From Octopus vulgaris (taxonomy: Eukaryota), in the NCBI GenBank assembly GCA_951406725.2, contig OX597827.1:81344001-81408000 (forward strand): a stretch of 64,000 nucleotides of DNA. The letters run 5' to 3'. Under the pieces are notes generated by a model. That model had not been told where the DNA came from and searched no databases. It saw only the letters and a program-made list of their open reading frames with translations. This document shows positions 1 through 64,000 of this stretch, in pieces (within the stretch, counting starts at the first letter, position 1; each line of letters starts with the position of its first letter). Both the position numbers and the translations under genes were made by a program.

Positions 1-110
1 TATATATATGCATGTATATATATGTATATACACATATATATATGCATGTATATATATATACACATATATATATACATGTATATATATATAGGTATATATA
101 TATATATATA

Positions 111-1340
111 CAGGGTGGGGATGATATTTGAGGACACATGCATTTTTAGTCGTTACTCTATTTGACTAAATTTTATTGAGCTTCTATTTCAGAAAATAAC
201 AATGACAGGCCCCATGTTTACTAATGGAAAGAAAAGGCATGCTGTGATTGTGGCTTTCAAAGCTAAGCAGGGTGATTTAGAAATTTCTCGTTTTCTGAAG
301 GTTGCAAGATCTTTTGTCACAAGATTCAGTTACAGAAAAAAGTTGGAAGTGTATTACCTGTATCAAAACTTAAAAATCACTCCAAATGCTCTGATTCTAT
401 CAGGACACCTGGATTTATTCAGGATGTTAAGCAAAATATTGAAGACAATCCAGGAAAATCAATGAGGTCAATTGCAATAAAATTTCATGTGTCAGGAAAA
501 ACATTCAGAAATGTTGAGCCTGAAGACATCAGATACAAATCTTATGTGATGAGAAGAGGTCAATTCATGTCAGAAAAAAACAAAAGAAAACCGTTTAATC
601 AGATCCCAAAGACTTTTGAACAAGCTTTAAAAAACCATCAGAAGATGGTGTGGTTTGGTTTTTCTCGGATGAGAAAATCTTTGACCAACACCAGAAAACT
701 AACAGAAGAAATAACAGATGGTTATGTGCAGACCCTTCTGAGGATCCAAGAGTAATGCAAACAAAATTTCCTGGAAGTGTTGTGGTTTTGCGTGTTGTTA
801 GCAATGAAGGACATGTGATGCCTCCTCACTTTTTTCCACAAGGCCTTATACTGCTGCGTATATTGAGCTTCTGGATAAAGTTCTTCAGCCTTGGATCAAC
901 AGTGTATGCAACGGAAGGACTGCACCATCGCACAAGGCTCAAATGACATAAGAATGGATGGCTGACAATTTGCATGATCACATCACCCCCAACATTCGGC
1001 CCCCTAATTCTCCAGATCTCAATCCACTGGACAACGATGTATGAAGCATCATTGACAAAAATGTCAATGAACACTCCCATAACACCAAAGAATTTTGAAA
1101 GTCCCCATAGTTTGAGTCAGTTCCGATATGATCAAGGACCACCTAAGCCGAGCTTGTAAATGATTTCGACCCCTGCGTGGAGGCAGTTATTGATGCTTAG
1201 GGTGGTTTTAATGAAAGAAATTATTAAAACTGATTATTTGGCTTTATGTTATTTTTATAAAAATATAGTTTTTTTTTCTGTTGTTATATAAACATTCTTT
1301 TAAAACCATAAATCTGTCCTCAGACACCATCCACACCCTG
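111..1340 (+). mobile_element. Decayed Tc1/mariner-superfamily DNA transposon (maT/DD37D-like)
   Basis: Imperfect TIRs (cagggtggggatgatatttgaggaca / tgtcctcagacaccatccacaccctg) flanked by TA. Frameshifted transposase pieces include WFFSDEK..NRRNNRW, VVSNEGHVMPPHFFPQGL and PPNSPDLNPLD. Confidence 0.85.
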
Positions 1341-1384
1341 TATATTATCCGAAACGTACAGGATTAAATATCCATCACGGCTGG

Positions 1385-2455
1385 TCTTACCAATTGGTTT
1401 CACACAAAGAATACAATGGTGTGTTAGGTAACAATCCGATTATATAACCTAACAGTCATCAGAGTTAGCTGATATGGAAGGGAATATGACAACTGCTCTC
1501 TATTGTCAGTGGGGAATTAACATATCCAGTTTGCGGTTGCTATGAAAAAGGTGCTGAAACGAAAAAGGGCAGGGGCTTAGGGTAGGAGTTATATTCCTTG
1601 GGTGGATTCACTATAAAGCCAGTTAGAGTTATCTTGAAGTGTTTGTGGGAAATGTGTGTTAAGCGTGGTGCTCCTGTGGAGATGGGGTATGTGATATGTG
1701 TAGTGGTATCATATGTATAATTTTATGCAGGGGTGTAGGTATATAGATTTGTGTTTGTTAGTCTGTTTTCTTTCTGCATTTGTTAAGGTTGTGGGGGTTT
1801 ATGTTAGTGTGTGGGGATACAATGCGTGTGAAGGAGCATATGTTGGGTGGGGAGACAGTTTATTTGGTGGCTGTCCACCTTGGGGTATGGGTGTGTGTTG
1901 GTGTATGCTCTGGTCAAACTCTTCACTTGGCTTAAGGGTAATGGTGGAAGGCTGAGGTTTGGAACTTGTGGTTTTAGTCATAGTGGGGTGCACAGGTATG
2001 ATAGGATGTACTTCCGTTCATGTGGGCAAAGATTAAACACTTCACTCCTGCTACTCAGGTAAATACCTGGACATCGGGTACCTTTTAAAATCGCCCTCTT
2101 CTCAGCCAGGCACAACCTACACTTCCTGCTGCTACTGAAGTACGGTCTACATTTCTCTAGAATCTTCCACATTACTTTGTACTTTGTCGCACTTTCTTTT
2201 GGAGACCAACACGCTTGGCCAAGGTTGTGGCGTTGAGCCTCTCCAGGATGTTAAAAGAGGATGGTTGTTAAAGTAGGTTCTGAAAGGGCCTTCTGCTGCC
2301 CCCACATACTTCCGCATGCTTGGTTGCCCATTGGGTCCCATGGCTTTTACCTCATCTTCATATACAACTGTCTCTGCGTTACAGTGGCTGTTCAACGGAC
2401 ATGTTGCATTACCCCCTGCATGAGCATCCTGCCTCTGCTACTAAAATCTTCTTAC
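1385..2455 (-). mobile_element. Penelope-like retroelement 3' fragment (GIY-YIG endonuclease region plus 3' UTR), degenerate
   Basis: Minus-strand ORF pieces VVYEDEV...KYVGAAEGPFRTYFNNH and WKILEKCRPY..SRKCRLCLAEK...SSRSEVFNLCPHERKY match the C-terminal GIY-YIG region typical of PLEs. Boundaries approximate. Confidence 0.7.
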
Positions 2456-2479
2456 ACTAGGTGTATATATGTGTATATG

Positions 2480-2511
<32 letters not shown>

Positions 2512-2581
2512 CCAGTACATTATGCTTATTTATGAATATATCTATAAAATATCTTATATGATTCCCTCTTCTCTTCCACAG

Positions 2582-2608
2582 TTACCAACAAGATTCACGA
2601 AACGATGA
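2582..2608 (+). CDS. Probable terminal coding exon (LPTRFTKR*) of an upstream protocadherin paralog whose main exon lies before the window
   Basis: Acceptor ttccctcttctcttccacag|TTACCAACAAGA; the first 12 exonic bases are identical to the terminal exon of array units 1-5, and the stop falls one codon later. Confidence 0.55.
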   Translation, partial: LPTRFTKR

Positions 2609-3664
2609 AGCAGTTAATTATACCATGGAGGAAAATAGTGCCGCACGGAGCATGCATGAAGGCCTCTACATCACATCACAGCTCATACCACTAAGACAAC
2701 AACAGACACAACGGATTCTAAACGTTTCTCCTTTCTCCCATTGACTCTTCCAATATATGTTGTTATTATTTGGAACATTTGTTAGTTTACATGTTATTGC
2801 TCGTGACCCTTCACCTCTGACCTTGCCCCACTCCTTGGGACTGACCCATAACCTATGACCTATCACCCTTGACCTGTTACTTGTGATGCGTAAATTATGG
2901 CCTCTAATACTAAAATAGCAACATATATATTCAAAACAAACCTAACCAATTCTCCTGTGTATGTGTATGCATACACACACACACACATATATACGTATGC
3001 ATTTATATATTTATGTATATATATATATACATATATATATACATATATACATGCATTTATATATATATATGTATGTATGCATGTATATATATATATACAT
3101 ATATATATATGTATGTATACATACATACATGAATACCTACATATACATATATATGTGTGCGTGTTTGTGTGTGTGTCTGCGCGTGTGTGTGTGTGTAGCC
3201 ATATGTACGTGAACATTATAATTGTTATCTCATTTAATGTTATATTATTAACAAAAAACAACACCAAGTTACACCCAGATACGACCACCCACCCATAACC
3301 ACCACCGCTACCATCACAACAACAACAACAACAACAGCAACAATGGAAATAAACCTTTTTATAATATTTCTGTGTTTTTATCAGTTTCTATTGAGAACAA
3401 CCTTTTGAAGGTGTATTTGGGTGGGTTTGTATTGGGGGTATGGGTTGTTACTTTGGGGTACATGCTGGGATAGTGGGTGGGAGCATGCTGGTGTTGAGCA
3501 GGGTGGGGCACGCTGCTGTAGTGCATAGGTGTGTGAATGGGAGGGTGGATGTGTAATGTGTCTAAGTGTACCTATGACAATCATTGAATGTTGTGTCAAT
3601 AAAAGTGCAAGAAAGATGTCGATCATTCTGTTGTCAGCAGGTTAATGTTATCCTAGGGTTAATA

Positions 3665-4028
3665 TCACGTGAGTCCTGTTGGTGATCACGTGACATTGTT
3701 GAACCAACAGAAAGCGCTTCTACATTGTTTTAACCGCTAGAAATAGCAGCCAGATATCTTGCCTATCACACCCTAATGTCTTTAGAAAATTGGATAATAA
3801 TGTTCTAAAAACAATAACTGAAATACAGATGTGATGGGCATGGATGGAGTGGGCATGTTCATTTCAACCTCGCTTAGGGTTAAACACTAAACCATGTAGC
3901 TTAGTGATGTTTTGTGGCTGTCATGTGACCCATTGGTGTGGTATTACTGTGACAATGCAAATTACATTATAAACACGTGACTCACTTTCTGACCACGTGA
4001 TCCACGACTATATTCTAACCCACGTGAC
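3665..4028. promoter_or_regulatory. Cluster of CACGTGA(C) E-boxes, candidate enhancer or promoter
   Basis: CACGTGA at 3666, 3687, 3974, 3994 and 4021, plus GTCATGTGAC at 3920, within about 360 bp of otherwise CpG-poor DNA. Confidence 0.4.
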
Positions 4029-4509
4029 TTACTACGTTGCTGAGAGACTGAGAGAAGTCGCTCAACCTGCTGGAAATAGAAGCCAAATTTCCTTGTAATA
4101 ATACACAATCGTCTGAGAAAACAGGCACATTGAATACTGTAGTCCTAGATACACTATTCCTGGAACACATTATGGTGATCATAGTTGACACGGTTTAGTC
4201 CACGGATTATCTCAAGGCAGGTCGACCTGGGGCTAAAAAACATCTCTTAAGTTGAGGTTTCAACAACGTCAAAATAGGCAATACTAAGTTACCTCCCTTT
4301 AACTTGTTTCGTCTCTGAACGATTCCAGAGAATATCGTCGCCGTCGCAGTGACTGACAGAGGAAAAGAAGCAGCCGTGAAATGATTCCCCCCATTTCATA
4401 ACTGGTACTAACTTGGATCTCTTCTTTTTAAACCCATCCTCATATCGTAGGATATGAAAGAAGAATCAAAAATAGGAAACTAAATAGAATAAACGTTATC
4501 CTTTATATT

Positions 4510-4838
4510 TTCTCTTTCAGGACTTGTTTCACTCGTTGAACTGTGGCTATGCTGGGGTACCGTCTTTGAAGGGTTTAGTCGTCAAACAAATTTACTTGAG
4601 TATTTATTCTATAGGACTGTTTTGCTGAACCGCTAAGTTATGTGAACGTAAACAAACCAATACTGGTTCTCAAACGAAACGAACACAAACGCATGCGCAC
4701 GGTGCTTGCGCACAGTTTTTGTCTACGAAATTTATTCAGCTTAAAGCTTTAGTTGAAGATACCCCAGGTGCCGTACATTGAGACTGAACCTGAAATCACT
4801 TGGCTGCAAAGGAAGCTTCTTAACGGCTCAGCCACGCC
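4510..4838 (-). mobile_element. tRNA-derived SINE
   Basis: Minus strand begins ggcgtggctgagccgttaagaagc..ggttcagtctc (A-box/B-box-like). The body resembles the copy at 49922-50296 and the 3' half at 6390-6540. Confidence 0.65.
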
Positions 4839-5184
4839 AGTACCTAACAATAATGATTGGATGTGTTTTTGTCTGGACGACAGTTGGGGAAAACATGCAA
4901 CTGGGATTAAACGTACAACACTTGGTCACGGCTTGGTGCCCAAAATGGAGAGAAAAACATAGAATGAGTGGGAAAATTTAAACGGAATTGGATGCACAAT
5001 CTCTCAATGTGTCTTTAAAAGTGGAGTAGAGACAAAAGAAAAACGATGGGAAAAAAACCTAAGACTGAACGTAGAACCTCTTGTATTTTAAAATCAAAAG
5101 TGAATGAAGGACAAAAAATTTGATATTAATAGAATGGTTATATATAGCATAATATAATATATTATGAGATGTAGGGGTGTTATA

Positions 5185-5930
5185 ACGCCGAAGCTAGATG
5201 AGAAATAATGTGGCTTCCATTGTGGATGCAGCACGATTGACCAGATATTCACTGAATGACAAGACTTTGAGAATTCTTGACAATATCGCCAAGCAGTGGA
5301 CGCTTGCTTTATGGACCTTAAAAAGGCATATGAATGCATGCTGCAGGACATGCTGGAGTATGTTTTGCAAGAGCTTGAAATAAATAGGCACTTTTGGTTG
5401 CCGTGAAGTCCCTTTACTAATTCCCAGATGTTTTTGCCCAGGTAAATGTTGTCAAGCCGAAATCTTTCAACGTAAGTATTGGACTTCAGCAGGGCTGTGT
5501 ATTGTCACCTCTCTTTTGCGTAATTTTTATGAACGCGATTCAGATACGCAGCTACTATGGGGGTGGTATCACAATCAGTGGGTGTAGGATCAGTGAGATG
5601 ATGTGTGCTGCAGACAACACTGTGCTTCTTGGCTCCTCAGAATGTGATCCCGGTATGCAATTAATTAGGACGCTGCCGAATGCTGCAAGGTAGGGATGAA
5701 AATTATTATCACGAAGACCGAGACCTTGGTCCTCTCAAGACTGTCTTCCTAATGCCCTCTGCAAAGAGGGAAGTGAAGAAGCTTAAGTACCTTAGGGCTG
5801 CATTTACGAGTAATACGAAGCAGGAGGTCGAATTGGATGCTAAAATTTCAAATGCTTGCACAGTAATGCACCAGATCCAGTATTCAGTCCTAAAGAGTAG
5901 AGGTTGTTAAAAAAAGCCAGACTTATGCTG
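5185..5930 (+). mobile_element. Degenerate non-LTR (RTE-like) reverse transcriptase fragment
   Basis: RT motif remnants across frames: DQIF, FMDLKKAY, GLQQGCVLSPLF, CAADNTVLL, KLKYL. Confidence 0.7.
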
Positions 5931-5989
5931 AACAGCCTACCAACTCAAATGGCTGTCGGTAATAAAGAGCAACAGCAACAACAACACAC

Positions 5990-6375
5990 TCGGCACATTT
6001 CCCACGCACCAGCCAGACCACCCGCTCCACCCAGCCCCAACCAACCGAGAACTCAACCACAAACTATTTAGACTGAAACAGTCCAACATCTTAAGGAAGG
6101 AATCGAAAATATCATCAACCTTAACCAAGGAACCACATGAAACATCGGCAAAATTAAAAAAACAAAAACCTCATCTAGTTACCATCAGACGTCGGGAAAG
6201 AAATCTGCGTGATTTCTTGCGAAATTTATGATAGACTTGCACTAGAAGATCTAAACAATGACAGAGTATATTATGAAGTGATGGATAGAACCTCGACCAG
6301 GATTGAGGACCGAATTAACACCGCCTGGACTGACATTTGTAGATGGAGACAACTACATAACAAATACAAGACCAT
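5990..6375 (+). mobile_element. Penelope-like RT N-terminal fragment
   Basis: PSDVGKEICVISCEIYDRLALEDLNNDRVYYEV..RIEDRINTAW resembles the 'DKG..VV..Y...L.D..Y' block preceding PLE RT domains. Confidence 0.45.
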
Positions 6376-7227
6376 CTGCATCTGTGCGTTTGCATCTTTG
6401 AAACTTAGCGGTTCAGCTCAACAGACGGATAGAATAAGAACCAGGATTAAAAAATAAATACTGCAGTCAATTCATGGAACTAAACTGCTTTAAGACTGTG
6501 CTCCAGCTTGGCCGCAGTCAAATGGCAGAAGCAAGAAGATGATGCGCCCGCGCGCGTATATACATGCACTCATACATCAAACATACTTATGAGTGTGCGG
6601 TTGCTTTTCTGTATGTACGTATATGTATGTATATGAATAGTTATCGTGGCTTTGAGCATGATTTCGCCAATCATTCCTCGAACATCGATTAACATCTGTG
6701 ATATATCGATCAATTGCTCAGGTGAAAAATGTATCTACGAAGGGAGGTAACTTAGTAGTTATTTAAACCTATCAGGGGAGATAACTTAGTGATCTCACTG
6801 AAAGGAATTTGTATCTTATAAGTTTGTAGAACTGAGGTCCTTGTTTAAACTATTAAAATTCGCCAGTCATCCACGGCGTAATATATTTCATCTTACAAGA
6901 ATCATTGGGGGATATTTATCTGTCACCACTAATTATTTCTTTCTCTTTTATTAATATTTTTGCATTTTCATTTAGTAAAACTTGCTTTTACCACATAAAT
7001 ATCGCAGTTTTTTAACAAAACTTCGACAATTATAGGCGATTTTCATCGAGTTTATTCATTGCTTCGTTGCTTCTTCCATGGCGAAAACGTTCAGGTAGTC
7101 TCTGCATAATTCGCGAGGGGTGAATATCACAAAGTACCAGCGTGTCAGTTTTCTAGTGAATGTGGACACTGTTCCTGGAAATATATTCTCGACAAATACA
7201 TAATACATTTATTACACATAGAAACAG

Positions 7228-7365
7228 TGCTGCAGAAACACTGCCAGATCAGACTGGAGCATGGTGCAGCCCCTGGCTTCCCAGACCCCGGTCGAACCGT
7301 CCAACCCATGCTATCGCGGAAAACGGACGTTAAACGATGATGATGATGATGACGATGATGATGAT
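7228..7365 (+). mobile_element. Short RTE-type 3' tail / SINE ending in (GAT)n
   Basis: ...ccgtccaacccatgctatcgcggaaaacggacgttaaacgatgatgat; the same tail occurs at 15890-16020 (end of an RTE LINE) and 31215-31356. Confidence 0.65.
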
Positions 7366-7763
7366 ACCCCATTGGAAGAAGAGTATTGACCCAAACGACC
7401 GCCTTTTCCTAAACAACTTCTTTTAACCATTTATCAAATCAAACTTTCCATACAGCTTCCTTTCTCCCGAATTCGCTACAAAAGATGAAAGGAATGGCAG
7501 GTTTTTGCTGCATCCCAGTTATTTTTCTTTTATAAGAAATTCCAAAAAAGGTGGGAAGCCATTTTGGTATAAGGAACAATGGAGAAGTAAAAATGAAGAC
7601 GAATGGAATGATTTTAATTTTAGACTTGAAAGAAGGAGGAGGATTCCAAAGTCTGGCAGTTTGAAGGGAAAATGCTACAACCATAAAAAGAGTTCCTTAC
7701 TCCTGGAAGCTCAACAGCATTTGGATGAAGACACTGCGAGTTTGAGTCAGGTGAGATGGCACA

Positions 7764-8660
7764 AACTGATTTGGAACTCTTTGCAATGAGTGGATAATTA
7801 GCAAACCACAGTGGTGGGTACTGCCCTGATGGTTTACATCCTGTTGTGCAATCCTCTGGACCAGTGGTTCCCAAACTTTTTGGAGTCGCGACCCACTATT
7901 TATCACACCAGTCTACTGAGTAAAATCATTAATGAAATTAACAAATTCATCTCAGATTACATCTTCAGTGAGGCCTGTAGAAGGATGAGTCTGTTTCTTG
8001 CTACGCTCAATAATAGAATTAACATCAGGTTCAATGCGTGATAGTTTCAGGCGTAAAGAATTTGAGAGCTGCAGTTTATTTTGATGTTTGCTTTTAATTC
8101 CAACCATTGCTGAAAATCCAGCTTCACAAATATAAGATGACCTGAAAGGGAGAAGTACTTTTAATGCTTCGGTGGAAATGATTGGATACAAGGTTTGAAG
8201 AGACACTGAAGAGACAACTGATTTGGAACTCTTTGCAATGAGTGGATAATTAGCAAACCACAGTGGTGGGTACTGCCCTGACGGTTTACATCCTGTTGTG
8301 CAATCCCCTGGACCAGTGGTTCCCAAACTTTTTAGAGTCGCGACCCACTATTTACCACACCAGTCTACTGAGTAAAAACATTAATGAAATTAACAAATTC
8401 ATCTCAGATTACATCTTCAGTGAGGCCTGTGAGAAGGATGAGCCTGTTTCTTGCTACGCTCAATAATAGAATTAACATCAGGTTCAATGCGTGATAGTTT
8501 CAGGTGTAAAGAATTTGAGAGCTGCAGTTTATTTTGATGTTTGCTTTTAATTCCCAACCATTGCTGAAAATCCAGCTTCACAAATATAAGATGACCTGAA
8601 AGGGAGAAGTACTTTTAATGCTTCGGTGGAAACGATTGGGTACGAGGTTTGAAGAGACAC
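7764..8660. repeat. Tandem duplication of about 445 bp (7764-8206 and 8216-8660) containing the hAT terminus and its flank
   Basis: Two near-identical copies offset by 452 bp, each with cagtggttcccaaacttt (7862, 8314), joined by the filler tgaagagac. Confidence 0.9.
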
Positions 8661-11450
8661 CCAGAACTGTACCAATTTTCGGGTGTTAAAAGTCATTTTC
8701 AAGGAAGAGTCTTCGGATAAACCGATAAGTTCCTCACCGGCTTTTGTTGATATTCCAGTCGTCACGTCTGGCTGAAAGGGGTTCATAATCCATCTTTTCT
8801 GTCGCATAGTATTCATCTCTTTATGAAAATAAAATTCAAAACTTTCATTTAACTTATTCAAGTGTTCAGATATCTCAATGATTATTCCATCATCAACTTT
8901 TGCTTTATTCTCCATTACAAAAGTTTCAAATGTTTCAAAACAGTCATAATTTCGCTTGTTAATACGATTTTTCCACAAGACAAGTTCTTTCATAAAACCT
9001 CGAATTTTCTCATGAATAGCAAATATACTGATACATTCTGTTCCTTTCGAAAACATATCTGCCAAATACATAAGCCTCAGAACAAATATTTCACAAAATC
9101 GCTTTTATCTTCTAAAAATATAGCTACTTCTTTGCAGAGTTCTGCAAATCTTGTTAACACTTTTCCCCTAGACAGCCATCGTATTTCTGTGTGCAAAAGA
9201 AGTGATTCATGATCGCTTCCCATCTCTTCACACAACTTCTCAAATATGCACGATTGCAAAGGCTTTGACTTAATAAAGTTCACTATTTTGACTGAAGTAT
9301 TCAAAACATTTTCAAAATTATCAGATATATGTTTTGATACTAACGCTGCCCTGTGAAGGTTACAGTGAGTCCATGATGCATTGGGATTAAGTTCAAGTAT
9401 TCTGGTCACCACACCACTATTTCTACCGCACATAGCCCGTGCGCCGTCTGTACATATTCCGACACATTTTTGCCAATCAAGATTTTTTGCTCTAATATAA
9501 GTATCAACTGTATTAAAAATTTCATTGCTGGTACTTCGACTGACAGGTTCACAGAACAACATATCTTCATGAGGTACAAAGTTCCATATGTAACGTACAA
9601 AAACACGTAGCTGGCACAAACCTTGGACGTCAGCAGATTCATCGAGTTGTAAAGAAAAAAAAAAGACTTCCACGAATCCATTCAATAACTTGATTTTCTA
9701 CCCATTGAGACATTTCATCGATTCTACGCATGACTGTGTTATTAGAAATAAGAATTGATTCAATTTCTTGTTCACTCTTATCACCAAAGAAAACTTTCAC
9801 TGTATCTTTTATAGCTGGAAGAACTAAAGTCTCCCCAATTGTGTGTGGCTTACCAGTTTTTACGATTCTTATGTTAATGACATAGATGCCAACTTAAAGA
9901 ATGCCACAGTGCTGAAATATGCAGATGACATCAAGCTGTACCTCGAAATAAAGAGGTCAAATCCTGTACACTATGGATCTCTATTGCAAGCAGACCTGGA
10001 CACAATGCAGCAGTGGATCATGGACTGGCAACTCAAGCTGGCTGTGGACAAATGTACCTCCATGCATTTTGGGAGGAGAAACCCAGCGTCCACCTACTCC
10101 CTCCACAACACTAGTCTCAAAAAGTCTTCAAGTGAACGTGACCTGGGTGTTATTGTCGACAGTGATTTGCGTTGGACAAAACACATCGCTAAAATTATCA
10201 AGAAGGCTGAGGGTGTCTTGGCATCACTCACCAAATCCTTTGTGAGCTGCTCTCCGGCTATCTATCTGTGGCTTTATATAGCTATGGTAAGACCTCACCT
10301 GGAGTTTGCATCACCGGTCTGGAACCCCTATCTTGCCCAGGACATCAATCGTCTGGAAGCTGTTCAGCGACGTGCAACCAAAAGAATACCCTCCATCAGG
10401 CATTTGCCATATCCTGAACGCCTTACCTCCCTGGGCATGGACACATTGAAACTCCGACGTCTGGCAGCTGACTTGGCAGACACCCATAAAATTATCAACC
10501 ATCGCACAAACAATAACTCTGAGCACCTCTTCAAACTCCACCCATCTAACACCCGTGGACATATTTACAAAGTAAGAAAACAGCACAGCTCCCATGACTT
10601 CAGGAAACATTTTTTCACGCTGAGAGTTGCTGAAGCATGGAACAAACTGCCGGCATCGGTTGTTAGTTGTCGGAGCACTGCATCCTTCAAAACTTCCATG
10701 CTTCCTGAGATTCGCCAACACTACACTTGATTTTCTCCCCTCCATACACACACAAACATGTATCTGACTCATACATTGTTCACTTTCCACACATTTCTAC
10801 ATTGCTGCATGTACTTTATATGCACTTTCTGACAAGTTGTGGTGCGCCTGAGCACTGTATACAATAATTTCATTATTATTATTTTAAACTGATCCAGTAA
10901 GACACGTACAAAGACTTTTCATTTGCTTTGGTGTAATGATGCTTAATGCTCTGTCCTATCTCTAACTTGGTTAACAATCGCTCAAAAAAATCGAGAGCTT
11001 TGTCTTTTAAGTCGGAGTGCTTAGTCTCAAGATGACGACGCAGTTTGTTTGGACGCATGCTCTCGTTTGCAAGTTGTTCATAACAAATGATGCAACGTGG
11101 TCGTAGATCTTCTTCAACTCCATTCCATGTAAATCCCTTTTTTAAGTACTCGTAATCATACTTTCTTAATACTTTTCTTCGCTTTGACTGGCTTAGTTTA
11201 GATTGATTGGGCTTTTCTTCGTTTCGATTCACTGAAGATTCATCGTCATCAACTGACTTTTTTAACCATTTATCCATAATATAAAGGACTGAGTAAATAC
11301 GAAAAAATCGAATTTAGAAGGACAGATAATTTCAACTTACCAAGAGATTTGACAGAATTAAAATACAACGTTTGGGATCATGCGAACTTCTACAATTAAT
11401 GATAAACGTCATTTCAATCGATGTGATGCTATTTAAACCGTTTATCTGAT
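8314..11450 (-). mobile_element. hAT (Buster/ZBED5-SCAND3-like) DNA transposon, frameshifted and interrupted by a CR1 insertion
   Basis: BED zinc finger (PRCIICYEQLANESMRPNKLRRHLETKH, ORF 10879-11277), FSLQLDES, CTDGARAM, THCNLHR, TEIRWLSRGK and C-terminal CEAGFS. Terminus CAGTGGTTCCCAAAC present; the opposite TIR was not found. Confidence 0.9.
9868..10883 (+). mobile_element. 5'-truncated CR1-type LINE (RT C-terminus, 3' UTR, (ATT)n tail) nested in the hAT transposase
   Basis: Uninterrupted ORF with KYADD, ERDLGV, VRPHLEFASPVWNPY, LEAVQRRATK and FFTLRVAEAWNKLP, ending cattattattatt. Removing it rejoins the hAT frame (..ISLK/IVKTGKPHTIGE..). Confidence 0.9.
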
Positions 11451-11452
11451 AG

Positions 11453-11629
11453 ACTCTATTGATCTATCTACCGTCTAGCTGCTGTCTATTCCAATCATTT
11501 CATAAATAAGACATTATGGATTTCACTAGTAAGTTTATAAATTATTTAAAAAGTATATGAGTGATCACCAAGAGGCCAATGAAATGATTGGAATAGACAG
11601 CAGCTAGATGGTAGATAGATCAATAGAGT
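11453..11629. repeat. 51-bp inverted repeat (11453-11503 / 11579-11629) with a 75-nt spacer
   Basis: actctattgatctatctaccgtctagctgctgtctattccaatcatttcat and its reverse complement, one mismatch. Confidence 0.9.
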
Positions 11630-11799
11630 TCAATTCAGTGCCAGGCTGCTCAGAGTGACATTTAGGAAAGACTTGAGCTGGTTCCACACCATGATCTGGA
11701 GTGGCACCCATGTCTGTTATTAGAAACCTAAGTCTGTTATTAGATGGGTAATTGTTGACCGAATTAGAAATAGACGAGGAGTCTCTTCAGCTGTTGGTC

Positions 11800-14040
11800 C
11801 CACGGGCTGCCAGTGAGATTCTTCTGCCAGAGGACAGTGACTCTACAGATAGCAATACCAAACATGATATTGGTTACACTGGTATGAGGTGGCACTCTTC
11901 CCTTCAGGATGTCTTCAACTGTCAAAGGGTAGATATAGGATCCTATCATCATCTCATGGTTGGTAAGATCCTCTTGAAGCTGAAGAAGAACAAGAAGATT
12001 AAGTATGGGAGGCCAGGTGCCATAGAAAGACTTAAAGGTCTTGGCATTTCAGAAATCAGGAACCATTTCTAAGGATTATAGAAGGCATGGAATCTTGGAT
12101 ACCAGTGGCAGTTGTTCATCAAAATCATCAGAAATGGTGCAGATATTGTCATGAAAAGAAGAGGAAATGGTAAATCAGCAGTTTCTCATAGAACTCTATA
12201 GATGCCAAAAGGAAAGTCAAGAAGAGAAGAGATCGGACCAGAACAACTGAGAAAGGAAGAGAAGTAAATGAGGGATACAAATCCTTAGACAGAGATGTGA
12301 AGAAGTTTAGAAGGAAAACGAAGGTGGTTAAAAGTTGGGCAGTAAAGGCAAAAAGAGCAGCAGAATGAAATGAGTCTAATGCACTGGCAGGGAATGCTCA
12401 GAGAAGTGTTTGGTAGGCAAAATGGGTTTAGTTTATTAATCAGGAGTAGAAACAAACTGACAAAAAAGTGCTTTGATCACTTCCATGTCACCTCACACCA
12501 CAGCAGTCAAATTGAAGAGGGAGTCACACATCAGCTGAGGAAGAGTTATTTCATAAACTCCAGGGTTATTACTGTTATCCAATGCCTGAAAAGCAACAAA
12601 ATAGTAGCAGGGATTAGGGAGATTTCCGTCAAAGTTCTGAAACATGGTAGAGATGTTATAGTGGGATAGTTCACTCCTTTGTTCAACATGATCTGGTATG
12701 AAGAAGATGTTCAAGGCTGACTGTGGCTGTCGAGTAATCATAACAAAAATGGTCGTCCTAGGGATTACAGCCACAGGTGAGGGACCGCCCTGCAGTTGAT
12801 GCTAGGTAAGGTAATCTGTCTGGTTATCCTGAATTGACTCATAGTGGAAGTGAAACTAATTTCTAGAAGAACAAGTTGACTTTCAAAGAGGAAGGTCTTA
12901 TGCTGGATGAATCTTTACACAACAAAACATGGTCAGACAATGCAATGATTCTCAAATGCCTTGGTGGAAACACTATACCTTCAAAAAGCTCTTTATAGCA
13001 TCATGTGTCATCATGGGAAATAGTAGGTCTGTATGGGAACTCTTAGAAATATATCAATATCAAGTCCATCTATTGTCACACCAGGTGTTGTGCCAGGATA
13101 AATGAAGGCAAGAGGAAGATGTTTGGCTCAAGACAAGTAATTTTCAGGGCTGCATCCCCTCGTCTTTCCTATTTCTTGTTGACATCAATTTCATTTTGAA
13201 GTTGGCAATATGTGATACATTCTTTGGAGTCTGATAGAATGGTGAAAGGTTGTGTAATACAATCAAGAGTTACATCCTGAAGGGTGTACAAGAGACGATG
13301 ACTATCTTAAGAGAAATCCTAAAGAAGATTGTCTTGTACATGAGCTGTAAGAAAACCAAGGACATATCTACTGGCCATCATCACCCATCACAACTGGTTA
13401 ACACTGACTTGCATGTGTCAATCACTTTCCATATATTTGAAGTATCAGTTCTAAAAGTGGTGTTGCAGGAGTGAAAGCAGAAACAGGGCTTAGTAAGGCT
13501 GTGAGGGTGTTCCAACAGCTTAACCTTTAGCATGCTGCATTTTCTCTAGAATTGCCTCCTCTGTTACTACAGGGGAAGAAAACTCATGTGGTGATATGAT
13601 GCACCTACAGTGTGCTAAATGTTAATCTTGTATAACACAATCAGCAATCCATGCTCTCAAGTTCCATCTCGTGTTATGTTTGCATGAAAGCCTTGGAAAG
13701 GTACAACCAGCAAAATAGGCAGCAAGCTAAATACTTTCCATTGGCAATACACCGGAAGCATTGTGGGGATTCCAAGGATCAAATATATTAGCAACAAAAA
13801 ATTGGTGAGGAGAATGGGTCTGCTTCTTGCCAACAACAGAAGAAGTGTAAGACAGAGTCTATGAGTGTTGAAATATGGATCAGTTTACAAAACCATGGGT
13901 TATAGTAGTGAAGGGGGTCAAGGAAAAGTGTGGAAGGGCACAGAAACATGATGGAAGATGTTCACAGAAGTGAGGCAAGGGGCAGATTTCTTGAAGTGAT
14001 GCAATTGCTGTCTTATGAGCCACAGAGCACAGAATGAGCT
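11800..14040 (+). mobile_element. Highly degenerate RTE-like LINE (endonuclease and RT remnants)
   Basis: DIGSYHHLMVGKI (endonuclease SDH-like motif), KVLKHG, QGCIPSSFLF-like RT remnants; many stops and frameshifts. Confidence 0.6.
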
Positions 14041-14245
14041 AAGGACACACATACATATGAAAATAAATAGAATTTCAAGATAGGGTGGTGGTATATTGTC
14101 AACTTAAGGTGACAGTCCAATGCAAGGGAATAATACTACTGCTATTTAGCCCTAGGAAGCATCGCTTCCTGTCAGCCTTGACACATTTCCTGTGTCCTTG
14201 TGTTTACAAAGGGGAGATAAGCACCTCCACCCTGCAAAGCCAGCA

Positions 14246-14288
14246 TCCAAAGACTAGTTTCTGAGTCATTGCTCATCATCAGTCTGGA
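14246..14288 (-). ncRNA. Minimal type I hammerhead ribozyme motif
   Basis: Minus strand: tccaga CTGATGA tgag caatga ctca GAAA ctaGTC tttgga. Core intact, stems I and II pair, stem III is the palindrome ACTAGT. Confidence 0.65.
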
Positions 14289-14469
14289 GTAGCTTGGCTT
14301 GCTAGCTGTCGATGTCTATCTGCCTCTGTAAGCATATAATAATTCTAGTGAAAATACATTCACTGATTTCAAAAATAGAAATAATACATTTGTAAATCTC
14401 TCTAGACATCTACAAATAATGCAATTCCCTTTATATTACATAAAATTTATAAATATAATATCATATAAT

Positions 14470-16020
14470 GTGGTGAGACAACTTCAGCAGAAATACTTGG
14501 CCAAAAATAAACCTTTGTATCTGGCTTTTGTTGACATGAAGAAAGCCTTTGACAGGGTCCCCAGATCCCTTACCTGTCGAGCAAAATCTAGGGATAGATG
14601 AGTGGTTAGTGAGAACTGTACAGGTCATGTACAGGGATGCTGTTTGTAAGATGAGTGTTGCCAATGAGTATAACAAGGAGTTTAGCATATAAGTAGGACT
14701 CCACCAGTGTTCGGTTCTTATTTGTCATGGTCATCCAACCTATAGCTGAGGAATTTAGGACTGGCAGCCCTTGGGAACTCCTCTATTTTGATGAGCTTGT
14801 TCTTATTGTTGAACCACTACCAGAACTAGAGAAGAAATTTCAGGTATGGAAGCAAGGTCTGGCATCAATGGGCCTTAGAGTTAATTTAGCAAAAGCTAAA
14901 GACTTGATAGGTAGGAAAACAGATGAATCACAGATTTCGTCAAGGAGATGTAGAAGAGGTGTTGGAAGAAACTTCAGATGGTGTACTCAGTGCAAGCTAC
15001 GGACACATGAGAGGTGCAGCGGTATCACTGGAAGACTAACACAGAAAGTGGACTTTACATGTGGCAAAAGTGCAGGTACACTAAACACCAGGAATGTACA
15101 AAAACAGACTCCCTCAAATGTCAGGGGGTATCTTTAGAAGTAGTAGACAGTTCCCATTATGTAGGTGACCAAGTTAGCAGCGGGGAAGTTGTTCTGAAAG
15201 CATAGCTGCTAGAATACGAATAGGCTTGGTAAAGTTTAGAGAGCTGTTACTTCTGTTAGTAATGAAAGGGCCTCTTCCTCAGAGTGAAAGGTAGGTTGTA
15301 TGATGCTGGTGTATGAACAGCTATGCTACATGGTAATAGGACATGGGCTGTGACTACTGAGGATATGCAAAGGCTTGAAAGAAATGAAGCCAGAATGCTC
15401 TGCTGGATGGGTAGTGTCAGTGTGCATATACGAAGGAGTGTAAGTGAAGAAAACTCAGTATATGGGGTATCAGATGTAGTGTGCAAGGGAGAAGACTGTG
15501 CTGGTTTGGTCATGTAATGTGTATGAACAGAGACAGCTGCATCAAGAGGTGCTGATCTCTAATTGTGGAGAGAACATGTGGAAGGGGTAGACCAGAGAAG
15601 ACATGGGACGAACGATCTGTAAATGTCGGGACTCACAGAGGGGATGACAGGAAACTGTGACTCCTGGTGGTTTGCTGTGCTTGAAAAGACAAGTCAAGCT
15701 AAGTAAGATGAAGGCTGTCCTCGCATACAGGCATGTCCCCTGCATCCCTGTCCAGCTGAGCATTCCTAACCTTGCAGGGTCATGGGAGCTGGTACCATGT
15801 AAAAAGCACCCATACCAGTGCCACATAAACACACCTGTGCTGGTGCTATGTAAAAGCACCTGACACACTCTGTAAATTGGTTGGTGTGGGGGGGGGGCAT
15901 CCAGCCATAGTAACCATGCCAACAACATGGAGCCTGAACAGTCCTTCAGCTGGTCAGTTTCTGTCAAACCATCCAACCCATGCCAGCATGGAAAACAGAT
16001 GTTAAATGATAATGATGATG
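14470..16020 (+). mobile_element. 5'-truncated, decayed RTE-clade LINE with 3' tail
   Basis: VRQLQQKYLAKNKPLYLAFVDMKKAFDRVPR, PWELLYFDEL, Cys-rich WCTQCKLRTHERCSG..FTCGK, LERNEARMLCWM; tail aaccatccaacccatgccagcatggaaaacagatgttaaatgataatgatgatg. Confidence 0.85.
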
Positions 16021-16428
16021 TATGCATGCATGTAAGTATAATTTTAAGGGTCACATTAACTGTTCTTCTGTCTGTATCCAGTATGGGAAATATTTCCATG
16101 CAACCCACGAAATATCTACACACCATTCCCCTGCACATCATATGCCAACACAAGGTACATGTGTCCACCTCAACATTTGAACCACTGATGACAAATGAAC
16201 CTGGTCTCTGAAATACCAGGAAACAGGAACAGAACACAATGGAAAAGTTATTTCTAAATACACGACATCTGAATTATAGATGGAATTGTCAAGGATGGAT
16301 TCTACTTGACCATGAATCTATTGGATCAGCCTGAACTATAGATATAATACACCAATAAAAACACCATGTCTATATATAAATATATATACTATATTATATA
16401 TATATGTACATGTATATATATATCTATC

Positions 16429-16492
<64 letters not shown>

Positions 16493-16493
16493 G

Positions 16494-16696
16494 TTAATCC
16501 AAACGTGAAAACACAACAATGCGAGGACGTAGAACAAGTATAGTGTTGTTAGACACTCAGGAATGGGAAGAAAGAAGGAAAATTTAACGTTTCGAGCAGA
16601 GCTCTTCGTCAGAAACATAGGAAAAGGAAAGATCAAAGGAAGGGAAGACGGAGGAAAAAAATCAGCAATGGTACAAAATGTGGTCACATTTTGAAT

Positions 16697-16698
<2 letters not shown>
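16494..16698 (-). mobile_element. Short Penelope-derived element embedded in (TA)n, carrying a hammerhead-like motif at 16582-16616
   Basis: Minus strand gttt CTGACGA a gagc tct gctc GAAA cgTT aaat; the element is bounded on both sides by TA microsatellite. Confidence 0.55.
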
Positions 16699-16736
<38 letters not shown>

Positions 16737-16793
16737 ACTCACACAAACATCTATATATACATAAATATGCATATAAACATATATATATATTTA

Positions 16794-16830
<37 letters not shown>

Positions 16831-16907
16831 GTTTGTGTGTGTGTGTATGTATATATATATATGTGTGTGTGTATACATATATATATAAATATATATATAC
16901 ATACATG

Positions 16908-16939
<32 letters not shown>

Positions 16940-16967
16940 CTCACCCACATATATACATATATATAAG

Positions 16968-17280
16968 GTCTAGCTCCCCACTTTAGGATTAAAAGCTATA
17001 TCAACCACTGAACTGGACAGAACAGCATAATACCAAAGATACCCTCTTCTTTATCTCAGTTAAGGACCCAGTATTGCAACAGCTTGGGATTCAGGGGACC
17101 ACAACTGCTTAACATCCTGCCACGGTATCTACGAGGTTTACAAGATGTAGATGGGGAAATGTTCAAAAAGCACACGGACCGATTTTTATCTGAAATCCCA
17201 GATGAGACCACGTTGCGGCAAGAGGCACAAAAAAGAGCAGTTTAATCCAACTCGCTTCTTCACCTAAAACAGTATCGAAA
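16968..17280 (+). mobile_element. CR1-like LINE 3' ORF fragment
   Basis: Translates [43 protein letters not shown], typical of a CR1-clade ORF2 C-terminus. Confidence 0.6.
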
Positions 17281-17364
17281 GAAGATCCCAAAACAATGAA
17301 AGTTGGTGCTCCAGCATGGTCTCAGCCCCTAGCTGAAATGAGTAAAAGTATATATATGTGTGTG

Positions 17365-17400
<36 letters not shown>

Positions 17401-17417
17401 TATATATACACACACAT

Positions 17418-17500
<83 letters not shown>

Positions 17501-17504
<4 letters not shown>

Positions 17505-17726
17505 TGGGGAGCTGAAATGTTCCCTGGCATTAAGGGCATTGTGAAAGGTGTGGTTGGAAGCCCTAATGACAGAGTTTGTTTACAGGGCTTCGAGAAACTG
17601 AAGGAGCATTGCAGTAAATGTGTGAATCTGAGAAGGGAATATGTTGAATAAAATCATAATTAACTGATAACTGACCCTTCTGTATGTTTTTTACGCAAAG
17701 CCAGGAATATTTCAGCACCCACCTCA
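17501..17726 (+). mobile_element. Non-autonomous mariner-derived element (MITE)
   Basis: Imperfect TIRs tgagtggggagctgaaatgttccctggc / gccaggaatatttcagcacccacctca with TA flanks; retains a transposase C-terminus ([21 protein letters not shown]). Confidence 0.75.
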
Positions 17727-17901
17727 TACATACATACATACATATATATATATGCATATTACACACAATCTACTCAGAAGAAATTCAAACTAACCTCATA
17801 ACAAAGTAATGACTACACACAACACAGCCTAAAACTAACTCTCGTGGCACCTGACTACCGTCTATTTCAGTAGAGTATAGTAGCACTGTGAATGTGTGTG
17901 T

Positions 17902-18058
17902 GCAGCAGACTACAGCAGCAGAAACAACAGCAGCAGTAGTTACAGCCTGAGATCCACATCTCTACTACCACACACACACACACACACACACACAGAGTGA
18001 CACACCACTAGACACTCCCTCACACACTGCCACACTGATTATGGATGAGACAATGGAG
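17902..18058 (+). other. Unit 1 leader exon (5' end approximate)
   Basis: Conserved CAG-rich/(CA)n block ending ATGGATGAGACAATGGAG|GTAAGT (consensus donor at 18059). Confidence 0.7.
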
Positions 18059-18233
18059 GTAAGTCTACATCTATCTTCTTTCATTTCCCATCTTTCCTCT
18101 TTAATATCAGGTGAAAATATATAAGAGACAAGAGAAAACCAAAGGGACATTCAGAGAAACACCCTTATATCATTCACAAATATCAGCAAATGTTTTACTC
18201 ACAACATACAACTTCACTGGGCAAAATACTAAC

Positions 18234-18277
<44 letters not shown>

Positions 18278-18941
18278 GATTATTTAATAATCCAGTGTCA
18301 TCTCACAAATATTCTGGTTCTATATTGATAGAGTTTATAATAATTGTTATTGTTTTAGTCTCCTATGTTGTTGGTTAGGTGAAATTAGATGCAAAGTTTG
18401 TCTCACTAAATCTCATCTCTCACAGGAAATCTCCATTTTGTCTTCACAACATTCTGTCTCTTCTCTTTAGCCAGATTATTTCATTTGTAGATTTCCTGCA
18501 GACACTCTAACAATATATCATTATATTCCCAGAAATATTTCTTACTTAATATTTCTCTATTCATTTTATCATATCACAAAGTATAAATGATGTTCTAAAA
18601 GCATTTATAGAAACGATTTAACGAAGGAGGTCTTCATAATGAATCTATGATCACAGAGTAGCAGATATCGTTCTGATGTCAGACATGGTTGTTTGAGGGA
18701 TTGTGTGAGCAATTTGTAGTGGAAAATATATTTTAGTGTCAAAGTGAAGACAACAAGACATAGAAATACAAGTGGATCTTTTTTTTCTGTGGTGTGTGTG
18801 GATTAGTAATGTTCAAAATAATAATAATATTAATAATGATAGCCATTCGTTAGACACATTGTTGTATATTGTGAATAGCAGCAGACATTTTGCTGTGATA
18901 CAGAGTCATTTGGTGATTAAATTTCTTGTGGAAATATATAT

Positions 18942-18990
<49 letters not shown>

Positions 18991-19417
18991 GTGTTTGGTT
19001 CTGTCAGTATTTATTGTTTAAGATATCGTTCAGTGTATATATTAACATTTCAGCATGAGCAATATGTTGTATATTGTTAATTTAGTTTATAATCACTGGT
19101 GTATATATTTTTAAACATGGCTATATAATGATGAGAAATCTTGCTTGTTGAAGCCTTTTCTTTCTGTTGTTCTTCAATTTCTTATATACACTCGTCATTA
19201 TCTTTCACTAATTATATATTTGTTAGTGAATCACAAACTGTATGTTTGGAGTTATTCTCTTTTGAAATTTGTAAATTTGTTGAAGAGTCTGCTGTACAGA
19301 ATGTATATTTACTGTGTATAGTGTTTAGAAGTGAGTGTATACATTAATTCTCCAAAACTATATCTGTGAGACTACTAACTATATAAATACACACACATAC
19401 ATATATAAATATACATA

Positions 19418-19509
<92 letters not shown>

Positions 19510-19758
19510 TACATACACACAGAACATTCTCAATGAATGTGATTCATCTCTCATAGAAGTATAATGGTTCATAAGAATTGTTATAAATCTGTATCTGCCA
19601 AAACTACACTTGTCTGTCTGTCTGTCTTTCACTCTCTCTCTCTCTCTCTCTTTCTCTCCTTCCCTTCTCTCGCTCTTTCTCACATGCACACACACACACA
19701 CATTCTTATTTCTATAACATGGAATACAGTATTGTTGTTATATTTCAATATATTTTAG

Positions 19759-19888
19759 GACCATTTCCAACGGAAGGGACCAAAACACTGAAGCCCAACT
19801 CTGTTCTCACCAAAATGGGATGACTTTAAGTTATTAACTTGAAGAAATCCTGTCTTTTAATTTGGATATTGAAGCATTCCTACTTTTG
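19759..19888 (+). other. Unit 1 second 5'UTR exon (130 nt)
   Basis: Acceptor tattttag|GACC, donor TTTG|gtaagg; both sites are kept in all five units. Confidence 0.65.
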
Positions 19889-20156
19889 GTAAGGTTTTCT
19901 GATTTCTTTAAAGGATTTGTTATCCAGAACATTATTGTTCAATACAGTTTTAAATGTATTTATTTTCTGAAATGAGATCTTAATTTTCCTTTGAAATCTA
20001 GATTAATTAATTATAACTGTTGTTAATATATTATAAATAAATTTATGACATTCTTTTCATCTGTAAGAGAGTAAAAGGGGCCTATTTAAGAGTTGACTTA
20101 TATATGAGTACCTTTACAAAGAAAAGATAGATGCACGGAATAACAGAAAGAGAGAA

Positions 20157-20226
<70 letters not shown>

Positions 20227-20436
20227 GTAACCATCATCATCGAATTTTGATGCTGAATGAAGAATGAAAGGATAGCTTGCAATGTCCCTACGGTTAAATA
20301 TCCGCAGTTCTGTTACTTCATGGAAAAGCTAATGAACAGAAAAAGATGACGATATCAACATTTTAAAGAAAATATCCAATGGAGACAAGAAATTTCTGAC
20401 TATAATATTCCAAGTCTCCAACTCTGAAGCTAAAAT

Positions 20437-20485
20437 AAGGGAGATAATAAAACATTCTACGCACCATAAATGCAGTTACCTCCCG
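20437..20485. promoter_or_regulatory. Conserved dyad AAGGGAGA(T/C)AAT-N24-26-AGTTACCTCCCG in intron 2 (copies at 28294-28343, 37658-37706, 46235-46283, 56629-56676)
   Basis: Half-sites and spacing are retained in units 4 and 5, where the spacer and flanks have diverged. Confidence 0.5.
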
Positions 20486-20834
20486 TTACTATTTTGTCTA
20501 ACTTTACTTTAAGGAAGTATTCAAGACTACTTCGAAAAGGTCAGAAATTCTTGTCAAATACCCTATTTCAACTTTCTTTTAACAAACCAAGAATACATAT
20601 CCCTTCTCTTGATAGAAGAGTACTTAAAATAAAGAAACTTTGAACAAAACTTAATGTCCCATAAATATTAACACCTTTCTTTCATATCTCCCATAAAAGT
20701 TTTGAAATTTTAAACAATTTCAACAAAAGATTCTTTCTAAAACCTCAAACTTTCAGTGAAATATTTCAATAAAAATATTCTATTTTCTTCTTTAATTTCA
20801 GATAAACTCACAAGATATGATTTAACATTCTGTG

Positions 20835-23258
20835 ATGGAAGTAGGCTGTGTGTGGAATACATACTTACTTGCAAATGTCCTCAATCTATTACTACACAGT
20901 TGTGTCTGTGTAGATCTGAGCTATCATGTAGAAGAAGAAAGCAGTCCCTTTACTTTTGTTGGGGATATTGCTGCTGACACACAGATGGAAGAAATGGACT
21001 CTCTTGTGGGAAATAACTTCATCACATACAACCAAATGCAACAGCAATGGACAGAGAATTCACATTTATTCAACGTCACACAAGATGGTAAATTGTACAC
21101 GGCTCAAACATTGGATGCTGAGAAACTGTGTACATATGAATCAGAGTGTGTTAGATACATCAAAGTTGCTGTACATAGAAGGAAGACATTTTTGAAAGTT
21201 ATTAAAATTAAAGTAATTATAGAAGACATTAACGATCACAGCCCTGAGTTTCCTGAGACACAACTGAACATTACATATGATGAAGATGATGGAGAAGGAG
21301 CCGAAAGATTAATTCCCGAAGCCTTCGACAAAGATGTTGGAATGGAAAACTCAGAAGTTACATACAAATTGAAGAAACAATTTAGTGATCCATTTATATT
21401 GTCTGTGAGGAAAACTATCACTGGAGGGGCAAAGATAGGAATTGTTCTTGGAGACAAACTAGACAGAGAGATACAAGATAGTTACAATCTAGAAGTGATA
21501 GCTAATGATGGAGGACAACCTTCAAAACAAGGAATTCTACATGTTCATATAAAAATAATTGATGTGAATGATAACTCACCAGTTTTTTCAAAACATATTT
21601 ACAATATTTCCATCAAAAATACACATCCTAACAACAACCCTATTTTGACATTGTCTGCAAAAGACCCAGATTCTGGCAATAATGGTAAAGTGTCTTATTT
21701 TATGAGTTCAAAAACACCAGAACGTACAAGAAGACATTTCAGACTGAACCAACAAACTGGGGAATTATTTGTAGAAAAACCATTAACATCACAAACAAAG
21801 AATATTCTCAAGATGTATGTGGAGGCAAAAGATGGAGGGAATCCTTCTTTAAATTCCTTTGCCATTGTACGGGTGAATATTCTCAATGAAAAGAACCATC
21901 CCCCCAAAATAGGGATCAATTTTGTGTCTGAATTGAAGAAGGACACAGCAGCTATTTACGAAGGAACTAAAGTGGGCAGTTATCTAGCTTATGTGAATGT
22001 GGTGGACAATGATTTTGGAGCAAATGGAGAAGTGAGTTGTAAATTAGAACATGATAAAGTTGTCCTCTCACATTTAGGATCAAAGGAATACAAGATTACT
22101 CTGCAGAAACCACTTGACAGAGAAAAATTAGACCATTTTAACATGAGAATTGTGTGTGAAGACAATGGAAGCCCTGCTTTGAAGACGGAGAGAAAGATCT
22201 CAATCCAAGTAATGGATGTGAATGATGTGCAACCGCAATTTACCAAAGATACATTCCACTTCCTCACCTATGAGAATGGTAAAGCAAACTTTCCTATAGG
22301 TTTTATCAATGCCACTGACCCAGACCTGGCAAGTGCTGGTCAACTGACGTTCTCACTGTTGAGTAAAGACAGAAATAACATACCGTTCCAGGTGAGTGAT
22401 TATGGTTTTATTACCAGCAACATACCATTGGACAGAGAAGAAGAAGACATGTATAAGTTTGAGGTTTTTGTCAAAGACAATGGTAAACCGTCGTTGAATA
22501 ACACAGCGAATGTTGTTGTTGAGGTTTTAGACAGAAACGACAATAATCCGTATTTCATCTACCCTACAACTGACCCTTTCCATATCAATGTCCACTACCG
22601 CCCGCAAAGTACCAATGCCATCACTGTGATTAGAGCGTCTGACAGAGACAGTCATTTAAATGCGTTCCTCAAATATGGAATACTTGACGGTAACAATAAA
22701 CGCTTGTTTACACTCAACTCTTTAACTGGTCAAATGTCTTTCTCACGTGCACCTCATCTCAACGATGCTGGCTCATACGAACTGGTGCTTGTGGTCAAGG
22801 ATTCCGGTAGCCCAGTGTTGTCAGCCACAACTACTGTGTCTTTGTCATTAAGGGTCACTAACAAGACATCGGCACCGATGCCGACTGTCCACTTAGAGAA
22901 GAACAGAACACTGGACGTACCATTATTGATTATCCTTGTAGTAGCAGCTGTAATAGTAGCTGTGGTGATTGTAGTGTCGATCACACTGTGTATTGTGAAA
23001 TGTAGCAGTGGTCAGTCTCGCTCTGCCAAAAGCACTAGGAAAGGTGTTAATAGGTCAGCTATATGTAACAGAATTGATCAACCTTTACCGTGTCAGAGCA
23101 GCAGTATTCCTGGTACCCCAGTGAGGTACTCTTCTGAGATGAATAATAGAAACATGCCATTTGTGGAATGTAAGGAAGATTTCTACCCGCAGTATGAGTC
23201 TCAGATTGATTGGTCAAACGTGGGTTCCTTGGAGAAGAGTCCACCCAATACAATATTG
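20835..23258 (+). CDS. Pcdh: Protocadherin unit 1, main coding exon (signal peptide, EC1-EC6, TM, cytoplasmic part; 808 codons)
   Basis: Linkers DINDHSP, DVNDNSP, NEKNHPP, DVNDVQP, DRNDNNP; LDRE and A.D.G.P motifs; EC1 C-x5-C; TM LLIILVVAAVIVAVVIVVSITLCIV. Acceptor ttcag|A at 20802, phase-0 donor TTG|gtaagt at 23259. Confidence 0.95.
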
Positions 23259-23888
23259 GTAAGTATAATTTTACAAAAAACACCTCATTAACACCACCAC
23301 CACAGCCACTACATCCATTGCATGTCACCTTGGAGAACTATCTATTACTATAGACTTGAGTCGACCAAAGACTTGTGAGTAGATTTGGTTGAAAGAAACT
23401 GAGAGAAGCCCCCTTTTATATGTATGTATATATTAATATGTGTGCATCTTTGTGTCTTGATCTGGTGAAACAAATCGCATGAGCCCAGTAGTTAGCAGGA
23501 TTTATCTGGATTTACCTTCTCTTAGACGACCTGCTAAAGAGCTGAAGGGTTTCATCTGCCCTGGGCTTGTTATGATGTCTGTAAATTATCTCGATGCCAT
23601 TCCATGAAATGCTAATTAACCCATGACCATGATTTAGGTGGGTGCTACTACCTGGGGTCAAAGTAGATCTGGTATCAATAGAGGCTAAGAAATAGTCCCA
23701 CACTTCTCAAAACTGGAACTTCTGAAGAAGGCCCCCTCTAACCGATGCACTTTCAAGACAAGACAAAGGCCTCTAATACATTGGGTCACCATGAAAGCTG
23801 TCAGATATATTGTCTGGCATACATTTGAGGTGACATACTTTAATCAATGTTCTGTTAAACTCTTTCTCTCTTTCTTTCTCCATTCCAG

Positions 23889-23912
23889 TTACCAACAAGA
23901 ATTAAAAAATAA
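23889..23912 (+). CDS. Pcdh: Unit 1 terminal coding exon (LPTRIKK*)
   Basis: Long polypyrimidine acceptor ctctttctctctttctttctccattccag|TTA CCA ACA AGA ATT AAA AAA TAA; phase matches the donor. Confidence 0.65.
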   Translation, partial: LPTRIKK

Positions 23913-25592
23913 AACCACATTTCTGCCAAGGAAAAAAGATATTGTTACACAGACAGACTCTGGAATATTCTGTGAGGATCTTACCATCTTACCATAGTGG
24001 AATATTTGATGGACACATTCTTAACAACACACACACAAACACACACACTAGAATCACAAACACAGACACACATAAGACTGTAGTTGTACACACACACCTA
24101 CACACATTACATCAATGCACACACAGAAAGACACATTAACACATTCATACAAATTTTCACCCTATGTGTATACACACACAAACACACTTTATCCCCATGC
24201 TAATATCCAGTTTTTCCTATACATTCCTAGCTAGGCTTGAACCCATTCAACTCTATATCACACAATTTGTTGCATTCCTTTGCTGTCTTCTTTCTCAGGT
24301 TCCCATCTCCCTCTGTCTCTCTTGGATTTCCTCTCCCCCAGACTCCTTCCAGTTCCTCCAACGACATCCTTACTCAACTGCAACCATCTATTTACATCTC
24401 AGATCTACACAACCACACCCATGTCATTTCTACCAAACACCTAGCCCCTACCTCCCCGTTTCTGTACTACACCTGATATTCCTTTAGCCAGGTTTCCTTT
24501 CATCTAATCTCTCTCTTCTTGCTCAATACTCACCAAAATTACACAAGACAGTGGGGATTACTTGCTTCCTTTCTTACCAACTTCTACATCTGAATGTTCA
24601 ACATTCAATACCTTTGTCTTATTGCTAAGCAGTACTTTTTTTTTGTAATACAAGACTAACAAGCAATCTACACATCATTTGCAGTGAGATTACTTTTGTT
24701 GCCAGCAGTGATAAAAGAACCCTGACCTTCTTTTACTGTAGTTTTCTTCTGGCAACAATGCACTCAGGACACACTCGTCTACTATTGATTGTGCTTCATT
24801 CAATTGGTGGGTGTTGGGACACAAAAACCAATGCCCAGCTATCCCCCAAAACCAGTCTCTAACAATATCCCTACTTAAATGCTGATAAATATTCTGATAG
24901 TCTAATAATTCATCAAAGCATACGATATAGTTATCACAGGCTGTTAGCTGATGATGATGATGATGATATATATATATATATATAAACACACATATACATA
25001 TATATACTTACATATATGATAATATATATATTCATATATATCTGTATACAGATATAATATATATATAGATATATATGTATATACACACATACACATACAT
25101 ATGTAGATATACACACATATACACAGATATAATTATATATATAAATATATTTATATATAAAAGTATACATATATAATAAGTGTGTGTGTGTGTGTATAAA
25201 GTATAATCTGTCAGAAGGCAGCCAAGAGGTAAAAAGAGAGACAAACCATCAGGCAGGTGACTAAAGACTAGCCACATGCAACCATACATAAATATACATA
25301 TATAAATATTTACATACAATCATGTTTTTAAACACAACATATACGTATCCTCTATTGTATATCTATATACAACAACACACCAACTCGTTTCCCAACACAA
25401 CTGATAGTTTTACTACACATCACACATCGTTACAACACACCAGCATTACACAACACTCCATTGTTATACTATAAACCATACAACTACAAACTGTGTATAT
25501 TTACACAGCACACAGTCTATACACAGCTCTTATGACACACACACATCACTGCAGTATATGTGTAGAAGCAGTGTGTGTGTGTGTGTGTGTGT

Positions 25593-25659
25593 GCAGCAGA
25601 CTACAGCAGCAGAAACAACAGCAGCAGTAGTTACAGCCTGAGATCCACATCTCTACTAC

Positions 25660-25691
<32 letters not shown>

Positions 25692-25751
25692 GACACACCA
25701 CTAGACACTCCCTCACACACTGCCACACTGATTATGGATGAGACAATGGAG
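25593..25751 (+). other. Unit 2 leader exon (5' end approximate)
   Basis: Same block as unit 1; uATG at 25734; GAG|gtaagt. Confidence 0.7.
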
Positions 25752-27054
25752 GTAAGTCTACATCTATCTTCTTTCATTTCCCATCTTTCCTCTTTAATAT
25801 CAGGTGAAAATATATAAGAGACAAGAGAACACCAAAGGGACATTCAGAGAAACACCCTTATATCACTCACAAATATCAGCAAATATTTTACTCACAACAT
25901 ACAACTTCACTGGGCAAAATACTAACTATTATTATTATTATTACTATTATTAGATTATTTAATAATCCAGTGTCATTTCACAAATATTCTGGTTCTATAT
26001 TGATAGAGTTTATAATAATTGTTATTGTTTTAGTCTCCTATGTTGTTGGTTCGGTGAAATTAGATGCAAAGTTTGTCTCACTAAATCTCATTTTTCACAG
26101 GAAATCTCCATTTTGTCTTCACAACATTCCGTCTCTTCTCTTTAGCCAGATTATTTCATTTGTAGATTTCCTGCAGACACACTAACAATATATCATTATA
26201 TTCCCAGAAATATTTCTTACTTAATATTTCTCTATTCATTTTATCATATCACAATGTATAAATGATGTTCTAAAAGCATTTATAGAAACGATTTAACGAA
26301 GGAGGTCTTCATAATGAATCTATAATCACAGAGTAGCAGATATCGTTCTGATGTCAGACATGGTTGTTTGAGGGATTGTGTGAGCAATTTGTTGTGGAAA
26401 ATATATTTTAGTGTCAAAGTGAAGACAACAAGACATAGAAATACAAGTGGATCTTTTTTTTCTGTGGTGTGTGTGGATTAGTAATGTTCAAAAAATAATA
26501 ATAATATTAATAATGATAGCCATTCGTTAGACACATTGTTGTATATTGTGAATAGCAGCAGACATTTTGCTGTGATACAGAGTCATTTAGTGATTAATTT
26601 TCTTACGTACATATATATATATATATATATATCTGTGTTTGGTTCTGTCAGTATTTATTGTTTAAGATATCGTTCAGTGTATATATTAACATTTCAGCAT
26701 GACCTATACATTGTATATTGTTAATTTAGTTTATAATCACTGGTGTATATATTTTTAAACATGGCCATATAATGATGAGAAATCTTGCTTGTTGAAGCGT
26801 TTTCTTTCTGTTGTTCTTCAATTTCTTATATACACTCGTCATTATCTTTCACTAATTATATATTTGTTTGTGAATCACAAACTGTATGTTTAGAGTTATT
26901 CTATATTGACATTTGTAAATTTGTTGAATAGTCTTCAGTACAGAATGTATATTTACTGTGTATAGTATTCAGAAGTGAGTGTATACATTAATTCTCCAAA
27001 ACTATATCTGTGAGACTACTAACTATATAAATACACACACACCTACATATATAA

Positions 27055-27125
<71 letters not shown>

Positions 27126-27400
27126 TATTACATACATACACACAGAACATTCTCAATGAATGTGATTCATCTCTCATAGAAGTATAATGGTTCATAAGAA
27201 TTGTTATAAATGTGTATCTGCCAAAACTACACTTGTCTGTCTGTCTGTCTGTCTTTCTCTCTCTCTCTCTCTCACTCCTCTCTCTCTCTCTCTCTCTCTC
27301 TCACCCTTCTCTCTCTCTTTCTCACATGCACACACACACACACATTCTTATTTCTATAACACGGAATACAGTATTGTTGTTATATTTCAATATATTTTAG

Positions 27401-27530
27401 GGCCATTTCCAACGGAAGGGACCAAAACACTGAAGCCCAACTCTGTTCTCACCAAAATGGGATGACTTTAAGTTATTAACTTGAAGAAATCCTGTCTTTT
27501 AATTTGGATATTGAAGAATTCCTACTTTTG
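27401..27530 (+). other. Unit 2 second 5'UTR exon
   Basis: tattttag|GGCC ... TTTG|gtaagg, 130 nt. Confidence 0.65.
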
Positions 27531-28708
27531 GTAAGGTTTTCTGATTTCTTTAAAGGATTTGTTATCCAAACATTATTGTTCAATACAGTTTTAAATGTAT
27601 TTATTTTCTGAAACGAGATCTTAATTTTCCTTTGAAGTCTAGATTAATTAATTATAACTGTTGTTAATATATTATAAATAAATTTATGACACTTTTTTCA
27701 TCTGTAAGAGAGTAAAAGGGGCCTATTTAAGGGTTAACTTGCACTTATATATGAGTACCTTTACAAGGAGACACATAAATGAAAATATAGACACATGGAA
27801 TCAGTGAAAGACAGAGGGAGAGAGAGAAGAAGAAGGAGAAGCCTGTGGCTAGGATCCTTTAGGGATGAAGGTTTTGTTTTAATTAAAAAACTGGCTGTTG
27901 TTAATTTGAAGATGTGAATGATTAAGATCCAATAATTTTGATAACATTTATTGTCTGATAAAATTATCTGAGAATTTGAGTGGGTAATTAATAATGAAAT
28001 AGATAGATAGATAGAATAGATAGATAAATAGTGATATATATATATATATATATATATGGAGAGAGAGAGCGAGAGAGAGATAGGTAACCATCATCACCGA
28101 ATTTTGATGCTGAATGAAGAATGAAAGGATAGCTTGCAATGTCCCTACGGTTAAATATCCGCAGTTCTGTTACTTCATGGAAAAGCTAGTGAACAGAAAA
28201 AGATGACGATATCAACATTTTAAAGAAAATATCCAATGGAGACAAGAAATTTCTGACTATAATATTCCAAGTCTCCAACTCTGAAGCTAAAATAAGGGAG
28301 ATAATAAAACATTCTACGCACAAATAAATGCAGTTACCTCCCGTTACTATTTTCTGTATCTTAACGTTTAAGGAAATATTCAAAACTACTTCGAAAATGT
28401 CAGAAATTCTTGTCAAATACCCTATTTCCACTTTCTTTTAACAAACCAAGAATTTATATCCCTTCTCTTCATAGATGAGAATTTAGGGTAAAAACACTTA
28501 AATTCGGGAAACTTTGAACAAAACTTAATGTCCCATAAATATTAACACCTTTCTTTCAAGTCTCCCATAATAGTTTTGAAATTTTAAACAATTTCGACGG
28601 AAGATTCTTTCCAAAACCTCAACATTTCAGTGAAATTTTTCAATAAAAATATTCTATTTTCTTCTGTAATTTCAGATAAGCTCACGAGATATGATTTAAC
28701 ATTCTGTG

Positions 28709-31132
28709 ATGGAAGTAGGCTGTGTGTGGAATACATACTTACTTGCAAATGTCCTCAATCTATTACTACACAGTTGTGTCTGTGTAGATCTGAGCTATCA
28801 TGTAGAAGAAGAAAGCAGTCCCTTTACTTTTGTTGGGGATATTGCTGCTGACACACAGATGGAAGAAACGGACTCTCTTGTGGGAAATAACTTCATCACA
28901 TACAACCAAATGCAACAGCAATGGACAGAGAATTCACATTTATTCAATGTCACACAAGATGGTAAATTGTACACGGCTCAAACATTGGATGCTGAGAAAC
29001 TGTGTACATACGAATCAGAATGTGTTAGATACATCAAAGTTGCTGTACATAGAAGGAAGACATTTTTGAAAGTTATTAAAATTAAAGTAATTATAGAAGA
29101 CATTAATGATCACAGCCCTGAGTTTCCTCAAAAAGAAATAAATATGACATTTGATGAGCGTGATGGAGAAGGTGCTGAAGAATTAATTCCAGATGCCTTT
29201 GACAAAGATGTTGGAATGGAAAACTCTGAAATTACATATAAATTAAAGAAACAATTTAGCGATCCATTTATATTGTCTGTGAGGAAAACTATCACTGGAG
29301 GGGCAAAGATAGGAATTATTCTTGGAGACAAACTAGACAGAGAAATACAAGATAGTTACAATCTAGAAGTGATAGCTAATGATGGAGGACAGCCTTCGAA
29401 ACAAGGAATTTTACATGTTCATATAAAAATAATTGATGTGAATGATAACTCACCAGTTTTTTCACAACATATTTACAATATTTCCATCAAAAATACACAT
29501 CCTAACAACAACCCTATTTTGACATTGTCTGCAAAAGACCCAGATTCTGGCAATAATGGTAAAGTGTCTTATTTTTTTAGTTCAAAAACACCAGAACGCA
29601 CAAGACAGTATTTCAGACTGAACCAACAAACTGGGGAATTATTTGTAGAAAAACCATTAACATCACAAACAAAGAATATTCTCAAGATGTATGTGGAGGC
29701 CAAAGATGGAGGGAATCCTTCTTTAAATTCCTTTGCCATTGTACGGGTGAATATTCTCAATGAAAAGAACCATCCCCCCAAAATAGGGATCAATTTTGTG
29801 TCTGAATTGAAGAAGGACACTGCAGCTATTTATGAAGGAACTAAAGTGGGCAGTTATCTAGCTTATGTGAATGTGGTGGACAACGATTTTGGAGCAAATG
29901 GAGAAGTGAGTTGTAAATTAGAACATGATAAAGTTGTCCTCTCACATTTAGGATCAAAGGAATACAAGATTACTCTGAAGAAACCACTTGACAGAGAAAC
30001 ATTAGACCATTTTAACATGAGAATTGTGTGTGAAGACAATGGAAGCCCTGCTTTAAAGACGGAGAGAAAGATCTCAATCCAAGTAATGGATGTGAATGAT
30101 GTGCAACCGCAATTTACCAAAGATACATTCCACTTCCTCACCTATGAGAATGGTAAAGCAAACTTTCCTATAGGTTTTATCAATGCCACTGACCCAGACC
30201 TGGCAAGTGCTGGTCAACTGACGTTCTCACTGTTGAGTAAAGACAGAAATAACATACCGTTCCAGGTGAGTGATTATGGTTTTATTACCAGCAACATACC
30301 ATTGGACAGAGAAGAAGAAGACATGTATAAGTTTGAGGTTTTTGTCAAAGACAATGGTAAACCGTCGTTGAATAACACAGCGAATGTTGTTGTTGAGGTT
30401 TTAGACAGAAACGACAATAATCCGTATTTCATCTACCCTACAACTGACCCTTTCCATATCAATGTCCACTACCGCCCGCAAAGTACCAATGCCATCACTG
30501 TGATTAGAGCGTCTGACAGAGACAGTCATTTAAATGCGTTCCTCAAATATGGAATACTTGACGGTAACAATAAACGCTTGTTTACACTCAACTCTTTAAC
30601 TGGTCAAATGTCTTTCTCGCGTGCACCTCATCTCAACGATGCTGGCTCATACGAACTGGTGCTTGTGGTCAAGGATTCTGGAAGCCCAGTGTTGTCAGCC
30701 ACAACTACTGTGTCTTTGTCATTAAGGGTCACTAACAAGACATCAGCACCGATGCCGACTGTCCACTTAGAGAAGAACAGAACACTGGACGTACCATTAT
30801 TGATTATCCTTGTAGTAGCAGCTGTAATAGTAGCTGTGGTGATTGTAGTGTCGATCACACTGTGTATTGTGAAATGTAGCAGTGGTCAGTCTCGCTCTGC
30901 CAAGAACGCTAGGAAAGGTGTTAATAGGTCAGCTATATGTAACAGAATTGATCAACCTTTACCGTGTCAGAGCAGCAGTATTCCTGGTACCCCAGTGAGG
31001 TACTCTTCAGAGATGAATAATAGAAACATGCCATTTGTGGAATGTAAGGAAGATTTCTACCCGCAGTATGAGTCTCAGATTGATTGGTCAAACGTGGGTA
31101 CCCTGGAGAAGAGTCCACCCAATACAATATTG
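28709..31132 (+). CDS. Pcdh: Protocadherin unit 2, main coding exon (808 codons)
   Basis: Same architecture as unit 1; acceptor at 28676, donor gtaagt at 31133. Confidence 0.95.
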
Positions 31133-31214
31133 GTAAGTATAAGTTTACAAAAAAAGCCTCTCCCCATTGCTAACTCCACTGCATGTCACCTTTGGGAAAT
31201 ATCTTCTACTATAC

Positions 31215-31356
31215 TTGTTGGCATCAGGAAGGGCATCCATCTGTGGAAACTCTGCCAGATCAAGACTGGAGCCTTGTGCTGCCATCTGGTTGCCAGCCCT
31301 CTGTCAAAACTGTCCAACCCATGCTAGCATTGAAAATGGACGTTAAACGATGATGA
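31215..31356 (+). mobile_element. RTE-type 3' tail / SINE insertion specific to unit 2
   Basis: ttggcatcaggaagggcatcca...gttaaacgatgatgat; absent at the homologous site in unit 1 (about 23350). Confidence 0.7.
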
Positions 31357-31440
31357 TATAGACTTGAGTTGGTCAAAGCCTTATGAGAAGATTTGGTTGA
31401 TAGAAACTGAAAAATCACCTTCTATATATATGTATATATA

Positions 31441-32689
31441 TTAGGTTCACAACTAAGTTCCCGCTGTCTTTTTAAATTAAATCTTATTAAAAGATTTAAT
31501 ATAGAATAACAACTAATTAATCAATAATGTATTCATCCTTGTTGTTTAAAACTTCTTCCCAACTTTTAACAAGATTTCCAATACCTTGTTGGTAGAAATC
31601 ACCTGACTTCGATTCGAAAAATTGATCCAACCATGCTCTCAATTCTGCATCAATATTGAATGAAACTCCATGCATAGCATTTGAAAGAGATCGAAAGAGG
31701 TGGAAATCCGTTGGTGCCAAATAGGGAGAGTACAGCGGGTGTGGCAGCACTTCCCAGCCATGCGTTGGAATGGCTTCCTTGATCATATTGGTGATACGAG
31801 GGCGGGAGTTGCTGTGCAGCAGAAGAACTCCATGCTAAACATTAGGTTTTTTCCTCTTGAATAGCCATGTTGAACATAGAGTTCCACATTGACCGTTTGG
31901 TTCCATTCAAGCATTTCGTAATGGACAATCCCTTCCGAGTCCCACCATACGCACAACATCGTTTTACATGGATGCAGATCTTGTTTCATGTGCAGTGTCA
32001 CTCTACTGGGGCTAAGCCATTCCTTATGCTGCTTCATATTGATGTACAGACATCAATTTCCATCACCAGTAACGATTCGGTAAAGAAATCATTGCTTGTG
32101 TCCATGAGTTGAGCGGTGACATGCAAGCAACACAGCAGAGATTGTGGCTCATTGATTTCTGTTGTTGTCACTTAAAGCATGCGGAACCTATGCTCAATAA
32201 TTTTTTAACCTTTCCCATCGAGTGAAGATGCGTCTCTATAGCAGTGTAGGAGCATTCCATTTTCTCTGCCAGCTCCCTTGTTGTTTGATGAGAATTTTCA
32301 TGCCAAGGTTGGTTTAATCGGTCTTCATTGAACTCAACTGGATGGCCAGAACAAAGTGCATCTTTAAAGTCAAAATTTCCATTTTGAACTTGGCATACCA
32401 GTCATGAGTAGTGCTTTCAGCTATGGTACCCACTCCATACACAGCACAAATGTCACGAGCAGCTTTTGCTGCCTTAGAACCTTGATTAAAATCAAAAAGA
32501 AGGAGGAGTTGAAAACGCTTGTTTTTCTTAAATTGATGTTCTATTTTAAGGATATGAAAATAAACAAAAAATAACTAAAATTAACAAGAAAAAAAAACAA
32601 TAGATTCCAAAGTGATTCAAAAACAGAAATCTCGGAAAAAAATAGATTCCAAAATAAAAAAAAACGCGGTAACTGATTTGCCAACCCAG
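31441..32689 (-). mobile_element. Decayed mariner (DD34D-type) in unit 2 intron 3
   Basis: KTMLCVWWDSEGIVHYEML and WEVLPHPLYSPYLAPTDFHLFRSL; degenerate TIRs with TA flanks; empty site in unit 1 (about 23430). Confidence 0.88.
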
Positions 32690-33140
32690 TATATATTAAT
32701 GAGTGTGTGTCTTTGTGTCTTGATCTGGTGAAACAAATCGCATGAGCCCAGTAGTTAGCAGGATTTATCTGGATTTACCTTCTCTTAGACGACCTGCTAA
32801 AGAGCTGAAGGGTTTCATCTGCCCTGGGCTTGTTATGATGTCTGTAAATCATCTCGATGCCATTCCATGAAATGCTAATTAACCCATGACCATGATTTAG
32901 GTGGGTGCTACTACCTGGGGTCAAAGTAGATCTGGTAGCAATAGAGGCTAAGAAATAGTCCCACACTTCTCAAAACTGGAACTTCTGAAGAAGGCCCCCT
33001 CCAACCGATGCACTTTAAAGGCCTCTAATATATTGGGTCACCATGATAGCTGTCAGATATATTGTCTGGCATACATTTGAGGTGACATACTTGATTCAAT
33101 GTTCTGTTAAACTCTTTCTCTCTTTCTTTCTCCATTCCAG

Positions 33141-33164
33141 TTACCAACAAGAATTAAAAAATAA
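33141..33164 (+). CDS. Pcdh: Unit 2 terminal coding exon (LPTRIKK*)
   Basis: ctccattccag|TTACCAACAAGAATTAAAAAATAA. Confidence 0.65.
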   Translation, partial: LPTRIKK

Positions 33165-34212
33165 AACCACATTTCTGCCAAGGAAAAAAGATATTGTTAC
33201 ACAGACAGACTCTGGAATATTCTGTGAGGATCTTACCATCTTACCATAGTGGAATATTTGATGGACACATTCTTAACAACACACACACAAACACACACAC
33301 TAGAATCACAAACACAGACACACATAAGACTGTAGTAGTACACACACACCTACACACATTACATCAATGCACACACAGAAAGACACATTAACACATTCAT
33401 ACAAATTTTCACCCTATATGTATACACACACAAACACACTTTATCCCTGTGTTAATATCCAGTTTTTCCTATACATTCCTAGCTAGGCTTGAACCCATTC
33501 AACTCTATATCACACAATTTGTTGCGTTCCTTTGCAGTCTTCTTTCTCAGGTTCCCATCTCCCTCTGTCTCTCTTGGATTTCCCTCTCCCACAGACTCCT
33601 TCCAGTTCCTCCAACGACATCCTTACTCCACTGCAACCATCCATTTACATCTCAGATCTACACAACCACACCCATGTCATTTCTACCAAACACCTAGCCC
33701 CTACCTCCCCGTTTCTGTACTACACCTGATATTCCTTTAGCCAGGTTTCCTTTCATCTAATCTCTTCTTCTTGCTCAATACTCACCAAAATTACACAAGA
33801 AAGTGGGGATTAATTGCTTCCTTTCTTACCAACTTCTACATCTGAATGTTCAACATTCAATACCTTTGTCTTATTGCTAAGCAGTACTTGTTTTTGTAAT
33901 ACAAGACTAACAAGCAATCTACACATCATTTGCAGTGAGATTACTTTTGTTGCCAGCAGTGATAAAAGAACCCTGACCTTCTTTTACTGTAGTTTTCTTC
34001 TGGCTACAATGTACTCAGGACACACTCGTCTACTATTGATTGTGCTTCATTCAATCGGTGGGTGTTGAGACACAAAAACCAATGCCCAGCTGTCCCCGAA
34101 AACCAGTCTCTCACAATATCCCCTACTTAAATGCTGATAAATATTCTGATAGTCTAATAATTCATCAAAGCATACGAGATAGTTATCACCAGCTGTTAGC
34201 TGATGATGATGA

Positions 34213-34250
<38 letters not shown>

Positions 34251-34419
34251 TTACATATATGGTGATATATATATTTATATATATCTGTATAGATATAATA
34301 TATATATAGATATATATGTATATACACACATACACATACATATGTAGATATACACACATATACACAGATATAATATATATATAAATATATTTATATATAA
34401 ATGTATACAGATATAATAA

Positions 34420-34450
<31 letters not shown>

Positions 34451-34843
34451 AAGTATAATCCGTCAGAGGGCAACCAAGAGGTAAAAAGAGAGACAAACCA
34501 TCAGGCAGGTGACTAAAGACTAGCCACATGCAACCATACATAAATATACATATATAAATATTTACATACAATTACGTTTTTAACACACGATAAACGTATC
34601 CTCTATTGTATATCTAAATACAACAACACACTAACTCGTTTCCCAACACAACCGATAGAGTTACTACACATCACACATCGTTACAACACACCAGCATTAC
34701 ACAACACTCCATTGTTAGACTATAAACCATAGAACTACAAACTGTGTATATTTACACAGCACACAGTCTATACACAGCTCTTATGACACACACACATCAC
34801 TGCAGTATATGTGTAGAAGCAGTGTGTGTGTGTGTGTGTGTGT

Positions 34844-34909
34844 GCAGCAGACTACAGCAGCAGAAACAACAGCAGCAGTAGTTACAGCCTGAGATCCACA
34901 TCTCTACTA

Positions 34910-34944
<35 letters not shown>

Positions 34945-35004
34945 GACACACCACTAGACACTCCCTCACACACTGCCACACTGATTATGGATGAGACAAT
35001 GGAG
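34844..35004 (+). other. Unit 3 leader exon (5' end approximate)
   Basis: uATG at 34987; GAG|gtaagt. Confidence 0.7.
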
Positions 35005-35859
35005 GTAAGTCTACATCTATCTTCTTTCATTTCCCATCTTTCCTCTTTAATATCAGGTGAAAATATATAAGAGACAAGAGAAAACCAAAGGGACATTCAG
35101 AGAAACACCCTAATATCACTCACAAATATCAGCAAATGTTTTACTCACAACATACAACTTCACTGGGCAAAATACTAACTATTATTATTATTATTATTAT
35201 TATTAGATTATTTAATAATCCAGTGTCATTTCACAAATATTCTGGTTCTATATTGATAGAGTTTATAATAATTGTTATTGTTTTAGTCTCCTATGTTGTT
35301 GGTTAGGTGAAATTAGATGCAAAGTTTGTCTCACTAAATCTCATTTCTCACAGGAAATCTCCATTTTGTCTTCACAACATTCCGTCTCTTCTCTTTAGCC
35401 AGATTATTTCATTTGTAGATTTCCTGCAGACACTCTAACAAAATATCATTATATTCCCAGAAATATTTCTTACTTAATATTTCTCTATTCATTTTATCAT
35501 ATCACAATGTATAAATGATGTTCTAAAAGCATTTATAGAAACGATTTAACGAAGGAGGTCTTCATAATGAATCTATAATCACAGAGTAGCAGATATCGTT
35601 CTGATGTCAGACATGGTTGTTTGAGGGATTGTGTGAGCAATTTGTTGTGGAAAATATATTTTAGTGTCAAAGTGAAGACAACAAGACATAGAAATACAAG
35701 TGGATCTTTTTTTCTGTGGTGTGTGTGGATTAGTAATGTTGAAAATAATAATAATAATATTAATAATGATAGCCATTCGTTAGACACATTGTTGTATATT
35801 GTGAATAGCAGCAGACATTTTGCTGTGATACAGAGTCATTTGGTGATTAAATTTCTCAC

Positions 35860-35905
<46 letters not shown>

Positions 35906-36302
35906 GTGTTTGGTTCTGTCAGTATTTATTGTTTAAGATATTGTACAGTGTATATATTAACATTTCAGCATGAGCAATATGTTGTATATTGTTAACTTAG
36001 TGTATAATCACCGGTGTATATATTTTTAAATATGCTTGTTGAACCTTTTCTTTCTGTTGTTCTTCAATTTCTTATATACACTCGTCATTATCTTTCACTA
36101 ATTATATATTCGTTTGTGAATCACAAACTGTATGTTTAGAGTTATTCTATATTGAAATTTGTAAATTTGTTGAATAGTCTTCAGTACAGAATGTATATTT
36201 ACTGTGTATAATGTTTAGAAGTGAGTGTATACATTAATTCTCCAAAACTATATCTGTGAGATGACTAACTATATAAATATACACACACCTACATATATAA
36301 AT

Positions 36303-36359
<57 letters not shown>

Positions 36360-36649
36360 CATACATATATATATATATGTACATATATACATACACACAG
36401 AACATTCTCAATGAATGTGATTCATCTCTCATAGAAGTATAATGGTTCATAAGAATTGTTATAAATGTGTATCTGCCAAAACTACACTTGTCTGTTTGTC
36501 TGTCTGTCTTTCACTCTCTCTCTCTCACTTCCTTCTCTCTCTCTCTCTCTCTCCCTTCTCTCTCTCTTTCTCACATGCACACACACACACACATTCTTCT
36601 TTCTATAACACGGAATACAGTATTGTTGTTATATTTCAATATATTTTAG

Positions 36650-36779
36650 GGCCATTTCCAACGGAAGGGACCAAAACACTGAAGCTCAGCTCTGTTCTCA
36701 CCAAAATGGGATGACTTTAAGTTATTAACTTGAAGAAATCCTGTCTTTTAATTTGGATATTGAAGAATTCCTACATTTG
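36650..36779 (+). other. Unit 3 second 5'UTR exon
   Basis: tattttag|GGCC ... TTTG|gtaagt, 130 nt. Confidence 0.65.
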
Positions 36780-37086
36780 GTAAGTTTTTCTGATTTCTTT
36801 AAAGGATTTGTTATCCAGAACATTATTGTTCAATACAGTTTTAAATGTATTTATTTTCTGAAATGAGATCTTAATTTTCCTTTCAAGTCTAGATTAATTA
36901 ATTATAACTGTTGTTAATGTATTATGAATAAATTTATGACATGTTTTTCATCTGTAAGAGAGTAAAAGGGGCCTATTTAAGGGTTAACTTGCACTTATAT
37001 ATGAGTACCTTTACAAGGAGACACATAAATGAAAAGATAGACACATTGAATCAGTGAAAGACAGAGGGAGAGAGGGAGAGAGAGAG

Positions 37087-37121
<35 letters not shown>

Positions 37122-37351
37122 AAGAGAAAGAAAGAGAGAAGAAGAAGAAGAAAAAGAAGAAGAAGAAGAAGCCAGTTGCTAGGATCATTTAGGGATGAAG
37201 GTTTTGTTTCAATTAAAAAACTGGCTGTTGTTAAGTTGAAGATGTGAATGATTAAGATCCAATAATTTTGATAACATTTATTGTCTGAGAATTTGAGTGG
37301 GTAATTTATAATGAAATAGATAGATAGATAGAATAGATAGATCGATAGATA

Positions 37352-37422
<71 letters not shown>

Positions 37423-38070
37423 GAGAGAGAGAGCGAGAGAGAGATAGGTAACCATCATCACCAAAATTTGATGCTGAATGAAAAATGAAAGGATAGCTTG
37501 CAATGTCCCTACAGTTAAATATCCGCAGTTCTGTTACTTCATGGAAAAGCTAGTGAACAGAAAAAGATGACGATATCAACATTTTAAAGAAAATATCCAA
37601 TGGAGACAAGAAATTTCTGACTATAATATTCCAAGTCTCCAAGTCAGAAGCTAAAATAAGGGAGATAATAAAACATTCTACGCACCATAAATGCAGTTAC
37701 CTCCCGTTACTATTTTGTCTTACTTTACTTTAAGGAAATATTCAAGACTACTTCGAAAATGTCAGAAATTCTTGTCAAATACCCTATTTCCACTTTCTTT
37801 TAACAAACCAAGAATTTATATCCCTTCTCTTCATAGATGAGAATTTAGGGTAAAAACACTTAAATTCGGGAAACTTTGAACAAAACTTAATGTCCCATAA
37901 ATATTAACACCTTTCTTTCAAGCCTCCCATAATAGTTTTGAAATTTTAAACAATTTCGACGGAAGATTCTTTCCAAAACCTCAAACTTTCAGTGAAATAT
38001 TTCAATAAAAATATTCTATTTTCTTCTGTAATTTCAGATAAACTCACGAGATATGATTTAACATTCTGTG

Positions 38071-40494
38071 ATGGAAGTAGGCTGTGTGTGGAATACATAC
38101 TTACTTGCAAATGTCCTCAATCTATTACTACACAGTTGTGTCTGTGTAGATCTGAGCTATCATGTAGAAGAAGAAAGCAGTCCCTTTACTTTTGTTGGGG
38201 ATATTGCTGCTGACACACAGATGGAAGAAACGGACTCTCTTGTGGGAAATAACTTCATCACATACAACCAAATGCAACAGCAATGGACAGAGAATTCACA
38301 TTTATTCAATGTCACACAAGATGGTAAATTGTACACGGCTCAAACATTGGATGCAGAGGAACTGTGTACATACGAATCAGATTGTGTTAGATACATCAAA
38401 GTTGCTGTACATAGAAGGAAGACATTTTTGAAAATTATTAAAATTAAAGTAATTATAGAAGATATTAATGATCACAGCCCTGAGTTTCCTCAGAGTGAGA
38501 TAAATCTGACATTTGGTGAGCGTGATGGGGAGGGTGCTGAAGGATTGATTCCAGAAGCCTTTGACAAAGATATTGGAATGGAAAATTCTGAAATTACATA
38601 TAAATTGAAGAAACAATTTAGTGATCCATTTATATTGTCTGTGAGGAAAACTATCACTGGAGGGGCAAAGATAGGAATTATTCTTGGAGACAAACTAGAC
38701 AGAGAAATACAAGATAGTTACAATCTAGAAGTGATAGCTAATGATGGAGGACAACCTTCAAAGGAAGGAATTTTACAAGTTCATATAAAAATAATTGATG
38801 TGAATGATAACTCACCAGTTTTTTCAAAACATATTTACAATATTTCCATCAAAAATACACATCCTAACAACAACCCCATTTTGACATTGTCTGCAAAAGA
38901 CCCAGATTCTGGCAATAATGGTAAAGTGTCTTATTTTTTGAGTTCAAAAACACCAGAACGCACAAGACAGTATTTCAGACTGAACCAACAAACTGGAGAA
39001 TTATTTGTAGAAAAACTATTAACATCACAAACAAAGAATATTCTCAAGATGTATGTGGAGGCAAAAGATGGTGGGAATCCATCCTTAAATTCCTTTGCCA
39101 TTGTACGGGTGAATATTCTCAATGAAAAGAACCATCCCCCCAAAATAGGGATCAATTTTGTGTCTGAATTGAAGAAGGACACTGCAGCTATTTACGAAGG
39201 AACTAAAGTGGGCAGTTTTCTAGCTTATGTGAATGTGGTGGACAATGATTTTGGAGCGAATGGAGAAGTGAGTTGTAAATTAGAACATGATATAGTTGTC
39301 CTCTCACATTTAGGATCAAAGGAATACAAGATTACTCTGAAGAAATCCCTTGACAGAGAAACATTAGACCACTTTAACATGAGAATTGTGTGTGAAGACA
39401 ATGGAAGCCCTGCTTTGAAGACGGAGAGAAAGATCTCAATCCAAGTAATGGATGTGAATGATGTGCAACCGCAATTTACCAAAGATACATTCCACTTCCT
39501 CACCTATGAGAATGGTAAAGCAAACTTTCCTATAGGTTTTATCAATGCCACTGACCCAGACCTGGCAAGTGCTGGTCAACTGACGTTCTCACTGTTGAGT
39601 AAAGACAGAAATAACATACCGTTCCAGGTGAGTGATTATGGTTTTATTACCAGCAACATACCATTGGACAGAGAAGAAGAAGACATGTATAAGTTTGAGG
39701 TTTTTGTCAAAGACAATGGTAAACCGTCGTTGAATAACACAGCGAATGTTGTTGTTGAGGTTTTAGACAGAAACGACAATAATCCGTATTTCATCTACCC
39801 TACAACTGACCCTTTCCATATCAATGTCCACTACCACCCGCAAAGTACCAATGCCATCACTGTGATTAGAGCGTCTGACAGAGACAGTCATTTAAATGCG
39901 TTCCTCAAATATGGAATACTTGACGGTAACAATAAACGCTTGTTTACACTCAACTCTTTAACTGGTCAAATGTCTTTCTCGCGTGCACCTCATCTCAACG
40001 ATGCTGGCTCATACGAACTGGTGCTTGTGGTCAAGGATTCTGGAAGCCCAGTGTTGTCAGCCACAACTACTGTGTCTTTGTCATTAAGGGTCACTAACAA
40101 AACATCAGCACCGATGCCGGCTGTCCACTTAGAGAAGAACAGAACACTGGACGTACCATTATTGATTATCCTTGTAGTAGCAGCTGTAATAGTAGCTGTG
40201 GTGATTGTAGTGTCGATCACACTGTGTATTGTGAAATGTAGCAGTGGTCAGTCTCGCTCTGCCAAGAGCACTAGGAAAGGTGTTAATAGGTCAGCTATAT
40301 GTAACAGAATTGATCAACCTTTACCGTGTCAGAGCAGCAGTATTCCTGGTACCCCAGTGAGGTACTCTTCAGAGATGAATAATAGAAACATGCCATTTTT
40401 GGAATGTAAGGAAGATTTCTACCCGCAGTATGAGTCTCAGATTGATTGGTCAAACGTGGGTACCCTGGAGAAGAGTCCACCCAATACAATATTG
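38071..40494 (+). CDS. Pcdh: Protocadherin unit 3, main coding exon (808 codons)
   Basis: Same architecture; acceptor at 38038, donor at 40495. Confidence 0.95.
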
Positions 40495-41849
40495 GTAAGT
40501 ATAAGTTTACAAACCGCCACTACCATCACCACCACCATTAACATCATCATCATTATCACATCAACAACAACACCCAACGTCATTTTAGTGCCTTTCAGTT
40601 TGCCATACTCTCTGCAGAGCCCAGCAAAATGACACAATATATATTTTGACCCCTAATGTACTTCAGACTGCTTATAGATGTGAATAATAAATATGTCTAT
40701 CTGTAATCAGTTAATTAGAAATGGAGGGATGCTGCTAATTACTTTTATTCATTTACTCTTAATGACATGTGTAGAATATAAGGAGGGATGGAATAATGAC
40801 AATGGGGTGGAAGGATCGAGTTTAGAATGGAAATAGGTGGCTGTGATGGATTATAGAGAGGGAGCCACAGTGACCGTTACCTGAGTATGTGTAGTGTGTG
40901 TGTGTATGCATGCGTGTGTCATCGTTACTGTGTTTGTCCCTGCACCACCACTACTTGACAACCGGTGTTGGTGTATTTATGTCCCTAGTTAGCAGTTAAA
41001 CAAATTGGAAGAGGCTGAAAAAAATTAAGTCCTGGGGTCCATTTCTTTGGTCAAACATGATATGTCATACATTGGTGAATATTTTGATCAGATATATTCC
41101 CAGTTTGATTACAAAGAATCCATGCCATAGATTGGTCAGATATATAGTCTTACATAGCTCATACGTAACTACAATATTTTCACTATTGGTCAACGGTATT
41201 CTGATGTGAGTAGCTACCTCTTCTGCGCATCAGCTGTTTCCAGAATAAAATGCGTCTTGTACATAAGTGCCTTAGTGTCCCTCCCTCTGGATGTTTTGTA
41301 GGGGTTTACTCTCTTAGCCATGTTTAAAGGATCAATAAATCACCCACAATGCACCAGGGTGTTATTGTTATTGTGTGCATGGTTTGTGCAGAGCCCATCC
41401 CACTCTCCTGTTCCCCAAACTTGTATTGATCTGATGTAACAAAATCCAGGGGTCCAGTAGTTAGCAGGATGCAGGATTTGTCTGGATTTACCTTCTCTTA
41501 GACGACCTGCAAAAGAGCTGAAGGGTTTCATCTGCCCTGGGCTTGTTATGATGTCTGTAAATTATCTCGATGCTATTCCATAAAATGCTAAAATTTCAGT
41601 GGGTGCTACTACAAGGGGTCAGAGCAGATCTGGTAACAATAGAGGCTAAGAAAGTGTCCCACATTTCTCAAAACTGGAACTTCTGAAGAAGGCCCCCTCC
41701 AACCGATGTACTTTAAAGACAAGACAAAGGCCTCTAATACATTGGGTCACCATGATAGCTGTCAGATATATTGTCTGGCATACATTTGAGGTGACATACT
41801 TTAATCAATGTTCTGTTAAACTCTTTCTCTCTTTCTTTCTCCATTCCAG

Positions 41850-41873
41850 TTACCAACAAGAATTAAAAAATAA
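41850..41873 (+). CDS. Pcdh: Unit 3 terminal coding exon (LPTRIKK*)
   Basis: ctccattccag|TTACCAACAAGAATTAAAAAATAA. Confidence 0.65.
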   Translation, partial: LPTRIKK

Positions 41874-43536
41874 AACCACATTTCTGCCAAGGAAAAAAGA
41901 TATTGTTACACAGACAGACTCTGGAATATTCTGTGAGGATCTTACCATCTTACCATAGTGGAATATTTGATGGACACATTCTTAACAACACACACACAAA
42001 CACACACACTAGAATCACAAACACAGACACACATAAGACTGTAGTAGTACACACACACCTACACACATTACATCAATGCACACACAGAAAGACACATTAA
42101 CACATTCATACAAATTTTCACCCTATATGTATACACACACAAACACACTTTATCCCCATGCTAATATCCAGTTTTTCCTATACATTCCTAGCTAGGCTTG
42201 AACCCATTCAACTCTATATCACACAATTTGTTGCATTCCTTTGCTGTCTTCTCTCAAAGGTTCCCATCTCCCTCTGTCTCTCTTGGATTTCCTCTCCCCC
42301 AGACTCCTTCCAGTTCCTCCAATGACATCCTTACTCCACTGCAACCATCTATTTACATCTCAGATCTACACAACCACACCCATGTCATTTCTACTAAACA
42401 CCTAGCCCCTACCTCCCCGTTTCTGTACTACACCTGATATTCCTTTAGCCAGGTTTCCTTTCATCTAATCTCTCTCTTCTTGCTCAATACTCACCAAAAT
42501 TACACAAGACAGTGGGGATTACTTGCTTCCTTTCTTACCAACTTCTACATCTGAATGTTCAACATTCAATACCTTTGTCTTATTGCTAAGCAGTACTTGT
42601 TTTTGTAATACAAGACTAACAAGCAATCTACACATCATTTGCAGTGAGATTACTTTTGTTGCCAGCAGGGATAAAAGAACCCTGACCTTCTTTTACTGTA
42701 GTTTTCTTCTGGCTACAATGTACTCAGGACACACTCGTCTACTATTGATTGTGCTTCATTCAATCGGTGGGTGTTGAGACACAAAAACCAATGCCCAGCT
42801 ATCCCCCAAAACCAGTCTCTCACAATATCCCCTGCTTAAATGCTGATAAATATTCTGATAGTCTAATAATTCATCAAAGCATACGATATGGTTATCACCT
42901 GGCTGTTAGCTGATGATGATGATATATATATATATATAAACACACATATATATATATATACTTACATATATGATGATATATATATTGATGTATATCTGTA
43001 TACAGATATAATATATATATAGATATATATGTATATACACACATACACATACATATGTAGATATACACACATATACACAGATATAATTATATATATAAAT
43101 ATATTTATATATAAAAGTATACATATATAATAAGTGTGTGCGTGTGTGTATAAAGTATAATCCGTCAGAGGGCAGCCAAGAGGTAAAAAGAGAGACAAAC
43201 CATCAGGCAGGTGACTAAAGACTAGCCACATGCAACCATACATAAATATACATATATAAATATTTACATACAATCATGTTTTGTAACACATGATAAACGC
43301 ATCCTCTATTGTATATCTATATACAACAACACACCAACTCGTTTCCCAACACAACCGATAGAGTTACTACACATCACACATCGTTACAACACACCAGCAT
43401 TACACAACACTCCATTGTTAGACTATAAACCATAGAACTACAAACTGTGTATATTTACACAGCACACAGTCTATACACAGCTCTTATGACACACACACAT
43501 CACTGCAGTATATGTGTAGAAGCAGTGTGTGTGTGT

Positions 43537-43687
43537 GCAGCAGACTACAGCAGCAGAAACAACAGCAGCAGTAGTTACAGCCTGAGATCCACATCTCTAC
43601 TACCACACACACACACACACACAGAGTGACACACCACTAGACACTCCCTCACACACTGCCACACTGATTATGGATGAGACAATGGAG
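43537..43687 (+). other. Unit 4 leader exon (5' end approximate)
   Basis: uATG at 43670; GAG|gtaagt. Confidence 0.7.
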
Positions 43688-44534
43688 GTAAGTCTACATC
43701 TATCTTCTTTCATTTCCCATCTTTCCTCTTTAATATCATGTGAAAATATATAAGAGACAAGAGAAAACCAAAGGGACATTCAGAGAAACACCCTTATATC
43801 ACTCACAAATATCAGCAAATGTTTTACTCACAACATACAACTTCACTGGGCAAAATACTAACTATTATTATTATTATTAGATTATTTAACAATCCAGTGT
43901 CATTTCACAAATATTCTGGTTCTATATTGATAGAGTTTATAATAATTGTTATTGTTTTAGTCTCCTATGTTGTTGGTTCGGTGAAATTAGATGCAAAGTT
44001 TGTCTCACTAAATCTCATTTCTCACAGGAAATCTCCATTTTGTCTTCACAACATTCCGTCTCTTCTCTTTAGCCAGATTATTTCATTTGTAGATTTCCTG
44101 CAGACACTCTAACAAAATATCATTATATTCCCAGAAATATTTCTTACTTAATATTTCTCTATTCATTTTATCATATCACAATGTATAAATGATGTTCTAA
44201 AAGCATTTATAGAAACGATTTAACGAAGGAGGTCTTCATAATGAATCTATAATCACAGAGTAGCAGATATCATTCTGATGTCAGACATGGTTGTTTGAGG
44301 GATTGTGTGAGCAATTTGTTGTGGAAAATATATTTTAGTGTCAAAGTGAAGACAACAAGACATAGAAATACAAGTGGATCTTTTTTTCTGTGGTGTGTGT
44401 GGATTAGTAATGTTGAAAATAATAATAATAATATTAATAATGATAGCCATTCGTTAGACACATTGTTGTATATTGTGAATAGCAGCAGACATTTTGCTGT
44501 GATACAAAGTCATATGGTGATTAATTTTCTTACG

Positions 44535-44579
<45 letters not shown>

Positions 44580-45014
44580 GTGTGTGTTTGGTTCTGTCAG
44601 TATTTATTGTTTAAGATATTGTACAGTGTATATATTAACATTTCAGCATGAGCTATACATTGTATATTGTTAACTTAGTTTATAATCACTGGTGTATACA
44701 TTTTTAAACATGGCTATATAACGATGAGAAATCTTGCTTGTTGAAGCCTTTTCTTTCTGTTGTTCTTCAATTTCTTATATAAATATACACACACCTACAT
44801 ATATAAATATATAAATATACATATATATATATATATCTATATATATATATATATATATATATATAGATATATATATATGTACATATATACATACACACAG
44901 AACATTCTCAATGAATGTGATTCATCTCTCATAGAACTATAATGGTTCATAAGAATTGTTATAAATCTGTATCTGCCAAAACTACACTTGTCTGTTAGAC
45001 TATTTGTCTGTCTG

Positions 45015-45046
<32 letters not shown>

Positions 45047-45171
45047 ACTTCCTTCTCTCTCTCTCTCTCTCTCTCTCCCTTCTCTCTCTCTTTCTCACAT
45101 GCACACACACACACATTCTTCTTTCTATAACACGGAATACAGTATTGTTGTTATATTTCAATATATTTTAG

Positions 45172-45301
45172 GGCCATTTCCAACGGAAGGGACCAAAACA
45201 CTGAAGCCCAACTCTGTTCTCACCAAAATGGGATGACTTTAAGTTATTAACTTGAAGAAATCCTGTCTTTTAATTTGGATATTGAAGAATTCCTACTTTT
45301 G
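45172..45301 (+). other. Unit 4 second 5'UTR exon
   Basis: tattttag|GGCC ... TTTG|gtaagg, 130 nt. Confidence 0.65.
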
Positions 45302-46850
45302 GTAAGGTTTTCTGATTTCTTTAAAGGATTTGTTATCCAAACATTATTGTTCAATACAGTTTTAAATGTATTTAGTTTTTTAATTTAATTAATTTTAACA
45401 GTTGTTAATATATTATCACATATTTCCTATATTCTGCTTATAAACAATGTGATATTCAGACATATCTCACATTATTCTATGTAATGTAGGCATCCACTTT
45501 CTCTCTGGGTCTCTGTTCAAAATAAATTTATGACATTTTTTTCATCTGTAAGAGAGTAAAAGGGTCCTATTTAAGGGTTAACTTGCAATTATATATGAGT
45601 ACCTTTAAAAGGAGACACATAAATGAAAAGACAGACATATTGAATCAGTGAAAGACAGAGGGAGAGAGAGAGAGAGAGAAGAAGAAAGAGAAGCCTGTTG
45701 CTAGGATCATTTAGGGATGAAGGTTTTGTTTCAATTAAAAATCAGTGGCTGATGTTAAGTTGAAGATGTTGATGTTTAGGATCCAGTAATTTTGATTATG
45801 TTGATTGTCTGATAAAATCATCTGAGATTTCAGTAGGTAATTAATAATGAGATAGATAGATCGATAGATAGATCGATAGATAGATAGAGACACAAACGGA
45901 TATAATATACATACATACATACATATATATATATACAGAGAGAGAGAGAGAGAAAGAGGAGAAAGAGACTGAAATAGAGATAGAGGGATAGATATAATCT
46001 TTATCTTCACAGAATTCTGATGTTGAATGAAAAGTGAAATAAAACAGGTATTAATGCATCAAAAGCAAAAGAACAATCGTTTTGTCAATTCCAGGAATGA
46101 CTGCTTAGTAAAAACGAGATGAAGATATCTCCAGTTTTAAGATAATATGCAACTGTGATGAGAATTTTCAGACCATTCCATAATCTGTGCCTATAAAATA
46201 TCCTCACGTAGTCGCCCCATTGCATTCCTAACACAAGGGAGACAATTGAATATTGTCGGCTCCATAAATGCAGTTACCTCCCGTACCTATTTTGGTTAGA
46301 TTCAAAATTGGAGGGAATTTTGGAGACAACTTCGAAGATGTCATAAATTCTCATCAAATACTCTATTTCCACTTTCTTCATGGATATATATCTTTGGATT
46401 TATATCCAAATTTTCAAGCATGTAACATTTTATTTGTTATAAGTAAAATTAACTATCTGTAAGATCCACAAAATGTTCCCTTGAGAGAAAAGAATTTAGG
46501 GAACAAAACCCTGAAATTATTGAAACTTTGAACTACAAAGAAAGATATCATAAAAGCTAACTCCTTTCTGTTCTGCTGACCATAATAGTTTAGAAATTTT
46601 CTTCAATTTCATCAAAAGATTCTTTCTAAAACTTCTAATTTACAGTGAAATGCTATGACATACACTAAGACATGTCATAAATGCTCACTCCTTTCTTTCG
46701 ACTTTACTATAATTCACATGAAATTTTAAACAATTTCAACAAATGATTCTTTCCAAAACCTCAAACTTTCAGTGAGATATTTCAATAAAAATATTCTATT
46801 TTCTTCTGTAATTTCAGATAAACTCACGAGATATGATTTAACATTCTGTG

Positions 46851-49274
46851 ATGGAAGTAGGCTGTGTGTGGAATACATACTTACTTGCAAATGTCCTCAA
46901 TCTATTACTACACAGTTGTGTCTGTGTAGATCTGAGCTATCATGTAGAAGAAGAAAGCAGTCCCTTTACTTTTGTTGGGGATATTGCTGCTGACACACAG
47001 ATGGAAGAAACGGACTCTCTTGTGGGAAATAACTTCATCACATACAACCAAATACAGAGACAAAGAACAGGAAATTCACATTTGTTTAATGTCACACAAG
47101 ATGGTAAATTGTACACGGCTCAAACATTGGATGCAGAGAAACTGTGTACATACGAATCAGATTGTGTTAGATACATCAAAGTTGCTGTACGTAGAAGGAA
47201 GACATTTTTGAAAGTTATTAAAATTAAAGTAATTATAGAAGACATTAACGATCACAGCCCTGAGTTTCCTCAAGAAGAAATAAATCTGACATTTGGTGAG
47301 CGTGATGGGGAGGGTGCTGAAGGATTAATTCCAGATGCCATTGACAAAGATATTGGAATGGAAAACTCTGAAGTTACATACAAATTGAAGAAACAATTTA
47401 GTGATCCATTTATATTGTCTGTGAAGAAAACCATCACAGGAAGAGCAAAGATCGGAATTATTCTTGGAGACAAACTAGACAGAGAAATTAAAGATAGTTA
47501 CAATCTAGAAGTGATAGCTAATGATGGAGGGCAACCTTCAAAACAAGGAATTCTACATGTTCATATAAAAATAATTGATGTGAATGATAACTCACCAGTT
47601 TTTTCAAAACATATTTACAATATTTCCATCAAAAATACACATCCTAACAACAACCCTATTTTGACATTGTCTGCAAAAGACCCAGATTCTGGCAATAATG
47701 GTAAAGTGTCTTATTTTTTTAGTCCGGAAACACCAGAACGTACAAGAAGACATTTCAGATTGAACCAACAAACTGGGGAATTATTTGTAGAAAAACCATT
47801 AACATCAAATACAAAGAATATTCTCAAGATGTATGTGGAGGCGAAAGATGGAGGGAATCCATCCTTAAATTCCTTTGCCATTGTACGGGTGAATGTTCTC
47901 AATGAAAAGAACCATGCTCCTGAAATTGATATAAATTTTGTGTCTGAATTGAAGAAGGACACTGCAGCTATTTATGAAGGAACTAAAGTGGGCAGTTATC
48001 TAGCTTATGTGAATGTGGTGGACAACGATGTTGGAGCAAATGGAGAAGTGAGTTGTAAATTAGAACATGATAAAGTTGTCCTCTCACATTTAGGATCAAA
48101 GGAATACAAGATTACTCTGAAGAAATCCCTTGACAGAGAAACATTAGACCATTTTAACATGAGAATTGTGTGTGAAGACAATGGAAGCCCTGCTTTAAAG
48201 ACGGAGAGAAAGATCTCAATCCAAGTAATGGATGTGAACGATGTGCAACCGCAATTTACCAAAGATACATTCCACTTCCTCACCTATGAGAATGGTAAAG
48301 CAAACTTTCCTATAGGTTTTATCAATGCCACTGACCCAGACCTGGCAAGTGCTGGTCAACTGACGTTCTCACTGTTGAGTAAAGACAGAAATAACATACC
48401 GTTCCAGGTGAGTGATTATGGTTTTATTACCAGCAACATACCATTGGACAGAGAAGAAGAAGACATGTATAAGTTTGAGGTTTTTGTCAAAGACAATGGT
48501 AAACCGTCGTTGAATAACACAGCGAATGTTGTTGTTGAGGTTTTAGACAGAAACGACAATAATCCGTATTTCATCTACCCTACAACTGACCCTTTCCATA
48601 TCAATGTCCACTACCGCCCGCAAAGTACCAATGCCATCACTGTGATTAGAGCGTCTGACAGAGACAGTCATTTAAATGCGTTCCTCAAATATGGAATACT
48701 TGACGGTAACAATAAACGCTTGTTTACACTCAACTCTTTAACTGGTCAAATGTCTTTCTCGCGTGCACCTCATCTCAACGATGCTGGCTCATACGAACTG
48801 GTGCTTGTGGTCAAGGATTCTGGTAGCCCAGTGTTGTCAGCCACAACTACTGTGTCTTTGTCATTAAGAGTCACTAACAAGACATCAGCACCAATGCCAA
48901 CTGTCCACTTAGAGAAGAACAGAACACTGGACGTACCGTTATTGATTATCCTTGTAGTAGCAGCTGTAATAGTAGCTGTGGTGATTGTAGTGTCGATCAC
49001 ACTGTGTATTGTGAAATGTAGCAGTGGTCAGTCTCGCTCTGCCAAGAGCACTAGGAAAGGTGTTAATAGGTCAGCTATATGTAACAGAATTGATCAACCT
49101 TTACCGTGTCAGAGCAGCAGTATTCCTGGTACCCCAGTGAGGTACTCTTCTGAGATGAATAATAGAAACATGCCATTTGTGGAATGTAAGGAAGATTTCT
49201 ACCCGCAGTATGAGTCTCAGATTGATTGGTCAAACGTGGGTACCCTGGAGAAGAGTCCACCCAATACAATATTG
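46851..49274 (+). CDS. Pcdh: Protocadherin unit 4, main coding exon (808 codons)
   Basis: Same architecture; acceptor at 46818, donor at 49275. Confidence 0.95.
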
Positions 49275-49921
49275 GTAAGTATAAGTTTACTAACCACCAC
49301 CCCAACTGCCATCATCATCGTTATCACTTCCACAACCACCCGCAATATCATGTCAATGCCTTTCAGCTTGCCATATACTCAGCAGAGCCCAACAACGCCA
49401 CACAATATATATTTTGACCCCTAATGTACCCTTGCTTGCTTATAGACTTGAAGTGGATATATGTCTATCTGTAATCAGTTAATTAGAGATGGAGGGATAC
49501 TGCTAATTACTTTTATAGATTGATTGAGTATCTTTGGTATTGATTAAGTTTTGAACTTCTTCTGATTCCTAATGACACGAGTAGAATATGAGGGATGGAA
49601 TTAATGATGCTGGGGTGGAAGTATTGTGTTCAGCATGAAAACGGGTGGCTGTGATGGATTATAGATAGGGAAGTACTGTGACTGTTATCTGAGTGGAGCA
49701 GAGGATATTGTTGTAGGGGTAGGAAATACAGTGAGAAGATACAGTGTGTTTGTGGTTGTTAGGTGTTGTGAATTTCCATGAATAATGTGAATTACATTTG
49801 TTGATTGGGTCTTGGGGGTTTGATATGGGATTAAGTAACTACAGGTGTGTCCTAGCCATGTGGTGAATACCCTAAAGGGGGTCTTTCTATAATTTCAAAC
49901 GTGGGAGGTCAGTATAACACA

Positions 49922-50296
49922 CAGGCATGGCTATCAGGTAAGAACCTTGCTTTCCAATCACATGGGTTTGGTTCTGTGCCATTGTGTGGCACATTGGCAC
50001 ATTATATCATAGCCATGGGCTTACCAAAGTCAAGGGAGTAGATTTGTTAGACAGAAACTGAAAGCATCCCATTGTATATATACATGTATATAAATACATT
50101 AATGTGTGTGTGTGTCATTGTTTCTGTGTTTGTCCCTGCACCACCACTACTTGACAACCTGTGTTGGTGTGTTTATGTTCCTAGTTAGCAGTTAAACAAA
50201 AGTCCTGGGGATCAATTGGTTCAAGTAAATCCCTGCAAAATATTGCCCCAGCATGGCCACAGTCAAATGATTTAAACAAGTGAAAGATGAAAGATA
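49922..50296 (+). mobile_element. tRNA-derived SINE in unit 4 intron 3
   Basis: caggcatggctatcaggtaagaacc..ggttctgtgcc head; gccccagcatggccacagtcaaatga..aaagatgaaagataa tail; same family as 4510-4838. Confidence 0.65.
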
Positions 50297-51410
50297 AGGG
50301 ACCATCACATAGTGTGAAGTCCCTTCATTTATTAAATGTTAGTGGGATTGGTGTTTATGGTTATGTTGAACATGAGTAGGGAAAAGGGAGCGTAAGATTG
50401 TTTCTATAATCTGTGTCATACATTGGTCAGTCATAATGTCTGTCATACAATGGGCTGATATGCTGCCTGCCATTTCTTTGGTCAAACATGATATGTCATA
50501 CATTGGAGAATATTTTGATCAGATATATTCTCAGTCATACATTTGATTACACGGAATCCATGCCATAGATTGGTCAGATATATAGTCTTACATAGCTCAC
50601 ACGTAACTACAATATTTTCACTATTGGTCAACGGTATTCTGAAGTGAGTAGCCACCTCTTCTGCGCATCAGCTGTTTCCAGAATAAAATGCGTCTTGTCC
50701 GAACCATATTTCTCACCTATCCACTCATCGATGCCAGCTATGAAGAACAGACATGTCAATAAATTTGCTGCATCAATGGAACCAAAGTGGATGCCAGCTT
50801 TTGGTTAAGTATATTTGTACATAAGTGCCTTAGTGTCCCTCCCTCTGGATGTTTTGTAGGGGTTTACTCTCTTAGCCATGTTTAAAGGATCAATAAATCA
50901 CCCCACAATGCACCAAGGTGTTATTGTTATTATGTGCATGGTTTGTGCAGAGCCAGTCCCACAAACTTGTATTGATCTGGTGTAACAAATGCCAGGGGTC
51001 CAGTAGTTAGCAGGATGCAGGATTTGTCTGGATTTACCTTCTCTTAGACGACCTGCTAAAGAGTTGAAGGGTTTCATCTGACCTGGACTTGTTATGATGT
51101 CTGTAAATTATCTCGATGCCATTCCATGAAATGCTAATTAACCCATGACCATGAGTTAGGTGGGTGCTACTACATGGGGTCAGAGTAGATCTGGTAACAA
51201 TAGAGGCTAAGAAAGTGTCCCACATTTCTCAAAACTGGAACTTCTGAAGAAGGCCCCCTCCAACCGATGTACTTTAAAGACAAGACAAAGGCCTCTAATA
51301 CATTGGGTCACCATGAAAGCTGTCAGATATATTGTCTGGCATACATTTGAGGTGACATACTTTAATCAATGTTCTGTTAAACTCTTTCTCTCTTTCTTTC
51401 TCCATTCCAG

Positions 51411-51434
51411 TTACCAACAAGAATTAAAAAATAA
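51411..51434 (+). CDS. Pcdh: Unit 4 terminal coding exon (LPTRIKK*)
   Basis: ctccattccag|TTACCAACAAGAATTAAAAAATAA. Confidence 0.65.
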   Translation, partial: LPTRIKK

Positions 51435-51910
51435 AACCACATTTCTGCCAAGGAAAAAAGATATTGTTACACAGACAGACTCTGGAATATTCTGTGAGGA
51501 TCTTACCATCTTACCATAGTGGAATATTTGATGGACACATTCTTAACAACACACACACAAACACACACACAAGAATCACACACACAGACACACATAAGAT
51601 TGTACTTGTATACACACACCTACACACATTACATCAATGCACACACAGAAAGACACATTAACACATTCATACAAATTTTCACCCTATGTGTATACACACA
51701 CACACTTTATCCCCATGCTAATATCCAGTTTTTCCTAGCTAGGCTTGAACCCATTCAACTCTATATCACACAATTTGTTGCATTCCTTTGCTGTCTTCTT
51801 TCTCAGGTTCACATCTCCCCACCTCTCTCTCTATATATAAATATATACACACACACATTAATGTGCATACATACAGTTATATGCACAGCTATGGATACAA
51901 CTCCATGTAC

Positions 51911-52009
<99 letters not shown>

Positions 52010-52135
52010 AATTGTGTACAGTGCTCAGGTGCACATGCAAAAATATAAAAATATACATACATATATATATAACTTACATATATGCACATATACTTACATG
52101 CATACATTCATGTGTATCTTTATATATCCATCTAC

Positions 52136-52192
<57 letters not shown>

Positions 52193-52196
52193 TATG

Positions 52197-52242
<46 letters not shown>

Positions 52243-52473
52243 CATATTTATATATATATATATATCTGTTGATTTATGCATATACAAAACTTCTCAGTCT
52301 ACTCAGATATTAGACCCTGAATTGAACAGTCCACACTGGAGCAAAACTTTGAATAACTCATCAACTTATCCAATCATGAACATAATGATCATGATATTGA
52401 TATTTATGTAAAATATATTTTGAGAAATGCTAAATATATTTTATAATATATAAATATACACATACATACGTAC

Positions 52474-52528
<55 letters not shown>

Positions 52529-52904
52529 CTCTTAGAGGGTAGCAAAAAGTAAAACAGGCTGACAAACTGGCAGGTAGGGAGAATAAACACTAGCCACATG
52601 CAACCATACATAAATATACATAAATATTTACATACAATCATGTTTTTAAACACACGATAAACGTATCCTCTATTGTATATCTATATACAACAACAAACTC
52701 GTTTCCCAACACAACCGATAGAGTTACTACACATCACACATCGTTACAACACACCAGCATTACACAACACTCCATTGTTAGACTATAAACCATAGAACTA
52801 CAAACTGTGTATATTTACACAGCACACAGTCTATACACAGCTCTTATGACACACACACATCACTGCAGTATGTGTGTAGAAGCAGTGTGTGTGTGTGTGT
52901 GTGT

Positions 52905-52970
52905 GCAGCAGACTACAGCAGCAGAAACAACAGCAGCAGTAGTTACAGCCTGAGATCCACATCTCTACTA

Positions 52971-53005
<35 letters not shown>

Positions 53006-53065
53006 GACACACCACTAGACACTCCCTCACACACTGCCACACTGATTATGGATGAGACAATGGAG
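52905..53065 (+). other. Unit 5 leader exon (5' end approximate)
   Basis: uATG at 53048; GAG|gtaagt. Confidence 0.7.
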
Positions 53066-53243
53066 GTAAGTCTACATCTATCTTCTTTCATTTCCCATCT
53101 TTCCTCTTTAATATCATGTGAAAATATATAAGAGACAAGAGAAAACCAAAGAGACATTCAGAGAAACACCCTTATATCACTCACAAATATCAGCAAATGT
53201 TTTACTCACAACATACAACTTCACTGGGCAAAATACTAACTAC

Positions 53244-53278
<35 letters not shown>

Positions 53279-53931
53279 GATTATTTAACAATCCAGTGTC
53301 ATTTCACAAATATTCTGGTTCTATATTGATAGAGTTTATAATAATTGTTATTGTTTTAGTCTCCTATGTTGTTGGTTAGGTGAAATTAGATGCAAAGTTT
53401 GTCTCACTAAATCTCATTTCTCACAGGAAATCTCCATTTTGTCTTCACATCATTCCGTCTCTTCTCTTTAGCCAGATTATTTCATTTGTAGATTTCCTGC
53501 AGACACTCTAACAATATATCATTATATTCCCAGAAATATTTCTTACTTAATATTTCTCTATTCATTTTATCATATCACAATGTATAAATGATGTTCTAAA
53601 AGCATTTATAGAAACGATTTAACGAAGGAGGTCTTCATAATGAATCTATAATCACAGAGTAGCAGATATCGTTCTGATGTCAGACATGGTTGTTTGAGGG
53701 ATTGTGTGAGCAATTTGTTGTGGAAAATATATTTTAGTGTCAAAGTGAAGACAACAAGACATAGAAATACAAGTGGATCTTTTTTTCTGTGGTGTGTGTG
53801 GATTAGTAATGTTCAAAATAATAATAATATTAATAATGATAGCCATTCGTTAGACACATTGTTGTATATTGTGAATAGCAGCAGACATGTTTGCTGTGAT
53901 ACAGAGTCATTTGGTGATTAATTTTCTTGTG

Positions 53932-53967
<36 letters not shown>

Positions 53968-54523
53968 GTGTTTGGTTCTGTCAGTATTTATTAAGATATT
54001 GTACAGCGTATATATTAACATTTCAGCATGAGCAATATGTTGTATATTGTTAATTTTGTGTATAATCACTGGTGTATATATTTTTAAACATGGCTATATA
54101 ATGATGAGAAATCTTGCTTGTTGAAGCCTTTTTTTCTCGTTTATCTTCGATGATCAAATTTCTTATATACAGTCATGTTCATATTTCTCTAATTATAGAT
54201 TTGCATAACGCAAACTGTGTATTTAGAGTTTATTGTGTATTGAACAGTGTAAAGATGTAGAATATTCCGTAGGATAGGGAGAATATTTACAGTTTAATGT
54301 ATAATAAAAGTGTATATATTTTCTACATATTTCTATCAGTGAGACTTCTATGTATCTCCTGCAGTCTATATGACATACAAAACTGTCTATAACTGCACAT
54401 TTACAGTATATAATGTTTAGCAGTGAGTGTATATGCTAAACCCTCATAAACTATGTCAGGGAGACGTCTAAAATGACATAAATCAGAAAGAAGCATAGTC
54501 TAAAGAATAGAGCAGTAATTATT

Positions 54524-54729
54524 ACAAGAAAAGTTTTATAAGTTGGACATGGAGTTACCCAAGGTTTCGCATCTACAAAGCCTCGACTTCTGAGCATTTT
54601 CTCACATCTGCAATGCAGAGATTTTAGATTTTGTATTTGTATAGAGTCTGACGAGATGTCCACAAGGCTTTGCTTTGTGGATGCAAAACATTGGGTAACT
54701 CTGTGTCCAAGATATAAAATTTTTGTTGT
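54524..54729. mobile_element. Fold-back Penelope-derived element with a mutated hammerhead motif (54641-54704)
   Basis: 58-bp imperfect inverted arms (54524-54581 / 54672-54729). Plus strand atagagt CTGACGA g..stem..c AAAA cattggGTA actctgt; the other arm retains gcGAAAccttggGTAactc. Confidence 0.6.
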
Positions 54730-54809
54730 TATATATATATATATATATTTACACACATGCATAAACACACAAACATATATATCCTATTATGCATACATAC
54801 ATACATACA

Positions 54810-54864
<55 letters not shown>

Positions 54865-55105
54865 CACTCTGCATGAAAGTCATTCATCTCTCATATAAAC
54901 ATCATGGTACATAAGAATTGTTATAAATCTATATCTGTCAAAACTATATCTGTCTGTTTGAATATCCATCACTCTGACCATCCGTCTCTCTGTCTGTTTG
55001 TCTGTCTGTGTGTCTATCTGTCTGTCTCTTCTCCTCTCTGTCTGTCTCTGTTTTATTTCTTTGATATGGAATATAATATTGTTGTTATAATTCAATATAC
55101 TTTAG

Positions 55106-55274
55106 GGTCGTTTCCAGTGGAAGGGACCAAAACACTGAGGCCCAGTTCTGTTGCTATTGGATACAGGGGACAACTGACAGATTCTTCTGTTCTCACTAAA
55201 ATGGGATGACTTTAAGTTATTAACTTGAAGAAATCCAATCTTTTAATTTGGATGTTGAAGCATTCCTACTTTCG
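55106..55274 (+). other. Unit 5 second 5'UTR exon (169 nt, diverged)
   Basis: tactttag|GGTC ... TTCG|gtaagg; 39 nt longer than in units 1-4. Confidence 0.65.
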
Positions 55275-55489
55275 GTAAGGTTTTCTGATTTCTGTAAAGG
55301 ATTTTATTGAGAAATCATCCAGAATTATTTTACCTTGATTGTTCAATACAGTTTTAAATGAATCTATTTCCAGGAAAGAAATCTTAATTTTCATTTGACA
55401 TCTAGATTAATTAATTTCAAATGTGGTTAGAATATTATTCAATGTGATATTCAGACATATGTCACATAATATCATGCTAACATATTTTG

Positions 55490-56057
55490 ACATCTCATAA
55501 ATAATGTGTTTTATTTATACTTCTCTTATTTTTCAAAATTAAGATAAACGAAGTTCTTTTTAATCTAAACTATTCTCTCTTTCATTTTCTACAATGCTCT
55601 TCCTTCTGTCTGGGAGACTTGCAAGGCCCTTCTTCCAAAATTCACTTGTCTGCGACAAAAAATACTCTTCCAGTTCTATTCTAAACTCGTCTAGAGAATT
55701 CATATTTTTCCCATCCAAGTGATTTTGAAGACTGTGGAATAAATGATAATCAAATGGGGCAATGTCCAGTGAATATGGTGGATGGGGCATCGTTTCCCAT
55801 TCAAACTGTTCCAGCCTTTGGAATGTCATCCTCACTGTCTGTGGCCAAGCATTATCCTGATGGAAGATCACTTTTCATCTCGAAACCAGAGACGGTCATT
55901 TTTCTTCTAACACTCACTTAAGCCATTCAAGCTGCCAACAGTGGATCTCCTTTGTTATCATTTGGTTTGGGTTTAAAAGTTCAAAGTGGACTAAACCTTT
56001 CATATCCCATCAAACAGATAACAACACCTTATGTGGGTGAAGACCTTCTTTAGCCTG
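55490..56057 (-). mobile_element. Mariner transposase 3' fragment in unit 5 intron 2
   Basis: IFHQDNAWPQT...WETMPHPPYSLDIAPFDYHLFHSLQNHL; boundaries approximate. Confidence 0.85.
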
Positions 56058-56336
56058 TTAATGCTTAACTTATATTTGTATAATGAGTACCTCTACACAG
56101 AGACACACAGAATAAGGGAGTGGGGGAGAAGAAGAAAAAGACGAAGAATTGGAAGAAGAAGAAGAAGAGGAAGCAACAGCAGCAGCAGCCTGTTGAGATG
56201 ATCACTTTGGGATGAAAGTTTTCTTTTAATGAAAAAACAGTGTCTGATGTTAAGTTGAAGTTAACTTTGATAATATCGTCTGATAAAATTATTTGAGGTT
56301 TGAGTAAGTAATTACTAATTAGAAAGATATATATAT

Positions 56337-56412
<76 letters not shown>

Positions 56413-57086
56413 GTAGCATCACTATCATCCTTGAATTTTGATGTTGAATAAAAGAATTGACGTTAATGCTTCTATAGTTAAATAAGAATAATTCTGTCAA
56501 TTCATGGAAAGACTAGTTAATAGAAAAGAGATTGAGATATCTATATTTTGAAGAAAATATGCAATTGTGACAAGAAATTTCAGACCATTCCATGTTTTAA
56601 AAATTTCTCCCCAGTGCATTCCTTACATAAGGGAGACAATCAAACATTGCACCACAATATATGCAGTTACCTCCCGTATTTATTTTCAGTATCTCCACGT
56701 TTAAGGAGATATTTAAGACTACTTCGAAGAAGTCTGAAATTCTTATCAAATACACTATTGCCATGCTCTTGGTGGATATAAATCACTGGATTTATATCCA
56801 ACTTTACAAGCATGTACCATGTTCTTTCTAATAAGTAAAACTGCATCATCTGTAATAAAGGGTTCTCTTGATAGAAAACAATTTAGTGAATAATGCCACG
56901 ACATACACTAAGACATATCATAAATGTTCACTCCTTTCTTTCAGCTTTACCATAATTGACATGAAATTTTTAACAATTTCAACAAAAAATTCTTTTTAAA
57001 ATCTCAAACATTCAGTGAAATTTTTCAATAAAAATTTTCTTCTGTAATTTCAGATAAACTCACGAGATATGATTTAACATTCTGTG

Positions 57087-59510
57087 ATGGAAGTAGGCTG
57101 TGTGTGGAATACATACTTACTTGCAAATGTCCTCAATCTATTACTACACAGTTGTGTCTGTGTAGATCTGAGCTATCATGTAGAAGAAGAAAGCAGTCCC
57201 TTTACTTTTGTTGGGGATATTGCTGCTGACACACAGATGGAAGAAACGGACTCTCTTGTGGGAAATAACTTCATCACATACAACCAAATGCAACAGCAAT
57301 GGACAGAGAATTCACATTTATTCAATGTCACACAAGATGGTAAATTGTACACGGCTCAAACATTGGATGCAGAGAAACTGTGTACATACGAATCAGATTG
57401 TGTTAGATACATCAAAGTTGCTGTACGTAGAAGGAAGACATTTTTGAAAATTATTAAAATTCAGGTTATTATAGAAGACATTAACGATCACAGCCCTGAG
57501 TTTGCTCAGACACAACTGAATATTACATTTGATGAACGTGATGGAGAAGGAGCCGAAAGATTAATTCCAGATGCCTTTGACAAAGATGTTGGAATGGAAA
57601 ACTCTGAAATTACATATAAATTGAAGAAACAATTTAGTGATCCATTTATATTGTCTGTGAGAAAAACCATCACAGGAAGAGCAAAGATAGGAATTATTCT
57701 TGGAGAAAAACTAGACAGAGAAATACAAGATAGTTACAATCTAGAAGTGATAGCTAATGATGGAGGGCAACCTTCAAAAGAAGGAATTTTACAAGTTCAT
57801 ATAAAAATAATTGATGTTAACGATAACTCACCAGTTTTTTCAAAACATATTTACAATATTTCCATCAAAAATACACATCCTAACAACAACCCTATTTTGA
57901 CATTGTCTGCAAAAGACCCAGATTCTGGCAACAATGGTAAAGTGTCTTATTTCTTTAGTCCGGAAACACCAGAACGTACAAGAAGACATTTCAGACTGAA
58001 CCAACAAACTGGGGAATTATTTGTAGAAAAACCATTAACATCACAAACAAAGAATATTCTCAAGATGTATGTGGAGGCGAAAGATGGAGGGAATCCTTCT
58101 TTAAATTCCTTTGCCATTGTACGGGTGAATATTCTCAATGAAAAGAACCATCCTCCCAAAATAGGGATCAATTTTGTGTCTGAATTGAAGAAGGACACTG
58201 CAGCGATTTACGAAGGAACTAAAGTGGGCAGTTTTCTTGCTTATGTGAATGTGGTGGACAACGATGTTGGAGCAAATGGAGAAGTGAGTTGTAAATTAGA
58301 ACATGATAAAGTTGTCCTCTCACATTTAGGATCAAAGGAATACAAGATTACTCTGAAGAAACCACTTGACAGAGAAAAATTAGACCATTTTAACATGAGA
58401 ATTGTGTGTGAAGACAATGGAAGCCCTGCTTTAAAGACGGAGAGAAAGATCTCAATCCAAGTAATGGATGTGAATGATGTGCAACCGCAATTTACCAAAG
58501 ATACATTCCACTTCCTCACCTATGAGAATGGTAAAGCAAACTTTCCTATAGGTTTTATCAATGCCACTGACCCAGACCTGGCAAGTGCTGGTCAACTGAC
58601 GTTCTCACTGTTGAGTAAAGACAGAAATAACATACCGTTCCAGGTGAGTGATTATGGTTTTATTACCAGCAACATACCATTGGACAGAGAAGAAGAAGAC
58701 ATGTATAAGTTTGAGGTTTTTGTCAAAGACAATGGTAAACCGTCGTTGAATAACACAGCGAATGTTGTTGTTGAGGTTTTAGACAGAAACGACAATAATC
58801 CGTATTTCATCTACCCTACAACTGACCCTTTCCATATCAATGTCCACTACCGCCCGCAAAGTACCAATGCCATCACTGTGATTAGAGCGTCTGACAGAGA
58901 CAGTCATTTAAATGCGTTCCTCAAATATGGAATACTTGACGGTAACAATAAACGCTTGTTTACACTCAACTCTTTAACTGGTCAAATGTCTTTCTCGCGT
59001 GCACCTCATCTCAACGATGCTGGCTCATACGAACTGGTGCTTGTGGTCAAGGATTCTGGTAGCCCAGTGTTGTCAGCCACAACTACTGTGTCTTTGTCAT
59101 TAAGGGTCACTAACAAGACATCAGCACCGATGCCGACTGTCCACTTAGAGAAGAACAGAACACTGGACGTACCATTATTGATTATCCTTGTAGTAGCAGC
59201 TGTAATAGTAGCTGTGGTGATTGTAGTGTCGATCACACTGTGTATTGTGAAATGTAGCAGTGGTCAGTCTCGCTCTGCCAAGAGCACTAGGAAAGGTGTT
59301 AATAGGTCAGCTATATGTAACAGAATTGATCAACCTTTACCGTGTCAGAGCAGCAGTATTCCTGGTACCCCAGTGAGGTACTCTTCAGAGATGAATAATA
59401 GAAACATGCCATTTGTGGAATGTAAGGAAGATTTCTACCCGCAGTATGAGTCTCAGATAGATTGGTCAAATGTGGGTACCCTGGAGAAGAGTCCACCCAA
59501 TACAATATTG
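57087..59510 (+). CDS. Pcdh: Protocadherin unit 5, main coding exon (808 codons)
   Basis: Same architecture; acceptor at 57054, donor gtaagt at 59511. Confidence 0.95.
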
Positions 59511-59651
59511 GTAAGTTACTTATAATCTATCTGCCAATCTGCCTGTCTCCATCTATCAATCTATCTAGTTACCTATCTGTCTGCATTCTTCCTGTTTATC
59601 TATCTATCTTTCTGTCTCTTGTCTGTCTTCCTAGCCATCTATCTGTCTGTT

Positions 59652-59685
<34 letters not shown>

Positions 59686-61238
59686 CTCATCATTCTGTTT
59701 GTCTTTCTCTCTACCTGTACACCTGTCTGTCTCTCTCTCTATCTTCCTACCTCTCTGTCCATTATTCCACCCATCCACCCTCCTGACTCTCTGTTTATGG
59801 GTCTTTTTGCCTCTCCTTCTTGTTATTGTATATATCCAATCAGATTTATTCTTTTCGCATAATCCTCCCCCTCCTGATCCTCATTGTTGACACTAGTGGC
59901 AGTGGCAGTGCTGGTAATGTCATCACTTTTTTCATCCTCATCATCCTCATCATCTCAGCTGTCCTCATCATTGGAATTACGTTAACTCCCACGATCCTCA
60001 GCCACAGAGTTTCAGCAAGACTCTACACCTGTCATTCAAAATGCTGAAAATAGCTCACAAATTCTTGCAAACCACACTTTAAAGTGAAGGACATACCTGA
60101 CCGTACATTCCTTGACATATATGAATATGGAATCATCAATATGTGACAGCTTTTAATTACTGAGCTGCTCAGTCAGGCTGGCCTGGGGTTAAATACCAAC
60201 AACAGCAACATCATCAATACACTCAGTCTCTGTTCTCCTCTACAAAGGATTGTACTCCTTTTTACTTCCTCTTACAGACCCCATTAAATATAGGGATCTC
60301 TTAGAGACCCGATGAAAGATAGGGATCAAATCCAGAACCTTGAGACAGGCTATAATATGTAAGATTTCTTTAATTAAATAATTAACGACACATAAAGAGG
60401 TAATAACTGTGTGTCTTGTAGACTGGTGCCAGCAGGTTAGGACCAATTTAGTTGATGTTTAGCCTCGACTTGTTCTGGTTGCTGATGATGGAAAGGGAAT
60501 ATAAGGAGGAATGGAATTGCTGTCGGTTACTAACAGTGGGGAAGAAGGATTGTGTGAAGTGTTTAAGTGGAGTCAGGAGTGAGAATGAGAGAATTATAAA
60601 GTAGGCCATGATGAGAAATGAAGTGTTTCTCTGGTTGATATGCTGAGAGGATTTCTTGTGAGAAACAGTTCAGAGGAGCAGAGGATGTTGCCATGGAGAT
60701 GGAATGTGTAAGGAGAATACATAGCACATCTATGAACCAGTGGCTCTTGTGTGAGTCTTTAAAAACCAGTTCAATGTGGTTTTATTGGTAATTCTGTGAA
60801 GGGAAGGCCATTGTACCTTCAGCCCCCAATGCCACCCATCCAGATATCTGGAAAGTACAACTGTGAATGGATATTTGATGAAGTTATATACAGGACGGCC
60901 CAAAAGTAGGTTTACAGTTATCATTCAGGCACTTTAAATTTCTTTTAAAACATTTCATTACATTTCAGTTTTTATCTTACAATTAACTCAATTAGCTTAG
61001 AATAATGGGTTCATATTTTTTCTTCATAATTAAGGTCTAAACTGTTAACACATGAATGCAAAAGAGATTGTTGAATAACTGTAAACCTACCTTTGGGCCA
61101 CTCTATATGTGGGGCCTATAATGAGGGGCCAGTACAAATTATGTGAGGTCAGACATAGTGTCTGTCATAATGTCAGTTGAACATTTGATCAAACAAGTTT
61201 TATTCAATGTTGTCAAATTGTTTCTTTTCCCATTCCAG

Positions 61239-61262
61239 TTACCAACAAGAATTAAGAAATAG
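61239..61262 (+). CDS. Pcdh: Unit 5 terminal coding exon (LPTRIKK*), diverged copy
   Basis: tttcttttcccattccag|TTA CCA ACA AGA ATT AAG AAA TAG: only synonymous changes (AAA>AAG, TAA>TAG), although the intron is largely unalignable. Confidence 0.7.
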   Translation, partial: LPTRIKK

Positions 61263-61889
61263 ACCCACATCACTGCCAGAAAAACAAATATTATTACACA
61301 AATAGACTTGAGAATATTCTGTCAAGATCTTACCATTCTGGAACATTCCATGAACACACACACATGCACATGCACACACATACACACACACACTACAGTA
61401 GGTCACACACTGATATACACCCTAGAATTCTGAATCCATATTCTATCAAAGTTCACACTACATTACTACATAATATGTATGTGTGTATGTATATATGTAC
61501 ATATGTTGATTAATGTGTGCATGTTCAGAACTTATGTATGTTTATATACATATGTTTATATATGTATGTGTGTGTGTGTGTGTGTGTGCATGTAGACTGA
61601 AAGAGAGGGACTAATAATGGATTAGTAACCAAGGTGAAAAACTGGTCTTTTTGGCTCTGAGGAAGATGGCTGGGGCTAAGGGGTTCCCCATGTTTTCAGT
61701 CAATGAATCAAATGACTGAACCACGAATGCACCCAAACACATATCAGAAACAGCTCTAAATCTATAAGAAAAGAACAAATATATATAACTCATTATTTTC
61801 TGTCTATTTTATAAATATATATAGAGATAGACACACCCACACACATGCACACGCACACGCGCGCACGCACGCACACACACACACACACA

Positions 61890-62719
61890 CAGAGGGTGCG
61901 GTGAATATATTGTCTAAATTATGCAAAAATGAAAATAACACTGACATCTCATTTTAACAAATATATTTACCAAAATTACATAAAAATATCTTGAAATATT
62001 AAAGAGTAAATTTATTCAATAAAATTGCCATTGGCTTTAACCATGGCCTCCAGATGACTTTGGAATCTCTTGCAACTCTTCAGGGCGGTCTCCTTGTTTA
62101 AGTTGGTGAATGCTGCCATAATCCTTGCCTTCAGTTCTTCTTTGGTGTTACAAGGAGTTTACTTGGTCTCTCGCTCAACTGTGCCCCACACATAATTATC
62201 AAGGGGGTTGCAGTGTGGGAAGTTAGGTGGCCAGATGTTAGGGGTGGTGTGGTTGCAGAAATTGTCTGACAGCCATGACTGGGTTCTTCTGCTTGTGTGG
62301 TATGGTGCAACCATCCTCTTGACCCAGGGCAGCACTCCCTCCTCCAGGCACTTGATGTCGGCCTCTGTGTTGAGTCTGAAGGCATGTGGGAAGACGATTG
62401 GAGGCATAACATCCCCATCACTAGTGATTACTCCAAACACCATGATGTTGGCTGGATTTTATCACTCTTGGTACATGTCCTCAGATTCACACCCAAACAC
62501 TCTGAAATGTCCATACTGGAGTCTCTGGCATAACTGCTAAGCAGTAAAGCATGTCGTTTACAAATTTCTGGCAGAGTAACTTGTGTCATGGTGGTGTTTT
62601 TCTCATGAGACGGTGCCCAACTGATCCTACTATACTGTGTAGTTGACAAATTCAAAAACCATGTGCATGTGTGTAATTAAAAATATAATATAGCAACAAT
62701 TTACCCATTCCAGCCTCTG
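61890..62719 (-). mobile_element. Internally deleted maT/DD37D-like transposon
   Basis: MVFGVITSDGDVMPP..APYHTSRRTQSWL..IWPPNFPHCNPLDNYVWG; degenerate TIRs cagagggtgcggtg / cattccagcctctg. Confidence 0.8.
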
Positions 62720-62743
62720 TTTGACTCTGTGTGTGTGTGTATT

Positions 62744-62969
62744 ACAAATGACACAAAGGGAAAATGGAATTCATGAGATTGCTTATTAATCATAATAAAT
62801 ATTTCAACACATTTTGCATTTGTCCTTTGCTGGTGAGATTTGGAATGACTGGTTGGGGTACATCATTTGCTGCACCGCATGATTCAAAGAACCAGTGCAA
62901 GATTGGTCGAAATCATTATTGTGATTAACAAAAATCTCATGAATTCTATTTTCCCCTTCCCTCATTTGT
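62744..62969. repeat. Imperfect inverted repeat of about 85 bp (fold-back/MITE-like)
   Basis: acaaatga..gggaaaatggaattcatgagatt..ttaatcataata pairs with tattgtgattaa..aatctcatgaattctattttccc..tcatttgt. Confidence 0.75.
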
Positions 62970-63101
62970 TATATACTGGATGGAGATAAAGGAATTCCTG
63001 AAGAAAATCCAGTGGCACTAATAACCAAACTGTTGCTGACATCAGATAGCCAAAGACAGTGAACATGCTTTAAATAGCATACTACAAGATGTACACACAA
63101 G

Positions 63102-63150
<49 letters not shown>

Positions 63151-63165
63151 TGTCATATAGTGTAC

Positions 63166-63198
<33 letters not shown>

Positions 63199-63706
63199 TT
63201 GATATTTATATGGAATTATATAGGTCATAATAGGTCAGGAGGTATGAGAGGTGAATATATTTATGTAACCACTTGATATCTTATGTCTGAGAGGAAATCT
63301 GAGCACTTTCATACACATCCACGCAAAGGAGTCTCTACCAGCCTACTTCACTCAAAAGGTTTCGGTCAGAATTTATGTTTATTTATGTATGTACATCCAT
63401 ATATACAAGTAGAAATATAGACATACATACAGAAATACACACAAATACATGTATATTGAAATTTATATTTAACTACCCTGTATTAACACATATAATTATC
63501 CTATTTTGTATATCTATATACAACACACTCATTTCACAACACAACCGATTGTTACAACAACAATTACACAACACTCCATTGTTATACTATAAACCATAGA
63601 ACTACAAACTGTGTATATTTACACAGCACACAGTCTATACACAGCTCTTATGACACACACACATCACTGCAGTATGTGTGTAGAAGCATTGTGTGTGTGT
63701 GTGTGT

Positions 63707-63855
63707 GCAGCAGACTACAGCAGCAGAAACAACAGCAGCAGTAGTTACAGCCTGAGATCCACATCTCTACTACCACACACACACACACACAGAGTGACAC
63801 ACCACTAGACACTCCCTCACACACTGCCACACTGATTATGGATGAGACAATGGAG
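63707..63855 (+). other. Unit 6 leader exon; the array continues beyond the window
   Basis: Identical leader block, uATG at 63838, GAG|gtaagt, followed by the same intron 1 start. Confidence 0.75.
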
Positions 63856-64000
63856 GTAAGTCTACATCTATCTTCTTTCATTTCCCATCTTTCCTCTTTA
63901 ATATCATGTGAAAATATATAAGAGACAAGAGAACACCAAAGGGACATTCAGAGAAACACCCTTATATCACTCACAAATATCAGCAAATGTTTTACTCACA

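What the first reader, a model, noticed from the sequence alone, without database searches (positions are those of the whole stretch)
20835..59510. Invertebrate protocadherin array whose diversity is confined to EC1-EC4 while EC5-EC6, TM and tail are homogenized: a candidate neuronal identity code
Seen: five 808-codon exons align without indels. The strongest variation is at the start of EC2 (PETQLNITYDEDDGEGAERLIPEAF / PQKEINMTFDERDGEGAEELIPDAF / PQSEINLTFGERDGEGAEGLIPEAF / PQEEINLTFGERDGEGAEGLIPDAI / AQTQLNITFDERDGEGAERLIPDAF) and in EC3 (YFMSSKT..RRHF / YFFSSKT..RQYF / YFLSSKT..RQYF / YFFSPET..RRHF). Downstream of the EC4 LDRE motif only a handful of singleton changes exist. Established: vertebrate clustered Pcdhs form antiparallel EC1-EC4 trans dimers with specificity largely in EC2/EC3, and use conserved EC5/EC6 for cis interactions; cephalopod Pcdh expansions arose independently. 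Inference: this array has converged on the same division of labour (variable recognition surface, constant cis and signalling module).
Basis: partly seen in the sequence, partly recalled or inferred. Interest (0 to 1): 0.85.

Follow-up and report, generated by a model that had tools for sequence, protein, structure and literature searches.

The report
Octopus protocadherins with matched recognition patches
In an octopus array of near-identical protocadherin genes the membrane-side half is almost the same in every copy, most likely through gene conversion, while two distant outer patches change together with opposite charges, which likely marks a self-recognition surface of the kind vertebrate neurons use.

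Summary
Observation confirmed. The five exons are the first 5 of 12 tandem whole-gene copies of an octopus protocadherin. Diversity sits in EC1-EC4. EC5 has no change even at synonymous sites, and stalk/TM differ 32% between Octopus and Argonauta but under 1.5% within each array. So the 3' half is homogenised, most likely by gene conversion, not conserved. A second Octopus array and four Argonauta arrays repeat the pattern; it parallels vertebrate clusters.

No positive selection was detected (omega 0.2-0.5; M2a not favoured). The vertebrate cis signature is missing: the V560 position is Arg/Lys in 218 of 220 octopod proteins.

New here: an EC1 patch (codons 68-79) and an EC4 patch (357-361) covary perfectly and with complementary charge (5 of 5 vs 0 of 7) while everything between is shuffled. 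This repeats in Argonauta and, at other EC1/EC4 sites, in the second array (11 of 12 vs 0 of 17). That is the pairing expected of an antiparallel EC1-EC4 trans dimer. EC2:EC3 matching was not detected. Binding, specificity and per-neuron expression are untested.

The parts
20835..23258 (+). Copy 1 large coding exon (ATG to donor): signal peptide, EC1-EC6, stalk, TM, most of tail; acceptor 33 nt upstream of the ATG
28709..31132 (+). Copy 2 large coding exon
38071..40494 (+). Copy 3 large coding exon
46851..49274 (+). Copy 4 large coding exon (the only R-type EC1 / E-D EC4 copy inside the window)
57087..59510 (+). Copy 5 large coding exon
23889..23912 (+). Copy 1 own terminal coding exon (LPTRIKK-stop), giving 815 aa
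   Evidence: matches public model P0001
33141..33164 (+). Copy 2 terminal coding exon
41850..41873 (+). Copy 3 terminal coding exon
51411..51434 (+). Copy 4 terminal coding exon
61239..61262 (+). Copy 5 terminal coding exon
20835..20994 (+). 5' invariant stretch (codons 1-53), shown for copy 1
21252..21326 (+). EC2 hotspot, codons 140-164 (strands A and B), shown for copy 1; 20 of 25 codons variable
21699..21737 (+). EC3 C-D loop, codons 289-301, aligned to the vertebrate Phe-X10-Phe loop; shown for copy 1
22224..22599 (+). 376-nt invariant run covering all of EC5, shown for copy 1
22632..22634 (+). Arg600, aligned to gamma-B Val560 of the vertebrate cis interface; shown for copy 1
47052..47087 (+). 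EC1 C-D loop patch, codons 68-79 (I68 R70 R72 G74 in copy 4; M68 Q70 W72 E74 in copies 1, 2, 3, 5)
47919..47933 (+). EC4 strand-A patch, codons 357-361 (E358 D360 in copy 4; K358 G360 in the others), covarying with the EC1 patch
25701..26940 (+). Non-coding block repeated upstream of each of copies 1-10 (also 18008-19296, 34954-36186, 43637-44781, 53015-54267, 63805 onward), 91-95% identical by BLAST, with a splice-donor motif (here after 25751); inferred promoter and first 5' UTR exon of the next copy
   Evidence: no RNA evidence
27401..27530 (+). Inferred second 5' UTR exon of copy 2 (acceptor and donor motifs; counterparts 36650-36779 and 45172-45301)
   Evidence: no RNA evidence

Best explanation
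This is a tandem array of complete octopus protocadherin genes whose signal peptide/early EC1 and EC5-to-tail are made uniform, most likely by gene conversion, while short patches on the predicted EC1-EC4 trans-binding faces stay diverse and are likely kept in matched EC1/EC4 pairs by selection for self-binding. Shown: 12 whole-gene copies, each large exon but one followed by an LPTRIKK-type exon in the region; mosaic copies; species-specific 3' halves; EC2 variants shared between Octopus and Argonauta; island-to-island EC1-EC4 linkage. Inferred: two molecules on facing cells bind antiparallel (EC1 on EC4, EC2 on EC3) as vertebrate protocadherins do. A Q70/W72/E74 + K358 copy and an R70/R72 + E358/D360 copy would each self-pair with opposite charges and repel one another, so conversion events that change one patch alone would be removed. 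This would split the array into at least two binding classes, with EC2/EC3 variants possibly refining them. The vertebrate EC5-EC6 cis zipper is probably not used, so the proteins would work like delta-protocadherin trans dimers.
For: Conversion: synonymous-variable codons 56 of 440 in EC1-4 vs 14 of 341 beyond (p=2e-5), with the same syn:nonsyn ratio (p=0.22). Copies 11 and 12 differ from copy 1 by 29-52% in signal peptide/EC1 and 19% in EC3 but 0-0.3% in EC5. Their Argonauta counterpart P0003 carries the Argonauta EC5 (0.3% from neighbours, 8.6% from copy 12). Between-species Fst 0.92-0.98 for EC5-TM but 0.20 and 0.03 for the EC2 hotspot. Matched patches: 5 of 5 vs 0 of 7 in array A; r2>=0.6 with E358 only at codons 68-79 and 357-361, at most 0.28 in codons 80-355; family-wise p 0.023; the EC1 type changes 5 times on the EC2-3 tree, as shuffled labels do. 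Argonauta orthologues 3 of 3 vs 0 of 4 (family-wise p 0.04). Array B: EC1 F-G hairpin type with EC4 G372, 11 of 12 vs 0 of 17 (family-wise p 0.0012). PMC5001838 describes an EC4 strand-A loop to EC1 F-G loop contact. Neutral conversion simulations reached the observed linkage in 9 of 300 (A) and 0 of 125 (B) runs. Partial Mantel EC1 face vs EC4 face given EC2-3: p<0.05 in 5 of 6 arrays. Faces per PMC7082078; charge-based EC1:EC4 exclusion in vertebrates per PMC5106212. Cis signature absent.
Against: For copies 1-10 alone the family-wise test is not significant (p 0.11 by minimum p, 0.30 by maximum r2). The pair was spotted in array A before testing. The non-face control (EC1 other vs EC4 other) was also significant in 2 of 5 testable arrays, and the Argonauta 26-member array gave p 0.054. 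In array B, EC1-EC3 and EC3-EC4 also show family-wise linkage (p 0.006, 0.009). In Argonauta B the G372 link holds in only 4 of 8 vs 0 of 15, and EC1-EC3 linkage is strong there. EC2 face vs EC3 face covaries in only 1 of 6 arrays. The EC3 F-G face is almost invariant in array A (pN 0.004), and array B's most variable EC3 part (D-E strands) is off the canonical face. No positive selection was detected. K/E358 aligns to vertebrate EC4 strand A (about 318), not to the K338/R340 partner on strand B. The simulation is crude (uniform conversion rate, few runs).
Confidence: 0.62

Rival explanations
1. Neutral conversion gradient with relaxed surface loops: conversion tracts start in the identical ends and rarely cross the diverged middle, exposed strands tolerate change, and the copies are functionally interchangeable (a dosage array). 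EC1-EC4 linkage comes from repeated replacement of the central EC2-EC3 block on older backbones.
For: Omega 0.2-0.5 everywhere and a neutral site class of 16-31% suffices. Synonymous diversity rises in the same places as amino-acid diversity. The non-face control covaries in two arrays. 3 of 12 and 7 of 29 copies are broken or were not intact by my filter.
Against: A central swap should link all of EC1 with all of EC4, but linkage is confined to two small islands. The islands survive amid species-specific flanks in two genera, carry complementary charges, and were rarely reproduced by neutral simulation. EC2 variants are shared across species while flanks are fixed apart.
Confidence: 0.2
2. 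One reading: a vertebrate-type barcode with EC2/EC3 under diversifying selection and a constant EC5/EC6 cis module building promiscuous cis dimers and zippers.
For: The domain pattern matches vertebrate clusters (PMC4978886). Y532 and A570 equivalents are kept in this array. EC1-4 identities of 92-96% with 8-25 differences on face segments among the five copies are near the beta6/beta8 case, where 92% identity and five interface residues give strict specificity (PMC8901172). O. vulgaris neurons express about 21 PCDH each (PMC9712504).
Against: The V560 equivalent is R/K in 218 of 220 and the L555 equivalent D in 175 of 220 fetched proteins. V560R blocks gamma-B6 cis dimers. No omega>1 class was found, and EC2:EC3 matching was seen in only 1 of 6 arrays.
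Confidence: 0.1
3. The EC1-EC4 coupling is real but reflects something other than a homophilic trans contact, such as a heterophilic partner, a different dimer geometry or a lateral contact unique to cephalopods.
For: The coupled EC4 residues are one strand away from the vertebrate partner residues, and array B varies most on the non-canonical EC3 D-E side.
Against: Both coupled pairs lie on the faces and loops described for the canonical antiparallel dimer, and the predicted monomer matches protocadherin EC1-4 rods, in which EC1 and EC4 of one chain cannot touch.
Confidence: 0.06
4. Assembly or polishing artefact: reads from different copies were mixed and flattened the near-identical regions.
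For: Single-base indels in three copies of array A suggest imperfect base accuracy.
Against: The same pattern appears in Argonauta and O. sinensis protein models, each Argonauta array with its own uniform 3' half. Introns diverge within about 15 nt of the donor.
Confidence: 0.02

Closest known systems
Coleoid protocadherin clusters (O. bimaculoides chr 14, D. pealeii chr 15; PMC9068888; O. vulgaris, PMC6339937)
   Same: Tandem, same-direction, whole-gene duplicates without shared constant exons; homogenisation by gene conversion already proposed in general terms. These very genes carry public models named 'protocadherin beta-15-like [Octopus vulgaris]'.
   Different: The passages read give no domain-level map of conversion, no EC1-EC4 coupling and no cis-signature test; PMC6339937 says nothing is known of adhesion specificity.
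Vertebrate clustered protocadherins alpha/beta/gamma (PMC4978886, PMC5001838, PMC5106212, PMC8901172)
   Same: Six EC domains; low dS in EC5/EC6 and part of EC1, high in EC2/EC3; variable Phe-X10-Phe-equivalent loop; charge-matched EC1:EC4 determinants are known there.
   Different: Not orthologous; no variable/constant exon splicing; V560/L555 cis residues replaced; here the strongest matched signal is EC1:EC4 within a subfamily, and no positive selection was detected.
Non-clustered delta-2 protocadherins (Pcdh8/10/17/18/19; PMC7082078)
   Same: Six EC domains; top structure and sequence match is Xenopus Pcdh8.1 (6vg1); lack of the clustered cis signature; antiparallel EC1-4 dimer is the expected mode.
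   Different: Those are single dispersed genes; this is a conversion-shuffled tandem array of 92-96% identical ectodomain tips.

Membership tests
Protocadherin (cadherin superfamily) | Signal peptide, six EC repeats with calcium motifs, single TM, EC1 of Cadherin_2 type, ectodomain in one large exon | tested here: met
Coleoid clustered protocadherins | Tandem same-strand whole-gene duplicates, closest relatives in octopods | tested here: met
Coleoid clustered protocadherins | No shared constant 3' exons | tested here: met
   12 LPTRIKK-type terminal exons in the 12-copy region, one after each of the five window copies; genomic only, splicing not observed
Vertebrate clustered protocadherins | Variable first exons spliced to common constant exons (alpha, gamma) | tested here: not met
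Vertebrate clustered protocadherins | EC5-EC6 cis-interface signature (Y532, L555, K558, V560, A570) | tested here: not met
   Y and A kept, but L555->A/D, K558->V, V560->R/K; sequence alignment only
Vertebrate clustered protocadherins | Gene conversion sparing EC2/EC3 | tested here: met
   dS EC2 0.21, EC3 0.11, EC5 0.00 in 8 intact A copies; 0.58, 0.74, 0.03 in 22 B copies
Vertebrate clustered protocadherins | Positive selection on EC2/EC3 sites | tested here: not met
   M1a vs M2a LRT 0.63, 0.0, 0.0; own implementation, single start, one tree despite mosaicism
Vertebrate clustered protocadherins | Antiparallel EC1-EC4 trans homodimer | tested here: inconclusive
   indirect covariation support; no direct structure
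Vertebrate clustered protocadherins | Strict homophilic specificity between isoforms | not testable with these tools
   needs SPR or cell aggregation
Vertebrate clustered protocadherins | Stochastic per-neuron promoter choice (CSE/CTCF) | not tested
   upstream blocks are near-identical between copies; no motif or expression test
Delta-2 protocadherins | Cytoplasmic CM1/CM2 motifs | not tested
   tail is about 90 aa ending LPTRIKK; PMC6339937 reports no evidence of CM motifs in O. vulgaris

The most novel reading that the evidence does not exclude
Octopods evolved their own cell-recognition code in which gene conversion acts as the shuffler: short cassettes (EC1 C-D loop, EC1 F-G hairpin, EC2 A/B strands, EC3 C-D loop, EC4 strand A) are recombined among tandem copies on a uniform chassis, selection keeps only charge-matched EC1/EC4 pairs, old EC2 variants persist across genera, and each copy or class binds only itself in trans without any vertebrate-type cis zipper or shared exon.
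Probability: 0.4. Interest if true: 0.82.

Novelty: new variant of a known kind. Interest (0 to 1): 0.62.

Why it matters
Whether the cephalopod protocadherin expansion gives neurons distinct binding identities has been open since the first octopus genome, and one paper read here states that nothing is known of their adhesion specificity. The array supplies natural, nearly isogenic test pairs: copies 1 and 4 differ by a charge swap at two small patches, so a few mutants decide whether the binding mode and specificity logic converged with vertebrates. The missing cis signature predicts a different way of reading the code than the vertebrate zipper. Strong conversion also means that sequence-distance dates for recent octopod protocadherin bursts (8-14 Ma in PMC9795677) could be too young, and that 3'-end single-cell reads may not separate these copies (inference).

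Tried and rejected
Homodimer prediction of copy 4 EC1-4 gave no verdict; it is not used as evidence. The run search listed no holder on record as RNA, and no reads were laid on the window, so exon joints and expression rest on genomic motifs and public models. Earlier-findings look-up was empty. Positive selection: M2a was not favoured for EC2-3 of array A (8 copies), EC2-3 of array B (22 copies) or the B hotspot. Purifying selection alone as the cause of the constant half was rejected because synonymous sites are equally flat and the region is species-specific. Recent duplication alone was rejected because old terminal paralogues carry the local 3' half. A shared constant exon was rejected. 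The 5' non-coding blocks of array A found no BLAST match in array B's region. EC2:EC3 matched variation was sought and found in only 1 of 6 arrays. Residue numbers printed run one too high; later calls are corrected. Albertin 2015 (PMC4795812) was not held. Wang and Ragsdale 2017 and Noonan 2004 were not read, and no supplements were opened; a domain-level analysis could stand there.


Full report
1. Observation. The window is G000:C14:81344001-81408000. Five open reading frames of 808 codons begin at 20835, 28709, 38071, 46851 and 57087, align without gaps, are preceded by an acceptor 33 nt before the ATG and end at a phase-0 donor. They encode six-EC protocadherins. The best database match is identical and is labelled Octopus vulgaris by its source. 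The quoted peptides are correct. EC1-4 has 105 variable codons of 440 (49 amino-acid changing), EC5 to the exon end 20 of 341 (6), EC5 0 of 105; the 376-nt invariant run was matched by 0 of 10,000 permutations.

2. Anatomy. The array has 12 copies and one fragment within 150 kb. Nine are intact; copies 7, 9 and 11 carry single-base indels. Twelve terminal exons encoding LPTRIKK/R-stop lie in the region, one after each window copy, and each of copies 1-10 has its own repeated upstream block with splice-donor motifs. These are whole-gene duplicates without a shared constant exon, as PMC9068888 states for coleoids (passages). Exon joints are inferred from motifs and public models, not from reads. 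A second array (B, about 51% identical, minus strand, 29 copies in the 350 kb fetched, 22 intact by my filter) lies about 0.7 Mb away. The genome search scored only 40 of 174 candidates, so other arrays in this genome were not examined.

3. Why the 3' half is constant. Synonymous variation falls with amino-acid variation (56 of 440 vs 14 of 341 codons, p=2e-5; ratio unchanged, p=0.22). dS is 0.21 and 0.11 in EC2 and EC3 against 0.00 in EC5 for 8 intact A copies (copy 12 left out), and 0.58, 0.74 and 0.03 for 22 B copies. Copies 11 and 12 differ from copy 1 by 29-52% in signal peptide and EC1 and 19% in EC3, but by 0-0.3% in EC5. Argonauta hians has an orthologous set of 6+1 proteins. Its terminal member resembles copy 12 in EC1 and the EC3 loop, yet its EC5 is 0.3% from its own neighbours and 8.6% from copy 12. 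Between the two species Fst is 0.92-0.98 for EC5, EC6 and stalk/TM; in array A stalk/TM differ by 32% between species and 0-1.4% within. For the EC2 hotspot Fst is 0.20 (A) and 0.03 (B), with 7 and 17 positions sharing two or more states. So the 3' half is homogenised within each array, most likely by gene conversion, and is not frozen by function, while EC2 variants outlive speciation. Of 102 Argonauta sequences (101 proteins, one split), 78 fell in four clusters; all show 37-52% difference in the EC2 hotspot and 0.3-2.0% in EC6. Clusters were defined on EC5, so EC5 itself is circular there. Vertebrate clusters show the same domain pattern (PMC4978886, passages).

4. Selection on the variable part. 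Omega is 0.2 over EC1-4 and 0.3-0.5 in the EC2 hotspot. My own M1a/M2a test found no class above 1 (LRT 0.63, 0.0, 0.0; one start, one tree). Using strands from the AlphaFold monomer (pLDDT 87) and the faces given in PMC7082078 (passages), pN on interface-face segments is 4.0 times that elsewhere in array A (1 of 426 circular shifts as high; omega 0.31 vs 0.15, 7 of 426). In array B it is only 1.5 times (61 of 426), because EC3 D-E is its most variable EC3 part. Segments were drawn after I had seen the data. Variable sites overlap between A and B (rho 0.20; 3 of 428 shifts).

5. Matched EC1 and EC4 patches. In array A the EC1 C-D loop is either M68/Q70/W72/E74 or I68/R70/R72/G74, and EC4 strand A is either K358/G360 or E358/D360. 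All 5 R-type copies (copy 12, with I68/R72, counted among them) have E358/D360 and none of the other 7 has E358 (Fisher p 0.0013). Of 175 informative codons only 68-79 and 357-361 reach r2>=0.6 with E358; the maximum in codons 80-355 and beyond 361 is 0.28. The type changes 5 times on the EC2-3 tree, no fewer than shuffled labels. Family-wise p is 0.023 for 12 copies but 0.11 for copies 1-10 (0.30 by maximum r2). Argonauta repeats it, 3 of 3 vs 0 of 4 (family-wise p 0.04), as do four units of an O. sinensis fused model, 2 of 2 vs 0 of 2 (not independent). In array B a different pair does the same: EC1 F-G hairpin type IIKK with EC4 G372, 11 of 12 vs 0 of 17, 9 changes on the EC2-3 tree, family-wise p 0.0012, although EC1-EC3 (0.006) and EC3-EC4 (0.009) also show weaker linkage. 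In Argonauta B that link is partial (4 of 8 vs 0 of 15), while R117/R118 with P375 is 4 of 4 vs 0 of 19. Neutral duplication-conversion simulations reached the observed value in 9 of 300 (A) and 0 of 125 (B) runs. Partial Mantel tests of EC1 face against EC4 face given EC2-3 gave p<0.05 in 5 of 6 arrays (0.054 in the sixth). The non-face control was significant in 2 of 5 testable arrays, and EC2 face against EC3 face in 1 of 6.

6. Reading of the coupling (inference). EC1 and EC4 of one rod-shaped chain cannot touch, but in vertebrate trans dimers the EC1 C-F-G face packs on the EC4 A-B-E-D face of the partner. The loop after EC4 strand A contacts the EC1 F-G loop (PMC5001838, parts 1-2 of 5), which is array B's pair. 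Gamma-B E41-K338 versus gamma-A R41 separates subfamilies by charge (PMC5106212, section 9; passages). Alpha-7 residue 40 aligns to residue 67 here, next to the patch, but residue 358 aligns to strand A (about 318), not to 338, so this is a neighbouring pair, not the same one. Both octopus states are self-complementary in charge and mutually repulsive, which is what selection for self-binding predicts. A caution on EC2: a variable surface facing a constant partner cannot discriminate, and the EC3 F-G face is nearly constant in array A, so per-copy specificity from EC2/EC3 is not established. Among the five window copies EC1-4 identity is 92-96% with 8-25 differences on face segments; beta6/beta8 are strictly specific at 92% (PMC8901172, passages).

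7. The cis module. Aligned to gamma-B4, Y532 and A570 are kept but L555, K558 and V560 are A, V and R. Across 220 of 254 fetched proteins (length 700-1020) the V560 position is R or K in 218 and L555 is D in 175. V560R blocks gamma-B6 cis dimers, and L555D is listed as a cis-interface mutant. Delta-protocadherins lack this signature and show no cis dimers (PMC7082078, section 16).

8. What is known. Octopod clusters, whole-gene duplication and suspected conversion are in print (PMC9068888; PMC6339937, passages and section 8; PMC9795677, passages). O. vulgaris neurons express about 21 PCDH each (PMC9712504, passages), without evidence for these particular copies. Searches, and passages of PMC13218726, showed no domain-level conversion map, EC1-EC4 coupling or binding assay for cephalopod protocadherins. 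Albertin 2015 was not held; Wang and Ragsdale 2017, Noonan 2004 and all supplements were not read and could hold part of this.

9. Verdict. A real, partly known system: a coleoid protocadherin cluster that works like a vertebrate protocadherin in conversion pattern and probably in trans-binding geometry, but is not a member of the vertebrate clustered family. My odds: conversion about 0.95; antiparallel EC1:EC4 contact under selection about 0.7; discrimination among copies used by neurons about 0.4; vertebrate-type cis zipper about 0.1. New variant of a known kind, interest 0.62.

Noticed in passing
window 9828-10730 (+): 300-aa frame with a YADD motif, resembling a LINE reverse-transcriptase fragment (label from recall, not searched).
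   Followed up: no
window 8547-9697 (-) and 276-755 (+): Frames resembling broken DNA-transposase remnants, hAT-like and Tc1/mariner-like (labels from recall, not searched).
   Followed up: no
G000:C14:81425470-81427893, 81449557-81451982, 81470340-81472777 (L002-L007): Copies 7, 9 and 11 of the array carry single-base indels, several in or beside homopolymers: pseudogenes or base errors.
   Followed up: partly
G000:C14:81511593-81512006 (L011): Isolated 138-codon fragment (end of EC6 to tail) 98% identical to copy 1, after the last full copy.
   Followed up: no
window 25701-26940 and its repeats: The inferred promoter/first-exon block is as uniform as the coding 3' half (0-2.4% difference per 100-nt bin in its core), so regulatory DNA is homogenised too, and copy choice cannot rest on much proximal sequence difference.
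   Followed up: partly
G000:C14:80350001-80700000 (L017-L051): Six array-B copies carry a strongly diverged EC2-EC3 block whose EC2 motif also occurs in a different Argonauta array, and two B copies carry an EC4 patch typical of that other array, hinting at conversion between arrays.
   Followed up: partly
copies 3, 4, 5, 10; codons 104 and 394: A second, weaker EC1-EC4 association (D104 with V394) on a different split of the copies than the main pair.
   Followed up: no
P0121, P0134, P0189 and similar: Several public gene models fuse neighbouring copies into 1,500-5,700-aa proteins named Fat-like or uncharacterised; likely annotation artefacts.
   Followed up: partly

Follow-up and report, generated by a model that had tools for sequence, protein, structure and literature searches.

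The window analysed here is a 64-kb stretch of Octopus vulgaris C14 (G000, 81,344,001-81,408,000), taken from a genome of 2.8 Gb. Its translation revealed five long ORFs on the plus strand that encode near-identical protocadherins. The 200 kb downstream of the window were also read, and the complete array was found to consist of 12 main exons alternating with 12 short terminal exons (hereafter tails), of which the window holds units 1-5. The main exons lie on the plus strand at 20802..23258 (unit 1), 28676..31132 (unit 2), 38038..40494 (unit 3), 46818..49274 (unit 4) and 57054..59510 (unit 5). In unit 1 the start codon is at 20835, and the 808 codons up to the phase-0 donor encode a signal peptide, six cadherin repeats, a transmembrane segment (TM) and a short cytoplasmic part. 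The repeats were recognised by Pfam as one Cadherin_2 and five Cadherin stretches (proteins P0001 and P0129) and the hydrophobic TM was read from the sequence. Octopod protocadherins match best among named proteins: those of Octopus vulgaris (100% over the C-terminal 249 aa) and Argonauta (85%), and also those of O. sinensis and O. bimaculoides. The C-terminal 120 aa gave 138 matches, all on C14 and spread over several subarrays, and the units studied here, each a full multi-exon gene copy, lie head to tail as one subarray of this one-chromosome cluster. Each unit is best read as four exons, namely an inferred leader, a second 5′ UTR exon, the main exon and the tail.

All five main exons end in SPPNTIL, with the last codon directly abutting a phase-0 GTAAGT donor at 23258, 31132, 40494, 49274 and 59510, as the first-pass annotation had described. 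Its proposal of a 7-codon last exon in every unit also held. LPTRIKK and a stop codon follow a pyrimidine tract and CAG at 23889..23912, 33141..33164, 41850..41873, 51411..51434 and 61239..61262 (units 1-5, all plus strand), and the introns of 630, 2008, 1355, 2136 and 1728 nt match the proposed spacing of 0.6-2.1 kb. In the diverged unit 5 the coding change in the tail is indeed synonymous only (AAA to AAG, with the stop changed from TAA to TAG), and its 3′ UTR is 71% identical to those of units 1-4 over 100 nt. The description of the splice sites as identical applies to the six bases of the donor and to the few at the very end of the acceptor, but not to the wider acceptor region, which is 96-100% identical among units 1-4 and only 61% in unit 5. 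Across the 12 units, exactly one tail lies between each main exon and the leader of the next unit, at a distance of 15.4 kb in unit 11 and 0.6-3.5 kb in the other units.

The first-pass annotation had placed a single exon upstream of each main exon; instead, two non-coding exons precede it in each window unit. The first, the leader, is deduced from donor conservation and spans 17900..18058 in unit 1, with an approximate 5′ end and a GTAAGT donor after 18058. Its copies end at conserved donors at 25751, 35004, 43687, 53065 and 63855 on the same strand. The second 5′ UTR exon occupies 19759..19888 (+) in unit 1, with plus-strand copies at 27401-27530, 36650-36779, 45172-45301 and 55106-55274, and this exon type is found joined to the main acceptor in RNA-like contigs, as seen from the loose ends at 20801 in runs X1 and X5. 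Between the leaders and the start codon lies an in-frame stop. Units 1-10 share identical sequence over the final 60 nt of the leader exon, and the leader intron is 90-99% identical over its first 300 nt. This contrasts with the tail side: in the leader region (17868-19377 and copies) the promoters seem to be homogenised, while the 3′ UTRs diverge. If 18041-18058 is joined to 19759-19791, an ATG-initiated frame starting with MDETME at the leader end would stop 10 codons into exon 2 and could represent a short upstream ORF. An upstream ORF running from the leader directly into the main acceptor was dropped, as the second UTR exon intervenes.

Transcript-like evidence for the tail comes from four runs (X1, X5, X9 and X16) mapped to unit 1 only at 90% likeness. 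These are assembled contigs from which rare forms are dropped, and their RNA or DNA nature is our guess, as none of the 24 runs listed is recorded as RNA. The joint 23258>23889 (GT..AG, 630 nt skipped) appeared in X1, X5 and X9, the three RNA-like runs, which come from three studies, and not in the one DNA-like run, X16, so the local acceptor proposed for unit 1 appears to be used. The contigs showing the joint have a short side of 21-27 letters, which is below the 31-letter bridging rule. Across the intron bins 23515-23824 the depth is 0-2 in the RNA-like runs versus 179-504 in X16, which covers the tail intron as DNA would. RNA-like cover resumes over the tail and downstream of it, reaching in X1 the end of the mapped stretch with 3′ UTR-type cover to at least 24900 and no further joints listed. 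The only donor loose end among the 24 of 174 loose ends listed (X9, two contigs) corresponds to the unit-12 tail, and within the same set all donor joints and loose ends of RNA-like contigs lead to array tails. Since the contigs cannot phase near-identical units, they do not tell apart which main exon joins which tail. The X5 joint contig, with four letters other than unit 1, was rejected as phasing evidence because the count alone would suit unit 3, 8 or 9 and the runs come from animals other than G000. Similarly, an exon-2 loose end with its best match in unit 8 together with a main-exon piece carrying two letters other than unit 1 was not accepted as cross-unit splicing, as paralogues and alleles are mixed in the contigs. 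The depth peak in bin 23360-23514 (141,463 in X16) comes from a genome-wide repeat and is uninformative on intron retention. An AATAAA overlaps the tail stop codon (23908-23913 in the window, and copies) in units 1-4 and 6-9, and RNA-like cover extends past it.

The tail sequence itself is conserved beyond its surroundings. Eleven of the 12 tails read LPTRIKK and one reads LPTRIKR. Their codons show seven synonymous states versus one conservative K>R change with 4.7 of 21 sites being synonymous (binomial P 1.7e-4, an approximate value because the 12 tails share ancestry). The flanking intron and UTR drop to about 50-77% identity between unit groups; for the 3′ UTRs the values are 44-77%, with some pairs at 87-100%. 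AG followed by LPTR codons occurs six times on the plus strand of the window and never on the minus strand (mean of 0.04 in 50 shuffles), the sixth match being the tail of an upstream gene at 2582. Genome-wide, the acceptor plus LPTR pattern was uninformative (176 matches versus 143 for a reversed control, the listed matches ending before C14). The tail is already used by public gene models such as P0001. Proteins ending in LPTRIK[KR] make up 11 of the 15 members of the P0001 cluster, and all seven Argonauta relatives end in LPTR[IL]KK. These data support the 7-codon exon as a real, spliced and selected last exon. Reading it as an ER-retrieval signal was rejected under the KKXX rule, as its lysines are at -1 and -2.

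A similar organisation was found in the neighbouring genes. The match at 2582 is the terminal exon (2582..2608, +, LPTRFTKR and stop) of a diverged protocadherin gene upstream of the array; the main exon of that gene is 48 kb further upstream and outside the window. A phase-0 donor with a single tail of its own, 6-61 kb away, was present in each of the four flanking single genes examined, the tails being LPTRTLKR at 6 kb, LPTRFTKR at 48 kb, LPKWLPKR at 9 kb and LPTRLPKR at 61 kb. Over the C-terminal 120 aa, neighbours with the same intron phase reach only about 40-66% identity. Because these diverged genes share both features, intron phase 0 and the LP(T/K)(R/W)-type tail are older than the array. 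Altogether, each of the 16 examined genes with an intact donor had one tail per main exon. In a second, unrelated subarray at 79.9-80.2 Mb, 25 copies of a tail of its own, different from the one here, are interspersed with the main exons. Gene-specific alternative ends also exist in the subfamily: the longer tail of P0008 and P0009 consists of two exons directly downstream of a different main exon (G000:C14:81852183-81860451), and among the 120 listed proteins it is restricted to one orthologous pair, the O. bimaculoides and Argonauta models.

Sequence divergence between units is very uneven. The main exons of the eight intact units differ at 69 amino-acid sites, mostly in EC1-EC4 with a hotspot at the EC2 start (residues 140-168), and are nearly invariant from EC5 to the cytoplasm. 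In the eight intact units of equal length, a set that omits the frameshifted units 7 and 9 and also units 11 and 12, pS was 0.12, 0.18, 0.10 and 0.11 for EC1-EC4 and 0.00, 0.03, 0.02 and 0.03 for EC5, EC6, TM and cytoplasm. Over the final 300 nt of the main exon, all 12 units are 97-100% identical, with at most six differences in the 150 nt next to the donor; conversion and polymorphism make paralogue SNPs a blurred guide to the units. This invariance reaches as far as the sixth intron base. Most intron starts show 40-70% identity, and shuffled sequence gives 52%. Units 11 and 12 are chimeric. Their N-terminal stretches are diverged, with 34-60% identity to unit 5 in 50-residue windows, and their flanks are unrelated, but over the last 341 codons they differ from units 1, 5, 6 and 10 at 1-5 of about 143 fourfold sites. 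The open frame of unit 11 has no start. Identical 3′ halves within unrelated flanks are the pattern of homogenisation by gene conversion, and from it we infer that conversion is ongoing in the 3′ half of the main exon. Single-base frameshifts are present in two of the 12 main exons, with one insertion and one deletion in unit 7 (L002-L003) and two insertions in unit 9 (L005); these units are either pseudogenes or affected by assembly errors.

We therefore consider it very probable that the window holds the first five of 12 head-to-tail gene copies, each with its own spliced tail, that their splice sites match due to duplication and gene conversion, and that splicing takes place mainly within copies. 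The earlier description of the units as self-contained genes agrees with this, given the alternation of 12 main exons with 12 tails and the local joint in RNA-like runs. Equal splice phase is expected because whole-gene duplication passes on intron position and phase, and the same phase is shared with diverged neighbours. The first suggestion that the equal sites point to cross-unit splicing or a distal constant exon is not supported. Most likely they are an ordinary by-product of whole-gene duplication and not an exon-mixing system. In the proposed scenario, copies would inherit the intron position, phase and tail by duplication, gene conversion would keep the main exon almost uniform in its 3′ half as far as the donor, and purifying selection would preserve the seven residues of the tail while drift goes on in introns and 3′ UTRs. 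The outcome would be varied ectodomains on a shared cytoplasmic end, produced by concerted evolution rather than by constant-exon splicing. The tail putatively acts as a short basic end binding a membrane or a partner. Among the points against the within-copy reading is the subfamily with the YPQYESQ motif. Of the 17 such proteins among 120 listed homologues, 11 end in a tail of this kind and six have other annotated ends at the same donor.

The claim that cross-unit joins would stay in frame holds for the tails. Any main-to-tail join fits, and yields LPTRIKK with 11 of the 12 tails or else LPTRIKR, so that a tail swap otherwise affects the 3′ UTR alone. A main exon joined to a later leader or main acceptor reaches a stop after 7-23 codons: 10-23 codons for the seven later UTR-exon acceptors found and 7 codons for all ten later main acceptors. 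Cross-unit splicing could thus not diversify the protein, because tail swaps give the same C-terminus and other joins stop early, and the interchangeability of sites is true on paper and trivial. This bears directly on the idea that transcription reads through the packed units, so that a main exon skips its own tail and splices to a later one, swapping the 3′ UTR and leaving the protein the same. Read-through is plausible given the tight packing and the weak poly(A) signals of units 1-3. In units 1-11 no more than 1.2-2.6 kb separates a tail from the next leader donor, and units 1-3 lack AATAAA or ATTAAA between the stop-codon region and the next leader. The donors are all phase 0 and all 12 tails fit, the 3′ UTRs differ between unit groups to the extent given above, and the public model P0128, a prediction, is a join of this type, leading from the unit 10 donor to an acceptor inside the unit 11 leader and then to a stop. 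Another public model, P0121, fuses two units in what appears to be a frame-saving prediction. However, reaching the next tail requires skipping two leader exons and a 2.4-kb main exon with strong sites, and joins to the nearer acceptors stop upstream of further introns. Such stops would make the transcripts targets of nonsense-mediated decay. Read-through splicing would yield no new protein, and phased molecules showing it were absent from the contigs, which cannot phase units. We regard it as unlikely. Less likely again is an elaborated form, in which read-through splicing would pair any ectodomain variant with one of six or more diverged 3′ UTRs behind an invariant LPTRIKK end. If this is true, mRNA localisation, editing or microRNA control would no longer be tied to recognition identity, and the system would be a non-coding counterpart of the vertebrate variable-constant system.

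A distal constant exon beyond the window, common to the units in the style of vertebrate alpha and gamma clusters and with the local tail as default, seems very improbable. The phase would permit it, the last introns of related genes can be long (48 and 61 kb), and the longer P0008/P0009 tails are conserved between two species. Those tails map behind a different main exon (C14:81.83-81.86 Mb), though, and in a single orthologous pair. The RNA-like contigs on unit 1, with donor joints and listed loose ends reaching array tails only, contained no such exon, and none is used by the public models of the array. According to the available passages of PMC9068888, the mechanism is absent from cephalopods. 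The lack of CM1 and CM2 motifs noted earlier for the tail, once taken to leave room for a distal exon, would be the norm and does not argue for a missing exon, as the part of PMC6339937 available to us reports no evidence for CM1-3 motifs in O. vulgaris protocadherins. It is hardly credible at all that assembly or haplotype artefacts account for part of the near-identical units and so inflate the copy count. The first 100 UTR bases are 100% identical in units 1-4, and units 7 and 9 carry their single-base frameshifts, but against this stand 69 differing amino-acid sites with pS up to 0.18 in EC2, intron starts that differ between units, and at least seven similar copies in Argonauta.

Full gene duplication with within-copy splicing is an ordinary explanation of the layout, and in kind it is already published. 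The passages available from PMC9068888 attribute cephalopod protocadherin diversity to full gene duplication with gene conversion and not to variable-constant splicing, and describe a self-contained multi-exon layout. Excerpts of PMC6339937 likewise describe multi-exonic genes, and those of PMC9795677 confirm tandem duplication. Our array resembles the coleoid subarrays of these three sources in its same-strand head-to-tail multi-exonic full duplicates, one-chromosome cluster, gene conversion and six cadherin repeats. There is no difference in kind, and the exon detail (two 5′ UTR exons, a 7-codon tail and a conversion edge at the donor) goes beyond the published passages available. In the consulted part of PMC9699675, splicing rates in O. 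vulgaris are not unusual and 3′ UTR length is notable; FLAM-seq and a set of full-length isoforms are mentioned there as well. The literature search returned nothing on the tail exon, on the two peptide motifs or on cross-unit splicing of cephalopod protocadherins; an account of the exon structure may exist in Albertin 2015, in Wang and Ragsdale 2017, in Noonan 2004 or in the supplements of Albertin 2015/2022.

The array shares several features with the vertebrate protocadherin alpha and gamma clusters. Both have one large exon for the ectodomain, TM and proximal cytoplasmic part, and both place varied N-terminal repeats on a shared C-terminal end. Both also show low divergence in EC5/EC6 and high divergence in EC2, the excerpt of PMC4978886 giving the lowest synonymous divergence of vertebrate clusters in EC5/EC6 and the highest in EC2. 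Unlike these clusters, the octopus array has no shared constant 3′ exons but one tail per gene, its tail has 7 residues versus a constant domain of 125, and its first exons are non-coding. The three basic residues of the octopus tail may recall the lysine-rich, lipid-binding C-terminal end of gamma-Pcdh (PMC10849722, in the portion available), a likeness by analogy only. The octopus expansion is independent of the vertebrate clusters and convergent. Self-contained tandem genes with gene conversion and without constant exons are also known from the vertebrate protocadherin beta cluster, where the genes are single-exon. The octopus genes differ from these by their 5′ UTR introns and spliced tail.

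These results give exon-level, transcript-like support to the published view of octopus protocadherins as full gene duplicates. They also suggest how a constant cytoplasmic end could be kept without constant exons, by conversion that reaches the donor, together with selection on the seven residues of a tail maintained across Octopus and Argonauta. The conserved tail and the YPQYESQ motif are candidate sites for intracellular partners of octopus protocadherins. Regulated cross-unit splicing, if true, would overturn the stated contrast with vertebrates, and in the 12-unit array it could alter untranslated regions only.

Two further elements were noticed at the locus. A truncated thirteenth unit (L011, G000:C14:81511701-81512006), with a leader donor upstream, retains only the end of EC6, the TM and the cytoplasmic part. 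It lacks the splice donor and its C-terminus differs from that of the array; its junction is present in the RNA-like run X9, and the same junction ends the O. sinensis model P0134. Positions 8550-10796 of the window hold transposon-like ORF remnants, which from the look of the sequence we take to be a reverse-transcriptase-like frame at 9828-10727 (+) and hAT-like frames at 9697-8550 (-).
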